A program made the position numbers and the translations under genes. A stretch of DNA of 64,000 nt, taken from an uncultured Ignavibacteriaceae bacterium. GTDB lineage: Bacteria; Bacteroidota; Ignavibacteria; UBA10030. How positions within the stretch are numbered: position 1 is the first letter of the stretch; every line of letters begins with the position of its first letter. Where the stretch lies: positions 48,584 to 112,583 of the forward strand of contig CAYZRX010000001.1 in NCBI GenBank assembly GCA_964480945.1. Direction: 5' to 3'. Of this stretch, positions 1-64,000 are shown one piece after another. A model generated the notes under the pieces. It saw nothing but the letters and a program-made list of their open reading frames with translations, ran no database searches and was not told the origin of the DNA.

Positions 1-147
1 GTTGTTGAGGCCCTTCGGATGAACCCCGGGCTCGCGAAGGGTGTCTGCGCGTTTCGAGGGGCTTGCACCAACGAAGCGATTGCGAGAGTTTTTGATTTCA
101 AAGCAAAGAGCATTTCTTCCTTGATCACGAGTACGGTCAAGCACTAA
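1..147 (+). CDS. 3' end of probable alanine dehydrogenase (partial, window edge)
   Basis: Frame 1 reads VVEALRMNPGLAKGVCAFRGACTNEAIARVFDF...KH* (TAA 145-147), resembling the AlaDH C-terminus (AL..NP.LAKG....G..TN.AVA). Confidence 0.55.
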   Translation, partial: VVEALRMNPGLAKGVCAFRGACTNEAIARVFDFKAKSISSLITSTVKH

Positions 148-166
148 ATCGGTTGGTACTCTTCTT

Positions 167-1486
167 ATGAGCTGGCTCGACCAATACAAACAAAAGAAGG
201 TTTCGCTCGACGAGGCGGTGGCCGTTGTGAAGTCGGGCGACAAGATCTTTGTGAGCGGGAACGCGGCAACACCGACATTGCTCGCGAGCGGGCTTGCCCG
301 CCGGAAAGACGAGTTGCACGATGTCGAAGTCAATCACATCCTCGTCCTCGGTGACGATCCGCTGTCGAAGCCGGGTATGGAGATGCACTTCCGGCATAAT
401 TCTCTGTTCGTCGGTGCAGCCGATCGTGAGGCGATCGCGGAGGGTCGCTCGGACTACGTTCCGGTCCATCTCTCAGAGATCCCGGCGCTGTTTACCGAGA
501 GAATCATTCCTCTTGACGTCGCGTTGATCCACGTCTCGCCTCCGGACGAACACGGGTTCATGAGTTTTGGCGTTGAATGTGCCGCATCGAAAGCGGCGGC
601 GGAGAGCGCGAGGGTGGTCGTTGCCCAAGTCAATGAGAAGATGCCACGGACCCTCGGAGACGTCTTCATCCACGTCTCACGGGTCGACAAAGTCGTTGAG
701 TGTTCGGAACCGCTCAAGACCCTCCCGCAGAGCGAGTCGTCGGAAATCGAGCGGAAGATCGCATCGCATATCGCTGATTTGGTCGAAGACGGGTCGACCC
801 TGCAACTGGGGATCGGCGGCATTCCGGATGCCGTCCTGGCTCTCCTGGAAGGAAAGAAGGACCTGGGGATCCACACGGAAATGGTGTCGGACGGCGTCGT
901 GAAGGCTATCGAACGCGGGATCATTACAAGTCAGAAGAAGACCCTGCACCCCGGCAAGGTCGTGGCAACGTTCGTGCTCGGAACGGCGGACCTCTACCCC
1001 TACGTTCACAACAACCCGCAATTCGAGATGCATCCGTGCAATTATACGAACAATCCCTTCATCGTCTCGCAAAATGTAAAGATGGTGGCCATCAATTCTT
1101 CGATCGAGGTCGATATCACGGGGCAGGTGTGTTCGGATTCGATCGGCAAACGGATCTACAGCGGGTTCGGTGGACAGGTCGATTTCATACGGGGAGCGGG
1201 GTATTCAAAAGGGGGCAAGCCGATCATCGCATTGTCGTCCACGGCGCGAGCCGGCGCCGTCTCGCGCATCGTGCCTCACTTGAAGTTGGGAGCGGGGGTC
1301 GTGACAACACGCGCGGACGTTCACTATGTTGCGACAGAATTCGGCGTTGCGTTCCTTCACGGCAAGAACCTCCGGCAGAGAGCAGAGGCCCTGATTGCCA
1401 TCGCCCATCCCGATTTCCAGGCGGAGCTCGAGCGTGCGGTACGAAAAGGAGACGTGCGGGAAGCTGCGGACAACGCCAGAAACTGA
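167..1486 (+). CDS. Acetyl-CoA hydrolase/transferase (4-hydroxybutyrate CoA-transferase-like)
   Basis: Motifs LQLGIGGIPDAV, LGIHTEM, GGQVDFIRGA, GAGVVTTRADVHYVATEFG, LIAIAHPDF. Confidence 0.92.
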   Translation: MSWLDQYKQKKVSLDEAVAVVKSGDKIFVSGNAATPTLLASGLARRKDELHDVEVNHILVLGDDPLSKPGMEMHFRHNSLFVGAADREAIAEGRSDYVPVHLSEIPALFTERIIPLDVALIHVSPPDEHGFMSFGVECAASKAAAESARVVVAQVNEKMPRTLGDVFIHVSRVDKVVECSEPLKTLPQSESSEIERKIASHIADLVEDGSTLQLGIGGIPDAVLALLEGKKDLGIHTEMVSDGVVKAIERGIITSQKKTLHPGKVVATFVLGTADLYPYVHNNPQFEMHPCNYTNNPFIVSQNVKMVAINSSIEVDITGQVCSDSIGKRIYSGFGGQVDFIRGAGYSKGGKPIIALSSTARAGAVSRIVPHLKLGAGVVTTRADVHYVATEFGVAFLHGKNLRQRAEALIAIAHPDFQAELERAVRKGDVREAADNARN

Positions 1487-1489
1487 CAA

Positions 1490-1855
1490 GTGGAGGATTG
1501 CGTGGACGTCTACTGGAAATCCATTCGAGAAAACATTTGTCGCATATGCACTCACGGCAACGGAACAGGAGAGTGCAGTCTCCCGAGCGGAGAGACGTGC
1601 GCGATTGAAACGTTCCTCCCCGAGATCGCGGAGATCGTTGCCACAGTTCGTTCAAAATCCTTTGAGCCGTACATCGATCTCCTTCGCGGCTCCATCTGCC
1701 CTCAGTGCGATCACCATGTGGGGGGCGGACAGTGTGTGAAGCGTGAGACGCTGGATTGCGCGCTCGATCGCTACTATCCGATGGTCCTTGAGGTCGTGGA
1801 AAGCGCCCGGGCGGAGATCGAACGTGACGGCAAAGTTGTCATGCGGCGTGTTTAG
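1490..1855 (+). CDS. Hypothetical Cys-rich protein with two C-x2-C-x8-C-x7-C repeats
   Basis: GTG start 3 nt after the upstream stop; internal duplication CRIC..C..CAIE / CPQC..C..CALD. Confidence 0.7.
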   Translation: MEDCVDVYWKSIRENICRICTHGNGTGECSLPSGETCAIETFLPEIAEIVATVRSKSFEPYIDLLRGSICPQCDHHVGGGQCVKRETLDCALDRYYPMVLEVVESARAEIERDGKVVMRRV

Positions 1856-1879
1856 CAGGATCTCTTCGCGAGGCGGGAT

Positions 1880-2143
1880 ATGGAACCGAAGCAGCTGAGG
1901 GAAAACTCTGTCAAGGTTCTTCTGCACGACGTTGATCGTATCAGCACGCTCATCTGCAGCGTCCAGACCGAGCTGGGATCGCTTGAGCATCCTCCGCGTG
2001 TCGAAAGCACGGTGTGCGTGATGAAGGAGCAATTGGGGGAGGTGCATACGAGGCTCGAGGGGGTTCGCGATTTTATCATCGCGTGTCAACGCCGGGTCAA
2101 CAAGAAAGCGGTCGAGGAAGAGGATATCGACATCTGGTTGTAG
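1880..2143 (+). CDS. Small hypothetical helical protein
   Basis: ATG preceded by GAGGCGGG; co-oriented with the upstream genes; followed by a hairpin. Confidence 0.55.
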   Translation: MEPKQLRENSVKVLLHDVDRISTLICSVQTELGSLEHPPRVESTVCVMKEQLGEVHTRLEGVRDFIIACQRRVNKKAVEEEDIDIWL

Positions 2144-2236
2144 GGGACTTCTCTCGGGGATCGTTGGACTTTGTTGAGGGGAAGGCGGGAAGCCTGATAC
2201 TCTGGCGCTCGACCCGACCCGTGCACGTCGTTGTGT

Positions 2237-2281
2237 CCGCCGAGCCCCGTGGAAGTTGACCTCTCCGACGCGGCTCGGCGG
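2237..2281. terminator. Hairpin between convergent genes
   Basis: CCGCCGAGCC...GGCTCGGCGG inverted repeat; no clear U-tract. Confidence 0.4.
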
Positions 2282-2309
2282 CTGGTTCTTGAGACGCTAG
2301 GTTGTTGTG

Positions 2310-3032
2310 TTAGCGGAAGCTCTGTTGCCAGTAGGTGGTGTTGGTCTTCTGATTGACGAGGAGAATCTGCTGGGGGACGACAGAGAATCTCGCTTCTTTG
2401 TTTCCCGCCCCTTTTCCCATCTGGACCTTGAATCGGACTTTGAAGAAGACGTCCCCCTCATCTTCCTTGGCAGCTTTCGCGATATCGCGGCCGACCCGCC
2501 ATCTGAAAGAGGGAGTGAACTTGAGATAGATGGAGGATGTCCGGTATCCTCTCTTGATCGAGTCCGCCAGGGCAACGTAGGTGTTCCTCGGAACTTCCGT
2601 CAGGATCGATGGGATGTTGTATGGTGCATCGACAACGCTGGGACAAGTGACGGCGTACAGCTGATTGTCGGCGTCATAGTGAACGAGCGATGCCTTGAAC
2701 AAGACGCCGAAGACGCGCTGGTTGAATTTCTTGTCTTTCATGTACTTCAGAATCTTGGCCAGATACTGCTGTCGCGCCTCGACAATCTTCTTCTCGAATT
2801 CCGTCGTCGTTTCGAATTCCGACTTCTCGCCAATCGCTTTCTGATAGTTGTCCGTCTCTTCCTTCAAAAACGTCCAGGCCTCTTTGAGGATGGGGCTAAA
2901 CTCAGCAGGGCTCAGGTTGTCTTCAGAGAGGGGATTCGCTGCTGTCTGCTGTGAACGCGACGGGGAGGGAAGAAGCGTCAACGCGGCGCAGATCGATGCT
3001 AGCCAGAGCAATCCTTTGTGTGTCGTTATCAT
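2310..3032 (-). CDS. Hypothetical exported protein
   Basis: Signal-peptide-like N-terminus (LLWLASICAALTLL); KSEFETTTEFEKK motif; RBS GGAGA; 9 nt downstream of hemY. Confidence 0.75.
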   Translation of the reverse strand: MITTHKGLLWLASICAALTLLPSPSRSQQTAANPLSEDNLSPAEFSPILKEAWTFLKEETDNYQKAIGEKSEFETTTEFEKKIVEARQQYLAKILKYMKDKKFNQRVFGVLFKASLVHYDADNQLYAVTCPSVVDAPYNIPSILTEVPRNTYVALADSIKRGYRTSSIYLKFTPSFRWRVGRDIAKAAKEDEGDVFFKVRFKVQMGKGAGNKEARFSVVPQQILLVNQKTNTTYWQQSFR

Positions 3033-3041
3033 ATCGTCTCC

Positions 3042-4466
3042 CTAGTTGATGTGGACGCTCGTCTCTTTGAGTGACTGCAAAACTCTATCGGCTGTCTCTC
3101 GGGCACTCTTCACACAGTCCCCAACCGAGATCCCACCTTTGAAATTGCTGCAGAACCACAGGCCTGAATGCTCTCCCTCGAACCGGCCGAGGGCCTCGAT
3201 TTTGTCCAAATGGCCCAATTCGTACTGGGGAATGGCTTTTTTCCAACGTGTCAACCTCAAATATACATGTTTTCCCTCAATTTGCATAATCTTTTTTACC
3301 TCGCTGAGAGCGAGATCACACAGCGCGTCTTCCCCCAAATCCACGAGATCCGGCTGCCGGCCGCCGCCAACGAACGCCGTAAGCGCCACGGTTCCGTCCC
3401 GCGCGCGATCAGGAAAGAGGCTGGAGGACCACAAGCAGCCCAGGATGTTCCGTCGCTCGCGCGAGGGTACGAGGAATCCGAATCCGGCCAAAGAATGATG
3501 AACGTCCTTCTTTTGAAAGCCCAGGAAAATCGACGCGACGGGAGAGTAGGGGATGGAATCGAGAATCGTGCCCGCCTCGACTGAGAGAGGTCTCACGATC
3601 GTTGAGGCAGCATAAGCCGGGATTGAGAGCACGACGCGGTCGACTGCGAGGGCTGCCGGTTGCCCTCCGTGAGAGTACTCGACGATGAACTTCACTCCGT
3701 CATCGATGCGGTCCTCGAGTCGGGTCGCCGGACGGACGCTCTTGACTTCGGCATCCTTCATGACACGGGATGGGAGGTCGCGTGCCAACGCAAGAGGGAG
3801 CGTTTGCATGCCGTGGAGAAAGGAGAACGACTCGGCGCGGTCCTTCGCCTTCTCGGCGCGCTTCTTACGCTCACGCCTTCCGCCGATCATTCCTTTGATC
3901 AGGCCGCCGTACTTTTCTTCGAGGGCGTACAAACGGGGGAACGCCGCACGGACGCTGAGCACTTCCGGCCGACCGGCGAAAATACCTGCGACGAAGGGAT
4001 CGATGGCGTAGTCGAGGAATTCCCGGCCCAGGCGTCGAACGACGAATTCGGCGATACTCTCCTCCTTGTTCGCGCGTCCGACGAAAGGCTCCTTGAGCAG
4101 GCGAAGTTTGGCCTTAGTGGAAAAGAGCCGGGAGGCGATGAAGGCAGGCGGACTCAGAGGCAACACGATCAGCCTTCCGTCGCGGAGGACGTAGCGATTC
4201 TCCCCGACGGGATTCGTGTACGTGAACTCCTTCTCGAGCCCACAGTCGGCAATGAGCTCTTTGAACAGTGGAGTCGTCTCGAGAGCATTGTTGGGTCCCG
4301 TCTCAACGAGAAACCCGCCGTCTCGAACGGTCTTCATCGTGCCGCCGACCTCACCCTGTCTCTCCAGTACGGCGACGTCTACCTGCTGTTTGTGAAGCCA
4401 GTGGGCTACTGACAGCCCTGATATCCCAGCGCCGACGATCGCCACCGTGACTCTTCTGGTCTCCAT
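3042..4466 (-). CDS. hemY: Protoporphyrinogen oxidase (HemY-type, FAD)
   Basis: GAGISGL FAD motif, ETGPN, GFGFLVP, RWKKAIPQY, GISVGDCV; located in the heme cluster. Confidence 0.93.
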   Translation of the reverse strand: METRRVTVAIVGAGISGLSVAHWLHKQQVDVAVLERQGEVGGTMKTVRDGGFLVETGPNNALETTPLFKELIADCGLEKEFTYTNPVGENRYVLRDGRLIVLPLSPPAFIASRLFSTKAKLRLLKEPFVGRANKEESIAEFVVRRLGREFLDYAIDPFVAGIFAGRPEVLSVRAAFPRLYALEEKYGGLIKGMIGGRRERKKRAEKAKDRAESFSFLHGMQTLPLALARDLPSRVMKDAEVKSVRPATRLEDRIDDGVKFIVEYSHGGQPAALAVDRVVLSIPAYAASTIVRPLSVEAGTILDSIPYSPVASIFLGFQKKDVHHSLAGFGFLVPSRERRNILGCLWSSSLFPDRARDGTVALTAFVGGGRQPDLVDLGEDALCDLALSEVKKIMQIEGKHVYLRLTRWKKAIPQYELGHLDKIEALGRFEGEHSGLWFCSNFKGGISVGDCVKSARETADRVLQSLKETSVHIN

Positions 4467-4470
4467 GGGC

Positions 4471-5454
4471 TTATTCTTCTCGGGCCAGTTTCAGCACCTC
4501 GTCGGCCAGCGCTTCGATGAGCTTAGGATGATCATTCAAGCCGGCCGTCATCTCAAAGTGCGTAATTCCGAGGCTCTGCGCTCTGTGGCGAGTTTCGATG
4601 TTGATTTCATGCAGCGTCTCGATGTGATCGGTCACGAAAGCGATCGGAATGACGAGCAGAGACCGGGCACCCTTCGATGCAAGTGAATCGATAGTTTCGT
4701 TCAGCGAAGGCTGAAGCCACTTCGCGGGCCCGACCTTGCTCTGATAGCAGAGGATGTGCGGATGCCGCCACTGCCCCCGTTCCAGAACCGACCGGACAGT
4801 CGCCTCGATCTGCCGCTGGTATGGATCCCCTTTCGCAATGATCGAAAGAGGGACCCCGTGCGCACTGAAGACCAACTGGACCCGTTCCGGCTCGACGCCT
4901 GAAAACTTCTTCAGCTCTCTGTTGATGTTGTCGACGACTGCATCGATATAGTTCGGATTGTCGTAGAAATGATCGACGATCTTCTGGCGAACCCCGTCCA
5001 ATCCGACACGAGCGCGCTCCCGGTTCCATTCATTGATGCTCGAGCCGGACGTGGTGATGGAGTACTGAGGGTACAACGGGAGGATGATGATCTCGTCGAA
5101 ACCGCCTGCCTTGACCTTCTCAGCGACGGGACTGGTTAAGGGATGCCAGTACCGCATCGCGACGAGGACGGTTGAGTTCATTGATCCTGCCAGCTTCACC
5201 TGAAGGGCTTCAGCCTGCGCGTTCGTGAGCTCGAGGATCGGCGATTTGCCACCGATCTGTGCATAGTTGCCGGCTGCCTTCTTCGATCGTCGGGAGGAGA
5301 TGAAGCGGGCAAGCGGTCTACGGAAGATCCTGGCGAAGGGGAAATTGATGATGTCGGGATCCATGAAGAGATTGAAGAGGAACGGCTCGACGGCCCCGAG
5401 CGAATCGGGACCGCCCAACTGGAAGAGGACCACGGCAATTTTTCTCGCGCTCAT
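4471..5454 (-). CDS. hemH: Ferrochelatase
   Basis: QLGGP, AMRYWHP, LPLYPQYS, FSAHGVP, YQSKVGPAKWLQP, FVTDHIETLHEI. Confidence 0.96.
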   Translation of the reverse strand: MSARKIAVVLFQLGGPDSLGAVEPFLFNLFMDPDIINFPFARIFRRPLARFISSRRSKKAAGNYAQIGGKSPILELTNAQAEALQVKLAGSMNSTVLVAMRYWHPLTSPVAEKVKAGGFDEIIILPLYPQYSITTSGSSINEWNRERARVGLDGVRQKIVDHFYDNPNYIDAVVDNINRELKKFSGVEPERVQLVFSAHGVPLSIIAKGDPYQRQIEATVRSVLERGQWRHPHILCYQSKVGPAKWLQPSLNETIDSLASKGARSLLVIPIAFVTDHIETLHEINIETRHRAQSLGITHFEMTAGLNDHPKLIEALADEVLKLAREE

Positions 5455-7484
5455 TGCTTCGTTTCTCCACCCTCCTCAAGATTCTTGGTGTCTGAATCGT
5501 CCCCAGCGGCCGGCGTGGAGAGGAACTCGAACGCCTTGTCGACGCTGGCGTGCGTCCCTACAAGAACGAGAGTATCGGCGCTCTCAATTCGAAAGTCGGG
5601 AGAGGGGGAGATGTACGGTTTGTCGCCCCGGACGACCGCGATCAGGTTCGCGCCGGTCTTCGCCCGCAAATCAAGCTCCAGCAATGTCTTGCCGGCGGTA
5701 ATGGACTCCGGCGTGACAAGGAATATATCCGACGTCCCGGCCGAAAGAAGTTGTGTCACGCGTTCCAATCCTCGAGAGGTCTGCGGCAGCCCTCGCAGCA
5801 TGCCGTAATTCTCATCGCGAATGACTTTGATCTGAGCGTTGATCACGTTCCGCGGAATGCGGTACTGGTCGAGCACGCGCGTGAAGATCTCGATCGAGGT
5901 TTCAAACTCTTCAGGGATCACTTCATCGGCTCCGAGTTTCTCGAGCTCCTCAACCTCTGAGACCATCCGCGTTCGGACGAGAATGTAGAGCTTTGGGTTC
6001 ATTGAGCGTGCGACGCGCACACCGGTGCGAGTCCCGTGAGGATCGGAAATTGCGAAGACGATCAGCCGCGCCTGCTGAATGCGACACTGGTGGAGGATCT
6101 CTTTCCGCGTCACGTCGCCGAACACGATCGGATGACCCCCTCGCCGGAGGTCTTTCACGAGATCGGCATTGGACTCGATGATAACATACGGGATGCCTGT
6201 CTCCTGCAATACCCGCGCGACGTTCTGACCATTGATCCCATACCCGACCACAATCACGTGGTCGACCAGGTGTTCACCGGGCTCACCCAGCGGCTCAAAT
6301 CCAAATTTGAGGAAGGGGAGGAAGTTCTGTGTCCGTTCAGCGAATGAAGGTGCGAACGCAATCAGCGGAGGGGAGAGGAGCATCGTGAAGATCGATGCGC
6401 TGAGGAAGTGCTGGTAGAGAACATCATCCAGCAGTCCGGCGGTCTGGCCGACCTTTGCGAGTACGAAGGAAAACTCGCCGATCTGTGCAAGACTCACAGC
6501 CGCAATGATTGACGATCGTAAGGGAGATCTCAACGTCCAGGCCACTGCAAGAACAACACAGGCTTTGAGGAGAAAGATTCCCGTACCAATGGCGAGGACC
6601 GGAAGCGGGTCTTGGGCGACGAGTTTCAGGTCCAACAGCATGCCGATGGAGATGAAAAACAGGCTTGCGAAGAGGTCGCGAAACGATGCGATCTCTGCGA
6701 CCACCTCGTGGCTGTACTCAGACTCCGAGACGATGAGCCCGGCGATGAAAGCCCCCAGGGCATAGGAGAACCCCAGGGAGGCGGTTGTTGCAGCTGCGAG
6801 CAGGCAGACGAGCAGCGAACCCATCAGGAATGCCTCGCGCACTCCCGTGCGGGCGATCTGGTGGAGAGCCCGCGGCATCAGAAAGCGGGCAAGGAAAAAG
6901 ATGACCACGATTGCGAGGGTGCTGAGGAGGAATCGGAGGGCGATGTCCGTGAGCGAGACTCCGTGGTGGCCGGCGAGCAAGGGGGTCAGCACGATCATGG
7001 GAACGATGCAGAAATCTTGAAAGAGAAGGATCCCGACGGACAAGCGGCCATGAGGCGTGCCCAGTTCGGACCTGTCGGCAAGCGTCTTGAGCACGATGGC
7101 GGTGCTGCTGAGGGCGATCAGGCAGCCCAGGAACACCGCGGTGTTGACACTGAACCCTGAGAAGGCAAACAGCGCCACCGTGAGGAGGATCGTCAGGGTT
7201 ACCTGCAGGCTCCCGCCTCCGAGGAATTGGCGTGAGATCGCGCGCAGATGGGCGAGGGAGAACTCAAGCCCCACGAAGAAGAGGAGCATCACGACGCCCA
7301 ACTCGGCGAAGACCTCGATCTGCTGGCGGTCATGGATGAAATCCAAACCCGTGGGACCGATGAGGAGGCCCGTCAGAAGAAATCCGACGACACTCGGGAG
7401 CCGCAGCGGCCGGCTAACAAAGATGACGAGGACAGCCGCAGCGAGAATAATGAGGAAATCGTTCAGGAACGAGAGCGGATACAT
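5451..7484 (-). CDS. CPA2-family cation:proton antiporter (Kef-type) with TrkA-N and TrkA-C domains
   Basis: Many TM helices, ILLFQD, LAQIGEFSFVL, VIVVGYGINGQ (RCK), C-terminal TrkA-C-like domain. Confidence 0.9.
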   Translation of the reverse strand: MYPLSFLNDFLIILAAAVLVIFVSRPLRLPSVVGFLLTGLLIGPTGLDFIHDRQQIEVFAELGVVMLLFFVGLEFSLAHLRAISRQFLGGGSLQVTLTILLTVALFAFSGFSVNTAVFLGCLIALSSTAIVLKTLADRSELGTPHGRLSVGILLFQDFCIVPMIVLTPLLAGHHGVSLTDIALRFLLSTLAIVVIFFLARFLMPRALHQIARTGVREAFLMGSLLVCLLAAATTASLGFSYALGAFIAGLIVSESEYSHEVVAEIASFRDLFASLFFISIGMLLDLKLVAQDPLPVLAIGTGIFLLKACVVLAVAWTLRSPLRSSIIAAVSLAQIGEFSFVLAKVGQTAGLLDDVLYQHFLSASIFTMLLSPPLIAFAPSFAERTQNFLPFLKFGFEPLGEPGEHLVDHVIVVGYGINGQNVARVLQETGIPYVIIESNADLVKDLRRGGHPIVFGDVTRKEILHQCRIQQARLIVFAISDPHGTRTGVRVARSMNPKLYILVRTRMVSEVEELEKLGADEVIPEEFETSIEIFTRVLDQYRIPRNVINAQIKVIRDENYGMLRGLPQTSRGLERVTQLLSAGTSDIFLVTPESITAGKTLLELDLRAKTGANLIAVVRGDKPYISPSPDFRIESADTLVLVGTHASVDKAFEFLSTPAAGDDSDTKNLEEGGETKQ

Positions 7485-7487
7485 GAC

Positions 7488-7522
7488 AAGTCAGAAATCA
7501 AAATTGAAAAATCAAAAATACA
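7488..7522. repeat. Degenerate heptamer tandem tract
   Basis: AAGTCAG AAATCAA AATTGAA AAATCAA AAATACA between the hemF stop and the antiporter start. Confidence 0.7.
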
Positions 7523-7533
7523 GGACCTCGCAG

Positions 7534-8436
7534 TTAGGTCGTCCAATCCTGGGGGCTTCTCAGAACCTGGACGAGCCGGTCCTCCGGCGAACCAGGGTCT
7601 GGGGTGGCATCGTAGCCCCAGCGGACAAGCGGCGGCAGTGACATGAGGATCGATTCGACCCGTCCCTGCGTCTCCAGTCCAAAAAGGGTCCCGCGATCAT
7701 AGATGAGGCTAAACTCGACGTAGCGACCGCGACGTGAGAGCTGCCATGCCTTCTCTCGTCCCCCCCACGGCAGATTCTTTCGGCGCTCCACGATGGGAAC
7801 ATACGACTCAAGGACGGAGTGCCCGCATGCGCGCACGAACGAGAAGAGAGTCTCAAAATCTCCCCGAAGATAGTCGAAGAATATTCCGCCGATGCCGCGC
7901 GCTTCACCCCGGTGTTTCACGAAAAAGTACTCGTCGCACCATTTCTTGAACTTGGGGTAGTACTCCGGATTGTGCCGATCGCACACCAGCTTCCACACCG
8001 AATGGAAATGCCGGGCATCTTCGTCGAAGAGACGGGAGGGGGTCAAATCTGAGCCCCCGCCAAACCAGGCGTCCGCGGTTCCGAGCTCGAGGTAGCGAAA
8101 GTTCGCGTGGACCGCCGGGACCATCGGGTTGAGGGGGTGGATGACGAGTGAAATGCCGGTTGCAGAAAAGGATTGGGGAGGAACGTTCATCCGGCGCGCG
8201 AGCACTTCTGTCAGTTCTCCCGAAACGGCGGACGTGTTCACGCCAGCCTTCTCGAAGAGCCCCCCGTCCTGCATCACCCTCGTCGTGCCGCCACCGCCGC
8301 CGGGGTGTGACCAGGTTTCTTCCCTGAAGTGACCTCTGGTGTCCAGCTCGTTCAGCTTCGCGCAGATGATATCCTGGAGCTCTTCGAAAAACTCGGTCGC
8401 GCGCTGCCTGTTCGGTTGGGTTCCCTGAGCATGCAT
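7534..8436 (-). CDS. hemF: Oxygen-dependent coproporphyrinogen III oxidase
   Basis: FEKAGVN, HPLNPMVPAVHANFRY, WFGGGSDLTP, RGIGGIFFD, RRGRYVEF, ESILMSLPP; start moved to ATG at 8436. Confidence 0.95.
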   Translation of the reverse strand: MHAQGTQPNRQRATEFFEELQDIICAKLNELDTRGHFREETWSHPGGGGGTTRVMQDGGLFEKAGVNTSAVSGELTEVLARRMNVPPQSFSATGISLVIHPLNPMVPAVHANFRYLELGTADAWFGGGSDLTPSRLFDEDARHFHSVWKLVCDRHNPEYYPKFKKWCDEYFFVKHRGEARGIGGIFFDYLRGDFETLFSFVRACGHSVLESYVPIVERRKNLPWGGREKAWQLSRRGRYVEFSLIYDRGTLFGLETQGRVESILMSLPPLVRWGYDATPDPGSPEDRLVQVLRSPQDWTT

Positions 8437-8512
8437 AGTGCTTCTTGTTGTCTTCCTTCTGCGGCTCGTGATTTCCTTGTCGCGGCAATCGAGTGAAGAA
8501 GGAGAACCGATC

Positions 8513-10777
8513 CTACTCCTGCTCGGCGCCTTCCGTCTTCTCTTCCTTCTCCTCCTTGCTGTCCTTGAGCGTCGAGAGCAGCTCGTTCCATTTGAACCAT
8601 GCCTTCCGTCCGGTGATCCACTTCTCCATCCAGTTGAACTCGGAGACCATCTTGACCAGCTGGTTTCTGGGCGCCGTGATGCCATGGGTTGTGCCGGGAT
8701 AGACGAAGAACTCCGTCGGCACGCCGAGCTTGACGAGTGCCATGTAAAGCTCTTCGCTCTGCGGGCGGGGAACTCGCGGGTCGCCATAGACGACGTGGAT
8801 AAGCGTTGGGGTCCTCGCATTCTTGATGTACTTCAGCGGCGATTCATCCCAAAAGTGCTCGAAGTTGTCATACGGCTTGCCCTTGTAGTAGAACTCGCGG
8901 GCGCGCTGAACATCGCTCTCGGCGTACATCGAGGTCCAGTTCACGGCCCCCGCGCCGGAGGAGATGGCTTTGAACCGAGTCGTGTGTGTCAGGATCCAGT
9001 TCGACCAGTGGCCGCCCGCGCTCCAGCCCATCACTCCCATCTTGTCCTTGTCGACCAAACCGATGCTGATGAGATGGTCAACCCCGCTCATGATGTCCTC
9101 GTACCCTTGCGTGAAGTAATTGCCCGCGATCTGCATCTTGAATCGCTCGCCGTAGTTCGTCGATCCGCGGTAGTTTGGCAAAAGGCACGCGTATCCTGCC
9201 GCGGCATAGACGTGTGAATAGTACCCCGATCTCGCATTGAAGCTCAGCGTGACCGCACCTGCCGGTCCGCCGTGGATTTGCACGATCAGCGGATAGCGCT
9301 TGCCTTTCTCGTAACCCACCGGCTTCACCAGCACGCCGCCGACCATCTTGCCGTCGGTCGACTTCCATTCGACTTCTTCGGTCTCGCCGAGTGCGATATC
9401 ATCGATCTGAGGATTGGAGTTCGTCAACTGTGTCCAGTTGTCGCGGTCCGCGAGTTTGTCAATCGACGGCACTGTGTAGATGTTCCACGGTGATGTCGGG
9501 CTCGAGTAGCTGACAAGGAGCTTCTTCGTTTCCCGGTCCTGGGAGACGAACAAGCTCGCCCGTTCGTCTGTTACCTGAGTCACCTTGCCGCTCACGACGG
9601 AAAGGGCAAAGAGCTGGTTGGTCACTTTCAGACCCTCGTTGAAGTAGATCGTCTTGCCGTCGGCGGACCAGAATCCAACGTTGACATCTCCATCGAAGCC
9701 CGCCCCGAGCTTTTTCCACTTCCCGCCGCGATCCGTCGTGGGCCGAATGTAGACTCGATTGTTGCGGAAGTAAACGAAGTCGTCCTCTGCCGAGAAAGCG
9801 ATCATAGAGCCGTCGGGGGAGAAACTCAAAGAGCTCTCTCCGATGTCCGTGTTGTCCGTCAGCCGCTCGATGTTCCCCGTACCGACTTCGAGCACGTACA
9901 GATCGCTGTAGGTCTGCGATTCCGTCACCGTTCTCAGATACCGGTTATTGGGAGTCCCGCGGAATCCTATCCACTCAGAGTTGTCGGAGATCCTTACATC
10001 GCTGACGCTGTATTCGGTCCCTCCGGTCAGGCGGGCCTCTTTTTTCGTTTCCAGGTCGATTGACCAGAGGTGAACGGAGGGAGAATCTTCGTTCCGAACC
10101 TGCACATCAAATTTCTTCTCTTTTCGCTGCTTGTTCGCCTTGTCGACGCTGTCCGGCGAAAGGAAGTAGATCCGTTTGCTGTCGGGCGAGAATTGCCACG
10201 CCGTGATGGGCGCTGTGTGGTGTGTGAGCTGTCTGGGTTTCTCCTTGCCGACTGTCGGCACAGCGATGATCCAGAGTTGCCGCTCGTCATCTTTGCCTGC
10301 AGAGAACGCGAGCCATCGTCCGTCCTTGCTGAAGGCAAAGGTCGCCACCCCGTCCTTTGCTTCGGAAACCTTTGAAGCCTCGCCGCCATCGCTGCGCATG
10401 GCGTACAGTTGGTTCAACGCGGATTTCGATTCGGGGGCCTCGCGGTTCGAAAGGAAGGCAAAAAATTGACCGTTGGGAGCCCAGCGCGGAGAGGTCTCAT
10501 TCTTGTCTGTCGTGAATGTCATCTGGCGCGTCGAAGGGAGGCCCTGCTCAGTCGAGACGAGATAGATGTCGGAGTAAGATTTCGCCGCCTTCCAGTCTGG
10601 GGTCGTTAACGTGTAAAGAATCCATTTTGAGTCCGGACTGACAGATGGGCTCCCTACAGAACGCATCTCGAGGACGTCCATAAACGTCATCGATCGCTTG
10701 GCTGTTGACTGCGCGTCGGCAGACCAAGAGATGAGGAGCAAGAAGAGTGAGAGTGCGGCAAGACGCGAAGTACGCAT
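8513..10777 (-). CDS. S9 family peptidase (exported dipeptidyl/acylaminoacyl peptidase)
   Basis: Signal peptide, beta-propeller repeats, IHGGP, NYRGS, GWSAGG nucleophile motif, D-PRV, THG. Confidence 0.92.
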   Translation of the reverse strand: MRTSRLAALSLFLLLISWSADAQSTAKRSMTFMDVLEMRSVGSPSVSPDSKWILYTLTTPDWKAAKSYSDIYLVSTEQGLPSTRQMTFTTDKNETSPRWAPNGQFFAFLSNREAPESKSALNQLYAMRSDGGEASKVSEAKDGVATFAFSKDGRWLAFSAGKDDERQLWIIAVPTVGKEKPRQLTHHTAPITAWQFSPDSKRIYFLSPDSVDKANKQRKEKKFDVQVRNEDSPSVHLWSIDLETKKEARLTGGTEYSVSDVRISDNSEWIGFRGTPNNRYLRTVTESQTYSDLYVLEVGTGNIERLTDNTDIGESSLSFSPDGSMIAFSAEDDFVYFRNNRVYIRPTTDRGGKWKKLGAGFDGDVNVGFWSADGKTIYFNEGLKVTNQLFALSVVSGKVTQVTDERASLFVSQDRETKKLLVSYSSPTSPWNIYTVPSIDKLADRDNWTQLTNSNPQIDDIALGETEEVEWKSTDGKMVGGVLVKPVGYEKGKRYPLIVQIHGGPAGAVTLSFNARSGYYSHVYAAAGYACLLPNYRGSTNYGERFKMQIAGNYFTQGYEDIMSGVDHLISIGLVDKDKMGVMGWSAGGHWSNWILTHTTRFKAISSGAGAVNWTSMYAESDVQRAREFYYKGKPYDNFEHFWDESPLKYIKNARTPTLIHVVYGDPRVPRPQSEELYMALVKLGVPTEFFVYPGTTHGITAPRNQLVKMVSEFNWMEKWITGRKAWFKWNELLSTLKDSKEEKEEKTEGAEQE

Positions 10778-10900
10778 GGGGTTACCTCCTGAGTCTGGAG
10801 TGAACTCGTGGTAGGGAATTTAAGAACGGATGAGAACTAAAGCTATAAAAAAGGGAGGGAAGCGGTGGGAGCTGCGCTCGCTTCACACACCGGACTGCCG

Positions 10901-11971
10901 CTAGCGGTGATAGCGCGGGCTCTCTTCTTTCACTGCCTGAACGAGCGCCTTCGCGTGCTCGACCGGAACATCCGGTGCAATCCCGTGTCCGAGATTGAAG
11001 ATATGTCCCGGGCCCTTACCGAACTTCTCGAGAATCCTCTTCACGCCCGCTCTGATCCGATCAGGCGGCGCGTAGAGCAAGCTGGGGTCAAGGTTGCCTT
11101 GAAGGGCGACGTAGCTGCCGACCATCTCACGAGCCTTTCCGATGTCGACGGTCCAATCAAGCCCGACGACATCCGAACCGGAATCGGCGATGGCTTCCAG
11201 AGAATGGCCGCAATCCTTGCAGAAGACGATAACCGGGGCGCCGTCGCGACGGAGGAGCTGGAGAACCTGCTGGATGTATCGAAGGGAGAACTCACGGAAC
11301 TCCTCCTGCGGGAGGATTCCGCCCCACGTATCGAAGATCTGAACGGCCTGAGCGCCGGACTCGATCTGCGCGTTCAAATACGCTGCTGCCGCGCGGGCCA
11401 GCTTGTCGAGCAGAGCGTGAGCGTCTTTCGGGTCGGTGTAAATGAGCTCCTTGATGTGGCGAAAGTTCTTCGTCCCTGTCCCCTCCACCATATATGATGC
11501 GAGCGTCCAGGGCGAGCCGGAGAAACCGATCAACGGGACGCGTCCGCTGAGGCCCTTTCGGACAAGCTGCAGAGCGTCCAGGACGAATCGGAGGTGGCGG
11601 ACGGGGTCGGGCACACTCAGCTTGTCGATCTCGGCTCGTGATCGGAGAGGGTGAGGGAAACGCGGTCCGCCTTTTCCTTCTTCAATGACAAGCTCCATTC
11701 CCATCGCCTCGGGTAGCACGAGGATGTCGGAGAAGATGATACAAGCGTCGACGCCGAGGATGTTGACCGGTTGAATCGAAACTCCCGCCGCGAGTTCCGG
11801 GGTCTTGCAGAGGGTGAGGAAGTCGGTCTTCTGTCGAATGGCCCGATATTCGGGGAGATAACGGCCGGCCTGGCGCATGATCCAGACCGGGGTACGATCG
11901 ACAGGCTCACGACGACAGGCGCGCAGGAAAAGATCGTTGGGCACGGAAGCCTTTTGATTGTGGGCTGACAA
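10901..11971 (-). CDS. hemE: Uroporphyrinogen decarboxylase
   Basis: PVWIMRQAGRYLPEY, FSDIL, LQGNLDP, HIFNLGHGI; start uncertain (TTG 11971 or GTG 11944). Confidence 0.95.
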   Translation of the reverse strand: MSAHNQKASVPNDLFLRACRREPVDRTPVWIMRQAGRYLPEYRAIRQKTDFLTLCKTPELAAGVSIQPVNILGVDACIIFSDILVLPEAMGMELVIEEGKGGPRFPHPLRSRAEIDKLSVPDPVRHLRFVLDALQLVRKGLSGRVPLIGFSGSPWTLASYMVEGTGTKNFRHIKELIYTDPKDAHALLDKLARAAAAYLNAQIESGAQAVQIFDTWGGILPQEEFREFSLRYIQQVLQLLRRDGAPVIVFCKDCGHSLEAIADSGSDVVGLDWTVDIGKAREMVGSYVALQGNLDPSLLYAPPDRIRAGVKRILEKFGKGPGHIFNLGHGIAPDVPVEHAKALVQAVKEESPRYHR

Positions 11972-11982
11972 CGGTCGACTTT

Positions 11983-13194
11983 CTACGAGGCGGCGAAGTA
12001 GTCGGCAAGGGATTCCACAAGCGACTCGGCAGTTGATTGCCTCGCCGTGATTTGCACGGGGAGACCGCAATCCTGAGCAGCCTTCGTCGTAGTTGGGCCG
12101 ATTGCCGCTACCAGCGTGTTTTCCGCGTAGTCGTTCCCAACCATTTGGACGAAGTTCTGGACGCTTGAAGGACTGAAGAACGTCACCACGTCGATCTCTT
12201 GGTTGACAAGGGCCTGGCGGACGACGTCGAGGTTTCTCGGCTGCGTGCCGACGGTCCTGTAGACAACAATCTCATCGACGACTGCATCCTTCGCGCGGAG
12301 GGCGTTTGGAACGACCTCCCGGCCAATGTTGCTCCGGGGAAAGAGGAAACGCTTCCCGGCGACGTCCATTCCTGCGAGAGCAGCGGCCAGCCCCTCCGCG
12401 GCTTGATGCTCAGGGATGAGCTCGACCGGAACCTTGGCTTTGCGCAGTGCGCCCCGCGTCTTCTCGCCGACAGCATAAACGTGCCGTTCCGACAGAGCCG
12501 ATTTCGCTTGAGGACGTATCTTCTCAATCCTGCTGAGGAATCTCTCGACGGCATTTGAACTCGTGAAGATCACCCCGAAGTACTCGCTCAGATTCGCGAT
12601 CGCTCGATCGCAGTCATTCCACGAGTCCGGCTCGAGAATTGCGATCGTCGGGAGGACCAGAGGGTACGCACCACGATCTTCGAGAAGCTCGACGAGCGGT
12701 TGGCTTTGATCGGCTGTGCGCGTGAGCAGGAAGACCTTGCCCTCCAGCGGTCTCGGGCTCGCAGCGGGATGAGCAAGGCTCGGCACATACGGTACGAGCT
12801 CTTCGCTCACCCGGAACGGGGAGTCGGGAGCATCGATATCCAGCTCAGAGGCCTTTCTCATCAACCCGGAGAGGTGTCGGTATGATGATATGAGATACTC
12901 GAGATGCTCACGGTTCGAGATGACCGAGGGTCCGTCTTTCCCGGACAGTTGGGTCACGGTCTCCTCGCATGCAGCTGATGCTCGCTCCAGACATTGAAGG
13001 AATTCTGCCCTCAGCCCACGCAGGAGATATGCATGCACGATCTCCCGAGCCACGGTCTTGGAGGAGCGGCGGATCGCTGTGGCGAGGTCCGGTCGCAGGC
13101 TCAGCGTCTCGAACAGCGTCAGGGTGTTGATTTGCGCTGCAAGCGATCGAGCGAGCTGGTAGATTTCAAGTCTGGTGTATCCTTCGTCGATCAT
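11983..13194 (-). CDS. hemD: Uroporphyrinogen-III synthase with N-terminal four-helix-bundle (IVS-protein-like) domain
   Basis: C-terminal part LLTRT, FTSSNAV, AVGEKT, VYRT, FFSPSSV, AIGPTT is HemD; the first ~118 aa follow the four-helix-bundle pattern. Confidence 0.88.
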   Translation of the reverse strand: MIDEGYTRLEIYQLARSLAAQINTLTLFETLSLRPDLATAIRRSSKTVAREIVHAYLLRGLRAEFLQCLERASAACEETVTQLSGKDGPSVISNREHLEYLISSYRHLSGLMRKASELDIDAPDSPFRVSEELVPYVPSLAHPAASPRPLEGKVFLLTRTADQSQPLVELLEDRGAYPLVLPTIAILEPDSWNDCDRAIANLSEYFGVIFTSSNAVERFLSRIEKIRPQAKSALSERHVYAVGEKTRGALRKAKVPVELIPEHQAAEGLAAALAGMDVAGKRFLFPRSNIGREVVPNALRAKDAVVDEIVVYRTVGTQPRNLDVVRQALVNQEIDVVTFFSPSSVQNFVQMVGNDYAENTLVAAIGPTTTKAAQDCGLPVQITARQSTAESLVESLADYFAAS

Positions 13195-13209
13195 GGCGTA
13201 TTGACCCTG

Positions 13210-14175
13210 TTAAACGTGAGAAGGTTTCGCGGCGGGTTGACTGGTGCGAATCTCGGACAAGATCTCACGGCCTCCTCTTTCGAGCAGTTGTTTCGCCAGC
13301 TGAATTCCCAGAGCCTCCGATTCGGCGGAGCTCCCTCCAATGCTTCCCCTCACGACCCGCCTCCCGTCCAAGCTCCCAATCAGCGCATCGAGTCGGAATG
13401 TGCCGTCTTCCAGTCTGCCGTACGTCCCGATGGGAACCTGGCAGCCCCCTTCGAGGAACCGGAGAAACGCCCGTTCACCGCTCACGGCGATCGCCGTACT
13501 CTCGTGGTGCAACTTCTGCACGACCTCTCGCACACTCTCATCGCTCTCCCGCATCACGATCGCCAACGCACCCTGTCCCACTGCGGGCAGCATCGTTTCC
13601 ACAGGAAGGACCTCGGCGATTCTTTCCTCCCATCCGAGCCTCTTCACGCCGGCTCGTGCCAGGACCATCCCATCCCAATCAGAGGTCGCGAGCTTCTTGA
13701 GCCGAGTGTTCAGGTTCCCTCGAATATCGATGACCTCAAGGTCAGGCCGGATCTGAAGGAGCTGGCACCGTCGCCTCAGGCTGCCGGTGGCAATCTTCGC
13801 GTGACGGGGAAGATCCCCAAAGCGTCGGTGGTTTTTCGCCGGATGGGCTATGAACGCATCCCGGACATCCTCACGTTCAACGACAGCGCCGATCGTGAGG
13901 CCGGCCGGGAGGATCGTCGGCACGTCCTTGGCGCTGTGGACAGCGATGTCGATCGTGCGGTCGAGGAGGGCGTGATCGATCTCTTTCGTGAAGAGACCCT
14001 TGTCACCAATCCTTGAAAGGGGGGAGTCAAGGATCTTGTCCCCAAGGGTCTTGATGATTTGAAGCTCGACGTCGAGTGCCGGAAAGAGTTTGCGCAGTTC
14101 CGACTTGACGAAATTGCTCTGCCACAGAGCAAGCTCACTCCCCCTCGTACCGATGATCAAACGCTTAACTGTCAT
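13210..14175 (-). CDS. hemC: Hydroxymethylbilane synthase (porphobilinogen deaminase)
   Basis: IGTRGSELALWQ, KGLFTKE, AVHSAKD, RGNLNTRL, LEGGCQVPIG. Confidence 0.97.
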   Translation of the reverse strand: MTVKRLIIGTRGSELALWQSNFVKSELRKLFPALDVELQIIKTLGDKILDSPLSRIGDKGLFTKEIDHALLDRTIDIAVHSAKDVPTILPAGLTIGAVVEREDVRDAFIAHPAKNHRRFGDLPRHAKIATGSLRRRCQLLQIRPDLEVIDIRGNLNTRLKKLATSDWDGMVLARAGVKRLGWEERIAEVLPVETMLPAVGQGALAIVMRESDESVREVVQKLHHESTAIAVSGERAFLRFLEGGCQVPIGTYGRLEDGTFRLDALIGSLDGRRVVRGSIGGSSAESEALGIQLAKQLLERGGREILSEIRTSQPAAKPSHV

Positions 14176-15451
14176 TCGAGCGATCCTTTTGGACGGCGTC
14201 GATACCGAAGAGTCTCCTCACGATGTTGATCTTTTGGAGCCTATCGGAGACCGATTCGTCCTGACCGTTCCTCAGGTTCACGATCGGGGTGTGGAGGATT
14301 TTGTTGATGATACGTTTGGTGACAAGGTCGACGAGTTCGCGATCTTTCTGCTCGAAGCGGTTGATGTTCTTCGCCACCTCGCCCCTTCGAATGTTTTCGA
14401 TAAGCTCCGTTAGAGCAGCGATGGTCGGGTTCGCTTGCAGCGACGCATGCCATTTGTAGAGCTCGGTCAGCTCTTCCGAGATGATTTGCTTGATTTGCGG
14501 GATCTCGGCCTGGCGCTTCTGGATGGTCTCGTTCACCATTCCGTTGAGGCTGTCCATGTCGTACAGAAAGACGTTCTCGAAGTCCTTTGCCGCAGGATCG
14601 ATGTTGCGGGGCATGCCGATGTCGATGAGGAAGAGCGCGCCGGAGTGCCGCCCTTTGTTGATCCTGGCGATATCGTCGGCGGTCAGGACGTACTGGTCCG
14701 TCTGGACGGAGGACACAATGATATCGAGCTCACCGAGTCTGTCGCGGAAGCTCTCGAACGGGAGAGTCTTTCCCCCGACCATCTTCGCCAACTGTTCGCC
14801 GCGTTCTGCTGTCCTGTTGGTGATGTAGAGTGTGCCGATGCCTTTTCCCGCCAGATGTTTCGCGGTCAACTGGGCGGTGTCGCCCGCTCCGATGACGAGG
14901 GCCTTCTTACGATGCAGGTCGTCAAAGATGCGTTCGGCGAGCTCGACGGCGGCGTAGCTGACGGAGATCGCTCCCTCGGAAATCTGAGTTTCGCTCCGCG
15001 CGCGTTTCCCCACGTGGAAAGCGGACTGGAAGAGCTTGTTCATAAAGAATCCCGCCGTGCCGCTATCGTGTGCAAGGTTGTACCCATCCTTCACTTGAGC
15101 CAAGATCTGGACGTCTCCCGCCACCATCGAGTCGATGCCCGAGGCGACGTGAAACAAATGTTCCGCCGCGCCGCTCGCAAAGAACGAGAAGAACCGGGAT
15201 GCAGGGACATCCTGCGAGGCTGACTTTTGCTCCCGGAGAAAATCTTTCAGGAATTCGACCCGAAGGCCATCCTGCGAGCTGAATGTGTACACCTCTGTCC
15301 TGTTGCAGGTTGAGAACAAGACGCATTCGTGGAAACCCGCCGATTTGAGCTGGGGGAGGGCAGCCCGAATTTCGTCATCGGAGAACCAGAGCCGCTCGCG
15401 CATCTCGAGGGGAGCCGTGTGGTGCGATATGCCGACGCAAACAAGATTCAC
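14165..15451 (-). CDS. hemA: Glutamyl-tRNA reductase
   Basis: STCNRTE, SGIDSMVAGDVQILAQVK, VIGAGD, DIGMPRNID. Confidence 0.96.
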   Translation of the reverse strand: MNLVCVGISHHTAPLEMRERLWFSDDEIRAALPQLKSAGFHECVLFSTCNRTEVYTFSSQDGLRVEFLKDFLREQKSASQDVPASRFFSFFASGAAEHLFHVASGIDSMVAGDVQILAQVKDGYNLAHDSGTAGFFMNKLFQSAFHVGKRARSETQISEGAISVSYAAVELAERIFDDLHRKKALVIGAGDTAQLTAKHLAGKGIGTLYITNRTAERGEQLAKMVGGKTLPFESFRDRLGELDIIVSSVQTDQYVLTADDIARINKGRHSGALFLIDIGMPRNIDPAAKDFENVFLYDMDSLNGMVNETIQKRQAEIPQIKQIISEELTELYKWHASLQANPTIAALTELIENIRRGEVAKNINRFEQKDRELVDLVTKRIINKILHTPIVNLRNGQDESVSDRLQKINIVRRLFGIDAVQKDRSNDS

Positions 15452-15475
15452 GTGAAGATTCCTGCCCCCTTCCCC

Positions 15476-16294
15476 TCAGTGAAAACGATGAAAGCCGCTG
15501 AAGAACATGTTGATAATCGTCATCGAGAAAATCGAGAACGCGAAGCCGAAGATCGAGAGGATCATCACCTTGCGTCCCTTCAGCTCTCCTGTCCTTTTTG
15601 CGAAGATGCCGGCGCCGTAGAGGGCCCAGATGATCACCGTCCCGATCAACTTTGGATCGGAGTACGAAAAATCTGTGAATGCTCTCGGAAGCCAGACGAA
15701 GCCTGCGATGATGGCCAGGGTCAAGAAGCCGAAGGCGAGCGTGATCGCGATGAAGCTCATCTTCTCGAGTGTTTCGAGGTTCGGCAGTTTCTTGTAGATC
15801 ACGCCGAACTTGTTCGCTTTGATCTCGTGGTAGAGCATCAGATAAAGGAATCCGTACACGGCGGAGATCGTAATGGCTGAATAACCTATCAGCGCGCTCG
15901 TGACATGCAGGCCGAACCAGTTGCTGCGCAGGACTTGCGGGACCTGCGAGAGGTCTCGGATAAAAAGCGACGAGCCGAGCTGGAAGAAGAACGCGATAAC
16001 CAGAATAAAGTAGCCGGTTTCCTTTGCCCTCGAGCGCCGCTCAATGACAGCGTACGTCGTGGCCACGGAGAATGCGAGCACCGACATGATCTCGAAAATG
16101 GTCGTGACGGGAGGATGGTTGAACATCACGGCCCTCGACAGAAGATACACGAAGTGCACGGCGATAAGAGCCAAAAGGAGATTGCTCTTGACCCTCTTGG
16201 CCCACGCAAGATCGGCGAAGAAGGCTTTGCCGTAGATCCAAACGATAGCAAAGTAGAAAACAGGAAGAGCGATATTTAAGATGTGAACAAGAAT
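15476..16294 (-). CDS. Cytochrome c assembly family membrane protein (CcsA/HemX-like), probable ATT start
   Basis: Multi-TM protein with WFGLHV and SDPKLI; the frame stays open upstream of TTG 16174 through a further TM helix to ATT 16294, preceded by GAGGG. Confidence 0.8.
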   Translation of the reverse strand: MLVHILNIALPVFYFAIVWIYGKAFFADLAWAKRVKSNLLLALIAVHFVYLLSRAVMFNHPPVTTIFEIMSVLAFSVATTYAVIERRSRAKETGYFILVIAFFFQLGSSLFIRDLSQVPQVLRSNWFGLHVTSALIGYSAITISAVYGFLYLMLYHEIKANKFGVIYKKLPNLETLEKMSFIAITLAFGFLTLAIIAGFVWLPRAFTDFSYSDPKLIGTVIIWALYGAGIFAKRTGELKGRKVMILSIFGFAFSIFSMTIINMFFSGFHRFH

Positions 16295-16547
16295 GGGTAG
16301 CCCTCGGAAGGTCCGCTTACACCGTCATTTTTCTCAATATTTAATTTAGTCAACTGCTGTGCCACAAACGGGAAAGCTAAATCAGGCCGATCATATCCTA
16401 TTCTTGCGAAAAGTCCAAGAGCGCGAGTTGGGAATTTCTTGCCTTTCGGAACGTCGATAGATATATTGGCTGGGCCTCCGGAATGATTTGTCCAGCAGGT
16501 GGGAGGCTTTCCGACACGCAGGACTCTAACCAAAAAGGACTCTCCTC

Positions 16548-17939
16548 ATGGAACAAATTCTCTCCTATGTAGATTCCAACAAGGACCGTTACCTGAATGA
16601 GCTAAGAGAATTCCTCGCGATCCCGACCGTGAGCTCTCAGGCTGAACACAACGCCGATATCCGCCGGGGCGCTGAGTGGGTTGCAGACCAGATGCGGATG
16701 ATCGGCATGCAGAATGTCCAAATCATGGATACTCCGGGCCACCCAGTCATCTATAGCGAATGGCTCGGCGCGGCAGGGAAACCGACGGTGTTGTTATACG
16801 GCCACTACGACGTTCAACCCGTCGATCCCATCGACCTCTGGACGTCGCCCCCGTTCGAGGCGACCATTCGCGACGGAAACCTCTACGCGCGGGGCTCATC
16901 GGACGATAAAGGTCAGGTCTTCATACACCTCAAGAGTATCGAAGCCTACATGAAAATCAACGGCAATCTCCCCATCAACTTGAAGATGATTGTGGAGGGT
17001 GAGGAGGAGGTCGGCAGCGAGCATCTCGACGATTTCGTCAAGGAGCACAAAGAGCTGCTGAAAGCCGATCTGGTGTTGATCTCCGACTCGTCGATGTTCG
17101 GCAAGGGCATACCATCCGTTTGTTACGGACTTCGCGGGCTCGCCTACATGGAGGTTGAAGTCACCGGCCCGAACTCGGACCTCCACTCAGGGTCGTTCGG
17201 CGGCTCGGTGCATAATCCTATTCAGGCACTGGCGGAAATGATCGCTTCGCTGCACGATAAGAATGGCAAGATCACCATTCCGGGCTTCTATGACGATGTG
17301 CGGACTCTCTCGAAGGCCGAGCGGGCGGCGTACAAGAAGCTGCCGTGGAACGACAAGAAATACGCGAAGCAATTGGGGTTGAAGCAGCTGTACGGCGAAA
17401 AAGGATACACGACCCTGGAGCGCCTCTGGGCCCGACCGACGCTGGAATGCAACGGTATCTGGGGAGGCTACACGGGAGAAGGGGCGAAGACCGTGCTTCC
17501 CGCGAAAGCGTTCGCGAAGATATCGATGCGCATCGTTCCGGATCAAACGTCGGCTAAAGTCGCAAAGATGTTCGAGAGACACGTGAAGAAAATTGCCCCC
17601 GAGACGATCCAGATCAAAGTCCGAACGCTGCACGGTGGCGAGCCCGCCATCACTCCCATCGACAGCCCGGGTGTGCAAGCGGCCGTCACCGCCCTGCAGA
17701 AGGGCTTCGGCAAGAAGCCGTTGTATCAGAGAGAAGGGGGATCGATTCCGATCGTGGTGCAGTTCAAGAAGCTTTTGGGGCTGGATACGGTCTTGTTGGG
17801 ATTTGGACTCCCGGATGAGAACGCGCACGCGCCGAACGAGTTCATCAATCTCGACAACTTCTTCGGCGGCATCAGGACATCCATTCATTTCTACAATGAA
17901 CTTCCGGGCTACTGGGGGAAGCAGGGAAAGAAAAAGTAA
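16548..17939 (+). CDS. M20 family dipeptidase (ArgE/DapE-like)
   Basis: YGHYDVQP, ARGSSDDKGQ, EGEEEVGS, DLHSG, HAPNE. Confidence 0.93.
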   Translation: MEQILSYVDSNKDRYLNELREFLAIPTVSSQAEHNADIRRGAEWVADQMRMIGMQNVQIMDTPGHPVIYSEWLGAAGKPTVLLYGHYDVQPVDPIDLWTSPPFEATIRDGNLYARGSSDDKGQVFIHLKSIEAYMKINGNLPINLKMIVEGEEEVGSEHLDDFVKEHKELLKADLVLISDSSMFGKGIPSVCYGLRGLAYMEVEVTGPNSDLHSGSFGGSVHNPIQALAEMIASLHDKNGKITIPGFYDDVRTLSKAERAAYKKLPWNDKKYAKQLGLKQLYGEKGYTTLERLWARPTLECNGIWGGYTGEGAKTVLPAKAFAKISMRIVPDQTSAKVAKMFERHVKKIAPETIQIKVRTLHGGEPAITPIDSPGVQAAVTALQKGFGKKPLYQREGGSIPIVVQFKKLLGLDTVLLGFGLPDENAHAPNEFINLDNFFGGIRTSIHFYNELPGYWGKQGKKK

Positions 17940-17966
17940 GAGGATGAAGGTTTCCTTCTGCGAGGA

Positions 17967-18012
17967 CGAAGGTTCCCTTCAACTGGGCTCCACTTCGTGA
18001 AGGGAACCTTCG
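17967..18012. repeat. REP-like inverted repeat (CGAAGGTT core)
   Basis: CGAAGGTTCCCTTCA...TGAAGGGAACCTTCG perfect 15-bp arms, plus a related half copy at 17946-17958. Confidence 0.6.
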
Positions 18013-18015
18013 ACA

Positions 18016-18564
18016 ATGAAAATCTACACGAAGACCGGCGACGCCGGTGAAACCTCCTTGTTCGGAGGCCAGCGGGTGCCGAAGGATGCACTGCGCATCG
18101 ATGCGTACGGCACCGTCGACGAGCTGAACTCCCTCCTCGGCGCCGTGCGATCCATGAAACCTCACCCGGAGATCGACGCGATTCTCCAGCGCCTCCAGGA
18201 TGATCTCTTTGTTCTGGGTGCTGATCTTGCCACGCCCGCGGGAAAGAGCTCCGGCAAAATCCCCCGCATCGAGTCCGCTCATTCAGAGAACCTCGAGAAG
18301 ATCATCGATTCCCTCGAATCGCACCTACAGCCATTGACGAGGTTCATTCTTCCCGGCGGGTCTCCCGTCGGCGCTTTCCTTCAGGTTGCGCGGACGGTTT
18401 GCCGAAGAGCCGAGCGTCTCGTCGTCAGGCTGTCGCGAGAAGAAAAAATCGCCTCCCCACCTCTGGTCTATCTCAATCGCTTATCTGATCTTCTCTTCGT
18501 CCTCTCACGGTACGCCAACGATCTGGACGGAGTGAAGGAGACACCCTGGGTTCCTCCCCGCTAG
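18016..18564 (+). CDS. Cob(I)alamin adenosyltransferase, PduO-type
   Basis: MKIYTKTGDAGET, AYGTVDELNS, FILPGG, RTVCRRAER, YLNRLSDLLF. Confidence 0.95.
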   Translation: MKIYTKTGDAGETSLFGGQRVPKDALRIDAYGTVDELNSLLGAVRSMKPHPEIDAILQRLQDDLFVLGADLATPAGKSSGKIPRIESAHSENLEKIIDSLESHLQPLTRFILPGGSPVGAFLQVARTVCRRAERLVVRLSREEKIASPPLVYLNRLSDLLFVLSRYANDLDGVKETPWVPPR

Positions 18565-18619
18565 CCATGCCCCTGGGGGCCGGCACTTCACTTGAGAGCA
18601 CACACATCTTCGAAGAGCC

Positions 18620-19321
18620 ATGGATGCCGTGGAAGTCTTGAGACGTCTTCGATCGCTCTCCGATCCACGTGCCGTGGAGGGGATGGCGCGCTATGGAATA
18701 ACCTCCGCGAAAGCGTTTGGAATCTCCGCGCCAACCGTCAGGGCCCTTGCGAAGGAAATCGGTCGAGACCAGAAGCTGTCTCTCAAGTTGTGGGGCTCAG
18801 GCTACCTTGAGGCACGCGCCATCGCATCTCTGATCGGCGATCCCAGGGAGGTGACGGAGGCGCAAATGGAGCGTTGGGTGAGAGACCTCGACTCGTGGGC
18901 GGTGTGTGATGCTTGCTGCGGCATCCTCTTCGACAAGACGCCGTTCGCGTTCTCGAAGGCGCTCGAGTGGAGTAAAAGGAAAGAGGAATTCGTGAAGAGG
19001 GCCGGTTTCGTTCTGATAGCCGCGCTCGCCGTTCATGACAAAGATCGCACTGATCGGGACTTTGTGCGTTTCTTGCGAGAGATCGTGCGGGGATCGACGG
19101 ATGAGCGGAACTTTGTGAAAAAAGCCGTGAACTGGGCCCTGCGACAGATCGGCAAGCGGAGCAAGAAGCTGAATCGACTCGCAATTCGGACGGTGAAGGA
19201 GATTCACAGGTTGGATTCAAAATCTGCGCGATGGATAGCCTCCGATGCGCTGAGGGAGCTGAAGAGCGCGCCTGTCCAGCGGAGGCTTGAGTCCCGCCAG
19301 AAGAAAATGGGAGGGCTGTAG
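18620..19321 (+). CDS. DNA alkylation repair protein (AlkD-like)
   Basis: DSWAVCD, DERNFVKKAVNWALRQIGKR. Confidence 0.88.
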   Translation: MDAVEVLRRLRSLSDPRAVEGMARYGITSAKAFGISAPTVRALAKEIGRDQKLSLKLWGSGYLEARAIASLIGDPREVTEAQMERWVRDLDSWAVCDACCGILFDKTPFAFSKALEWSKRKEEFVKRAGFVLIAALAVHDKDRTDRDFVRFLREIVRGSTDERNFVKKAVNWALRQIGKRSKKLNRLAIRTVKEIHRLDSKSARWIASDALRELKSAPVQRRLESRQKKMGGL

Positions 19322-19480
19322 TCGCCCGCAGATGAGAACGAGCTGGAATCTTGGCAGGGCGCGGCTTGTTGACAAAGACGAGGTGGAGAAGCTCGATGTG
19401 GAGCCGAGAATACGATGCTGTTGCCTCCTGTCTCCGCACGGCGCTCCCTCGACGTCTTTGATTTCTGAAGAGGAGGTACG

Positions 19481-19837
19481 ATGGCTTGGGTGATCACTCG
19501 TCTTTGTGCCGATTGTCTGGACACGGCATGTGTCAAAGTGTGTCCCGTCGATTGCATCTATGGGCTGACTGCCGGCGACGAGAACTATCGCCGCCAACTC
19601 TTCATTCATCCCGAAGAATGTATCAACTGTGCGGCGTGCGAGCCTGAGTGTCCGTGGGGCGCTATCTTCGAAGATGTAGTGGTTCCGGAGATCTTTAAGG
19701 AGGACATCGAGATTAACGCGAAGATCTTCGATGATCATCCAAAAGATGATTTCACGACGGCTCCGGATCCGATCAAGCAGCATCCGACGCCGGGCGAGAT
19801 CGATGCAAACTATGAGAAATGGGGATATGAGAAATAG
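19481..19837 (+). CDS. Ferredoxin (FdxA-like dicluster)
   Basis: CADCLDTACVKVCPVDCI and CINCAACEPECP; RBS GAGGAGG. Confidence 0.92.
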   Translation: MAWVITRLCADCLDTACVKVCPVDCIYGLTAGDENYRRQLFIHPEECINCAACEPECPWGAIFEDVVVPEIFKEDIEINAKIFDDHPKDDFTTAPDPIKQHPTPGEIDANYEKWGYEK

Positions 19838-19959
19838 TGGCGAGGGAAGTCAAATTGTTCTGCGGGAAGACGCTGCGTCGGTACGAGCAGCGTCTGTTTT
19901 TTGTGTCGCGAGGTAAGTTGTGCAATGCGTATCATTTTCGAGAATGCACATTATTTTCG

Positions 19960-19988
19960 TTGACAAGTGTTGAAATCATCGGTATATT
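19960..19988 (+). promoter_or_regulatory. Sigma70-type promoter for the nuo operon
   Basis: TTGACA-N17-TATATT. Confidence 0.65.
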
Positions 19989-20041
19989 AGCACGGTTTTT
20001 TGCCATTCTTACCTCATCCTTTTTCACCGTCCAGAGCAGCT

Positions 20042-20485
20042 ATGCTCACTGAGTTCGGCAAGATACTGATCTTCTTCATCATCGGAGCGCTGTTCGTTGC
20101 TGCCGGCCTGTTCACCGCGTGGATCCTTCGACCTCGTCGTCCCTATCCTGGAAAACTCGCACCCTATGAGTGTGGGGAGGAACCGATCGGTGATGCCTGG
20201 GTGAGATTCAACGTGCGCTTCTATGTGGTGGCACTCATCTTCCTCGTCTTTGACGTGGAGGTTGTCTTCCTCTTCCCTTGGGCCCTGGTCTATCGTGAAC
20301 TCGGGCTTTTCGGTTTCATCGAGATGGCGGTCTTCTTGCTCATTTTGCTTGTAGGATTTGCCTACGTGTGGGCAAAAGGTGACCTCGACTGGGACAAGCC
20401 TCGTCCTCAGGTTCCGCACATCGAGCGGCCAGCCTTGACCAAACCTGAGGCGCAGAAAGAGGCTGAGCACACACCCGTCGCGTGA
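20042..20485 (+). CDS. nuoA: NADH-quinone oxidoreductase subunit A
   Basis: PYECGEEP, FLVFDVEVVFLFPWA, KGDLDW. Confidence 0.95.
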   Translation: MLTEFGKILIFFIIGALFVAAGLFTAWILRPRRPYPGKLAPYECGEEPIGDAWVRFNVRFYVVALIFLVFDVEVVFLFPWALVYRELGLFGFIEMAVFLLILLVGFAYVWAKGDLDWDKPRPQVPHIERPALTKPEAQKEAEHTPVA

Positions 20486-20515
20486 ACGGGTACCACGCAC
20501 TGAGAGAACTATTCC

Positions 20516-21007
20516 ATGGGATTGCTTGATCAACAATTTGAGAACGGTAATGTCTTCGTCACCTCGCTCGACAAGCTGCTGAACTGGGCAAGGCTCTCCT
20601 CTTTGTGGCAGATGCAATTCGGTCTCGCTTGCTGCGCAATCGAAATGATGGCTGCCTCCGCGTCAAATTTCGACATCATGCGCTTCGGTATCATTCCCCG
20701 GGCCACGCCGCGTCAGGTGGACGTTTTGTTCGTCGCCGGAACGGTTACGATCAAGATGGCCTCACGGATCAAGCGATTGTATGACCAGATGGCGGAGCCG
20801 CGCTACGTGCTCTCCATGGGAAGCTGTGCAAATTGCGGCGGACCATACTGGGAACATGGATATCACGTGTTGAAGGGAGTCGATCGGGTTATCCCGGTCG
20901 ATGTGTACGTCCCCGGCTGTCCTCCCCGGCCGGAAGCGTTGTTGGAAGGAATCATCAAGCTCCAGGAGAAGGTTCGAAGGGAGAGCCTGGTGAAGAAATC
21001 CGCGTAG
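20516..21007 (+). CDS. nuoB: NADH-quinone oxidoreductase subunit B
   Basis: [31 protein letters not shown]. Confidence 0.96.
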
Positions 21008-21021
21008 AAGTGGAAGGAAGT

Positions 21022-21498
21022 ATGACCGCAGCAGAGATCGTAGAAAGCCTGAAAGCCAAGTTCGCGGATGCTGTCCTCGAGTCAAAGTTGGACGCGCTGC
21101 AGCCGTGGATTCTCCTCGCCCCCAGGAGGATGAAAGAGATCGCGTATTTCCTGCGGGACGACCCCGCGATGCAATTTGACTATCTGATGTGCTTGTCCGG
21201 CGTAGACCATAATAACGGAAAACTCGGCGTCGTGTACCATCTGTCCTCGACTGTTCATCGCCACAAGATCGTGCTCAAGGCGCAGTGCACAAAGGAAGAC
21301 GCGCACGTTCAGTCCGTGAGCGCCGTCTGGGGCACGGCGAACTGGCATGAGCGGGAGGCCTTCGATCTCATCGGCATCGTGTTTGACGAGCATCCCGACC
21401 CGCGACGCATCCTCCTCCCTGATGACTGGGAGGGGCACCCGCTCCGCAAGGATTACAAAGTGCCCGAGTTCTATAATGGAATGAAAGTTCCGTACTAA
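21022..21498 (+). CDS. nuoC: NADH-quinone oxidoreductase subunit C
   Basis: ANWHEREAFDLIGI, RRILLPDDWEGHPLRKDY; ATG 21022 after GGAAGGAAG. Confidence 0.95.
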   Translation: MTAAEIVESLKAKFADAVLESKLDALQPWILLAPRRMKEIAYFLRDDPAMQFDYLMCLSGVDHNNGKLGVVYHLSSTVHRHKIVLKAQCTKEDAHVQSVSAVWGTANWHEREAFDLIGIVFDEHPDPRRILLPDDWEGHPLRKDYKVPEFYNGMKVPY

Positions 21499-21518
21499 CG
21501 GTCTGATGAAGTTTCTGC

Positions 21519-22706
21519 ATGATTGAGACCAAGACACTCCCGACCCGATACGTTACACAGCCCGGCGAATTCCACACCTCCAGCGGCAAGACTCTCCGAA
21601 CCGACGAGATGATCATCAATATGGGTCCGCAGCATCCGTCCACGCACGGAGTGCTGCGGCTCGAGATCGTCGTCGACGGGGAGATCATTGTCGATGTTAT
21701 CCCGCACATCGGTTACCTCCACCGCTGCTTCGAAAAGCACGCGGAGCACATGACCAATTATCAGCAGGTGATCCCGTATGTCGACCGGATGGACTACGTT
21801 GCCGCGATGAATATGGAGCACGGGTATGCGGTTGCGGTCGAGCGACTTCTGAAGATCGAAGTGCCGGAACGCGTGGAGTACATTCGCGTCATCATGGCCG
21901 AGCTGCAAAGGATTGCGAGCCACCTGATCGCCGTGGGGACGTTCGGCATCGATGCGGGGGCCTTCACTCCCTTCCTGTACGCCTTCCGCGATCGGGAGCT
22001 GATCCTGGATCTCTTCGAGATGACGTGCGGCGCGCGCCTTCTGTACAACTATATTTGGGTGGGCGGCCTCTCTCACGACCTGCCGCCGCAATTTATCGAC
22101 AAGTGCAAAGAGTTCTGCACCTACTTCAAGCCGAGGATCAAGCAGTTCAACGACCTTCTTACCTTCAACGAGATCTTTGTCAAACGGACGGCGAATGTAG
22201 GGGTCCTGCCGAAGGATGTCGCTCTCAACTACGCGTGCAGCGGGCCGATGTTGAGAGGCTCGGGCGTCGACTGGGATTTGCGGCGGGATGACCCGTATTC
22301 GGTCTACAGTCGGTTCGAGTGGGAACCCAAGCTCGGTAAGGGTGAAATGGGGACTGTCGGCGATACGTGGGACAGGCATATCGTCCGTATGCGTGAGATG
22401 GAGGAGAGTGTGAGGATCATCGAACAGGCTGTGGCCGGCATTCCTGAGGGCAACGTGCAGGCGGCCATTCCGAAACGAATTCGGCCTGAGGCAGGCGAGA
22501 TTTACGCGCGCACGGAAACGCCGCGAGGCGAACTCGGGTACTACGTCATCAGCGACGGATCCGGGAGCCCCTTTCGAGTGAAGGCCAGATCGCCCGCCTT
22601 CGTCAACCTGAGTGTTTTGCCGGACATCTCGCGCGGAGGCATGCTGGCCGACCTCGTGCTCATTGCCGGGAGTGTGGACATCGTGCTGGGCGAGGTTGAT
22701 CGTTGA
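21519..22706 (+). CDS. nuoD: NADH-quinone oxidoreductase subunit D
   Basis: NMGPQHPSTHGVLRL, GYLHR, DRMDY, DIVLGEVDR. Confidence 0.97.
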   Translation: MIETKTLPTRYVTQPGEFHTSSGKTLRTDEMIINMGPQHPSTHGVLRLEIVVDGEIIVDVIPHIGYLHRCFEKHAEHMTNYQQVIPYVDRMDYVAAMNMEHGYAVAVERLLKIEVPERVEYIRVIMAELQRIASHLIAVGTFGIDAGAFTPFLYAFRDRELILDLFEMTCGARLLYNYIWVGGLSHDLPPQFIDKCKEFCTYFKPRIKQFNDLLTFNEIFVKRTANVGVLPKDVALNYACSGPMLRGSGVDWDLRRDDPYSVYSRFEWEPKLGKGEMGTVGDTWDRHIVRMREMEESVRIIEQAVAGIPEGNVQAAIPKRIRPEAGEIYARTETPRGELGYYVISDGSGSPFRVKARSPAFVNLSVLPDISRGGMLADLVLIAGSVDIVLGEVDR

Positions 22707-22763
22707 GCTCGGTGTCCCCCGTGCTGTTCACTTCTTCTTTGATTCTCTCTTGACCTTCTGAAT

Positions 22764-23810
22764 ATGGATGCACTCCAAAATATGGGTTTGTGGGGATCGA
22801 TTCTGATCGCGGTTGTCCTGAGCGCTCTTCCCATCATCTTCATTCTCCTCTACGCATTGGTGACGCTCTATCTCGAAATGAAGGTCGCCGCCCACATGCA
22901 GGACCGGCTGGCGTACATGCGGACCGGCTGGCATGGCACGCTCCAGCCGTTTGCCGACATCCTGAAGCTGCTGCAGAAGGAAGACACGATCAGCTCGGAG
23001 GCGGACAGGAAGCTCTTCATCCTTGCTCCCTATATCGTCTTCATGGGGACCTATGCGGGTTTCGCGGCGATCCCGTTCAGCAGCATGTACATCGGCAGCA
23101 ACATCGACCTCGGCGCGTTCTTCATCGTTGCCGTTTCGTCGCTGGTCGTGATCGGCATCCTGATGGGCGGGTGGGCCTCGAACAACAAGTGGTCGATCTT
23201 CGGTGCGATGCGCTCTGCAGCGCAGATGGTGAGCTACGAAATCCCGACTGCATTGGCGATTCTCATCGCCGTGATGATCACGGGGTCATTGAATTTGCAG
23301 GATGTCACGAAGTTTCAGGAAGGCGGTATTCAGAACTGGGTTATCTTCGGAGGGACGCTGCCCCTCACGCAGAAGCTCTTGCTCATTCCCTTCACCGTCG
23401 TTACGTTTCTCATCCTCTTTACCGCCTCGCTTGCAGAAGTGAACAGGACCCCGTTCGATCTGCCGGAGGCTGAGTCGGAGCTGGTCCAGGGGTTCAACAC
23501 CGAGTACAGCGGCATGCGATTCGCGATGTTCTACCTCGCGGAATATGCAAATATGTTCCTGGTCTCCGCCGTCGCCGTCTCCCTCTTCCTCGGCGGGTGG
23601 TCAAGTCCGTTCGGGTCGGTGATGTCCGGTCCGGTCTGGGGTTTGTTCTGGTTCGTCGCGAAGGGGATGGTTCTTGTCTTCCTGCAGATCTGGATCCGTT
23701 GGACGCTGCCCCGCCTGCGAGTCGACCAGCTGATGTACACATCCTGGAAAGTGCTGACGCCGTTCCTCTTCGTCTGTATCTTCGGTGTCGGTCTGATCCT
23801 GGTTCTTTGA
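22764..23810 (+). CDS. nuoH: NADH-quinone oxidoreductase subunit H
   Basis: QPFADILKLLQKE, NRTPFDLPEAESELV, PRLRVDQL. Confidence 0.96.
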   Translation: MDALQNMGLWGSILIAVVLSALPIIFILLYALVTLYLEMKVAAHMQDRLAYMRTGWHGTLQPFADILKLLQKEDTISSEADRKLFILAPYIVFMGTYAGFAAIPFSSMYIGSNIDLGAFFIVAVSSLVVIGILMGGWASNNKWSIFGAMRSAAQMVSYEIPTALAILIAVMITGSLNLQDVTKFQEGGIQNWVIFGGTLPLTQKLLLIPFTVVTFLILFTASLAEVNRTPFDLPEAESELVQGFNTEYSGMRFAMFYLAEYANMFLVSAVAVSLFLGGWSSPFGSVMSGPVWGLFWFVAKGMVLVFLQIWIRWTLPRLRVDQLMYTSWKVLTPFLFVCIFGVGLILVL

Positions 23811-23837
23811 GAAGGAATATGAGGTTGTAGGATCTCT

Positions 23838-24524
23838 ATGAGTGCTGTCGGAGAATACTTTCATACTATCTGGCTCGCGGTCTCGACCGTCGCGATCGGC
23901 ATGAAGATCACGTTCAAGCACCTGTTCGTGCCGGCGGTGACTCTCCAGTATCCGGATGTCAAGATGAAGCTGCCGGAGCGGGCGCGCAATCGTCTCTACG
24001 TAAACATCGATGACTGTATCGGCTGCGACCAGTGTTCGATGGCGTGCCCGGTCGATTGCATCATTATCGAGACGATCAAATCGACGCCCGACCAGGACCT
24101 CGGGGTCACATCAACCGGCCACAAGAAGCGTCTCCATCTTCCCAAGTTCGACATCGACATCGCGAAGTGCTGCTACTGCGGGCTCTGTGTGCCTCCGTGT
24201 CCGACCGAGTGCATCGTCATGACCGACGTCTTCGAATTTTCGGAATTCGACCGGAAGAATCTGATCTACAACTTCAGCATCATGACGCCGGGCGATATTG
24301 AGGTCGCGAAGGAGAAGTTGAAGAAAGCCGAAGCGGAAGCGGCGGCCAAGAAAGCAGCCGCGGCGGCAGCGGCAGCAGCTGCAAAAGCGAGCGCAGCCGC
24401 GCAACCGGCTCCACCCGCGGCGACACCAGCTCCATCGCCGAAGCCGGAGGAGCGCACGCCGGGCCAGAATCCCCAACCGGGTACAACCACGACGGACCCC
24501 GGCGAACCACCGGAGAAATCATAG
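23838..24524 (+). CDS. nuoI: NADH-quinone oxidoreductase subunit I with Ala/Pro-rich tail
   Basis: CIGCDQCSMACP and CCYCGLCVPPCP; position between nuoH and nuoJ. Confidence 0.93.
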   Translation: MSAVGEYFHTIWLAVSTVAIGMKITFKHLFVPAVTLQYPDVKMKLPERARNRLYVNIDDCIGCDQCSMACPVDCIIIETIKSTPDQDLGVTSTGHKKRLHLPKFDIDIAKCCYCGLCVPPCPTECIVMTDVFEFSEFDRKNLIYNFSIMTPGDIEVAKEKLKKAEAEAAAKKAAAAAAAAAAKASAAAQPAPPAATPAPSPKPEERTPGQNPQPGTTTTDPGEPPEKS

Positions 24525-24529
24525 CAATC

Positions 24530-25039
24530 ATGGATCTCTACACGATCATCTTCTATCTCTTCGCTGTCATCACGCTGATTTCGGCCTCGGTCGTCGTCTT
24601 CTCGAAGAACATCGTCTACTCGGCGTTCGCTCTCTTGTTCACGTTTTTCGGCGTCGCTGGCTTGTACGTGTTGATGATGGCCGACTTCATCGCCATTACC
24701 CAGCTCCTGATCTACGTCGGCGGCATCCTCGTGCTCGTGATCTTCGGGGTGATGCTGACGACCCGCGTGATCAGCGTCGAGATGAGGACCGGGACGGTAC
24801 AAACGCTTCCGGCCGTATTGATCGTCGCCGCCCTGGCGGGCACGCTCATCGGCGTTTTCTGGACAACCGACTGGAGGGTATCGTCTTCGACCGCGGGCTT
24901 CGAGAAAACCGCCCCGAAAATCGGTGAGATGCTCCTGACCGGCTATCTCCTGCCGTTCGAGATTGCATCGGTCGTTCTGCTGGTGGCGTTGATCGGCGCC
25001 GCGATGATCGCGCGGAGGGAGCGGAAGGCCTCCTCGTGA
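24530..25039 (+). CDS. nuoJ: NADH-quinone oxidoreductase subunit J
   Basis: QLLIYVGGILVL, PFEIASVVLLVALIGA. Confidence 0.95.
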   Translation: MDLYTIIFYLFAVITLISASVVVFSKNIVYSAFALLFTFFGVAGLYVLMMADFIAITQLLIYVGGILVLVIFGVMLTTRVISVEMRTGTVQTLPAVLIVAALAGTLIGVFWTTDWRVSSSTAGFEKTAPKIGEMLLTGYLLPFEIASVVLLVALIGAAMIARRERKASS

Positions 25040-25091
25040 GATTCCCGAAATCCTTGAGAGTGCGGGAATTTGCTGAATAAAGGAAGTGAAT

Positions 25092-25424
25092 ATGCACAAC
25101 TTCATTCAATGGCTGCAGACACCCGGTTTGAATCATTTCCTCATCATCAGCGGCATCCTGTTCTCGCTCGGCATCTTCGCGATCCTGACGCGGCGCAACG
25201 CGATCATGGTGCTGATGGGGATCGAATTGGTCCTCAATGCTGCCAACGTCAATTTCCTGGCATTCTCGCGCTACACGACGGGGACGCTCGACGGGCAAGT
25301 GTTCGCGATCTTCGTCATTATCCTCGCAGCCGCGGAAGCAGCCATCGCGCTGGCGATCGTCTTGAACATCTACCAAAACTTCAACACCGTCAATGTCGAC
25401 GAGATCAATCAGCTGAAGGATTGA
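25092..25424 (+). CDS. nuoK: NADH-quinone oxidoreductase subunit K
   Basis: MGIELVLNAAN, AAAEAAIALA; start ATG 25092 or GTG 25086. Confidence 0.94.
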   Translation: MHNFIQWLQTPGLNHFLIISGILFSLGIFAILTRRNAIMVLMGIELVLNAANVNFLAFSRYTTGTLDGQVFAIFVIILAAAEAAIALAIVLNIYQNFNTVNVDEINQLKD

Positions 25425-25432
25425 CGTTAGAC

Positions 25433-25467
25433 AGATCGAAGATTGTAAATTGTAGATTGGAAATCTA
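25433..25467. repeat. Degenerate heptamer tandem tract
   Basis: AGATCGA AGATTGT AAATTGT AGATTGG AAATCTA between nuoK and nuoL. Confidence 0.7.
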
Positions 25468-25471
25468 GAGA

Positions 25472-27733
25472 ATGTCCCCAGATACGATTCTCCACCTGAG
25501 CGCGGTCGTCCTTCTCCTGCCGTTTCTCGGGTTCACGATCCTCATCTTCTTCAACAAGCGACTTCCGCGCCAGGGCGATTGGCTGGAAACGGGCATCCTC
25601 TTCGTCGGGTTGATCCTCTCCGTCCTGATCTTCGCGGTCAAGCTGGGATCGTATCACGACGAAACGCTGCAGACGAGTTTCACGTGGGTGAATTTCGGTA
25701 TCGTGCCCGGCTTCGGTCCCATGACGATGACCCTCGGACTCATGGTCGACAATCTCGCCGCCATCATGCTCGTGGCTGTTTATATCGTCAGCTCGTTCGT
25801 GCACCTGTTCTCGATCGGCTACATGCACGGTGACGTCCGGTACGGGAGGTACTTCGCTTATCTCGGATTGTTCACCTTCTCGATGCTGGGGATCGTGGTC
25901 ACGAACAACTTCTTTATGATGTACGTGTTCTGGGAGTTGGTCGGCCTCAGCTCCTATCTTCTTATCGGTCACTGGTTCGAGAAGAAATCCGCAAGCGACG
26001 CTGCGAAGAAAGCCTTCATCGTCAACCGGATCGGCGACGTCGGGATGTTCACCGGCATCCTCATCCTCTTCGCGAGCTTCCACACTTTTACGTTTGAGAC
26101 GATCTTTTCTGCGATCAAAGCCGGCCAGATTCCTCTCGGAAGCGAGGCGTGGCTGACGGCAGCCGGCCTGCTTATCTTCTGCGGCGCGGTCGGCAAGTCC
26201 GCGCAGTTCCCGCTGCACGTGTGGCTCCCGGATGCGATGGAGGGTCCGACGCCGGTCAGCGCCCTGATCCACGCCGCGACGATGGTTGCGGCAGGCGTGT
26301 ATCTCATCGCGCGGACGTTCCCCATGATGACGGCAAGTGCGCTGAACTGGATCGCGATCATCGGAGCGATCACAGCCTTCATCCCGGCGACGATCGCCAT
26401 CGCTCAGACGGACATCAAGAAAGTCCTGGCGTATTCGACGATCAGCCAGCTTGGCTACATGGTGATGGGTCTCGGGGTTGGCGCGTTTACGGCGGGGTTT
26501 TTCCATCTGACCACGCACGCGATGTTCAAAGCAGGACTCTTCCTCGGCTCGGGCTCCGTGATCCACGCGATGCATCACGCACTGCACCATACCGGTGACC
26601 ATCAGACGGACGCACAGGACATCCGCAACATGGGTGGACTGAGGACGAAGATGCCGATCACCTTCTGGACCTTCGTTATGTACACGCTCGCCATCTCCGG
26701 CGTCCCCTTTACTTCGGGGTTTTTGAGCAAAGATGAGATCCTCGCGGGGACACTCGCCTATGGTGATCTGACGGGGCGCTGGTTCATCCCAGCCATCGCC
26801 TTCCTCTCCGCGGCACTGACGGCGTTCTACATGTTCCGGTTGGTCATCCTTACGTTCCTTGGGGAGCACAAAGAGCGTCACCGGTTCGAGGCCATTCGAG
26901 AATCACCTTGGACGATGACCGTCCCGCTGGTTGTCTTTGCGGTCCTTTGCTTCTTCGCCTTCTACAGCTTCAACCCGTTCGGCGCACCGAGTGGCTGGTT
27001 CTACGGCGCGATGCCCCGGCCGGAGACGGTCGTTCCTGCAGCAGTGGCGGCCGCGGGTGCCGAATCGTTCGAAACGGCGCTGCACCACACGCACACGGCG
27101 GCAATGGCTCTCTCACTGACAATGGCCGCTCTCGGTATCTTGGTTGCATTCCTGACATACTACTGGAAGAAAATCAGCGCGGATGCGCTCGCGGAGCGGC
27201 TGAGACCAATTCACCTCTTCCTTGTTAACAAATGGTATTTTGACGAGCTCTACGAAGCAACCTTCGTGAAAGGGACGATCGGACTCGCGAAAGTGTCGCG
27301 TTGGTTCGACAATGTCATCATCGACGGGATCGTGAACGGGTCCGCCAGCTGGGTGAGGGGACTCACGCTCGGCACGAAGCGAAACTGGGGGGAGGGCAAC
27401 CTGGCGGCGATCTTCTATATGGTTGTGATGGGGGCGATATCGCTCTATGTGGGGTGGGTTGTTGGAGCTGGTCTAATGCCGGTTGAGGCTTCCTTCGGTG
27501 CAATGATCGGTTACGCGATCTTGGGGTTGGCGGTCGCTGGTTTGACGTTTTTCCTCTTCTATGTCGGTGTCGGCGGATTCGACAACAGCATAGTCGATGG
27601 GCTCGTGAACGCAACCGCGTATCTGGCAGGCTTCTTCGGGTTGCTGACTCGCCGGCTGCAAACGGGCAAGGTGCAGACCTACCTTGCCTTTGTGATTCTC
27701 GGCGTGATGATTTTCTTTCTCTGGTTTCGTTGA
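25472..27733 (+). CDS. nuoL: NADH-quinone oxidoreductase subunit L (C-terminally extended)
   Basis: KSAQFPLHVWLPDAMEGPTPVSALIHAATMV, KKVLAYSTISQLGYM, LQTGKVQTY. Confidence 0.96.
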   Translation: MSPDTILHLSAVVLLLPFLGFTILIFFNKRLPRQGDWLETGILFVGLILSVLIFAVKLGSYHDETLQTSFTWVNFGIVPGFGPMTMTLGLMVDNLAAIMLVAVYIVSSFVHLFSIGYMHGDVRYGRYFAYLGLFTFSMLGIVVTNNFFMMYVFWELVGLSSYLLIGHWFEKKSASDAAKKAFIVNRIGDVGMFTGILILFASFHTFTFETIFSAIKAGQIPLGSEAWLTAAGLLIFCGAVGKSAQFPLHVWLPDAMEGPTPVSALIHAATMVAAGVYLIARTFPMMTASALNWIAIIGAITAFIPATIAIAQTDIKKVLAYSTISQLGYMVMGLGVGAFTAGFFHLTTHAMFKAGLFLGSGSVIHAMHHALHHTGDHQTDAQDIRNMGGLRTKMPITFWTFVMYTLAISGVPFTSGFLSKDEILAGTLAYGDLTGRWFIPAIAFLSAALTAFYMFRLVILTFLGEHKERHRFEAIRESPWTMTVPLVVFAVLCFFAFYSFNPFGAPSGWFYGAMPRPETVVPAAVAAAGAESFETALHHTHTAAMALSLTMAALGILVAFLTYYWKKISADALAERLRPIHLFLVNKWYFDELYEATFVKGTIGLAKVSRWFDNVIIDGIVNGSASWVRGLTLGTKRNWGEGNLAAIFYMVVMGAISLYVGWVVGAGLMPVEASFGAMIGYAILGLAVAGLTFFLFYVGVGGFDNSIVDGLVNATAYLAGFFGLLTRRLQTGKVQTYLAFVILGVMIFFLWFR

Positions 27734-27788
27734 ATCTGGACGTCGGTCAGGTTTCTTGAGTCTTGAATCCAATCAGGAGTAGAACAGA

Positions 27789-29387
27789 ATGGAATTTCTA
27801 GGAGTCGGAGTTCTCACCTGGATCACGTTTATCCCGATCGCCGGTATGGTTGCTATCCTGCTCATCCCGAAGCAGAACGAGAACGCGATGAAGTGGACTG
27901 CGGCGGTTGCGACGTTCCTGCAGATGGTGCTTGCCGTGCTGATCTATTTCAACTTCAACCGCAGCCTTCTGGGTATCAACACGGAGCAGGGGATGCAGTT
28001 TGTTGAAAAGGCGACGTGGATCGACATCAAGAGCGTCCCGTGGTTCGGCAGGATCCATGTTGACTACCTTCTCGGCGTTGACGGCTTGAGCGTGCCGATG
28101 GTCCTGCTGACAGCGCTGATCAGCTTCGTGGCCGTGTTCGCGTCGTGGAAGATCCCCAAGGCCCTGAAGGGCTACATGGCGATGCTCCTCCTGCTCGATA
28201 CCGGCATGATGGGGGTGTTTGTTTCCCTCGATTTCTTTCTGTTCTACGTCTTCTGGGAGCTGATGCTGCTGCCGATGTATTTCCTGATCGGCATCTGGGG
28301 CGGCCCGCGGCGCGAATATGCGGCGATCAAGTTCTTCCTCTACACGCTCCTGGGAAGTGTTCTGATCCTGCTGGCGATGATCGCCCTCTATTTCAGCGTC
28401 ACGGTGCCTGATCCTGCGACGGGGGAGCGGATCTACACGTTCAACATGCTCGCGATGATGAATCCTTCGAATTTTCAGGCGGGATCGCTCCTCGCCGGCG
28501 TCGCGACCTATGGGCGCCACCTGGCGTACATTGCCCTCTTCATCGGCTTTGCGATCAAGGTTCCGATTTTCCCGTTCCACACGTGGCTGCCGGACGCCCA
28601 CGTTGAAGCTCCGACGGCGATCAGCGTCATCCTTGCGGGCGTTCTTCTGAAGATGGGGACCTACGGCTTGCTGAGGGTCAGCTATCCGATCTTCCCGGAC
28701 CTCGCGACCTACTACGCCTGGCCCCTCGCAATCGTGGCTCTCATCAACATCGTCTACGGCGCGCTCTGCGCGATGGCGCAGCAGGATTTCAAAAAGCTGA
28801 TTGCCTATTCCAGCATCAGCCATATGGGCATCGTCCTCCTCGGGATGTCGGCCATGAATACGCAGGGGATGCTCGGCGCGGTGTTCCAGATGTTCAACCA
28901 CGGGACGATCACCGCCATGCTCTTCTTGATCGTCGGCGTCATCTACGATCGGGCGCACACGCGCGATCTGGATTCGTTCGGCGGGCTGGCGATCACGATG
29001 CCGAAATACACCGGGATCATGACCGTCGCCTTCTTTGCGGCGCTGGGATTGCCCGGGCTGAGCGGATTTGTCTCGGAGGCATTTTCATTCCTCGGTGCAT
29101 TCCAGACCTTCCGGGTCATCACGATCATCTCGACGCTGGGCATCGTCCTGACGGCGGGCTATATGCTCTGGACCCTGCAACGCGTGTTCCTGGGCCAGCC
29201 CAATGAACGATGGGCATCGCTGCCGGATATCAACGGCCGGGAGCTGTTCACGCTCGTGCCCCTCGCCGTGATCGTCATTGCGCTCGGCATCTATCCCTCG
29301 ATCATGCTCGACCTCATGACGTCGTCGCTCAACCACCTTGTCGAGTTCGTCAAGCAAGGGGGCGCGGCGGTGGCGATGCTGCCTTAG
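27789..29387 (+). CDS. nuoM: NADH-quinone oxidoreductase subunit M
   Basis: FYVFWELMLLPMY, KVPIFPFHTWLPDAHVEAPT, LLKMGTYG. Confidence 0.96.
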   Translation: MEFLGVGVLTWITFIPIAGMVAILLIPKQNENAMKWTAAVATFLQMVLAVLIYFNFNRSLLGINTEQGMQFVEKATWIDIKSVPWFGRIHVDYLLGVDGLSVPMVLLTALISFVAVFASWKIPKALKGYMAMLLLLDTGMMGVFVSLDFFLFYVFWELMLLPMYFLIGIWGGPRREYAAIKFFLYTLLGSVLILLAMIALYFSVTVPDPATGERIYTFNMLAMMNPSNFQAGSLLAGVATYGRHLAYIALFIGFAIKVPIFPFHTWLPDAHVEAPTAISVILAGVLLKMGTYGLLRVSYPIFPDLATYYAWPLAIVALINIVYGALCAMAQQDFKKLIAYSSISHMGIVLLGMSAMNTQGMLGAVFQMFNHGTITAMLFLIVGVIYDRAHTRDLDSFGGLAITMPKYTGIMTVAFFAALGLPGLSGFVSEAFSFLGAFQTFRVITIISTLGIVLTAGYMLWTLQRVFLGQPNERWASLPDINGRELFTLVPLAVIVIALGIYPSIMLDLMTSSLNHLVEFVKQGGAAVAMLP

Positions 29388-29444
29388 GCGCGAACCGGTG
29401 TTCAAGCGCATGCATGTGAGCATTCATAGTATTCTCTGTTGAAT

Positions 29445-30944
29445 ATGGCCGAACAAGCTCTTCACAGTCTCTCACAATTCCTACCCGAAACGGCGCTGGT
29501 CGTTACGTTCTGCATCGCGATCCTCTGCGGGCTGATCTTTCGCAGAACGCCGCGGCTTGTGCTGTCGATCTCTTTGCTGGGGATTCTGGTTGCGCTTGGA
29601 TTTGCCATTCGGGAAATGGGTTTGTCCCAGTCGGTATTCTCCGGCATGATTGTTGTCGATCCTTTCGCGGTCTTCTTCAAGCTGCTGGTGGGCGCATCCG
29701 CGGTCGTCATCATCCTTTTCTCGATCTATTCCTCTGAGGTGCAGGCAACGATCAAGAGAATGGCAGAATACTCATCGTTGCTCGTCGCTATGACCCTTGG
29801 GATGTTTCTGATGGCGGGTTCCGTGAACCTCTTGATGATGGTGCTCTCGGTCGAGCTGACCAGCCTGAGCTCGTACATACTCGCTGGATACACGAAGGAA
29901 GCGCCGGACTCCAGCGAGGCCTCGTTAAAGTACATCATCTACGGAGCACTTTCGACAGGATTGATGCTGTACGGGATCTCCATCATCTTCGGCCTGACCG
30001 GGGGTGCGATGGATTTCTACGGCATAAACAAAGCCCTTTCCACGGGGTCGGTGAGTCCTATCGCCTTGCTCGTGGCGAGCCTCCTCATCATAGCCGGGCT
30101 TGGGTACAAGATTTCGGCCGTGCCGTTCCACTTCTGGACCCCCGATGTGTACGAAGGGGCGCCGATCACCATCACGGCGTTTCTCTCGGTCGCTTCGAAG
30201 GCCGCCGGATTCGCGCTGTTGATCCGGTTCTTCAAGGTTTCCTTCATTGATTCCAGCGCGATCGGCCTGCCGGTGGGCTTCTGGGCTACGCTGCAGGGTT
30301 TCGAATGGAACAAGATCATTGCGATCATCTCCGTCCTGACGATGACGCTCGGCAACCTTGTTGCCGTGTGGCAGAACAACCTGAAGCGCCTGCTGGCGTA
30401 CTCCAGCATCGCGCACGCAGGTTATATGTTGATGGGTGTTGTGGTCCTGAGCGACAAGGGAGTGGCGGCAGTGCTCATTTACTTCATCGTCTATTTCTTC
30501 ATGAATCTTGGTGCGTTTTACGTCGTCATGCTGGTCGCAAACAAGACCGGGAGTGAAGATATCGATTCGTACAAAGGGCTTGGCTACCGATCCCCGCTGA
30601 TCAGCGTTTCGCTGGCGATCTTTTTCATATCTCTGGCGGGGATACCGCCGACGGCGGGATTCATCGGGAAACTCTTTCTCTTTGCCGCTCTGCTCGATGC
30701 GAGATGGATCTGGCTGGCAGTGATCGGCGTCATCAACAGCGTTATTTCACTTTATTATTATGTGCGGGTCGTACGCAACATGTTTCTTCGTGATCCCGAG
30801 GGAGCCTCGGGGCCCATAGCGTTCTCGGCACCACAACTCGCCATCCTGATGATCCTGCTTGTTCCAACGCTGCTGTTCGGTTTGTTTTATTCGCCAATTG
30901 TTGAACTTGCAAATGCCTCTGTGACGATGTTCGGACTGCGCTGA
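29445..30944 (+). CDS. nuoN: NADH-quinone oxidoreductase subunit N
   Basis: EASLKY, KISAVPFHFWTPDVYEGAP, KRLLAYSSIAHAGY; ATG 29445 (TTG 29439 possible). Confidence 0.96.
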   Translation: MAEQALHSLSQFLPETALVVTFCIAILCGLIFRRTPRLVLSISLLGILVALGFAIREMGLSQSVFSGMIVVDPFAVFFKLLVGASAVVIILFSIYSSEVQATIKRMAEYSSLLVAMTLGMFLMAGSVNLLMMVLSVELTSLSSYILAGYTKEAPDSSEASLKYIIYGALSTGLMLYGISIIFGLTGGAMDFYGINKALSTGSVSPIALLVASLLIIAGLGYKISAVPFHFWTPDVYEGAPITITAFLSVASKAAGFALLIRFFKVSFIDSSAIGLPVGFWATLQGFEWNKIIAIISVLTMTLGNLVAVWQNNLKRLLAYSSIAHAGYMLMGVVVLSDKGVAAVLIYFIVYFFMNLGAFYVVMLVANKTGSEDIDSYKGLGYRSPLISVSLAIFFISLAGIPPTAGFIGKLFLFAALLDARWIWLAVIGVINSVISLYYYVRVVRNMFLRDPEGASGPIAFSAPQLAILMILLVPTLLFGLFYSPIVELANASVTMFGLR

Positions 30945-30976
30945 CCGCTCTCACGCGTTGATGTGCAAACTTGGTT

Positions 30977-31022
30977 GCAGCCTCCCCTGGCGAGCGAGCG
31001 TAGGGGAGGCTGTTGCGTTTTC
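30977..31022 (+). terminator. Probable terminator of the nuo operon
   Basis: GCAGCCTCCCCT...AGGGGAGGCTGT followed by TGCGTTTT. Confidence 0.6.
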
Positions 31023-31089
31023 ATGGAATGTTTTCTTACTTCCGCAGAGTGAAGGTCCTACTGAGCAGTCTGATGGATGGAGTGAAGTT

Positions 31090-31857
31090 ATGGTAGACCA
31101 GGCACCGATCAGAGTTCTCCTCGTCGATGATGAAGAATCGTTCCTCAGAGTGGTTTCGCTCGGGCTCAGGGACGAGTTCGGCTACGACGTAACCACTGCC
31201 TCGAATGGGAAGGAGGCGATCAACCTCCTTCGATCGAGCAGACAGGGATTTGACGTGATGGTTCTCGACTACATGATGCCCGAGGTGAACGGACTCGATG
31301 TGCTCCGATGGATGCACGAGGACAAGAACGAAACGCCTACGTTCATGCTGACGGCCGCCGGCTCTGAGACGGTAGCCGTTGAGGCTATGAAGCTGGGGGC
31401 TTACGACTACTGCCGGAAAGAGCAGATCGACATCCAGCATCTTTCGAACCTCATCAGGGCGACGCACGAGCGACATATGCTGCGCGTTGCCAGGGAGATC
31501 GAGGAACAGAGGTCGAGCGAGATCATACTGAACGACGAGGCGACGGACAAGGTGCGCGATGTGATCAATGCGATCACGCCGACGTTGAACTCGGCGCTGG
31601 CGACGATCGCGGCGGATTTTGAAACGAAGGGGGAGAGGGTTCTCGCAAAGTTGTCTCCGGAGGAGCGACCGGAGCTGCGAGAGATGATCCAGGATGTCCG
31701 CAGCCAAGTGGCCAAGCTGGAGGCCGGCCTACGCGGCCTTCTGGCGATCTATCAGCTCGTCTACGTTCGCTACTCCGAGGCGAAAGAGCTGGAGCACATC
31801 AAGAGGGAGTTTGAGGAAAAGACAAAGCAGCCGGCCGGGCCCCCGTCCCAGAACTAG
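31090..31857 (+). CDS. Response regulator (REC plus helical, His-less DHp-like C-terminus)
   Basis: VLLVDDEE, LDYMMPEVNG, EAMKLGAYDY; start moved to ATG 31090. Confidence 0.85.
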   Translation: MVDQAPIRVLLVDDEESFLRVVSLGLRDEFGYDVTTASNGKEAINLLRSSRQGFDVMVLDYMMPEVNGLDVLRWMHEDKNETPTFMLTAAGSETVAVEAMKLGAYDYCRKEQIDIQHLSNLIRATHERHMLRVAREIEEQRSSEIILNDEATDKVRDVINAITPTLNSALATIAADFETKGERVLAKLSPEERPELREMIQDVRSQVAKLEAGLRGLLAIYQLVYVRYSEAKELEHIKREFEEKTKQPAGPPSQN

Positions 31858-32660
31858 TGCACACCCTGCGCGCCCTGGGATGTTCCGCGGAGCCGCTCGT
31901 AGATCAATCGAACGCCATCCAACACGAGCGACGGCACGCATTCAGCAATAAGGTTTGACTTCTCGGCGATCAGCCGGGCGAAACCGCCCGTCGCGATGAC
32001 CTTCGCCTTCTTCCCTTCCTGTTTCACGAGCTCATCCTGAATTCGTCTCACCATCCCCTCCATCGCGTCGACGGCTCCGAACAGGATGCCGGCCTGCATG
32101 CTTGATGCCGTATCCCGGCCTACGATGGTTCGAGGGAAGCGAAGCTCGACTTTCGGCAGCTTTGCTGCGCGGCGATGGAGGTCGACAGCGGATGTCTCGA
32201 TGCCCGGAGCGATGACGCCGCCGAGATAGTCGCCGTTGCCTCCTACCACGTCGTACGTCGTCGCCGTGCCAAAATCGATGATGATCAACGGACCGCCAAA
32301 TTTCGTGAACCCCGCCACAGCGTCGCACAGACGGTCAGCTCCAACGGAATTTGGGTCGTCGTACTGGATCCTGATGCCGAGGTCTAACGCCGAGGAGATG
32401 AGGAGGGGCTCGACACCGAAGTATTTCTGAGCCATCATCGAAAAGATGTCGGTCAGGTTGGGGACGACCGACGAGATTCCGACGCCGCGAATGACGCCGG
32501 GGGAAACCCCCGCATCGTTCAGAAAGAGCTTCACTTGCGTGCCGACTTCGTCCTCGGTCCGTTGGAGCATGCTTGTGACACGCCAGTCCGCCAGCAGTTT
32601 CGGTCCCTCATAGATGCCGAAGACGGTATGGGTGTTGCCGATGTCGATGGCGAGAAGCAT
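31854..32660 (-). CDS. coaX: Type III pantothenate kinase
   Basis: IDIGNT, SSVVP, VGADR, IDFGTATT, GGVIAPG, ATGG. Confidence 0.95.
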   Translation of the reverse strand: MLLAIDIGNTHTVFGIYEGPKLLADWRVTSMLQRTEDEVGTQVKLFLNDAGVSPGVIRGVGISSVVPNLTDIFSMMAQKYFGVEPLLISSALDLGIRIQYDDPNSVGADRLCDAVAGFTKFGGPLIIIDFGTATTYDVVGGNGDYLGGVIAPGIETSAVDLHRRAAKLPKVELRFPRTIVGRDTASSMQAGILFGAVDAMEGMVRRIQDELVKQEGKKAKVIATGGFARLIAEKSNLIAECVPSLVLDGVRLIYERLRGTSQGAQGVH

Positions 32661-32692
32661 GGAGGTGATCGGTTGTGGTCAATGCATGCGGG

Positions 32693-33469
32693 CTACGCGA
32701 CGACGCTGACGTCGCCGGCATAAACGGTTTTCGTGCCTTCCGGGGTTTCCAATACCAACCCGCCGTCGTCGTTCAGTCGGAGAGCGATCCCGGAGATCGT
32801 TCGGTCATGTTGTTCAACGGTCACCTGACGGCCGAACATTGTGCACCGCGCGGCCCATTCTTTGGTCACCAGATTGAAGTCGCCTTTCCGTACGTCCTGG
32901 TACAAAAGGTCCATTTCCTGCAGGATCGTCTGGAAGAGATGCTTGCGGTCGCACGCAGTCTTGCGCTCGAGCGCGAGGGAGGTAGCTCGATCCGCGAGCT
33001 CGGTCGGGAACTCGTGTTGGTTCACGTTGAGTCCTGCGCCGATGACCGAAAAGGCGAGGGCTTCATGCTGAAACGAGTTTTCCAGCAAGATTCCGGAGAT
33101 CTTCTTCCCGTTCAGAAGCAGGTCGTTCGGCCATTTGCATTCGATGGGCCGCCCGATTTCCTTCTCGACCCCGCGTGCGATGGCGACAGAGGCGAACAGT
33201 GTCAGCAGGCCGGCTAATTCCGGCGAGAGCGTGGGTCGAAGAAGCAGGGAGAACAGCAGATTCTCTCCAGGGTTGGCGATCCAGGCGCGGCCGTGCCGGC
33301 CCCGCCCGCTCGTCTGAAAGTCGGACGTCACGACGGAACCTTCCTCGGTACCGGCCTCACCCAAGAGCTTTGCACAAGCGTTCGTCGAGTCAATGGTCTC
33401 GAAGACGAAGACCCTTTTGCCGATGACGTGTGTGCTTAAGCCTTGTTGGAGCTCTTCCTTTGAATACAT
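32693..33469 (-). CDS. birA: Biotin--[acetyl-CoA-carboxylase] ligase (no HTH)
   Basis: DSTN, QTSGRGRHGRAW, KWPNDLL, KISGIL, AGDV. Confidence 0.94.
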   Translation of the reverse strand: MYSKEELQQGLSTHVIGKRVFVFETIDSTNACAKLLGEAGTEEGSVVTSDFQTSGRGRHGRAWIANPGENLLFSLLLRPTLSPELAGLLTLFASVAIARGVEKEIGRPIECKWPNDLLLNGKKISGILLENSFQHEALAFSVIGAGLNVNQHEFPTELADRATSLALERKTACDRKHLFQTILQEMDLLYQDVRKGDFNLVTKEWAARCTMFGRQVTVEQHDRTISGIALRLNDDGGLVLETPEGTKTVYAGDVSVVA

Positions 33470-33474
33470 AGCTG

Positions 33475-35052
33475 TTACTTGCTGTATTCTGCAGACTCCA
33501 CGTTTTTCGAAAGCTTGGTCTTGAAATTCGCCACGTTCCAGCCTGTATAGTAGATCAGCCGGACGATCTTCGTCATCCGGTCGAAGAGGATCTTGTCGAC
33601 AGTGTCCGTCGGGCGATGATAATCTTTGTGAACCCCGGTGAAAAAGAACACAATTGGAACGCCGTTCCGCGCAAAATTGTAATGATCACTTCGCCGGTAG
33701 AACTGCTGCGGGTCCTTGTCGCTATTGTACTTGTAGTCGAGAATCAAGTTCTCCGTTGCCTTGTTCGAGAGCCTCAAAAGGCTGTCGAGCTGGGTGCTGA
33801 TCTTGTCCGATCCGATGACGTATACGTAGTTGGGGTTCTTCAGTCGTTCGTACGTCGTATCGACACGCCCGATCATGTCCGTGTTGAGATCGGCAACCGT
33901 TCTGTCCAGTGGAATCAAGGGGTGGGTGACGTAGTATTGAGATCCCCAGAGCCCTTTCTCTTCGCCGGTGACCGTTATGAACAGCAGACTGCGTTTCGGC
34001 TTGATCGGGTTGGTGACAAACGCCTCAGCGAGCTCCAGCACCGTCACCGTACCGGATCCATCATCGTCCGCGCCGGGATAGACAGTCCCATCAGTGCCGA
34101 CCCCGAGATGGTCGTAGTGGGCAGAGAAGACGACGACCTGGTTTTTCAGCTTCGGGTCACTTCCCTCCAACAAGCCCATGACGTTTTCGGTTTCCTTCAT
34201 CTCCTTTGAAACCTGAGACGCGATCTTGACAGACGACTGGCTCAAGAGCAGGGGCTGAAAGCCTGCCTCCGCCGCGGCGAGTTTCCGCATCTCGCTGCTG
34301 CTTCGACCGGTCTCAGCAAGTATCTCGTCCGCGATGCGAGGGCTGATCAGAACCGGAGTTTGGAACATGAAGCCGCCGCGCGCTTCGATGCCGAGCGGCC
34401 GCATCACCCCCTTGTCGAGCATGCTGGCGAAGCGAGATGTCAACGTCTCGATCGACGCTGATCCCGTGTCGTCGAGAATCACCAGGGTGGCTACGCTGCC
34501 GGGGAACTGCCGGAAGAGTTGCAGCCGCCTCATGGCGGGAACGCTCGGGTCGTGTGCGTCGTCCTTCCTCCCCGCGAGCGCCATCACGATTCTGCCCTTG
34601 ATAAGCATCGAGTCGGGATTCGCGTCCATATACCCGATGAAGACAACCGGGCCGCTCAGCACGGTGTCCTGCGTTGAGAGGCTGATGTAGTCCTTCCGGA
34701 AGAGGAACGATTTCGAGCCCTGCTTGTTTGTGACGGTAACGTTCGACTGATCGCTCGGCCTGGTGACGAGCACGGGAAAATGCTGGAAGTACGAACCGTC
34801 GTCGCCGATCGGTTTCAGGCCCAGCCTTTGGAACTCCGATGCGATATATCTGGCTGCAACCTTCTGGCCGCGGAAGGTTGCCTCCCGGCCTTCCAGCTCC
34901 GGTGAGGCAATGAAATGGAGGCGGGCGCTGAGATCGTTCGCCGTGATCGACTCATAGCCAACCCGGGCTTCCTTGGGAATGTGTGGGCTCTGGCCAGCGG
35001 CGATGGCGAGAGGCAGCAAAAGGAAGGGGAGACAAAACGGGCGTAACCTCAT
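33475..35052 (-). CDS. M28 family peptidase, exported
   Basis: SAHYDHLG, GADDDGSG, TGEEKGLWGS, RSDHYNF, DYHRPTD; start moved to MRLRPF. Confidence 0.92.
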   Translation of the reverse strand: MRLRPFCLPFLLLPLAIAAGQSPHIPKEARVGYESITANDLSARLHFIASPELEGREATFRGQKVAARYIASEFQRLGLKPIGDDGSYFQHFPVLVTRPSDQSNVTVTNKQGSKSFLFRKDYISLSTQDTVLSGPVVFIGYMDANPDSMLIKGRIVMALAGRKDDAHDPSVPAMRRLQLFRQFPGSVATLVILDDTGSASIETLTSRFASMLDKGVMRPLGIEARGGFMFQTPVLISPRIADEILAETGRSSSEMRKLAAAEAGFQPLLLSQSSVKIASQVSKEMKETENVMGLLEGSDPKLKNQVVVFSAHYDHLGVGTDGTVYPGADDDGSGTVTVLELAEAFVTNPIKPKRSLLFITVTGEEKGLWGSQYYVTHPLIPLDRTVADLNTDMIGRVDTTYERLKNPNYVYVIGSDKISTQLDSLLRLSNKATENLILDYKYNSDKDPQQFYRRSDHYNFARNGVPIVFFFTGVHKDYHRPTDTVDKILFDRMTKIVRLIYYTGWNVANFKTKLSKNVESAEYSK

Positions 35053-35165
35053 TCTTGTTCTCCTGATCGTGATGTGTCGTTCAGAGGGCCTTTCCTGTTC
35101 GGCAAAGACATTCAACCATAACCAAAATCGCCTAGAGAATCAAGAATATCTCCGAGCGCTTCCTC

Positions 35166-35247
35166 CTGAAAGATTTTCAGACAGTCTGACAATTGATGCC
35201 ATTTTTCCTGACAACTGGTTCGATTCCAAGCTGACATTTTGTCTCAG
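35166..35247. promoter_or_regulatory. Cluster of CTGA(C/A)A-type palindromic sites, candidate activator binding sites
   Basis: CTGAAAGATTTTCAG (35166), CTGACAATTGATGCC (35186), CTGACAACTGGTT (35208), CTGACATTTTGTCT (35231). Confidence 0.5.
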
Positions 35248-35319
35248 CACGTTGACCGCTCAGCAGAGGTGTTCTCCAAAATCCTTTGAATTCAGGCCAT
35301 TCTGGCTTTTGCTCAAAAC

Positions 35320-35334
35320 TGGCACAACGATTGA
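35320..35334 (+). promoter_or_regulatory. Sigma54-like -24/-12 promoter of the hsp20-dnaK-clpB cluster
   Basis: TGGCACAACGATTGA versus consensus TGGCACG-N4-TTGC (mismatch at -12). Confidence 0.5.
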
Positions 35335-35396
35335 GTGTTAGGAAGTGCAGAGTGTTTCAGAAAACAGAATACAAAATCAGATAAGGAGGTTCACCA

Positions 35397-35801
35397 ATGC
35401 TCGTCCGTTTTGGTTTTCCAAGAATGCTTGATGACCTGCTCGAGGATGTTTCCTCGAGCGATTTCGCACCGGTGACCAGGAGATTTCCGGCGATCGATGT
35501 GGCGGAATATGAGAACGAATTTGTGGCGATCGCCGAGATGCCCGGCATCAAGAAGGAGGATCTGAAGATCACATTCGAGAACGATGTGCTGACGCTCAAG
35601 GGTGAGCGAACGCCGTACGAGATTCCTCAAGACGCGAAAGTGCTGCTGAACGAGATGCGGGTCCGCGAGTTCGAGCGGTCGCTTCAGCTGCCGTCCGATA
35701 TCGATGCGAAGAATATCTCCGCCGAGTTGAAGGACGGAGTGTTGCGCGTCGTGCTGCCGAAAGCCGAGAACGCAAGGGCTCGTCAGATCGAGATTCGCTG
35801 A
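35397..35801 (+). CDS. Hsp20/alpha-crystallin family protein 1
   Basis: PAIDVAE, EMPGIKKED, FERSLQLP, DGVLRVVLPK; RBS AAGGAGG. Confidence 0.93.
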   Translation: MLVRFGFPRMLDDLLEDVSSSDFAPVTRRFPAIDVAEYENEFVAIAEMPGIKKEDLKITFENDVLTLKGERTPYEIPQDAKVLLNEMRVREFERSLQLPSDIDAKNISAELKDGVLRVVLPKAENARARQIEIR

Positions 35802-35818
35802 GACGCGGGAGGCGGGCA

Positions 35819-36220
35819 ATGGGAACGAATGGACAGAATGTACTCGAGCGGAGAAGGGCCGAAGCTCTTGTGAAGCGGCCAGAGTTGCCTGAGACGTTCG
35901 TGGCTCCTGCCGGAGATATCTACGAGACTTCGGATGCGTTTGTCGTGAAACTCGATATGCCCGGAGCGACGACGGAGGCCATCAGCCTGAATGTCGAGCC
36001 TGGGCACTTCTTCGTCAGGGCGCGCCTTGGTTCGTATCACGGAGATCGGGCAGCTATCTTGATGAGCGAGATTGGGCGGAAGAGTTACTTTCGTGAGTTC
36101 AATCTCGGTCGGGGTGTTAACCACAATGCTGTTCAAGCGCAGTTTGCGGATGGTGTTTTGACGATCATTTTACCGAAAACTGAAGAGTCAAAGGTAAGAG
36201 AAATACAAATCAAATCATGA
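35819..36220 (+). CDS. Hsp20 family protein 2
   Basis: DIYET, LDMPG, YFREF, DGVLTIILPK. Confidence 0.9.
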   Translation: MGTNGQNVLERRRAEALVKRPELPETFVAPAGDIYETSDAFVVKLDMPGATTEAISLNVEPGHFFVRARLGSYHGDRAAILMSEIGRKSYFREFNLGRGVNHNAVQAQFADGVLTIILPKTEESKVREIQIKS

Positions 36221-36240
36221 GAGGAAAGGAGGATAAGACT

Positions 36241-36711
36241 ATGGCAATCATTCGTTGGAATCCTGCTCGTGAGCTTGATCGCTGGTCCTCCGATTTCTTC
36301 GGAGTTCAGCGGGAGATCAATCGATTGTTCGATGAGTTCTTGCGCGGTGGCACACAGGCGGACGGCGATCTTGCGGTCTCCTATTGGACGCCGGCGGTCG
36401 ATATCGCGGAGCACGATGATGAATATTTGGTGAAGGTGGAGCTCCCCGGCGTTAAGAAGGAAAACGTCAAGATTACGCTCGAGTCCAACATCCTGACGAT
36501 TCGCGGCGAGAAGAAGCAGGAGAAGGAAGAGAAGGAAAAGAACTTCCATCGTGTCGAGCGCGCCTACGGATCATTCCAGCGCTCCTTCACGCTCCCAACC
36601 ACGGTGAAGAGCGAGAAGATCGATGCCCTCTACAATGATGGCATCCTGACGATCCATCTTCCGAAGGAGGAACAGGCGAAGCCGAAACAGATCGAAGTGA
36701 AGGTCAAGTAG
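36241..36711 (+). CDS. Hsp20 family protein 3
   Basis: WTPAVDI, ELPGVKKE, ERAYGSFQRSFTLP, DGILTIHLPK; ATG 36241 after GGAGG. Confidence 0.95.
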   Translation: MAIIRWNPARELDRWSSDFFGVQREINRLFDEFLRGGTQADGDLAVSYWTPAVDIAEHDDEYLVKVELPGVKKENVKITLESNILTIRGEKKQEKEEKEKNFHRVERAYGSFQRSFTLPTTVKSEKIDALYNDGILTIHLPKEEQAKPKQIEVKVK

Positions 36712-36888
36712 CGCCTCGGAGCGATCGTTCCGGTTTGATCGGGGCTCAAGAGATCCGGTCGGGTTCGCAGGTGGGGCGGACCCGGCTTTGCTGTTTTAAA
36801 ATGAATGAGGTATTCGATTCGTACAGAGAGTTGACAACATAAAGCAGCGGCTGCACGAGCCGTCTTAACAACAAAGGAGTGATGAAGC

Positions 36889-38829
36889 ATGGCAAGCAAA
36901 TCGAGCAAAATCATAGGCATCGACCTGGGGACAACGAATTCCGTCGTCGCGGTGATGGAAGGGAACGATCCTACGGTGATCGCAAATGCTGAAGGGTCCA
37001 GGACAACCCCGTCTGTGGTCGGCTTCACAAAATCGGGCGAACGGCTGGTGGGAGCGGCTGCTAAGCGTCAAGCGGTGACAAATTCTCAGAACACGGTCTT
37101 CTCTATCAAGCGTTTCATGGGACGTTTCTACGATGAGGTATCGGAGGAGATGAAGCTTGTCCCATACAAGGTTGTGCACGGTGATAACAACACCGCACGG
37201 GTGGAGGCAGGTGACCGGGTCTATTCACCTCCTGAGATTTCTGCAATGATCCTTCAGAAGATGAAGCAGACTGCAGAAGACTATCTCGGGACGAAGATCA
37301 CCGAGGCGGTCATCACGGTGCCGGCATACTTCAACGATGCCCAGCGTCAGGCCACGAAGGAGGCCGGCGAGATCGCGGGGCTCAACGTTCGGCGGATCAT
37401 CAACGAGCCAACGGCGGCCGCGCTGGCCTACGGGCTGGACAAGAAGCACAAGGACGTTAAGGTCGCCGTGTTCGATCTCGGCGGCGGAACGTTCGATATC
37501 TCCGTCCTCGAGCTGGGAGACGGTGTGTTCGAGGTGAAGTCGACGAACGGTGATACACATCTTGGCGGCGACAATTTCGATCAGCGGGTCCTGGACTACA
37601 TTGCCGAAGAGTTCAAGAAGCAGGAAGGCATCGATCTCCGCAAAGATCCAATGGCGCTGCAGCGGCTGCGTGAGGGGGCGGAGAAAGCCAAGATGGAGCT
37701 GTCCCAGCTGCTGCAGACGGAGATCAATCTGCCGTTCATCACGGCGACAGCGGAAGGCCCGAAGCACCTGAATATGACTCTCACGCGGGCAAAATTCGAG
37801 CAGCTCGTCGAGGATCTTATCCAGCGCTGCGTTCCGCCTGTTGAGAAGGCGATGCGGGATGCAGGCCTCAATCCGAATCAGGTCGATGAGATTATCCTGG
37901 TCGGCGGGATGACCCGGGTGCCTCGTGTCCAGCAGCTTGTGAAGGACATGTTCGCAAAGGAAGGGCACAAAGGGGTCAACCCGGATGAGGTCGTTGCGGT
38001 CGGTGCAGCGATCCAGGGCGGCGTGCTCTCCGGCGACGTGACGGACGTTCTGCTTCTTGATGTCACGCCGCTGACGCTCGGCATCGAGACGCTGGGCGGA
38101 GTGATGACGCAGATGATCCAGGCCAACACGACCATCCCGACCAAAAAGAGCGAAATCTTTTCCACCGCGTCGGATAGTCAGCCCTCGGTGGAGATCCATG
38201 TGCTTCAGGGCGAGCGGCCGATGGCAATGGATAATCGGACCCTGGGGAGATTCCATCTCGATGGTATTCCGCCTGCCCCGCGTGGGGTACCACAGATTGA
38301 GGTCGCGTTTGACATCGATGCCAACGGCCTCCTCCACGTCTCTGCAAAAGATAAGGCGACAGGCAAAGAGCAGAGCATCCGTATCACGTCCTCCAGCGGC
38401 CTGACGAAGGAAGAGATCGAGAAGATGAAGACGGACGCGCAGTCGCATGCGGCCGAGGACAAGAAGCGGAAGGAGGAGATTGAGACCAAGAACCAGGCGG
38501 ACAACCTTGTCTTCCAATCGCGCAAGCAACTGAAAGAGCTGGGCGACAAGATCCCCGCCGATCTGAAAGGACGCGTTGAGAGTGCGGCGAATGCTCTTGA
38601 GGAAGCCATCAAGAGCGGAACCCACGGCGATATCAAGGCGAAGATGGAAGTCCTTAACAACGCCTGGAATGAGGCTTCCAGCAAGATGTACGAATCCGCG
38701 AAGGGAGCACAAGCGAGTGCCGGTGCGCAGGGCCCGTCTGCGGGCCAACCAGGCCCCGAGCAGCAGCAGGGCGGTGACAAAGGGAAGAAGGTTGAGGATG
38801 CGGACTACGAGGTCGTGGACGACAAGTAA
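36889..38829 (+). CDS. dnaK: Chaperone DnaK
   Basis: [33 protein letters not shown]-terminal VEDADYEVV. Confidence 0.98.
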
Positions 38830-38836
38830 CAGCGCG

Positions 38837-38876
38837 GATGAATGGATTGATGGGATGATGGGATAATGGAATAGTG
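38837..38876. repeat. Degenerate octamer tandem tract
   Basis: GATGAATG GATTGATG GGATGATG GGATAATG GAATAGTG after the dnaK stop. Confidence 0.7.
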
Positions 38877-38888
38877 GTCTCGATGGGA

Positions 38889-38932
38889 ACCTTGCGAAGG
38901 TTAAAGGCGTGACTCTGTGACCTTCGCAAGGT
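38889..38932. repeat. REP-like inverted repeat (CGAAGGT core)
   Basis: ACCTTGCGAAGGT...ACCTTCGCAAGGT, followed by a second hairpin at 38943-38965. Confidence 0.6.
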
Positions 38933-38986
38933 GAGATGAAGGAAGGCGAGGCGAACCCTCGCCTTTCGTGTAAAGGAAGGTAAAGA

Positions 38987-41638
<2,652 letters not shown>

Positions 41639-41677
41639 CATCATCTCTCTACAAGGCCGCCGAAGAGGGCTGGACGC

Positions 41678-41792
41678 GTCATCCTGAGGGAGCCCCGCTC
41701 TTCCGGGCGGCCGAAGGATCTGCCCATGGCGGTCAGATTCTTCTCCGCCTTCCGCCGAAAAGGTGGCGGGTGGGTCAGCGGATCAGAATGAT
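41678..41792. repeat. REP/MITE-like structured element
   Basis: Outer arms GTCATCCTGA...TCAGAATGAT, inner arms GAAGGATCTG...CAGATTCTTC, nested TCCGCC/GGCGG hairpins. Confidence 0.6.
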
Positions 41793-41864
41793 GCTCGTAG
41801 TTTGTCGGCCGACCTCATTTCCCTTTTGTAGCCCTCCGGGATTCTCCGTATCTTGTTCTTCAAC

Positions 41865-43196
41865 ATGAAACTTTCCTCACTTCTTGGGCACACGCAGGAA
41901 CTGCTCCAGCTCATCCGCGGATCGACGAGGCCTCCAGATAGTCACATCGACTCATTCTTTCGGTCGCACAAATACCTCGGCTCTCACGACCGCCGCCTCA
42001 TCGCGGAGACGCTTTACGGGACGTTGAGGCATCTGCGGCGGTGCGACGCAGTGCTTCACGGAGTCATGAAGGATGAAGAGATGGACCTCCTGCCCCCCGA
42101 TGGGCTGGTTATGATTTTGGCCACCTACCTCCTTGCGATCGAACGTCGTGTTGCTCTTTCCAGCGCTGATGTCGCTCCTCTCATCAAATCGTCTCGAATG
42201 AAGCCAAGACTCGACGATCTTCTCGTGAGGATTGCCCAGGCTCCGGAGCCTGATTCGGGCGAGCCTGCTGAGAGGATCGGCATTCGGTATTCCTTTCCCT
42301 CGTGGATGGTGGAGCGATTCCTTTCGGAATACGGTGAGGAGGAGACGGAGAGAATCTGCGCAAGCCTGAATCAACCGGCGTCCCTGACGTTGCGCGTGAA
42401 CACCTTGAAGGCGACAGTCGAAGACTGCCAGCGGGCGCTTGAAGTGGAAGGTATCGCAACCGCCAGAACAAAACTTTCTCCCATCGGCCTGGAAGTAGCA
42501 AAGCGGATCAATGTTTTCGGACTTCAATCGTTCAAAAGCGGGCTCTTCGAGGTCCAGGATGAGGGAAGTCAGCTTCTTCCGCTGATTGTGGATCCGAAGC
42601 CCACGGCGAAACTGCTCGATGCGTGTGCGGGTGCCGGGGGCAAGACGCTGCAGTTTTCCGCACTGATGAAGAATAGGGGGGAGATTGTCGCCGCGGATGT
42701 CAACAGGGGGCGTCTGGAGCAACTGCGAAAACGGGCCCGCCGGGCAGGGGTTTCCAATGTGAGGGTCAAAGAGATACAGGACCTGGGGGATCTGGATGGG
42801 CAATTCCGCGGGTATTTCGACGTCGTGTTCATCGATGCCCCGTGCAGCGGCCTGGGCACGATCCGCCGGAATCCCGGGATGAAGTGGACGGTCACGGAGG
42901 AGAGCGTCGCAGAACTGTCTCAAAAGCAGTCGCAGATCGTCAGTGCGAGCAGTTTGCTCGTCGGGCAGGGCGGGATGCTGGTCTATGCCACCTGCACGCT
43001 GTTGCGCGAGGAGAACGAGGACGTCGTGGAGAAATTCCTGGGACAGCATGCAGATTTCACGCTCGTTGAGCCCAAGACGGTCCATGATGACGAGCGGTTT
43101 CATCCATTTGTATCGGGCGGTTACATCAGACTCCTTCCTCATCGTCACGGAACCGACGGGTTCTTCTGTGCTGTTCTGAAGAGATCGGCCGTGTGA
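41865..43196 (+). CDS. RsmB/NOP2-family RNA m5C methyltransferase
   Basis: LRVNTLK, VQDEGSQL, DACAGAGGKT, DAPCSGLG, YATCT, TDGFF. Confidence 0.92.
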   Translation: MKLSSLLGHTQELLQLIRGSTRPPDSHIDSFFRSHKYLGSHDRRLIAETLYGTLRHLRRCDAVLHGVMKDEEMDLLPPDGLVMILATYLLAIERRVALSSADVAPLIKSSRMKPRLDDLLVRIAQAPEPDSGEPAERIGIRYSFPSWMVERFLSEYGEEETERICASLNQPASLTLRVNTLKATVEDCQRALEVEGIATARTKLSPIGLEVAKRINVFGLQSFKSGLFEVQDEGSQLLPLIVDPKPTAKLLDACAGAGGKTLQFSALMKNRGEIVAADVNRGRLEQLRKRARRAGVSNVRVKEIQDLGDLDGQFRGYFDVVFIDAPCSGLGTIRRNPGMKWTVTEESVAELSQKQSQIVSASSLLVGQGGMLVYATCTLLREENEDVVEKFLGQHADFTLVEPKTVHDDERFHPFVSGGYIRLLPHRHGTDGFFCAVLKRSAV

Positions 43197-43273
43197 TGGG
43201 CGTTGCTTCTGCGGGGTTCTTTTGATAGAATGAATGTTTGGATGCATTCATTTTGAACTCATCAAAGACAACC

Positions 43274-43753
43274 ATGGTCAACCGCGGAAAGAGCGTTCTT
43301 GTGCTCCTGCTTTTCGTGGCCTTCTCGGCACTTCTCGTCAGCTGTGCGAAGGAACCGAAGGAGGACGAGGTTCTGCAGGAGGCAATCGATGCCCAACGAA
43401 CGGATCGGTTCGATGACGCCATCGCTTCATACCAGTTGTTCATCAAGAGTTTCCCCAAGAGCCCGAAAGTCTCCGAGGCTCTTTATGCATTGGGTATCGT
43501 CTATCAAAGAAAGAAAGACTTTCAAAACGCAGTGACAACCTTCAAGCGTGTCGTCGATGACTATCCTGGTGATCCTACGGCCTCGGGCGCCGCGTACCTC
43601 CGCGCGATGCTGCTCAACCAGGAGCTGAAGGATACGACCGCGGCCCGGACCGCTTACGAGGAATTCCTGAAGCGTTATCCGAATGCCCCGATGGCCGGCT
43701 CCGCACGCACCGAGCTCGCGAACCTGCTGAAACCAGGCAGCAAGAAAAAGTGA
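43274..43753 (+). CDS. TPR-containing lipoprotein (BamD/CpoB-like)
   Basis: Lipobox LLVSC; TPR-like repeats ending FPKSPK, YPGDP, YPNAP. Confidence 0.8.
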   Translation: MVNRGKSVLVLLLFVAFSALLVSCAKEPKEDEVLQEAIDAQRTDRFDDAIASYQLFIKSFPKSPKVSEALYALGIVYQRKKDFQNAVTTFKRVVDDYPGDPTASGAAYLRAMLLNQELKDTTAARTAYEEFLKRYPNAPMAGSARTELANLLKPGSKKK

Positions 43754-43760
43754 ACCGCCC

Positions 43761-44657
43761 ATGGCAGAGGCCCTGAAATATCTCCAGCCGGACGTCGTCG
43801 CCCAGCTTGCCAACATGGAGCTTCGGGCGCGCCTTGTGGTCGAAGGCTTTATCACGGGCCTCCACAAGAGCCCGTATCATGGTTTCAGCGTCGAATTCAC
43901 CGAGCATCGCCAGTACATGCCCGGCGACGAAATCAAGCACATTGACTGGAAGGCGTACGGCAAGACGGACCGGTACTACATCAAGGAGTTCGAGGAGGAG
44001 ACGAACCTCAAGTCGTATCTCGTCCTCGACGCAAGCAAGTCGATGGATTACTGCTCGGAAGGTCACCTGAAAAAGATCGAATATGCGTCCTACGTCGCCG
44101 CCGCGCTGGCGTATCTGATGATCGAGCAGCGGGATGCTGTCGGCCTGACCATCTATGACGAGCGCGTTCGTTCGCTCTCGCCGCCACGAGCCACGCGGCT
44201 GTATTTGAAGGAGCTTCTCCGCGAGCTCGAAAACCTCAAGCCGGGCAACAAGACCGGCACCGCCCAGTCGCTTCACGAGGTGGCGGAACGGATCAAGAGG
44301 CGAGGCCTGGTGGTGGTTCTGAGCGACCTCTTTGACGATCCGCGGCAGGTCACGACCGCCTTGAAACATTTTCGCCACAAGCGAAATGAGGTCATCGTAA
44401 TGCAGGTGCTCGATCCGATGGAGCGGTCGTTCGCCTTCGGGACGGATGCACAGTTCCGCGACATGGAAACAAAGGAAGAATTGACCACCCAGCCGTGGCA
44501 TATCCAGAAGGCCTACCGGCAGTCGTTTCAGCAGTTCCTGGACTACTACAAGCGTGAGTGCCGAGAGAACGCAATCGACTACGTGCTCCTCGATACGGGC
44601 ACGCCGTTCGACAAGGCGTTGTTTGAGTATTTGAACAAGAGGAAAAGAATCCACTAG
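43761..44657 (+). CDS. DUF58 domain protein
   Basis: GLHKSPYHGFSVEFTEHRQYMPGD, IDWK, LDASKSM, LSDL. Confidence 0.92.
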   Translation: MAEALKYLQPDVVAQLANMELRARLVVEGFITGLHKSPYHGFSVEFTEHRQYMPGDEIKHIDWKAYGKTDRYYIKEFEEETNLKSYLVLDASKSMDYCSEGHLKKIEYASYVAAALAYLMIEQRDAVGLTIYDERVRSLSPPRATRLYLKELLRELENLKPGNKTGTAQSLHEVAERIKRRGLVVVLSDLFDDPRQVTTALKHFRHKRNEVIVMQVLDPMERSFAFGTDAQFRDMETKEELTTQPWHIQKAYRQSFQQFLDYYKRECRENAIDYVLLDTGTPFDKALFEYLNKRKRIH

Positions 44658-44696
44658 AGAATCGGAGCATCGATTCGCCAGTTTCATTCCTGGGTC

Positions 44697-47570
44697 ATGT
44701 CTGAAGAGAAGCTCATCGTTAAGGGCGCGCGGGTCCACAATCTCAAGAACATCGATGTTGAGATGCCCCGTGATCGCTTCATCGTCATCACGGGCCTTTC
44801 CGGCTCGGGGAAGTCGAGCCTTGCGTTCGATACGATCTACGCCGAGGGGCAGCGTCGGTATGTGGAGAGCCTGTCGGCCTACGCCCGCCAGTTCCTCGGA
44901 TTGATGGAGCGCCCCGATGTCGATTATATCGAAGGCCTGAGCCCCTCCATCTCGATTGAGCAGAAGACGGTCAGCACGAACCCCCGCTCGACGGTCGGGA
45001 CGGTGACGGAGATCTACGATTTTCTCCGCCTCCTGTTCGCACGCGTGGGCGTGCAATTCTGCTACAACTGCGGCCGGAAGGTCCAGCGGCAAACGGTCGA
45101 TCAGATCATCAATTCCATCCTCCAATATCCGTCAGGCGCCAAACTCCAAATCCTGGCCCCCGTCATCAAGGGGCGCAAGGGGCACTATCGCGAGCTGTTC
45201 GAGCAAGTCTTGAAAGATGGCTTCGTACGGGTTCGAGTGGACGGCCAGGTGAAAGAGATCAAAGAGGGGATGAAGGTCGACCGGTACAAGGTCCACAACA
45301 TCGAGATCGTCGTCGATCGCATCGCGGTCAAGAAGGATGCTCGCTCGCGTATTGCGGAGTCGGTCGAGGTGGCGCTCCGGTACGGGAACGGAGCCCTTAT
45401 TGTCAACGATGGCGAGAAGGACCAACTCTTCAGCAGTCACTACGCCTGTCACGTGTGCGGAATCAGCTACGAGGAGCCTGCTCCGAGCTCGTTCTCTTTC
45501 AATTCTCCGGCCGGTTCGTGCCCGGAGTGCGAAGGGCTCGGTGAGAAGAAGGCTTTCGACCTCCGATTGATCATTCCGGATGAGAGCCTCAGCATCAACC
45601 GGGAGGGGCTCGCTCCGCTCGGCAAACCCCGTCCCACGTGGATGTTCAGTCAATTGAAGGCCGTAGCGAAGCGCTACGCGTTCGACTTCGATACGCCGCT
45701 GAGGAGCTTGCCGTCCCGCGCGAAGGAGGTGCTTCTCCAGGGCGCGGGGGATGAGAAATTCGATATCGAGTATCTGCAGAGCAGCGGGAGGGCGGTCGTC
45801 TACAAGCATCGGTTCGGCGGGGTGCTGGATATGCTCAAGCGTTTCTACGATGAGACGAGCTCGAACAACATCCGCGAATGGGTCGAATCGTTCATGAGTA
45901 CCTCCCGTTGCGAATCATGCGCGGGAGGGAGGCTGCGAAAGGAAAGTCTCGCCATCAAGCTCGAGGATGTCGCCAGCGGCAAGCTCTACAACATTCACGA
46001 TGTTGTCTCGCTCTCGATTCGGGCTGCCCGGCAGTTCTTTGCAGCTTTGTCTCTTACCCCGCGGCAGACGGAGATCGCACGCCAGATTTTGAAGGAGATC
46101 GTTCAACGATTGGACTTTTTGCTCAACGTCGGACTGGATTACCTCACGCTCGATCGGTCGGCCCGCACACTTTCGGGAGGAGAGGGGCAGCGCATCCGTC
46201 TGGCGACCCAGATCGGCACTCAGCTCGTCGGCGTGCTGTACATCCTCGACGAGCCGAGCATCGGTCTGCACCAGAGGGACAACATCAAGCTCATCCGTTC
46301 GCTGAAATCGTTGAGGGATCTCGGCAACACGATCATCGTCGTCGAGCACGACAAGGAGACGATCCAGAGCGCCGACTATGTGATCGACCTTGGGCCCGGC
46401 GCGGGCGAGCACGGCGGGCATGTGGTAACGTACGGAAAACCGAATGAGTTGAAAATTCAAAATGAAAAGTTGAAGGTTAAGGGGAACGGATTCGGTGGGC
46501 AGTCGCATACGGCGCTCTACCTCAAGGGGAAGAAGAAGATCGAGGTACCGTCCGCACGAAGAGAGGGAAATGGGAAGTGGCTCGTCCTCTCCGGAGCTGC
46601 CGGCAACAATCTCAAGAAGATGACGGTCAAGATCCCGCTCGGCCGTTTCGTCTGCGTCACCGGTGTGAGCGGTTCCGGCAAATCCACCCTTATCAACGAA
46701 ACGCTCTATCCGATCCTCTCGAACAAATTCTACAAGACCAGGGCGGTACCGTTGCCGTATCAATCCATCAAAGGACTCGATCAGATCGATAAGGTCATCG
46801 ATATCGATCAATCCCCGATCGGCAGGACGCCGCGGTCGAATCCCTCGACCTACACCGGCGTCTTCACGCATATCCGCGATCTCTTCACCCAGCTGCCGGA
46901 AGCGAAGATTCGCGGCTACAAAGCGGGGCGATTCAGCTTCAACGTGAAGGGGGGCCGTTGTGAGGAATGTGAGGGAGACGGTGTCCGGAAGATCGAGATG
47001 AACTTCCTCCCGGACGTCTACGTGCTCTGCGATGTCTGCAAGGGGAAGCGGTACAATCGTGAGACGCTCGAGGTCCACTTCAAGGGGAAGTCCATCGCCG
47101 ACGTGCTCGATATGACTGTCGAGGACGCGATGGGACTCTTCAGCGAGCAGCCGCGCATCCAACGGTATCTGCAGACGCTGCACGAGGTCGGCCTCGGCTA
47201 CATCCGGCTGGGACAACAAGCGACCACGCTCTCCGGCGGTGAGGCGCAACGCGTCAAGCTCTCGACGGAGCTTTCGAAAGTAGGGACCGGAAAGACGCTC
47301 TATATTCTCGATGAACCGACGACGGGGCTGCACTTCGAGGACATCCGCATGCTCCTCTCCGTGCTCAACAAACTCGTCGACAAGGGGAACACCGTCATCG
47401 TCATCGAGCACAATCTGGATGTCGTTAAGACGGCCGACTGGATCATCGATTTGGGGCCCGAAGGTGGGGATGAAGGAGGGGAGATCGTTGCGGAGGGGAT
47501 GCCGGAGGAGGTGGCAAAGCATCCGAGGTCATATACCGGCTTGTTCCTGAGAAGGGAAATCAGCCCCTAG
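44697..47570 (+). CDS. uvrA: Excinuclease ABC subunit A
   Basis: [45 protein letters not shown], zinc fingers. Confidence 0.98.
46446..46480. repeat. Heptamer tract in frame within uvrA
   Basis: GAGTTGA AAATTCA AAATGAA AAGTTGA AGGTTAA; AT-rich patch in a GC-rich gene, encoding [12 protein letters not shown]. Confidence 0.65.
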
Positions 47571-47634
47571 CACCGTATTCATATTCTGCAGGCCGTGTAC
47601 CCCCTTTTTCCATTCCGCAACTGCCGATCTGCAA

Positions 47635-48273
47635 TCACCTCGAAACCCACTCGTTTCCCTTCACAAAGAACCGCCAGCGCTTCTCGCCTCCGTTCGTAAC
47701 GCCAATCCGGGTGGAGCGTCCGATCCTCGATTCTGGGATCGTTTCGCCTTTTAGCAGATAGATCGTGTTGCCGACCAAGTCTGTCCCGTTCTGCTCTCGC
47801 GAGATGCCGAACGCCTGGCAGAACTTCGCCGGGCCGTTCGTGAGGTTGAAGAGGAATTGGTGAGTGGTTTGCGCCAGAGGCGCATCCGCCTTCGGCGGAA
47901 ATTGGTGAATGGTCGGGTGGTGGGTGGGGAATCGATTCTTCATCATCACTTCAATCCCCTTGATCGGCTCGACCGCGCGGATGAGCGCCGCCTCGCCGAT
48001 CCCCTCTTTCCTCGTGACGACGTTCGCGCAGAAATGCATCCCGTAGGTGAAGTACACGTAAAGGTGGCCGCCCTTCGAGTACATCACCTCATTCCGCTTC
48101 GTCCTGCCCCGGAACGTGTGCGATGCCGGGTCGCCTTCGCGGTACGCTTCGGCTTCGACGATCCTGCCGATAAGCCTTCGACCCCGATGTCGGCAGACGA
48201 TGAATTTTCCAAGAAGGTCTCGTGCGACCTCGAGGGTTGGGCGGAGGTAGAAGGAGCGGGAAAGCTTGGACAT
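47635..48273 (-). CDS. mpg: DNA-3-methyladenine glycosylase (MPG/AAG family)
   Basis: VARDLLGK, IVEAEAY, YVYFTYGMH, LIRAVEP, LTNGPAK, RIGV; start moved to ATG 48273. Confidence 0.93.
   Translation of the reverse strand: MSKLSRSFYLRPTLEVARDLLGKFIVCRHRGRRLIGRIVEAEAYREGDPASHTFRGRTKRNEVMYSKGGHLYVYFTYGMHFCANVVTRKEGIGEAALIRAVEPIKGIEVMMKNRFPTHHPTIHQFPPKADAPLAQTTHQFLFNLTNGPAKFCQAFGISREQNGTDLVGNTIYLLKGETIPESRIGRSTRIGVTNGGEKRWRFFVKGNEWVSR
47870..47899. mobile_element. 30-nt double-hairpin micro-insertion, copy 1 (in frame in mpg)
   Basis: TGCGCCAGAGGCGCATCCGCCTTCGGCGGA flanked by GGTT and AATTGGTGAAT; mobility inferred, not shown. Confidence 0.65.
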
Positions 48274-48282
48274 CGTTAGTTT

Positions 48283-48310
48283 TCGGTTGTCAATTGCCGA
48301 TTGTCGATCT
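48283..48310. repeat. Heptamer tract just upstream of the mpg start
   Basis: TCGGTTG TCAATTG CCGATTG TCGATCT. Confidence 0.65.
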
Positions 48311-48462
48311 GAGGGAGGTGAGGCCGAACGATCTGAGCCGCCTCCTGTGATCTTGAATGTAGAAGTTATTGGAGTGAGTTTCAATCACGAGCGCCGACCT
48401 CCCAACGCAGCCCTTTCGATCGAGCTTGTTTCTTTCTCTTTCGTCCTCTATTTTCCAGGAGC

Positions 48463-49227
48463 ATGAAACGGAAACTCAAATGGCGCCTCGAGTCGACCAG
48501 GAGTGAGATCCTCTACGAAGATGATCATCTCGTGGTCCTCAACAAGCCGGCAAATCTGCTCGTCCTGCCCGACCGATACAATGTGAAGCTCCCGAATCTC
48601 TACGGAATCTTTAGCGAAGAACTCGGCAAGATCTTCGTCGTCCATCGTCTCGACAAGGAGACGAGCGGTCTCATCGTCTTCGCAAAGACGGCAGAGGCGC
48701 ACGCAGCTCTCAGTGAACAATTTGAGGGAAGGAGGGTGGAAAAGGTTTATGAAGCTCTCGTTGTCGGCGTCCCTGCGGATTCGGAGGGGACAATCGATCT
48801 CCCGCTTGGCGAAAGAACGCGCGACCGGGGGGTCGTTAAGGTGGATCGTAAGGCGGGAAAACGCTCGGTGACACGGTACAAGGTCCTCGAGCAGTTCAAC
48901 GGCTTCGCGCACCTTGAGGCGCGGCCAGCGACCGGGCGGACGCATCAGATCCGCGTGCATCTTCAGGCGATCGGAATGCCGATCCTTGCTGACAGGTTGT
49001 ACGGAGATGGGAGGGGGTTCTATCTGTCGCGTGTCAAACCGGGCTACAAGATACAGGGGGAGGAGAAGCCGTTGCTCGACCGCGCCGCCCTGCACGCTGC
49101 TTCGATCTCCTTTGACCATCCCGCTACCGGGGAGCGCATGACGTTCTCAGCCCCGTTGCCCAAGGACATGAGTTCGGTCCTGAAATATCTCAGGAAATTT
49201 AAAGCGCTGGAGCCGTTAGCACATTAA
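48463..49227 (+). CDS. RluA-family pseudouridine synthase
   Basis: VLNKP, VHRLDKETSG, TGRTHQIRVHL, LHA. Confidence 0.94.
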   Translation: MKRKLKWRLESTRSEILYEDDHLVVLNKPANLLVLPDRYNVKLPNLYGIFSEELGKIFVVHRLDKETSGLIVFAKTAEAHAALSEQFEGRRVEKVYEALVVGVPADSEGTIDLPLGERTRDRGVVKVDRKAGKRSVTRYKVLEQFNGFAHLEARPATGRTHQIRVHLQAIGMPILADRLYGDGRGFYLSRVKPGYKIQGEEKPLLDRAALHAASISFDHPATGERMTFSAPLPKDMSSVLKYLRKFKALEPLAH

Positions 49228-49266
49228 AGCGGAAGGAGGAGGGCTTTTCTGGGCGACTGCGGTTAC

Positions 49267-50325
49267 TCAGAAGAGTGTCTCTTGGTCTGAAGGCTTCCGT
49301 GTGAGTCCGAAATGCTTGTAGGCGACGGCCGTTGCCTCGCGGCCTCGTGGCGTTCGCTTCAGAAACCCCTCCTGAATGAGGTAAGGTTCGTACACTTCCT
49401 CTATCGTCCCGGGCTCTTCACCCACCGCGACCGCGAGCGTGTTCAATCCCACCGGCCCTCCGCTGTACTTGTCGATGATGGCCCGCAGAATCCGCTTGTC
49501 CATTTCATCCAGCCCGTGGTCGTCGACTTCGAGCGCCCGAAGGGAGTACTGCGCAACCTCCTTCGTTACGACCCCACGATGGTCCGCGAGTTTGCGGTCC
49601 GCCTGAGCAAAATCCCGGCAGCGTTTCAAGAGGCGATTCGCGATGCGGGGGGTTCCCCGCGCGCGCCCGGCGATCTCTGCGGCAGCCTCGTCGGTTGTCC
49701 CTATCTCCAGGATCTTCGCCGATCGCCGCACAATCGTTCGCAGCTGATCGACGTTGTAGTAGTCGAGTCGGTTGGAGATGCCGAAGCGCGAGCGCAGGGG
49801 GGCGCTGAGAAGGCCGGCCCGCGTGGTTGCACCCACTAGCGTGAAGGGCTCAAGATTGAGCGAGATCGTCTTCGCGCCGGGCCCGCTGTCGATGATGATG
49901 TCGACGCGGAATTCCTCCATCGCTGAGTAGAGGTACTCTTCGATCTTTACCGGCACCCGGTGGATCTCATCGATGAACAGCACCTCCCCCTTCTCGAGCG
50001 AAGTCAAAATCCCCGCGAGGTCCCCCGGTTTCTCCAGCGCAGGTCCGGACGTGACCTTGATTCCAACGCCCATCTCGTTCGCGATGATGAACGCCAGCGT
50101 CGTTTTGCCCAGACCGGGCGGTCCAGTCAGGAGAACGTGATCGAGAGGTTCGTTCCGGCCCTTTGCCGCAGAGATGAAGATCCGGAGGTTGTCGACGATC
50201 TTCCCCTGTCCGACGAACTCCTCGAGTCGGGCCGGACGGAGCGTCTGATCGAGCTCCAGTTCATTGTCGAGTCGCTCGGGCGATGTGAACCCGCGATCTC
50301 GTTCGCTTGCGTCCGTTTTCTTCAT
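49267..50325 (-). CDS. ruvB: Holliday junction helicase RuvB
   Basis: [49 protein letters not shown]. Confidence 0.97.
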
Positions 50326-50419
50326 ACGGCGACAAAGTACCAAGAAGGGGAGTGACTTTCAACCGCGCTAAAGCAGAGCGAAGATGGCTTCGGACTGTCC
50401 TCGAAGGGGGAATTCGGGT

Positions 50420-51031
50420 TCATCTCGGGCTTGTGTATCGAAGTGCTCTCTTGATGAGATCCTGAAGTGAGATCCCGGTTCCTGCGGACTCATTCAATAC
50501 CTGGCGTATGGCTTTCTCCGCAACCTGACGGTTGTAGCCGAGCGAGGTGAGGGCGAGGAGGGCCTCCTGCCGAATTCCCGCCTCCTGGTCCGCCGGGCCC
50601 ATCGCAGCAGACGACACCTGCTCCGCCAATTTGCCGACCTTGTCGCGCAGTTCGATGATGAGCCGCTCTGCGGTCTTCTTGCCCACGCCCGGGATCGCAG
50701 TGAGGGCGGCGAGGTCTCCCTTCGCGATATGCGATTTCATGTCAGCGACCGAGATGCCCGAGAGTATCCCTTGGGCGATCTTCGGCCCGATTCCGCTCAC
50801 GGAAATGAGCAGCTTGAACAGGAATCGTTCCTCCTCGGTTGCGAAGCCGTAGAGCTGGAGTGCGTCCTCGCGCACGTGAAGGTAGGTGAAGAGCGTGACG
50901 TGGGCGTTGAGATCCCCGAGTTTCTCAAACGTCGAGAGAGGGATAAGGACGCCGTAGCCGACTCCATTCACATCGACGAGGATTTCCGTCGGCGTCTTGA
51001 CTCTCAGAATGCCGCTCAATGAGGCGATCAT
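50420..51031 (-). CDS. ruvA: Holliday junction binding protein RuvA
   Basis: VNGVGY, VREDALQLYGF, VSGIGPK, IPGVGKKTAER, ALTSLGY. Confidence 0.96.
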   Translation of the reverse strand: MIASLSGILRVKTPTEILVDVNGVGYGVLIPLSTFEKLGDLNAHVTLFTYLHVREDALQLYGFATEEERFLFKLLISVSGIGPKIAQGILSGISVADMKSHIAKGDLAALTAIPGVGKKTAERLIIELRDKVGKLAEQVSSAAMGPADQEAGIRQEALLALTSLGYNRQVAEKAIRQVLNESAGTGISLQDLIKRALRYTSPR

Positions 51032-51600
51032 CGGGACTTCCTGATACGTTCGGGATGTGATTCAATGAACGACTTCCAGTCGGCCATGGTCTTCTTTGAA
51101 CCGGGTTTCCCCTTGTGAGACTTGCCATCCCCGTGGCTTCGCTGGTAGTGACAGATGGCGACGGCCAGCGCATCTGTTGCATCATAGTATTTTGGAGGGG
51201 CTTTGAGCTTCAGGATGGACTGCACCATATAACTGACCTGCTCTTTTGAGGCTCCCCCGTTTCCAACGACGGCCCGCTTAACCTCTCGGGGTGAGTACTC
51301 CGCCGTCGGGATTTCGCGGTTCACGGCTGCCAGAATGGAAACGCCGCGGGCGTGACCGAGCTTCATGGCGGACTGTGCGTTCTTGCCGTAGAACGCCGTC
51401 TCAATGGCAAACTCGTCGGGGTGGAACCGATCGATCACCCTGCACAGTGTCGCGTAGATAGCTCTCAGACGGAGAGGCATCCTCTGATCGCCCCGGTTCT
51501 TGACGACGTCGAACTCAAGCACCTTCAACTTGCCGCTCTTGGCTTCGATGACTCCATATCCGGTCGTGAGAGTTCCGGGGTCGACGCCGAGAATGATCAT
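51028..51600 (-). CDS. ruvC: Crossover junction endodeoxyribonuclease RuvC
   Basis: MIILGVDPG, AIETAFY, KLGHARG, DATDALAVAICH; start moved to ATG 51600. Confidence 0.96.
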   Translation of the reverse strand: MIILGVDPGTLTTGYGVIEAKSGKLKVLEFDVVKNRGDQRMPLRLRAIYATLCRVIDRFHPDEFAIETAFYGKNAQSAMKLGHARGVSILAAVNREIPTAEYSPREVKRAVVGNGGASKEQVSYMVQSILKLKAPPKYYDATDALAVAICHYQRSHGDGKSHKGKPGSKKTMADWKSFIESHPERIRKSR

Positions 51601-51602
51601 CT

Positions 51603-51672
51603 GGTTAATTGGTGAATGGTCAATTGGTGAGTGGTTGATTGGTGAATGGTTAATTGGTGAGTGGTTAGTTGG
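51603..51672. repeat. 15-mer tandem repeat (GGTYRATTGGTGART x4 plus a partial unit)
   Basis: GGTTAATTGGTGAAT GGTCAATTGGTGAGT GGTTGATTGGTGAAT GGTTAATTGGTGAGT GGTTAGTTGG. Confidence 0.85.
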
Positions 51673-51696
51673 CAAAAGCTAAACTGATGAATGGTT

Positions 51697-51726
51697 TGGG
51701 CCAAAGGCCCATCCGCCTCCGGCGGA
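51697..51726. mobile_element. 30-nt double-hairpin micro-insertion, copy 2
   Basis: TGGGCCAAAGGCCCATCCGCCTCCGGCGGA flanked by GGTT and AATTGGTGAGT; mobility inferred. Confidence 0.65.
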
Positions 51727-51772
51727 AATTGGTGAGTGGCGTATACGTCAGTTTGAGGATTTTGAGCCTCAT

Positions 51773-51828
51773 AGCCAATTAACTAATTAACTAGTTAACC
51801 AGTTAACGAGTTGACTCGTCAACCAGAC
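51773..51828. repeat. Degenerate octamer tandem tract
   Basis: AGCCAATT AACTAATT AACTAGTT AACCAGTT AACGAGTT GACTCGTC AACCAGAC. Confidence 0.8.
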
Positions 51829-51842
51829 AGCCCTTCACTCTC

Positions 51843-52595
51843 TCATCCCGCGCTGAAGCTCGCCATAACGCTTTCGTCGATATCGAAGTTGCTGTACACG
51901 TGTTGGACATCATCGTGCTCTTCCAGAGCTTCCATGAGCTTCAGGAGGACCTCCGCGTCTTTTCCTTCCACCTTCACCGTATTTTCGGGGATCATCTGGA
52001 GCTCGGCGTGCTCCATCGGAATTTCCCGTTGCTCGACGGCCTTCTTGACGGCTTCGAACGACTCCGGCGTCGTCGTGATCACGTAATGCTCCTCCTCGGT
52101 TGTCATGTCGTCAGCGCCAGCTTCCAGAATGATCTCCAGGAGGACGTCTTCGGCTACTTTGTTCTTCGGAACCGTGATCTGACCTTTCTTATGGAACTGG
52201 TACGCCACCGCGCCGGTCGCGGCGAGCTTTCCGTGATTGCGATCCAACACGTGGCGAAGTTCCGAAACGGTGCGTGTCTTATTGTCCGTCACCGTCTCGA
52301 CCAATATCGCGGCGCCTCCGGGACCGTAGATCTCGTAAGTCACATCTTCGTACGCCATTCCCGGCAGCTCGCCTGTGCCCTTCATGATCGCCCGCTTGAT
52401 ATTGTCCGCAGGCATGTTGTTGGCTTTCGCCTTCTCGATCGCAAGGCGAAGCCGGGGGTTTCCGCCCGGATCGCCGCCGCTGAGCCGGGCAGCAATTGTA
52501 ATCTCCTTGATGATCTGGGTGAACATCTTGCCGCGCCGTGCATCCGTGACGGCCTTCTTGCGGCGGATCTGATGCCATTTTGAATGACCAGACAT
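51843..52595 (-). CDS. yebC: YebC/PmpR family protein
   Basis: MSGHSKW, NPRLRLA, YGPGG, TDNKTRT, DDVQHVYSN; upstream of ruvC. Confidence 0.96.
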   Translation of the reverse strand: MSGHSKWHQIRRKKAVTDARRGKMFTQIIKEITIAARLSGGDPGGNPRLRLAIEKAKANNMPADNIKRAIMKGTGELPGMAYEDVTYEIYGPGGAAILVETVTDNKTRTVSELRHVLDRNHGKLAATGAVAYQFHKKGQITVPKNKVAEDVLLEIILEAGADDMTTEEEHYVITTTPESFEAVKKAVEQREIPMEHAELQMIPENTVKVEGKDAEVLLKLMEALEEHDDVQHVYSNFDIDESVMASFSAG

Positions 52596-52708
52596 GGGCG
52601 TCGCCTTTTTCGAAAAGTGAAACGTGATAAGATGTGAAACCTGCGACGGTAACTTCCCCGATCTTCCTGATTACTATTTGTATGCCTTATCCCTCAGCTC
52701 TTCAGAAC

Positions 52709-54463
52709 TCACTTCAAATCTCGAATCTTCAGCTGAGGGACAGTTTCTCCGGCAAACTCACCCTCGTCGAGCGAGAAAGCGAGGTCGACGGTCTTTCTTC
52801 CGTTGCCAAGCTTCTCGATCAGGCCTCCGAGACTGAAGCCGATTGCGTCGAAGATTTGGCCGTTCGTCTTGACCTTAAACTTCAGGTGGTTCTTGCCGAC
52901 GATCCTCGGCGCTCCATAGAGCTCGACGCCGCGCACGACGAACACGGGTCGCATGTTCCCGGGGCCGAACGGTGCAAATTGACCCAGCACCCGGACGAAC
53001 TTTGGCGTAAGCTCGCTTAGCGAGATTTCGGTATCGATGCGAATCTCGGGGGTGAGAAGCTCCTCGGTCAGCAGTTCTTTGGCAACCACGTTGAATGCCT
53101 CTTTGAACTCGTCAAGTCGGTCGATCTCCACGGAGAGTCCTGCCGCATACTTATGCCCGCCGAACTGGACGAGCTTGTCCTCGCATCGCCTGAGCGCCTG
53201 GTAGATGTCGAAGCCGGCGACGCTGCGGGCGGAGCCTTTCGCCACGCCGTCGACGGTCGTCATCATAATCGTGGGGCGATAGTACCGCTCCACAAGCCTT
53301 GATGCGACGATGCCGATGACGCCCGGGTGCCACGTCTCCTGATGGAGGACGATCGCGCTCTCGTTCTCAACGTCCAGGTACTTTTCGACGATCTGCTGCG
53401 CCTCGAGAAAGGTGTCTTCGTCGATCTTCCGGCGGTTACGGTTCTCTTCCTCGAAGACCTGGGCGAGCTCCAGCGCTCGAGCGTAAGAGTCGCAGGTGAG
53501 CAGTTCGACCGCACGAGTGGCGTCCCCCAGTCTGCCGACGGCATTAATGCGCGGCGCGAGAACAAAGACGATTTTGCCCGTCGTGATGGATCCGACCTTC
53601 AGGCCCGACGTCTCGATCAGCGCGTGGACGCCGGGGCGCGGGTTGGAGTTCAGGAGCTCCAGGCCCAGCTTGACAAGGACCCGATTCTCCCCTGTCAACC
53701 GGACGATATCTGCCGTCGTTGCGAGAGTGACGAAGTCGAGGTATCGCGAGAGGAAGCTTTCCTCATCCCCATCGATCAACGGGCGAACCGACTCGTGACG
53801 GGAGAGCGCCTGCACGAACTTGAACGCAACGCCGCAGCCGCAGAGATGTTTGTATGGATACTTGCAGTCGGGAAGCAAAGGGTCCAGCACCGCCAGAGCA
53901 TCGGGGACCGCGTCCCCCGGCTCATGATGGTCGCAAATGATCACCTCCATGCCGGAGCTGCGTGCAAGCTCCACCTGTTTGATTGCAGTAATGCCGCAAT
54001 CGACCGCAACGAGCAGTCGGACGCCCAGCTGTCTGGCACGCTCGATGCCGGCCTCCGAAAGCCCGTATCCCTCCTTGACGCGATCGGGGATATGGTAGTG
54101 AACATCGGCGCCGAGATTCTTCAGGAACGTCCACAACAAGGCCGTGCCGTTCGTTCCGTCCACATCGTAGTCGCCATAGACCAGGATCCTCTCCTTCTTT
54201 GAGACGGCTCCGACAATTCTGTCGACGGCTTGCTCCATGCCGTGCATAAGAAACGGATCGTGGAGGTCTTTCAGGGTTGGCCGAAAGTACGCTCGTGCCG
54301 ATTCAAACGTATCGATCCGACGCCGGACGAGTATCTCAGCAAGAACGATGGAGATGCCCAGCTCATCGCTCAGCTTCTTTGCCGCTTCCGGCGATGCCGG
54401 CGGGGAGGCTGCGGGGCTATCCGGATCTGTGAATGTCCACCGATATTCTCGGATTGGGGTCAT
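52709..54463 (-). CDS. recJ: ssDNA-specific exonuclease RecJ
   Basis: YGDYDVDG, DCGI, CDHH, PRINAVGR, WHPGVIGIVASR, GSARS, FGGH; start approximate. Confidence 0.95.
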   Translation of the reverse strand: MTPIREYRWTFTDPDSPAASPPASPEAAKKLSDELGISIVLAEILVRRRIDTFESARAYFRPTLKDLHDPFLMHGMEQAVDRIVGAVSKKERILVYGDYDVDGTNGTALLWTFLKNLGADVHYHIPDRVKEGYGLSEAGIERARQLGVRLLVAVDCGITAIKQVELARSSGMEVIICDHHEPGDAVPDALAVLDPLLPDCKYPYKHLCGCGVAFKFVQALSRHESVRPLIDGDEESFLSRYLDFVTLATTADIVRLTGENRVLVKLGLELLNSNPRPGVHALIETSGLKVGSITTGKIVFVLAPRINAVGRLGDATRAVELLTCDSYARALELAQVFEEENRNRRKIDEDTFLEAQQIVEKYLDVENESAIVLHQETWHPGVIGIVASRLVERYYRPTIMMTTVDGVAKGSARSVAGFDIYQALRRCEDKLVQFGGHKYAAGLSVEIDRLDEFKEAFNVVAKELLTEELLTPEIRIDTEISLSELTPKFVRVLGQFAPFGPGNMRPVFVVRGVELYGAPRIVGKNHLKFKVKTNGQIFDAIGFSLGGLIEKLGNGRKTVDLAFSLDEGEFAGETVPQLKIRDLK

Positions 54464-54572
54464 GGAGGCTCGATGCTTACCCATCTTGGCGCCGTCCTCG
54501 GAACGCAGTTCACTGATCGATTCAGTGCCCCTGGTCCAAGCCGGTGATGGGGGATGTGGATTGATAGAAGAA

Positions 54573-55038
54573 GCAGGCGTGATCGGTCGATAAGCCGAAT
54601 TCTGTCTGATCCCGCCTCGACCGAAGTCAAGACGGGGCGAGGCAGCCATTTCTCTTAGCGACCTACCCATCCCGTTTCTCGCGAGAGAGTTGAGCGGGCA
54701 GCTCTTCCCCGCCAGAGGCGGGGGCGGGACTTATTTGGTCTTGCACCAGGCGGGGTTTGTCTTGTCCCGCTCTGGCTTTCGCCAAAGCGGAATCCCTTTC
54801 GGGACCTCCGACATTACTGCCGGAGCGGTGGTCTCTTACACCACCATTTCACCTTTCTCCCGTCACCTTCAGCGAAGGTGATGGGATGTGTGTTTTCTGT
54901 GACACTATCCGTTCCAGCGGGATCTGGCCCGTTGGACCCTTGGTTGACCCAAGGCGCCACGCCCTATGGTGTTCGGACTTTCCTCCCCCCGTCCGCATGC
55001 GGCGGACGGGAAGCGGCTGCCTGACCGACCATACCTGC
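54573..55038 (-). ncRNA. rnpB: RNase P RNA, type A, lacking P18
   Basis: Minus strand carries GGAGGAAAGTCCG, ACAGAAAA, GGTGAAATGGTGGTGTAAGAGACCACC, GCAAGACCAAATA and ACAGAATTCGGCTTAT; the two ends pair as P1. Confidence 0.95.
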
Positions 55039-55069
55039 GTTGATAAAAAAAACCTGAGACAGCAAGGGA

Positions 55070-55486
55070 TCAGATCCGGATTCGCTTCCTGGAGTCGATC
55101 CCGAGATTCGCCAATTGGTCTGCTTCTTTGTTCTGTTCCCGACTAATATACTGAATCTCCATCTCAAATGGCGCTTTCGCCAACAGACGGTGTATCTTCA
55201 CGAAGTAAGCTTTCAAGGTCTGATCCTTGACCTTATATTCCCCCTTCAGTTGGCGCACCAGAAGTTCGCTGTCGGAATGGACGATCAGGCGGGTACATTT
55301 CGTTTCCGGAGCGGCTTTCAGGCAAGCGAGCAGAGCCTTGTATTCTGCAACGTTGTTGGTCCCTTCGCCGATGTACCCATAGCCCCGATTGATTGTTCTT
55401 CCATGTTCATCTTTGAACAGGAACCCGATTCCGCTCTCTCCGGGGTTGCCCCTCGCGGCACCATCAGTGAACGCGTGGACTGTCAT
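55070..55486 (-). CDS. rnhA: Ribonuclease HI family protein
   Basis: TDGAARGNPG, TNNVAEY, SDSELLVRQ, REQNKEADQLAN. Confidence 0.92.
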   Translation of the reverse strand: MTVHAFTDGAARGNPGESGIGFLFKDEHGRTINRGYGYIGEGTNNVAEYKALLACLKAAPETKCTRLIVHSDSELLVRQLKGEYKVKDQTLKAYFVKIHRLLAKAPFEMEIQYISREQNKEADQLANLGIDSRKRIRI

Positions 55487-56214
55487 AGGGCGGAGGAGTA
55501 GCTCTCGACGATTTCATCGGACACGAGGAGGCGGCCGCAATTCTCGCAGGTCATGAGCCTGGAGTTCTTGCGCAATTCGACGGAGACTTGCGGCGGCACT
55601 CGCTTGAAGCATCCACCGCAGGCGTTGCGGCGAACCGCGACGACGGCTTTGCCGCCCATCGCGTTTCTGATCCTCTCGTAGAGTCGAATATCAGTCTTCT
55701 CGATCCGGACAATGAGCTTTTCCCGCTCGTGCTTCAGCCTCAGTTCCTCGTCTTCGTGTTCCTTGTTAACGTGGTCAAGCTCCGCTCGACGGTCTTTGAG
55801 CTCCTTTTCGAGCTCCTCGAGCTCCGGCGCCATCGTCTCGAGATCGGACTTCCCGAGCGAGGCTTTTCCTTCGACCGTTTCCATCTCTTTCTCTAGTTCG
55901 TTGATGCGTACCTGGGCAGCGTCGATCTCTCTTGTGAGCGCGTCATACTGACGGTTTGTCTTGATCTGGAATTGCTGTTCCTTGTACTTTTCGATGTTTT
56001 GCCTGGCGGAGATGATCTCAAGGTCGATCTGTTCGCGTCGCATCAAAGATTGCTTTACCAGCTCCTCCAGTTGCTTGCGTTCTGCGATCTTCTTTTCAAG
56101 CCGCTCTTCGAGCTCTCTCACCTGGTGTGGAAGATCTCCTTTCAGCTCCTGAAGCTCGTCGAGGCTGGAGTCAACTCTCTGAAGACCGTACAGCAACCGT
56201 AATCTGTTTTCCAA
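55483..56214 (-). CDS. Coiled-coil protein with C4 zinc ribbon (DUF164-like)
   Basis: Long coiled coil with CGGC...CENCGRLL; usual position between nif3 and rnhA. Confidence 0.9.
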   Translation of the reverse strand: MENRLRLLYGLQRVDSSLDELQELKGDLPHQVRELEERLEKKIAERKQLEELVKQSLMRREQIDLEIISARQNIEKYKEQQFQIKTNRQYDALTREIDAAQVRINELEKEMETVEGKASLGKSDLETMAPELEELEKELKDRRAELDHVNKEHEDEELRLKHEREKLIVRIEKTDIRLYERIRNAMGGKAVVAVRRNACGGCFKRVPPQVSVELRKNSRLMTCENCGRLLVSDEIVESYSSAL

Positions 56215-56227
56215 ATAACCCTCCTTA

Positions 56228-57334
56228 CTATGAGCAGTGAGTCGGATTCGTTGAATGTTGAGAAACTATCACCCGGATCGCATTGCCCGAGCGCCGAATA
56301 GCATCGCGAAGCCGTCCTTCGATCGAAGGAAGGACGACATGCTCGGTCTCCCAATGGCCGGCATCGACGAGAGCGATGCGTCCTTTCGCGTCGTAAAAAG
56401 TGTGGTATCGGACGTCGGCTGTTACGAAGACATCGGCCTCGGCAGCCACCGCTTCCTCGAGCAGGTCCGAGCCGCTTCCTCCGCAGACAGCGACCCTCCG
56501 AATGCTCTGGCGAAGGTTCCCCACATATCGGGTTGCTTCCGCGTTTAACGCCTTCTTCATCTTGGAGAGGAACGATCCCAAGGTCACTCGCTTCGTCAGC
56601 TCGCCGAGGGCTCCCATGCCGAAATTGGGATTCGGGTTCTCGAGCGTATAGACGTCGTACGCCATTTCTTCGTACGGATGGACGGCCTTCGCAGCAGCCG
56701 TCACCGCTTGCACCTTCGCACGAGGGAGAATCATCTCGAGACGGACTTCATCGACGGCCTCGAGCCGCTGAGCTTCACCGAGAAAGGGCTTCGCTTCATC
56801 CGTCCCGCGAAACGTTCCCGTTCCCTTGATGCGAAACGAACAAGAGGTGTAGTTCCCGATGACGCCGGCCCCGGCCTTTGCCATCGCGTGTGCGACCCTG
56901 TCAACATACGCTTCAGGCACGAAGACGGTAAGCTTGACGAGAGAATCCTTCAGCGGGGAGAGGAAGCGAATGTTCGTAAGACCCAGAGCCTTGGCGAGTG
57001 CAAAGCTTACCCCGTCACGTGCGAAGTCGAGGTTTGTGTGTGTGGAATAGAGGGCAATCCGATGTTCTGCGAGCGACAGGACCTTTTTCCCCACGGCATG
57101 GGAAGTTGTGATGGACGAGGGCGGCCGGAACAGCAGCGGATGATGGGAAATAATGAGATCGACCCTCTTGGCAACGGCCTCGGCGATCACCTCGTCCGTG
57201 ACGTCGAGCGCGACGAGGATCTTTCGGACGGGTTTTGAGCGATCCCCGACCTGCAGGCCGACATTGTCCCGTTCCCACGCTGTCCACCGTGGCGTCCAAT
57301 CTTCAAAGAATCGTTCGATATCAGCGACGGTCAT
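56228..57334 (-). CDS. Nif3-like dinuclear metal center protein
   Basis: DNVGLQVG, HHPLLF, HTNLD, HPYEE, CGGSG, DAGHWETE; start moved to ATG 57334. Confidence 0.93.
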   Translation of the reverse strand: MTVADIERFFEDWTPRWTAWERDNVGLQVGDRSKPVRKILVALDVTDEVIAEAVAKRVDLIISHHPLLFRPPSSITTSHAVGKKVLSLAEHRIALYSTHTNLDFARDGVSFALAKALGLTNIRFLSPLKDSLVKLTVFVPEAYVDRVAHAMAKAGAGVIGNYTSCSFRIKGTGTFRGTDEAKPFLGEAQRLEAVDEVRLEMILPRAKVQAVTAAAKAVHPYEEMAYDVYTLENPNPNFGMGALGELTKRVTLGSFLSKMKKALNAEATRYVGNLRQSIRRVAVCGGSGSDLLEEAVAAEADVFVTADVRYHTFYDAKGRIALVDAGHWETEHVVLPSIEGRLRDAIRRSGNAIRVIVSQHSTNPTHCS

Positions 57335-57355
57335 TGAAGGATCGGGCCCTGTGTC

Positions 57356-57392
57356 AAAAAAAAGTGTCCCGCTTTTTGGGCGGGACACTTTT
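57356..57392 (-). terminator. Rho-independent terminator
   Basis: Minus strand AAAAGTGTCCCGC-CCAAAAA-GCGGGACAC-T8. Confidence 0.8.
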
Positions 57393-57520
57393 CGGTGGTC
57401 TCTTGTGTCGGAAACTTGTAATCGAGTTGTTTGGTCCTTGTCCTGATTGACATCGTTCAGAAGCCAAACCCTACATCGGACTGATTCCCTTGCACGCTCT
57501 CTTGAGAGACGCTGCGTTCA
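57356..57520 (-). ncRNA. Candidate sRNA or leader (~165 nt)
   Basis: Bounded by a sigma70-like promoter and an intrinsic terminator; no family recognised. Confidence 0.4.
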
Positions 57521-57525
57521 CGAAC

Positions 57526-57554
57526 AGTATAGAGAAATTTGGTCACAAAAGCAA
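57526..57554 (-). promoter_or_regulatory. Sigma70-type promoter
   Basis: TTGCTT-N17-TATACT on the minus strand. Confidence 0.6.
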
Positions 57555-57663
57555 GCGACGACTGAGCGGCAGGTCGCCGGTCCTTCATCGCCGGAGGAGA
57601 CGTTGGCCCTCCGTCGGGCATCTGGAGCGTACGGCGGTTTCGTTCGTCCGCCGCGCCTGAGAC

Positions 57664-58374
57664 TCAATCTCGCTTACTTCCTTTTTGTGTCCCCGTTTCG
57701 TGGAAATCCGCTCTTTCGAAGCTGATGTCGCGGAGACGTTTGACTTCACCTTCGATCTTCTGGAAATTGTCTTCGAACATCGTCAGAAGATCCTTATCCT
57801 CCCGTGAAAGCTGCTGTCTTCGGATCAAATCGGAGCTGATCTTGATGGCCGCGAGCGGGTTGTTGAATTCATGGCAGACCGTCACGACCAGTTCGCGGAT
57901 TGCCTCAGCCCGCTTCTCGGCAATGAGCATTCGTTTCTCCACCGCCTTGATCTGCTTGTGCATCCGTACCCGGTCGAGGACGTTGATGATCGTCCGCGGG
58001 AGGAGCGACTCGGCCAGGTCCTCTTTGATGAGGAAATCCTCGACCCCAAGTTTCATAGCCTCGATGGCGAGCTTGAAATCGCGGGTTGCAGTCACAAAGA
58101 CAATGGGTATCTCCGAATTCATCTGGCTCAGTTGCAGGCAAAACTCCAGCCCGTTCGAGCCGGGGAAAACGTAGTCCGTTAAGATGAGGTCGAGATTCGC
58201 GTTCTGTTTGACCTCTTCGAGTGCGTCCTCCACGCTCTCTTTCCAGGTGAGCTTGAATTCGCGATTCTGGAATTGCTGGAGTTGTCGCTGTACGATCTTG
58301 GCGAAGCCGATGTCGTCATCGACGAGCAGAACCGTAATAGGTTTGGGATTCTTGGAAAACGTAGGGGTGCTCAT
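57664..58374 (-). CDS. Response regulator with HisKA (DHp) domain and no ATPase domain
   Basis: VLLVDDD, LTDYVFPG, EAMKLG, then VCHEFNNPLAAI; stops without N/G boxes. Confidence 0.85.
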   Translation of the reverse strand: MSTPTFSKNPKPITVLLVDDDIGFAKIVQRQLQQFQNREFKLTWKESVEDALEEVKQNANLDLILTDYVFPGSNGLEFCLQLSQMNSEIPIVFVTATRDFKLAIEAMKLGVEDFLIKEDLAESLLPRTIINVLDRVRMHKQIKAVEKRMLIAEKRAEAIRELVVTVCHEFNNPLAAIKISSDLIRRQQLSREDKDLLTMFEDNFQKIEGEVKRLRDISFERADFHETGTQKGSKRD

Positions 58375-58450
58375 TTCCTCTTCAAGGTAAGAGAAGTTTG
58401 AATTACTTGCAATTCTGGCAGACGGCCGCATCGGAGGGGAGTCGGAGTGG

Positions 58451-58479
58451 TTGCTTTTCTAGGGGAAATTCTCTATACT
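58451..58479 (+). promoter_or_regulatory. Sigma70-type promoter
   Basis: TTGCTT-N17-TATACT. Confidence 0.6.
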
Positions 58480-58552
58480 CCAGCGATTCGTATCGATGGG
58501 AAGCGGAGCGCGGATTGCCTACCAGTCAGCCGGCCGTCGAAGGAGAATTGCT

Positions 58553-58924
58553 ATGCCAGAAAAGAACAAAATTCTTGTGGTGGATGATGAAGATGCTTTG
58601 CGAACCGTCCTCAGTGCGGAGCTGGAGGGGGAAGGATACAAAGTCTCCTCCGCGGCGGACGGAGCCGACGCAATCAATGTGCTGAAGTCTCAAACCTTCG
58701 ATCTGATTCTCCTGGATATCAAGATGCCTAATGTCGACGGCTTCGAGGTACTGAAGTTTGTGAAGGAGAACCAGCCTGCCACCAAGGTCATCATGCTGAC
58801 CGGCTTTGCTGATCTTAAGAACGCCATCGAGTCGAAGAAGCTTGGAGCGGAGGACTTCGTCAGTAAACCCTACGATCTTGTAGACCTACTCACAACCGTG
58901 GAACGCGTCCTCAGCGGCGTTTAG
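58553..58924 (+). CDS. Single-domain response regulator
   Basis: ILVVDDE, LLDIKMP, MLTG, SKPYD; RBS AAGGAG. Confidence 0.92.
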   Translation: MPEKNKILVVDDEDALRTVLSAELEGEGYKVSSAADGADAINVLKSQTFDLILLDIKMPNVDGFEVLKFVKENQPATKVIMLTGFADLKNAIESKKLGAEDFVSKPYDLVDLLTTVERVLSGV

Positions 58925-58948
58925 TCCTGCCAGTCCGGGGGAGACCAC

Positions 58949-60334
58949 ATGGCGAAAAAGTACCGCATCTTGGTTGTCGACGATGAGGAGTCGATTACCT
59001 TTCTTCTGAGGACAGAACTTGAAGAGCTCCCCGACTTCGATGTTGAAGTCGCCCTCAACGGCACCGAAGCCATCAACCTCATCCAATCCAAGATTTACGA
59101 CATCATCCTCCTCGACATCAAGATGCCGCGCCTCAGCGGCATCGACGTGCTGAAGTTCATTACGGAGCACTCTCCCACCACGCAAGTCATCATGCTCACA
59201 AACGTGGTCGACTACAAAACGGCCATCGAGACCATCAAGCTGGGCGCGTACGACTTCATCAGCAAGCCGTACGATCGGGAACAGTTGCTCGTCACGATCC
59301 GCCGCGCCGTCGACCGCCGCCAGCTCGTGATCGACAAAGAGGTGATGAAGCGCGAGTTGAACCGGATCAGCGGTCCGAGCGGGCTCATCGGTGAGAGCCC
59401 GTTGTTCCGGCAGGTGGTTGAAAACGCACGGAAAGTTGCCGCCAGTGAAGCCTTCGTATTAATCCAGGGGGCGAGCGGGACCGGCAAAGAGTTGATCGCC
59501 CATATGATCCACAATGATAGCCCCCGCAGAGACCAGCCCTTCGTCGCGGTGAATTGCGCCTCGATCCCGGATCAGCTGCTCGAGAGTGAGCTCTTCGGCC
59601 ATGAAAAGGGGGCATTCACGAATGCGTACTCGGCGAAACAAGGACTCGTGGAGGTCGCAAACGGCGGTACGCTCTTTCTGGATGAGGTCGGCGACATCAG
59701 TCAGCAGACGCAGGCGAAACTGCTCCGGTTCTTGGAGACCGGAGAGTTCCGGAGGGTGGGAGGGACCACGTCGATGAAGGTCGACGTGCGCGTTGTGTCG
59801 GCGACGAACAAAAACCTCCCGCAGGAGGTGCAAGCAGCAAGGTTTCGGGAGGACCTGCTCTACCGGCTCAATGTTGTCAGCATCAACTTGCCTACGCTCC
59901 GAGAACGGAAGGAAGATATCCCCCTCCTCGTTGACTATTTTCTCAAGCGCAAATCGAAGGCGAAAGCGAAAAAAGTGAGTCCCGAGGCCCTCGCTGTGTT
60001 GATGAGTTATGACTGGCCCGGCAATATTCGAGAACTGGAGCATGCCATTGAGGGAGGGATCGTGCTGTGCCAAGGCGACCTCATCGAGCCCAGCGATCTC
60101 TGGATGAATCCTGCGCTTTCGAGCCAGGCGTCGGTTCCAGTTTCCCAAGGACGTACGGACGGTCACGATCACCTTCTCTCTCTCGAGGATCTTGAGAAAA
60201 TCCACATTGAAAAGGTCCTCAAGTTCAACAATTGGAACCGTGTGAAAAGCGCTCAGGTGCTCGGAATCACGCCAAAGACCCTCTACCTGAAGATCAAGAG
60301 GTATTGTATCAAGGTAGGGGGGAATTCCGACTAG
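58949..60334 (+). CDS. NtrC-family sigma54-dependent response regulator
   Basis: [50 protein letters not shown], Fis-type HTH. Confidence 0.95.
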
Positions 60335-60594
60335 CGCTGACGCACTCTCCTCCTGTCCAATTCCCCTCAGAGATCTCATCACCATCCGCTCACCGATCAG
60401 CAAGCCTTCGTCCAAGGAGCCTTCACACGATCGCTCCGCCATCGTCCAGTCGTCAGAGATTCTCAAATGAGGAGGATATCTTGAGGTGGAGCATCACTGC
60501 AACTCGCTCTGCCGATCCCCCAGGGGTTTTATCGCCCTCTGATTCTGGCTGCTTTCCGCTGCAGCCGATCGGGGTGAAAAAAAATTCTTCTGAG

Positions 60595-60622
60595 TGCAAC
60601 CTTTTCTGACCGCTTGCGTCTA
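60595..60622 (+). promoter_or_regulatory. ECF-sigma-like promoter
   Basis: TGCAAC-N16-CGTCTA, preceded by an A-tract. Confidence 0.5.
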
Positions 60623-60627
60623 ATCTA

Positions 60628-60718
60628 GTGGGAGCAGAAAAAGCTACCTCCTTCTTGATGAGCCAGTCATCGGTCGCCAATGGTGGGACGACCGAGAAAC
60701 TGGCTCTTCCTTTTTTTT
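60628..60718 (+). ncRNA. Candidate sRNA with anti-SD motif and terminator
   Basis: Exposed ACCTCCT, long hairpin GAGCCAGT..TCGGTCG..CGACCGA..ACTGGCTC and a T8 tract. Confidence 0.45.
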
Positions 60719-60848
60719 CTTGCCTTACTGCCGGTGAGACCTTCCTTGACTTTTGGGGCTTTAATGAGTATTTTTTTCGACAAACACGATTCGTTCTCCG
60801 GCCGTTGCCAAAAGTAGACACTCCTTCTCCCCTCCAGAGGGACTTCCA

Positions 60849-62018
60849 ATGTCGGGTTTGCGAGGCGTCGATTACTTCAATCTAGGGGACATGCTTTCAG
60901 AGGAAGAAGCCCTGGTGCGCGACACCGTCCGCAATTTCGTCGATGAGAACGTCCTGCCGATCATCGAGAAACACTACGAAGAGGGGACCTTTCCGATCTA
61001 CCTTGTACCGAAGATGGCCGAGCTCGGCCTCCTGGGTCCAACCTTTCCCGCGAAGTACGGCTGTGCTGAGCTGAACAACGTTGCGTACGGACTCATGATG
61101 CAGGAGTTGGAACGCGGTGACAGCGCGTTGCGGAGTTTCGCATCGGTTCAGGGGGGGCTCGTGATGTATCCCATCTACACTTTCGGTACCGAAGAACAGA
61201 AAGACTACTGGCTCCCCAAGCTCGCGTCGGGCAAAGCCATCGGCTGCTTCGGGCTGACCGAGCCGGACTACGGCTCGAACCCGGCCGGAATGATCACGCG
61301 GGCCGAGAGGACAAAGGGCGAATACCTCCTGAACGGGTCGAAGATGTGGATTACGAACGGCACGATAGCAGACGTCGCGGTGGTATGGGCCAAGCTTGAG
61401 GGGGAAATCAAGGGTTTCCTCGTCGAGAAGGGGACAAAAGGGTTCACGGCCCCGGAGATGAGAGGAAAGCATTCCCTGCGTGCGTCCGTGACTTCGGAGC
61501 TTGTCTTCCAGGATTGCGTCATCCCCGAAACCAATATCTTGCCGAAATCCGGCGGTTTGAAGTCGCCTCTCATGTGTCTGAGCCAGGCACGATATAGCAT
61601 TGCCTGGGGGGCAGTTGGGGCGGCAATGGCGTGCTACGAGACGGCGCTGGACTATGCGAAATCGAGAATTCAATTCGACAAGCCGATTGCCGCGTTTCAA
61701 ATGACACAAGAGAAGCTGGTCCACATGGTTACGGAGATCACCAAGAGTCAGCTTCTCTGCTTGCAGCTGGGTCGGCTCAAAGATCAGGGGAAAGCGAGAT
61801 TCACCCAGGTCTCGCTTGCGAAGCGAAACAACGTTTACCATGCGCTGGAGATCGCGCGAATGGCTCGAGAAATCCTCGGAGCGAATGGCATCCTGAACGA
61901 GTATCCCGTCATGCGCCACGCGGCGAACCTCGAATCAGTCAAGACCTACGAAGGGACGCACGAAATGCACACGCTGATTGTTGGTGAAGATCTCACAGGC
62001 TCGCCGGCGTTTGCGTAA
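60849..62018 (+). CDS. Acyl-CoA dehydrogenase (glutaryl-CoA dehydrogenase-like)
   Basis: ELERGDS, GCFGLTEPDYGS, KMWITNG, LRASVT, TYEGT. Confidence 0.92.
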   Translation: MSGLRGVDYFNLGDMLSEEEALVRDTVRNFVDENVLPIIEKHYEEGTFPIYLVPKMAELGLLGPTFPAKYGCAELNNVAYGLMMQELERGDSALRSFASVQGGLVMYPIYTFGTEEQKDYWLPKLASGKAIGCFGLTEPDYGSNPAGMITRAERTKGEYLLNGSKMWITNGTIADVAVVWAKLEGEIKGFLVEKGTKGFTAPEMRGKHSLRASVTSELVFQDCVIPETNILPKSGGLKSPLMCLSQARYSIAWGAVGAAMACYETALDYAKSRIQFDKPIAAFQMTQEKLVHMVTEITKSQLLCLQLGRLKDQGKARFTQVSLAKRNNVYHALEIARMAREILGANGILNEYPVMRHAANLESVKTYEGTHEMHTLIVGEDLTGSPAFA

Positions 62019-63509
<1,491 letters not shown>

Positions 63510-63521
63510 GAATCCGGCAGA

Positions 63522-64000
63522 ATGTACGAGGAAAGGCTTGCAGCGGTCCGACGCAGTCTGGAGTCCTCCAAGCTTGATGCCTTGCTCGTCACGCACCTTC
63601 CCCACGTCCGGTATCTCACAGGATTCTCCGGTTCCAAGGGCATCTGCATCATCAATTCCCGGCACCAGTATTTTCTTACCGATAGCCGGTACCGCGACCA
63701 GGCAAGAGAAGAGGTGACGGCCTGCCGCGTACTTGTTTCGAAGGACAGCTTGTATCACGCCGTCCTGAAAGCACGCTTGTTCACCGCCAGAATGAGGGTC
63801 GGCTTCGAAGGCCAGTCTGTATCTGTTGACTCCTCGCACTTCTTGAGGAAGATGTTTCCGAGGGTCACGTTCGTTCCGACGCAAGGGCTCATCGAACGTT
63901 CCGCTTCCGTGAAGGACGAGTCGGAGATCGCATGCATCCGTGCGGCTGCAGGAATCACCGATAAGGTTTTCCGTAAGATCGTGGGGCTCCTGCAACCGGG
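63522..64000 (+). CDS. Xaa-Pro peptidase (M24) N-terminus, partial
   Basis: MYEERLAAVRR..LDALLV..VRYLTGFSGS..FLTDSRY..VKDESEI; runs off the window end. Confidence 0.85.
   Translation, partial: MYEERLAAVRRSLESSKLDALLVTHLPHVRYLTGFSGSKGICIINSRHQYFLTDSRYRDQAREEVTACRVLVSKDSLYHAVLKARLFTARMRVGFEGQSVSVDSSHFLRKMFPRVTFVPTQGLIERSASVKDESEIACIRAAAGITDKVFRKIVGLLQP

Follow-up and report, generated by a model that had tools for sequence, protein, structure and literature searches.

What connects the short periodic tracts, the hairpins and the four-helix-bundle (4HB) sequence that lie scattered among core genes in the window, the 64,000-nt stretch of DNA from an uncultured Ignavibacteriaceae bacterium that was analysed here? 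The stretch is a housekeeping region of an Ignavibacteria-type genome and, as the original prediction had it, no transposase was found among its 65 ORFs scanned against Pfam. That prediction had explained the features listed in the table as one micro-element system, in which tracts mark or create landing sites where an enzyme encoded elsewhere inserts 4HB cassettes and hairpins, with new loops, fusions and altered translation starts as the outcome. Part of this has held, since tracts are linked to 4HB genes and sites are polymorphic, but the double hairpin (DH) appears to be a family of its own and no common enzyme was found. On balance, we lean towards a window that combines two independent small-repeat classes with an unrelated expansion of an rnpB helix, rather than one integrated system.

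Repeat-related features of the window, in positions of the whole stretch
Feature	Position	Strand	Remarks
Heptamer tract TCAAAAA, ~4 units	7491–7519		TRF 37; 6 nt upstream of kefC-type start codon; borderline alone
Linker (residues 118–150) and HemD enzyme domain, same frame	11983–12843	-	PF02602 E 8.3e-62, residues 166–394
N-terminal 4HB (PF05635-type) domain of HemD, residues 1–117	12844–13194	-	Pfam, alignment, AF2
Heptamer tract ATTGTAA, ~3 units	25442–25464		TRF 32; 7 nt upstream of nuoL start
Octamer tract ATGGAATG, ~4 units	38842–38872		TRF 34; 12 nt past dnaK stop
mpg coding insert	47855–47912		Array unit 47855–47867, DH 47868–47899, array unit 47900–47912
Heptamer tract TCGATTG, ~4 units	48283–48308		TRF 31; 9 nt upstream of mpg start (ATG 48273–48271)
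ruvC start codon (MIILGVDPG)	51597–51599	-	Same start residues in 5/5 relatives examined
Left arm, 15-nt (7+8) array TGGTTAATTGGTGAG, 4.7 units	51602–51672	+	TRF 107–121; aligns with C19 and C74 left arms
Array unit, 32-nt DH (51695–51726), array unit	51682–51739		86% identical to 47855–47912
Right arm, inverse units TTAACYAG	51775–51826	-	TRF 48–62; 26/27 bases match filled C74 right arm
rnpB (RNase P RNA class A), 458 nt; model length 367 positions	54575–55032	-	179.4 bits
Two-hairpin insert, helix P12 of rnpB, ~44 nt	~54764–54807	-	Genus-polymorphic; outside DH family

TRF detects six tracts of period 7 or 8 in the window, all of them intergenic (6/6) and four of them ending 2–9 nt ahead of a start codon, and further array units lie within mpg (47855–47939). 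The chance level for arrays was set by an order-3 Markov simulation of the genome. At TRF scores of at least 36 there are 66 period-7 rows genome-wide against 3 in the simulation, an STRR-like excess, and at scores of 30–35 there are 161 against 82, so that about half of the latter could be chance. Taken alone, only the two tracts in the yebC–ruvC spacer are robust; the other four are borderline, three with scores in the chance-prone band (31, 32 and 34) and one with 37. Two of the four borderline spacers bear arrays in relatives, namely nuoK/nuoL, with related heptamer tracts, and dnaK/clpB, with GCAG-type heptamers at the tract site. The mpg/rluA spacer of G022 has a TCGATTG-type array adjoining mpg, and the octamer on the dnaK side (ATGGAATG) is a unit shared with the arms of the 4HB cassette C57 (ATGGAATG/TCCATCAC). 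At one and the same site, array units differ between close relatives.

The first genes of the PF05635 kind came to light in 23S rRNA intervening sequences (IVS). In this genome, 7/8-nt tandem arrays lie within ~180 nt of 10 of the 11 PF05635 matches, the inverted-flank score is at least 27 in seven of the ten scorable matches (500 random controls gave a 99th percentile of 26 and a maximum of 28), and 7/9 inverted array pairs enclose a PF05635 match. An inverted pair at C65:13650–14131 was a false positive of the pair scan, inspection showing no arrays there. The association extends to many phyla: among the best 80 of at least 591 loci retrieved with a three-protein query alignment, which are relatives of one 4HB subfamily, arrays flank 65 of 73 PF05635 loci (both sides in 49, one side in 16), 45 of the 73 lie above the 99th percentile of a mismatched-flank control, and the periods of the best arrays are 7 (68), 14 (20), 21 (10) and 8 (7). 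The predicted link between tracts and 4HB genes is thereby borne out here and elsewhere. Among protein pairs at least 70% identical, six of eight share the repeat unit; at 40–50% identity 51 of 887 do so, a co-variation that is confounded by kinship. To judge from the sequences, this fits arrays that are the cassette's own arms better than arrays that are neutral landing pads.

The robust tracts of the yebC–ruvC spacer illustrate what such arms may leave behind. Alignment to the C74 and C19 cassettes places inverted arrays on both sides of the spacer (51602–51826), and its left arm aligns with the left arms and the start-codon (ATG) leader of these two filled cassettes. No intact 4HB gene is present: the spacer retains the ATG leader, and ~95 nt, including a DH, replace an ORF of ~390 nt. 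The arms pair in the RNA fold of the spacer (z = -2.9), as they do in that of the filled C19 cassette (z = -2.7), and the spacer is, on this comparison, a putative 4HB cassette without its gene. The longer ruvC ORF, which extends across the tract, is an artefact of ORF calling. Since ruvC starts at the conserved MIILGVDPG, no start has been altered, contrary to the prediction. For annotation more generally, ORFs read through arrays yield false long N-termini, as for ruvC, mpg and hemF. In DNA contigs from four sequencing runs, breaks fall at arrays and DH; the shorter side of the joint from 51630 to 51775 comprises just 27 letters, so that this joint may derive from another locus. No RNA run was found to contain the stretch.

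Filled and empty sites were found to be polymorphic among close relatives, as had been anticipated, at the mpg DH, at C19 and in the DUF58/uvrA and rluA/ruvB spacers. The C19 site holds a filled cassette here and an empty inverted-array hairpin with homologous arms in G001, G002 and G003; the C19, C74 and G001 proteins are mutually 79–82% identical. At DUF58/uvrA and rluA/ruvB the spacers of this genome are plain, and those of G002 and/or G022 contain inverted arrays. An empty hairpin at the C19 site in each of the three relatives would also fit insertion into a pre-existing hairpin, as expected if tracts were landing sites.

We propose that the heptamer and octamer arrays would be the inverted arms, or remnants, of cassettes carrying an Avd-like 4HB gene (PF05635). 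Because the two arms pair, the gene would occupy the loop of a long stem, which RNase III would excise from the host transcript, by analogy with the 23S intervening sequences, and such excision would permit cassettes within operons. By losing or gaining the gene, cassettes would give rise to empty inverted pairs and solo arrays, which would persist for a long time in the same intergenic spots, often just before start codons. Solo arrays make up 146 of the 160 in the genome at TRF scores of at least 36, a set that includes chance rows, and we infer that they descend from cassettes.

The ORF-bearing 23S rRNA IVS of Coxiella burnetii, with S23p, and of Leptospira are similar in that their inverted ends form a stem whose loop holds a PF05635-type ORF, prone to decay. 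They are unlike the present units in that the latter lie between or inside protein genes rather than in rRNA, have two arms that are both arrays of 7/8-nt units, and include gene-less versions and a domesticated HemD fusion. In a literature search outside subscription journals, the only printed link between PF05635/S23p and a heptamer array was the Coxiella IVS paper, the available part of which describes three GACAGAT repeats, variable in copy number between strains, before the S23p ORF of an element that RNase III excises (PMC4990558).

An alternative that we regard as unlikely is that arrays are host regulatory leaders, acting on translation or RNA processing before starts, with the 4HB protein as a regulator, binding to its own array and to others, and with cassettes as autoregulated, non-mobile genes. 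The tract ends just ahead of start codons in four of the six window tracts would suit it, as would the co-variation of units with the 4HB protein and the five chains in each of the entries 2GSC and 2RLD, its solved relatives. It could also draw on published heptamers: according to the available parts of the respective papers, 169 sets of TAACTGA repeats occur in marine Beggiatoaceae, most of them immediately before start codons (PMC4679880), and the GGGAATC heptamers of Xanthomonas, whose 70–75 convergent pairs also suit the reading as cassette arms, are to 83–90% conserved in gene context from one species to another (PMC4692102). What weighs against it is that close relatives differ in the unit at the same site, that whole arrays are present or absent between genomes of the same genus, and that array units occur inside the mpg coding loop. 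These bacterial repeats, together with cyanobacterial STRR, resemble the arrays described here in being intergenic 7-nt tandem arrays, those of Beggiatoaceae also in ending near starts, but here each cassette has its own unit instead of a single genome-wide one. The available text of the Xanthomonas and Beggiatoaceae papers makes no mention of PF05635 genes (PMC4692102, PMC4679880). Heptamer arrays in these groups were reported earlier without explanation; reading arrays as arms of 4HB cassettes links them to a single gene family in many phyla, a link checked against controls, and gives them a testable origin.

A 4HB sequence also forms the N-terminal domain of HemD. Residues 1–117 give a PF05635 match with E 2.2e-6 and 28.3 bits, short of the 33.8 cut-off (E 5.1e-7 in a whole-genome scan), and align with 4HB paralogues starting at M1. 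The AF2 model, for which the alignment input was paralogues, has four long helices with a mean pLDDT of 84.6, and the top Foldseek matches are 2RLD and 2GSC (TM 0.82–0.87 normalised to target, E only ~1e-2); as modelled, the fold is a four-helix bundle like that of these entries. The fusion claimed at the outset is upheld, but 'decayed' was wrong because the 4HB–HemD fusion is conserved. There are 13 fused homologues of 373–419 aa, and the 117-residue 4HB part is free of indels in nine of them. Among P0002–P0006, which are 74–82% identical, the 4HB part is 69–79% identical and the HemD part 76–84%, and in the more distant fused homologues P0008 and P0014 an NIAEG-like motif persists, both of them having a precomputed PF05635 label. 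The inverted-flank score of the hemD domain is 16 and two-sided arrays were not detected around it; since it has no arms, its cassette origin is argued from homology. We suggest that the domain is a former cassette gene whose stop and arms would have disappeared long ago and which would have been retained as a domain, so that a mobile-element protein would long have been kept as part of a haem-synthesis enzyme. A HemD-domain query did not recover hemD in G001 and G002, which is no proof of absence.

The second repeat class is the 32-nt DH. It occurs, as had been claimed, in a protein gene (mpg) and in a spacer (yebC–ruvC), at both sites as part of a composite, AATTGGTGAGTGG-[32-nt double hairpin]-AATTGGTGA(A/G)TGG, beside plain array units, and the notion of filled and empty versions of one repeat unit is vindicated by these two loci. 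The insert extends a variable loop of Mpg by 15 residues, and in G002, of the same genus, mpg lacks the hairpin but keeps the array units, with a length 45 nt below that found here, the site being filled here and empty there. A 15-residue loop is thus tolerated in a DNA-repair enzyme, and of the predicted outcomes a new loop (mpg) and a fusion (hemD) are both realised. Genome-wide there are 32 DH sites, and the copies in mpg and C86 do not differ from each other, even in their flanks. The stems are Watson–Crick paired at 82 of 84 unconstrained positions, with 4–6 dinucleotide types. Four DH-bearing loci had no match in Rfam at E up to 1, and a hammerhead-like identity was rejected by eye, the core motifs not fitting. 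Only three of the 32 sites lie in arrays, two of these three being identical composite copies, and two of 32 are near an array by TRF against 57 of 5000 random positions, a weak excess that stems from one array family. Across 41 related genomes, DH is patchy (24/41) and PF05635 is found in 39. In one of them, G009, the DH is the core of a ~150-nt element that is bounded by terminal inverted repeats, shows an 8-bp target duplication and lies away from arrays, both ends being seen in at least 7 of 20 copies. The G009 element thus resembles MITEs, unlike the window copies, which lack such ends and are flanked by array units. From sequence and distribution, we class the DH as a family apparently separate from the array cassettes.

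The small dispersed repeats (SDR) of Nostoc, 21–27-nt hairpins with compensatory changes, are reportedly nested in tandem heptamers or mini-transposons and sometimes lie inside genes (Elhai et al. 2008, Genome Res 18:1484). They would share these three contexts with the DH, which differs in being 32 nt long, in having two hairpins and in belonging to another phylum. The DH would be a structure-constrained repeat that multiplies in relatives within ordinary transposon-like elements and that, here, probably spread, adjoining array units included, from locus to locus within one array family by recombination across these arrays, which would account for its in-frame position in mpg.

That tracts are landing sites at which a single enzyme encoded elsewhere inserts both 4HB cassettes and hairpins, all as one system, is in our judgement decidedly improbable. 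It has in its favour the C19 site, empty in three relatives and filled here, the mpg DH placed exactly between two array units that are present without it in G002, the occurrence of relatives' arrays in the same spacers with other units, and a correlation of DH with PF05635 counts (Spearman 0.48 over the 41 genomes, in which kin are not independent). Against it, five related genomes have 8–13 PF05635 matches and no DH, and the DH family has been seen to lie mostly outside arrays and, in G009, within an element of its own. Nor has a candidate enzyme for arrays, DH or cassettes come to light. None of the eight Y1_Tnp matches lies within 10 kb of any of the 32 DH sites on a shared contig, which sets the DH apart from REP/RAYT. 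RVT_1 has no match in the whole genome (98.17% complete), unlike in diversity-generating retroelements, where a reverse transcriptase stands beside the Avd-like gene. Avd is a member of the same protein superfamily as the PF05635 4HB, according to the available part of one report (PMC10053308). Least probable is that the tracts arose by unrelated replication slippage and meet hairpins and the 4HB domain by chance: four of the six window tracts do score in the range of 31–37, where about half of the period-7 rows may be chance, but the genome-wide excess at scores of at least 36, the PF05635 association (10/11 here and 65/73 among the best 80 of at least 591) and the pairing of arms in inverted orientation largely refute it.

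If arrays are indeed the arms of 4HB cassettes, a broader proposal can be put forward, to which we give only a small chance of being right as a whole. PF05635 genes with inverted heptamer arms might be a self-contained, very widespread insertable module, STRR-like arrays its footprints and re-usable docking hairpins, and module exchange at these hairpins, together with repeats of the small hairpin kind hitch-hiking through the arrays, might continually supply core proteins, Mpg and HemD among them, with new loops and domains.

In rnpB, the only Rfam match in the window at the gathering threshold, a double-hairpin insert had also been predicted. The two-hairpin insert in helix P12 is real and polymorphic, but the DH pattern, allowing up to two substitutions, has no match in it. 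STRR reportedly occur within rnpB of heterocystous cyanobacteria (Vioque 1997). The P12 insert is present in the genome studied here and in G002 and G003, and absent in G001, G005, G011 and G013.

The original prediction had placed periodic tracts, hairpins and four-helix-bundle (4HB) genes in one system, with tracts as landing sites for 4HB cassettes and hairpins. The observations behind it are largely genuine, but the unifying model holds only in part: the link between arrays and 4HB genes, polymorphic sites and remodelling of core genes stand, whereas the double hairpin (DH) is separate, the fusion in hemD is conserved and no translation start is altered.

The source genome (3.9 Mb, 149 contigs, G+C 56%) encodes 11 matches to the 4HB family PF05635, and 7/8-nt tandem arrays lie within ~180 nt of 10 of them. 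At these 10 loci, each cassette has its private unit and its left and right sides are complementary. Inverted-flank scores were at least 27 in seven of 10 scorable PF05635 genes (99th percentile 26 and maximum 28 for 500 random controls), and seven of the nine inverted array pairs genome-wide enclose a PF05635 match. One of the two remaining pairs was a false positive. Of at least 591 relatives of one 4HB subfamily in public genomes from many phyla, the 80 best were taken, and 73 of these loci had both flanks present; 65 of the 73 bear arrays on at least one side (both sides in 49, one side in 16), with best-array periods of 7 (68), 14 (20), 21 (10) and 8 (7), and 45 score above the 99th percentile in a control pairing flanks from different loci. 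Array units were alike in 6/8 protein pairs at ≥70% identity, 11/33 at 60–70% and 51/887 at 40–50%, hence unit similarity tracks protein identity, a trend confounded by kinship. In earlier reports, PF05635 is Avd-like (PMC10053308), heptamers precede S23p in the Coxiella IVS, which RNase III excises (PMC4990558), Xanthomonas and Nostoc heptamers form convergent pairs (PMC4692102) and TAACTGA repeats precede start codons in Beggiatoaceae (PMC4679880). A literature search outside subscription journals found no published link between PF05635 genes in general and heptamer arrays.

According to Pfam annotation of 65 ORFs, the window, positions 48584-112583 of contig C1, holds housekeeping genes only, with no transposase: hemH, hemF, hemE, hemD, hemC and hemA for haem, nuoA-N, hsp20, dnaK and clpB, as well as uvrA, mpg, ruvABC, yebC and recJ. 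TRF detected six period-7/8 tracts, plus array units within mpg. Genome-wide, real period-7 rows exceed an order-3 Markov simulation of the same genome (161 versus 82 at scores ≥30, 66 versus 3 at ≥36, 39 versus 1 at ≥40), and the tract class is therefore genuine. Four window tracts (scores 31–37) are individually borderline, and the other two are the only ones robust on their own. A start codon follows the tract end by 2–9 nt in four of the six (kefC-type gene, nuoL, mpg and ruvC). In relatives, the nuoK/nuoL and dnaK/clpB spacers also hold heptamer tracts, with different units, and a TCGATTG-type tract adjoins mpg in G022. The longest hemF and mpg ORFs are over-extended at the upstream end, with true starts that are probably internal. 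A 228-aa NuoI-like protein has a Lys/Ala/Glu-rich low-complexity C-terminal tail arising from a 27-nt tandem repeat.

Features and their coordinates (window positions unless a contig of the source genome is named)
Feature	Position	Strand	Remark
hemF longest ORF	7534-8820		428 aa; Pfam match begins at residue 142
27-nt tandem repeat (NuoI-like)	24321-24383		2 copies; GCAGCG sub-repeats inside
mpg longest ORF	47635-48384		249 aa; relatives' alignment begins at ~residue 37
Array, metagenome depth	51569-51715
Robust tract	51602-51672
Robust tract	51775-51826
rnpB	54575-55032	minus
rnpB hairpin	54707-54723		CCCCGCCAGAGGCGGGG, as read on the plus strand
tRNA-linked DH	C26:41013-41159
tRNA-linked DH	C6:78880
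tRNA-linked DH	C72:20234
tRNA-linked DH	C97:10642
tRNA-linked DH	C23:44671

The predicted polymorphism of filled and empty sites does exist among relatives. The cassette on contig C19 is filled in the source genome, while the same-genus G001, G002 and G003 have, between the same two flanking genes, an empty hairpin made of 8-mer arrays in inverted orientation, its arms recognisably homologous. The C74 site is filled in the source genome and G001 but not in G003. The DUF58/uvrA spacer, a plain 39 nt here, has arrays in G002 (140 nt, an inverted pair) and G022 (127 nt), and the rluA/ruvB spacer, also a plain 39 nt, reaches 211 nt with inverted arrays in G022. Since the C19, C74 and G001 proteins are mutually 79–82% identical, the change may have been either gain or loss. 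Cassettes would move, in a manner that we infer. In G002, the rluA/ruvB and mpg/rluA spacers (39 and 189 nt here) hold other inserts, of 235 and 244 nt, that are rich in hairpins, GTCCCGC..GCGGGAC and GCGCC-type ones among them.

The yebC-ruvC spacer shares TGGTTAAT/TGGTGAG arm units with the filled C19 and C74 cassettes. Its left arm leads into the same leader with ATG, its right arm matches that of C74 at 26/27 bases, and ~95 nt including a DH stand in place of the expected ~390-nt 4HB gene. In G001–G003, this spacer is only ~70 nt, with a single ATTCAC-type heptamer array. An altered start had been proposed, but RuvC begins at MIILGVDPG in all five relatives examined, so the long ORF across the tract is an artefact. 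Summed contig depth over the array rises from ~10 to 65 and from ~6 to 185 in two salt-marsh metagenome runs, so many loci or many organisms in the samples carry its sequence.

A new loop in a core gene was confirmed in Mpg, where the stretch separating MxKNR from NLTNGPAKF differs in length among 29 relatives. G002 has two array units there; our genome has these plus the 32-nt DH and one extra unit, 45 nt in frame, and other genera (G018, G020) have different tandem tracts. The 4HB gene in hemD had been described as decayed. HemD residues 1–117 align to the 4HB family starting at the first methionine and are predicted to form four helices (mean pLDDT 84.6; nearest solved folds 2RLD and 2GSC). 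The fusion has 13 full-length-covering homologues (373–419 aa), nine without indels in the 4HB part, and in five that are 74–82% identical the 4HB part is 69–79% and the HemD part 76–84% identical. The fusion is conserved and is no recent accident. The extension is absent in G005, and G022 has a homologous one.

The DH has the form T-xyGCC-RRA-GGCy'x'-AT-xyGCC-YYY-GGCy'x'-A, with 23 copies in the source genome by strict search and 32 sites by pattern search (≤2 substitutions). Unconstrained stem positions pair in 82/84 cases, with several dinucleotide types, so the structure is under selection. Its membership of the same system is not borne out: only three of the 32 sites lie in arrays (mpg, the yebC-ruvC spacer and contig C86), and five genomes (G002, G007, G012, G029, G037) lack the DH despite having 8–13 PF05635 matches. 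The copies in mpg and on C86 are identical including flanks, and we read array-borne DHs as a composite unit that was probably copied rather than as three insertions. Across 41 related genomes, the DH pattern occurs in 24 (21 copies in the source genome, 2 in G001, 0 in G002, 13 in G003, 38 in G009; 0 in every genome for the reversed pattern) and PF05635 in 39, their counts correlating with rho 0.48. In G009, the DH forms the core of a ~150-nt element bounded by terminal inverted repeats (GGTAGTGTCC...) and 8-bp target duplications. Nearly identical elements of this kind occupy 20 loci there (L129–L148) as a burst, each carrying the DH and a second hairpin, AGATGCTGAA..TTCAGCATGAC. No RVT_1 was found in the source genome, and none of its eight Y1_Tnp matches is near a DH.

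Eight DH sites, at six loci, have tRNA genes within 300 nt. Copies lie just 3' of tRNA genes (Leu, Pro, Met, Ala, Ser), often with GGTTCT on one side and AGAATCC on the other, as if a DH insert had split a T-loop box. On C26, three tandem 61-nt units each repeat the tRNA 3' end, with the DH within.

As for the double hairpin reported in rnpB, P12 does carry a two-hairpin insert (present here and in G002 and G003, absent from G001 and three other genera), but this insert does not match the DH pattern. Another rnpB hairpin has the form of one DH half; the four genomes of this genus share it, G005 lacks it, and G011 and G013 have unlike sequence in its place. Its resemblance could be due to chance; DH-half-type hairpins number 213 genome-wide versus 101 simulated.

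What the first reader, a model, noticed from the sequence alone, without database searches (positions are those of the whole stretch)
47853..47929. 30-nt double-hairpin at a fixed site of a 15-mer repeat, in frame in mpg, with a covarying second copy
Seen: copy 1 is GGTT[TGCGCC-AGA-GGCGCA-TCCGCC-TTC-GGCGGA]AATTGGTGAAT. Copy 2 at 51697 is GGTT[TGGGCC-AAA-GGCCCA-TCCGCC-TCC-GGCGGA]AATTGGTGAGT. The four differences are one compensatory pair (C-G to G-C) and two loop bases. Removing the 30 nt restores GGTTAATTGGTGART, the empty unit tandemly repeated at 51603-51662. No target duplication is visible. In mpg the composite adds roughly PTHHPTIHQFPPKADAPLAQTTHQF to a loop. Inference: a minimal structure-selected, possibly site-specific, non-autonomous element that creates new peptide sequence, analogous to but far smaller than Rickettsia palindromic elements. 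Alternatively, repeat and hairpin were copied together as one unit.
Basis: partly seen in the sequence, partly recalled or inferred. Interest (0 to 1): 0.82.

Follow-up and report, generated by a model that had tools for sequence, protein, structure and literature searches.

The report
Tiny mobile double-hairpin DNA element
The 30-base double hairpin inside the DNA-repair gene mpg is one copy of a very small, apparently mobile DNA element that occurs in many unrelated bacterial groups and can add ten amino acids to proteins without breaking them.

Summary
Two 30-nt double hairpins (DH) lie at window 47870-47899 (in frame in mpg) and 51697-51726 (upstream of ruvC). Each sits between TT and AA of a 15-mer repeat, and they differ by one compensatory pair.

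They are not a two-copy curiosity. A covariance model finds 38 places in this genome. The pattern occurs in 27 of 41 relatives (0-28 copies; reversed control 0) and in at least 119 contigs of Patescibacteria, Omnitrophota, Kiritimatiellae, Gammaproteobacteria and others.

- **Empty sites:** a same-genus genome with no DH has the empty mpg site. A second filled/empty pair lies in a tRNA-like T-loop.
- **Target:** insertion is precise, without duplication, at TTY|RAA. This explains the 15-mer site, tRNA loops and the NPF|NP motif of two T9SS sorting domains in this genome.
- **In genes:** 24 of 26 copies in long open frames elsewhere read S-A-x-G-G-S-A-x-G-G, and copies carrying a stop codon are depleted there, so the element is probably translated.
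- **Mobilising enzyme:** unknown. DH copies flank small free-standing GIY-YIG nuclease genes next to tRNA genes in several phyla. No DH-flanked Y1 transposase gene was found.

No Rfam family matched, and five full-text searches found no description.

The parts
47870..47899 (-). Double hairpin copy 1 (DH1). The canonical orientation TCCGCC-GAA-GGCGGA + TGCGCC-TCT-GGCGCA is on the minus strand, which is the mpg sense strand. It is translated in frame 2 as (F)PPKADAPLA(Q).
   Evidence: CM 48.8 bits, E 9e-10
47855..47869 (+). 15-mer repeat unit AATTGGTGAGTGGTT immediately 5' (plus strand) of DH1. It ends in the TT of the target.
   Evidence: The same unit is present, without the hairpin, in the G002 ortholog.
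47900..47914 (+). 15-mer repeat unit AATTGGTGAATGGTC immediately 3' of DH1. It begins with the AA of the target. It is followed at 47915-47929 by a degenerate G-rich unit.
47635..48273 (-). mpg (3-methyladenine/methylpurine DNA glycosylase) coding sequence, counted from the Met that aligns with the orthologs. The repeat plus hairpin lie in a hypervariable, low-confidence loop (residues about 115-141).
   Evidence: AlphaFold2 model: pLDDT below 50 at residues 118-128 and 130-136.
51697..51726 (-). Double hairpin copy 2 (DH2): TCCGCC-GGA-GGCGGA + TGGGCC-TTT-GGCCCA on the minus strand, in the yebC-ruvC spacer.
   Evidence: 47.0 bits, E 3e-9
51607..51666 (+). Four tandem empty 15-mer units directly upstream of the ruvC start. 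Two more diverged units flank DH2 at 51682-51696 and 51727-51741.
   Evidence: In three congeners the spacer is only about 80 nt, with ATTCAC-type short repeats and no hairpin.
51028..51600 (-). ruvC coding sequence from MIILGVDPG. The mechanical ORF call runs on through the 15-mer array as HSPIN repeats, which is probably not translated.

Best explanation
The 30-nt sequence is a copy of a dispersed, very small, non-autonomous mobile element, called DH here. A DH is two abutting 15-nt hairpins, T-SSGCC-NRA-GGCSS-A followed by its inverted partner with loop TYN, so both strands look alike.

SHOWN:
- It is multi-copy in this genome and in many unrelated phyla, with genome-specific subfamilies.
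- Its stems covary.
- It is inserted precisely, without target duplication, at TTY|RAA.
- Related genomes hold the empty sites.
- Inside genes it stays in frame.

In mpg it entered the TT|AA of a pre-existing 15-mer repeat in a disordered surface loop.

INFERRED:
- The mpg copy is translated as ten extra residues. It is not spliced out.
- New copies arise by insertion of a copy at single-strand-prone or hairpin-loop TTY|RAA sites. These include tRNA T-, D- and anticodon-loop DNA, loops of other hairpins, AT-rich short tandem repeats, and Phe-Asn/Lys/Glu codon junctions.
- Enzyme: my best guess (about 0.35) is that the small free-standing GIY-YIG nucleases mobilise it, whether by cleavage and copy-repair (homing-like) or by integration. 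Their tRNA-linked gene cassettes carry a DH at their junctions. A Y1/HUH transposase acting on single-stranded hairpins is the main alternative (about 0.2).
For: **Copy number and controls.** There are 21 perfect adjacent double hairpins on 16 contigs. The loose pattern gives 32 hits, of which I kept 28. Model R1 finds 38 distinct places at E <= 1e-3. The pattern with up to 1 mismatch occurs in 27 of 41 relatives, and the reversed control gives 0 in all 41.

**Distribution.**
- 15 of 301 genomes of the phylum. Apart from G000 these are 13 of 31 in its order, 1 of 42 in the rest of the class, and 0 of 227 in other classes.
- About 24 copies in a 0.4-Mb Patescibacteria bin and about 64 in a Kiritimatiellae genome, each with its own dominant loops.

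**Covariation.** At the four positions the search pattern left free, 237 of 250 cells form Watson-Crick pairs. The shuffle mean is 153 and the maximum 169 in 2000 shuffles. On 46 hand-picked copies, 29 cells change on both sides and 0 of 500 shuffles reach the score.

**Filled versus empty sites.**
- mpg: G000 filled, G002 and G003 empty; G002 has 0 DH genome-wide.
- tRNA-like T-loop: GGGGTC|GAACC filled in G000:C61, empty in G002:C68.
- A REP-like hairpin beside one gene in G016, empty on one side and filled on the other.

**Target.** Flank base counts in 123 sites: L-2 is T in 104, L-1 is T or C in 104, R+1 is A or G in 99, R+2 is A in 90.

**Boundaries.** Contigs from other contexts in metagenome runs diverge at 47868-47870 and 47899-47903.

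**Coding copies.**
- mpg, plus two T9SS sorting domains in G000 reading NPF|SARGGSAFGG|NP.
- PheT of a Campbellbacteria genome with two copies.
- 26 of 125 sites elsewhere lie in long open frames, 24 of them in frame 1.
- After in-silico removal 28 junctions lie in long open frames, and only 2 of those elements carry a stop, although 47 of 125 elements have a frame-1 stop.

**GIY-YIG link.**
- G000:C23 has DH - GIY-YIG - DH.
- The same design is seen in G006, G016, G028, G009 and the Patescibacteria genome G044.
- In 119 unrelated loci, 6 of 8 GIY-YIG ORFs lie 0-177 nt from the DH.
Against: - No transposition event, intermediate or polymorphic allele was seen. Contigs of four runs showed no joint skipping the 30 nt.
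- The number of GIY-YIG genes does not track the number of DH copies in 41 relatives: G002 has 7 genes and 0 DH, G032 has 23 and 0.
- Some GIY-YIG cassettes carry other hairpins or none obvious at their junctions.
- The link could therefore be indirect. The cassettes duplicate tRNA loops, and those loops contain the TTCGAA target.
- Only about 5% of DH sites are next to a GIY-YIG gene.
- For the three copies with 15-mer flanks, co-copying of repeat and hairpin by recombination is not excluded.
- Translation of the mpg insert is inferred from open frames and stop depletion only. There are no RNA or protein data.
- The 28 retained copies and the 38 places rest on my own cut-offs, and only 150 of 3953 first-look candidates were scored.
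- Most source genomes are metagenome bins.
Confidence: 0.8

Rival explanations
1. The element is mobilised by a Y1/HUH tyrosine transposase (IS200/IS605 or RAYT-like) that binds the two hairpins on single-stranded DNA. It would excise or copy the element and insert it 3' of TTY without duplication. On this view the DH is a minimal left-end plus right-end derivative (PATE/REP-like).
For: - Hairpins with 3-nt loops, no target duplication, a short sequence-defined target and a preference for single-strand-prone sites all fit this chemistry (knowledge of IS608 is recalled).
- Y1_Tnp genes are numerous: 35 of 41 relatives, 9 matches in G000, and 4 of 5 DH-bearing genomes of other phyla, including 0.7-0.9 Mb Patescibacteria genomes.
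- One DH lies 125 nt from a Y1_Tnp gene in G016.
Against: - None of the 8 G000 Y1_Tnp loci examined is flanked by a DH. One (C57) has its own, different REP-like hairpins.
- In G016 the DH sits inside the loop of that gene's own flanking hairpin, as a passenger.
- Genomes with many Y1_Tnp genes have no DH: G002 has 8, G007 has 12.
- G044 has about 24 DH and no Y1_Tnp match, though it is an incomplete bin.
- There are no guide or linker bases between the hairpin feet and the element ends, which IS608-type cleavage needs (recalled).
Confidence: 0.2
2. For the window copies specifically, the hairpin did not insert on its own. A block consisting of 15-mer unit, hairpin and 15-mer unit was copied between 15-mer arrays by recombination, gene conversion or slippage.
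For: - The mpg copy and the copy on contig C86 are identical over 43 nt, including 4 + 9 flanking bases.
- All three copies in a 15-mer context sit at the same TT|AA of the unit.
- The 15-mer arrays are clearly unstable. The ruvC spacer is about 245 nt here against about 80 nt in congeners, and mpg has 18 nt of extra repeat beside the hairpin.
Against: - The flanks are repeat units that would be identical under either model.
- DH2 differs from DH1 in stem and loops, so it is not a recent copy of the same block.
- 25 of the 28 retained genomic copies have unrelated flanks.
- The G002 mpg gene carries the 15-mer without a hairpin.
Confidence: 0.15
3. The double hairpin is primarily a functional cis-element kept by selection for the host or for the GIY-YIG cassettes. 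It could be a transcription or RNA-processing insulator, a nuclease or recombinase site, or a replication-related cruciform. Copies inside genes would then be by-products.
For: - Extreme conservation of one stem (TCCGCC/GGCGGA) across phyla, with strictly compensatory change in the other.
- Two-fold symmetry, so that either strand or transcript gives the same structure.
- Regular position within tens of bases of both ends of GIY-YIG genes and next to tRNA genes.
Against: - No U-tract follows the hairpins. The 3' flank is A-rich, so it is not a classical terminator.
- Copy number varies from 0 to 28 among close relatives.
- Occurrence inside essential genes such as PheT.
- No Rfam family matched.
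- Copies show no consistent position relative to gene ends: the intergenic G000 copies lie between tandem, convergent and divergent gene pairs.
Confidence: 0.1

Closest known systems
Rickettsia palindromic elements (RPE)
   Same: Palindromic, non-autonomous, dispersed, and found inserted in frame in genes that stay functional, where they add peptide segments. I read this in background passages of PMC3733652.
   Different: RPEs are several times longer (about 100-150 bp, recalled) and carry a CGTC tag at one end (PMC3733652 passage). As far as I recall they are confined to Rickettsia and relatives. The DH is 30 nt, has no such tag, and occurs across phyla.
Small dispersed repeats (SDR) of Nostocaceae: Elhai et al. 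[quoted passage not shown]
   Same: Mobile-looking repeats under 30 nt. From recall, they are embedded in short tandem heptamer repeats and in hairpins, with nested insertions. This is the same picture as the DH in a 15-mer (7+8) tandem repeat, in hairpin loops, and with expanded loops.
   Different: The paper itself is not held. I saw only a citation in PMC3116915 and one sentence in PMC5861425 saying that SDR-like repeats were found only in Nostocaceae. The sequences are different. I recall no report of in-frame protein insertions, cross-phylum spread or a nuclease link for SDRs.
REP / REPIN elements with RAYT transposases
   Same: Short GC-rich extragenic palindromes, dispersed, sometimes inside repair genes, and thought to be mobilised as single-stranded hairpins (PMC3733652 passages; PMC3116915).
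   Different: REPs have a GTAG (or CGTC) tag and flank their RAYT gene. The DH has neither. A REPIN is two inverted REPs forming one long hairpin, whereas the DH is two abutting short hairpins. Loop positions 8 and 23 are often not complementary in the listed copies, so there is no sign of selection for a single long hairpin.
Mitochondrial double-hairpin elements and GC clusters (Allomyces, yeasts, other fungi)
   Same: Small GC-rich elements folding into two hairpins in AT-rich DNA, considered mobile and sometimes inside genes. The name and concept are recalled (Paquin et al. 2000). For papers using the term I saw only search listings and abstract starts.
   Different: These are organelle genomes of eukaryotes with unrelated sequences. 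I recall no link to tRNA loops or GIY-YIG cassettes being described. Membership was not tested.
Free-standing GIY-YIG homing endonucleases (for example phage T4 SegB in the tRNA gene cluster)
   Same: A small nuclease gene that sits among tRNA genes and promotes the copying of itself and flanking DNA by cleaving the recipient. I saw only the listing and the start of the abstract of PMC2330249. This resembles the tRNA-linked GIY-YIG cassettes that carry a DH at their junctions.
   Different: No hairpin element is known to me as part of Seg-type homing. The proteins here are about 85-105 aa and consist of the nuclease domain only. Activity was not tested.

Membership tests
REP / REPIN (RAYT-mobilised) | GTAG (or CGTC) tetranucleotide tag at one end of the palindrome | tested here: not met
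   All 46 aligned copies begin T-C-C-G-C-C and end G-G-C-N-N-A. The flanks are TTY and RAA. No GTAG or CGTC occurs at either end.
REP / REPIN (RAYT-mobilised) | Copies flank a cognate Y1 (RAYT) transposase gene | tested here: not met
   None of the 8 G000 Y1_Tnp loci examined has a DH within 900 nt. The one adjacency, in G016, is a DH nested in another hairpin.
MITE | Terminal inverted repeats plus a target-site duplication | tested here: not met
   The two hairpins are inverted copies of each other with nothing between them. No duplication is present at any of the filled/empty pairs.
IS200/IS605-type non-autonomous element (PATE) | Subterminal hairpins, insertion next to a short specific sequence without duplication, and a Y1 transposase acting in trans | tested here: inconclusive
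   No duplication and a TTY target fit. Y1 genes are common, but their presence does not track the DH.
Rickettsia palindromic elements | Element of about 100-150 bp with a CGTC tag, inserted in frame in genes | tested here: not met
   The in-frame feature is met. Size and tag are not met.
Small dispersed repeats (Elhai 2008) | Sequence identity with SDR1-8 of Nostocaceae | not testable with these tools
   The paper and its sequences are not held.
CRISPR array | Regularly spaced identical repeats separated by unrelated spacers | tested here: not met
   The only regular array (G000:C26, period 61-62 nt) has spacers that resemble each other and are copies of the tRNA-Leu 3' end.
Intrinsic terminator | GC-rich hairpin followed by a T-run | tested here: not met
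   The 3' flank is A-rich (R+2 is A in 90 of 123 sites) and the 5' flank is T-rich.
Any Rfam family | Match to a curated covariance model | tested here: not met
   cmscan of window 47500-52000 at E <= 10 gave two unrelated weak hits elsewhere and none on either copy.
Integron attC / gene cassette | Imperfect palindrome following each promoterless cassette ORF, next to an integron integrase | not tested
   Tandem [GIY-YIG gene + DH] units look cassette-like. No integrase search was done, and the DH has no R/L box layout as I recall attC.

The most novel reading that the evidence does not exclude
The double hairpin is the cis-acting end or attachment structure of a so far unrecognised class of ultra-small selfish cassettes. 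These are driven by free-standing, domain-only GIY-YIG nucleases that cut DNA at TTY|RAA in hairpin loops. tRNA T-, D- and anticodon loops are their natural homes, and the cassette restores the tRNA with a copied piece. Solo 30-nt hairpins are the minimal cargo-free form of these cassettes. They have spread horizontally between phyla that share anoxic sediment and groundwater habitats, and they seed proteins with flexible ten-residue linkers (SAxGGSAxGG).
Probability: 0.3. Interest if true: 0.88.

Novelty: new variant of a known kind. Interest (0 to 1): 0.78.

Why it matters
If this holds, it is among the smallest mobile elements known, and it crosses phylum boundaries.

- **Test system:** its size and defined target (TTY|RAA) make it a simple system for asking how sub-100-nt repeats move. 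That question has stayed open for REP-like and SDR-like repeats.
- **Annotation:** it explains recurrent odd peptides (SAxGGSAxGG, PPxADxPxA) and hypervariable loops in proteins of uncultured bacteria. It also explains breaks in assemblies at these sites and spurious small ORFs.
- **GIY-YIG proteins:** the link with tRNA-associated GIY-YIG mini-cassettes gives a testable function to a large family of nuclease-domain-only proteins of unknown role.
- **mpg:** the insert is a tolerated decoration of a disordered loop, not a new domain.

Tried and rejected
**Ideas tested and dropped**
- **Three-way junction.** I thought the flanks pair to form an outer stem. Flank complementarity is not above a composition-matched control: mean 2.96 against 2.78 +- 0.10 pairs in 8 positions, and run length 0.74 against 0.84. 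The apparent stems are T-arms and other host hairpins that were invaded.
- **CRISPR-like array at C26.** Rejected; the spacers are tRNA-Leu 3' end copies.
- **Interrupted tRNA genes (intron-like).** After in-silico removal, 0 of 125 sites restore a tRNA call.
- **Phage vehicle.** Only 14 stretches in the viral contig collection.
- **Unbiased neighbour clustering.** 965 ORFs within 1.5 kb of a DH in 119 loci gave no large family. The largest cluster covered 5 loci, and the GIY-YIG clusters covered 4 and 2 loci.
- **Gene counts against DH counts.** No correlation for Y1_Tnp or for GIY-YIG.

**Sequencing runs**
- No RNA holder was listed.
- Contigs of 4 runs were laid. There was no joint across the 30 nt. 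One contig (X5 record 23) bridges the filled site with 0 differences.

**Literature**
- Five searches found no description.
- Three searches were for analogues.
- The Elhai 2008 paper is not held.
- Supplements were not opened, and those of PMC3733652 list REP families that I could not check.

**Technical failures**
- A fuzzy-regex scan timed out.
- A hairpin scan was swamped by N runs and was redone.
- Alignment A3 used window coordinates that were 3 nt off and was redone as A4.
- The 46 sequences of A4 were picked by me from about 150 and favour perfectly paired copies. The unbiased count is.

**Rows dropped**
- 4 of the 32 hits (C19, C32, C64:22732, C68), because fewer than 22 of 30 bases were identical to the consensus.
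Full report
**1. What is in the window**

The 30-nt cores are at 47870-47899 and 51697-51726. Each core lies between the TT and the AA of a 15-mer unit AATTGGTGARTGGTT. That unit occurs 8 times in the window against 0.15 expected by chance.

On either strand, as single-stranded DNA, the minimum-energy fold is exactly two abutting hairpins of 6 bp with 3-nt loops (z -3.0 to -4.1). The copies differ by one compensatory pair and one base per loop.

Copy 1 lies in the mpg ORF (Pur_DNA_glyco, E 4e-64). Copy 2 lies in the yebC-ruvC spacer, next to four tandem empty units that abut the ruvC start.

**2. It is a family, not a pair**

- **Perfect copies.** A scan of the 3.91-Mb assembly (149 contigs) finds 21 perfect adjacent double hairpins on 16 contigs.
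- **Loose pattern.** This gives 32 hits. I kept 28, dropping 4 that had fewer than 22 of 30 bases matching the consensus.
- **Covariance model.** A model built from 46 copies finds 38 distinct places at E <= 1e-3. Of these, 28 are exactly 30 nt and 10 have one loop expanded to give 36-74 nt. Only 150 of 3953 first-look candidates were scored, so this is a lower bound.
- **Flanks.** Only three copies (the two in the window and one on C86) have 15-mer flanks.

In canonical orientation the element reads TCCGCC-NRA-GGCGGA followed by T-S-M-GCC-TYN-GGC-K-S-A. The second hairpin is the inverted partner of the first, so the element looks the same on both strands. In this orientation both window copies lie on the minus strand, the sense strand of mpg.

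**3. Distribution**

- **Relatives.** With up to one mismatch the pattern is found in 27 of 41 relatives, at 0-28 copies. The pattern read backwards gives 0 in all 41.
- **Phylum.** In 301 genomes sampled from the phylum it is found (exact pattern) in 15. These are G000, 13 of 31 other genomes of its order, 1 of 42 of the rest of the class, and 0 of 227 of other classes.
- **Other phyla.** By record title, most are Patescibacteria (Kaiser-, Lipton-, Campbell-, Saccharibacteria and others). Others are Omnitrophota, Kiritimatiellae, Lentisphaerae, Verrucomicrobiota, Zixibacteria, Gammaproteobacteria, Desulfotomaculaceae and Ignavibacteria.
- **Density.** A 0.4-Mb Patescibacteria bin has about 24 copies and a Kiritimatiellae genome about 64. 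Each has its own dominant loop pair, as expected from bursts within a genome.
- **Viral contigs.** Only 14 stretches.

**4. Structure is under selection**

The scan pattern left four stem positions free. In the 125 copies it retrieved, 237 of 250 cells are Watson-Crick, against a shuffle mean of 153 and a maximum of 169 in 2000 shuffles. Ten stem variants occur (TCCGCC, TCAGCC, TCTGCC, TGCGCC, TGAGCC and others).

On 46 copies that I picked (37 distinct), the formal count gives 100% paired cells and 29 cells changed on both sides. 0 of 500 shuffles reach the covariation score, and sliding the partners drops pairing to 20-43%. That set favours perfect copies, so one search is the unbiased figure.

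The third base of loop 1 is almost always A and the first base of loop 2 almost always T. The middle loop bases (positions 8 and 23) are often not complementary in the listed copies (for example AAA/TCT and GAA/TCT). This points to the two-hairpin form, not one long hairpin.

**5. Insertion, target and boundaries**

*Empty and filled sites.* Same-genus genome G002 (mpg 74% identical) reads ...CAC CAA TC|A ACC ACT CAC CAA TCG.... That is about one and a half 15-mer units and no hairpin. G000 has 48 nt more: the 30-nt element plus 18 nt of repeat. G002 has no copy anywhere.

A second pair comes from a tRNA-like unit beside a GIY-YIG gene. It reads GGGGTC|GAACC in G002:C68, and carries a 36-nt variant at exactly that point in two copies on G000:C61.

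A third pair lies within G016. A REP-like hairpin on one side of a Y1_Tnp gene is intact. Its copy on the other side has the element in its loop.

*Target.* The flanks of 123 sites give the consensus TTY|RAA: L-2 is T in 104, L-1 is T or C in 104, R+1 is A or G in 99, and R+2 is A in 90. There is no duplication.

*Boundaries.* In metagenome contigs, sequences from other contexts diverge from the window at 47868-47870 and 47899-47903. This marks the same boundaries independently.

**6. Why tRNA, T9SS tails and the 15-mer**

The T-loop of tRNA genes (GGTTC|GAATCC) is a perfect target.

- **tRNA proximity in G000.** 9 of the 32 listed hits lie within 528 nt of one of the 39 tRNA genes, and 7 lie within 150 nt.
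- **tRNA-Leu array.** On C26, three tandem 61-62-nt copies of the tRNA-Leu 3' end each carry the element between GTTC and GAGT. Their T-stems changed in a compensatory way.
- **Other genomes.** 10 of 125 sites lie within 300 nt of a tRNA gene. None interrupts a complete tRNA.
- **T9SS tails.** Two G000 proteins with T9SS C-terminal sorting domains (FlgD_ig/Por_Secre_tail) read ...NPF|SARGGSAFGG|NP.... The same site is filled in an Ignavibacteriaceae genome (L046). The codons TTY|AAY of Phe-Asn are the target.
- **15-mer.** The unit offers GGTT|AATT. Its left side, GAGTGGTT, is identical to the tRNA-Ser D-loop site that carries the element on C23 and in G016. This may or may not be chance.

**7. 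In genes it is read through**

In other genomes, 26 of 125 sites lie in frames open for at least 60 codons on both sides. Of these, 24 are in frame 1, giving S-A-x-G-G-S-A-x-G-G. PheT of a Campbellbacteria genome has two such copies.

After removing the element in silico, 28 junctions lie in long open frames, and the element carries a stop in only 2 of them. Yet 47 of 125 elements have a stop in frame 1. Depletion of stop-bearing variants inside genes argues that the insert is translated and not removed from the RNA.

In mpg the frame is the rarer frame 2 (PPKADAPLA), as at one other site (L019). The AlphaFold2 model (mean pLDDT 82.9) has pLDDT below 50 exactly at residues 118-128 and 130-136, between two helices. 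In 11 relatives that stretch is variable in length and sequence.

**8. Who moves it**

*Y1_Tnp (IS200/RAYT-like).* These genes are common (35 of 41 relatives). None of the 8 G000 loci examined is flanked by the element, and gene counts do not track it.

*Small GIY-YIG genes.* These give a positional signal.
- On G000:C23 one gene (Pfam GIY-YIG, E 2e-15) lies between two copies, next to tRNA-Ser.
- On C61 two gene fragments lie beside the 36-nt variant.
- The layout tRNA loop, copied tRNA piece, GIY-YIG gene and element at the junction recurs in G006, G016, G028, G009 and a Patescibacteria genome.
- In the 119 unrelated loci, a profile built here finds 8 GIY-YIG ORFs. Six of them lie 0-177 nt from the element, where about 14% would be expected within 500 nt by position alone.

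*Against a simple link.*
- All 41 relatives have such genes, including those without the element.
- Other cassettes carry different hairpins of the same design: a mini version TCCC-GAA-GGGA/TCCC-TTT-GGGA in G024, a single hairpin in G007, and none obvious in G032.

I therefore rate the GIY-YIG assignment at about 0.35. It is an inference, not a result.

**9. Comparison with what is known**

The element works like Rickettsia palindromic elements (in-frame, palindromic). From recall, it also works like the 21-27-nt small dispersed repeats of Nostoc, which sit in heptamer repeats and hairpins. It fails the tests for REP/REPIN (no GTAG or CGTC tag, not flanking a RAYT), MITE (no duplication), terminator, CRISPR and every Rfam family.

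Full-text searches found no description. They used the stem words, the peptides, and terms such as 'palindromic', 'hairpin' and 'Candidate Phyla Radiation'. Subscription papers and supplements were not searched.

**10. Verdict**

What moves the element is open.

Noticed in passing
G000:C23:48500-48900 (locus L170): A tRNA gene is followed directly by a small GIY-YIG gene and then a repeat of the tRNA 3' end. The T-loop of that repeat (GGTTC|AATCC) holds a different, longer double hairpin (TCCCTCAAGAAACCC...GGGTTTCTTGAGGGA + TCCCCTTGGGAGA). The design is the same as the DH but the sequence differs.
   Followed up: partly
G032:C2:365054-369130 and G007:C9:1492217-1494256 (relatives; loci L181, L182): Tandem arrays of at least 14 and at least 8 near-identical small GIY-YIG genes with a period of about 300 nt. 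The units are separated by copies of a tRNA half whose anticodon arm is replaced or altered. Neither genome holds the TCCGCC-type double hairpin.
   Followed up: partly
window 47858-47905 compared with G000:C23:45040-45100 and locus L177: The insertion site in the 15-mer (GAGTGGTT|AATTGG) closely matches the tRNA-Ser D-loop site that carries the element next to a GIY-YIG gene (GAGTGGTT|GAATCGG). The 15-mer may act as a pseudo-target, or the match may be chance.
   Followed up: no
window 51770-51830: A second low-complexity stretch in the yebC-ruvC spacer, made of TTAAC/TTAAT-type octamers (ccaattaactaattaactagttaaccagttaacgagttgactcgtcaacc), partly palindromic. It is absent from the short spacers of three congeners.
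   Followed up: partly
G000 genome-wide: Other over-represented 6-bp/3-nt hairpins of the form T-stem-loop-stem-A: TCTCCT-AAG-AGGAGA (5 copies), TCCCCT-CTT-AGGGGA (4), CGAAGG-AGT-CCTTCG (5), AACCTT-CCG-AAGGTT (4). The genome holds 1495 perfect hairpins of this size against about 955 expected naively.
   Followed up: no
G000:C57:1058-1827: A Y1_Tnp (RAYT-like) gene is flanked on both sides by its own 24-nt hairpin GGGACAAACATTCTTGTTTGTCCC. This is a classical REP/RAYT-type arrangement unrelated to the double hairpin.
   Followed up: no
G000:C6:78781-78830; also C31:24070, C16:50470, C6:26676, C17:33063, C34:22799: Copies of the double hairpin in which one loop is expanded by 6-44 nt. In C6 the insert is itself another small hairpin (CCGAAGGGGTCCCTCGG type). 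Small hairpin elements appear to nest in each other's loops.
   Followed up: partly
G000:C144:1400-1640, C37:14666-14690; locus L021 6246-6662: A further widespread hairpin repeat of the GTCATCCTGAGCGAAG / CTTCGCTCAGGATGAC type lies near GIY-YIG genes and double hairpins. It gives spurious ORFs with peptides such as HPERSEE and LRSGQA in several phyla.
   Followed up: no
G000:C23:44566-44665 and C144:1311-1410: Runs of 100 N lie directly beside a double hairpin and beside a GIY-YIG gene. These are probably scaffold gaps where assembly broke at these repeats, so copy numbers are lower bounds.
   Followed up: no
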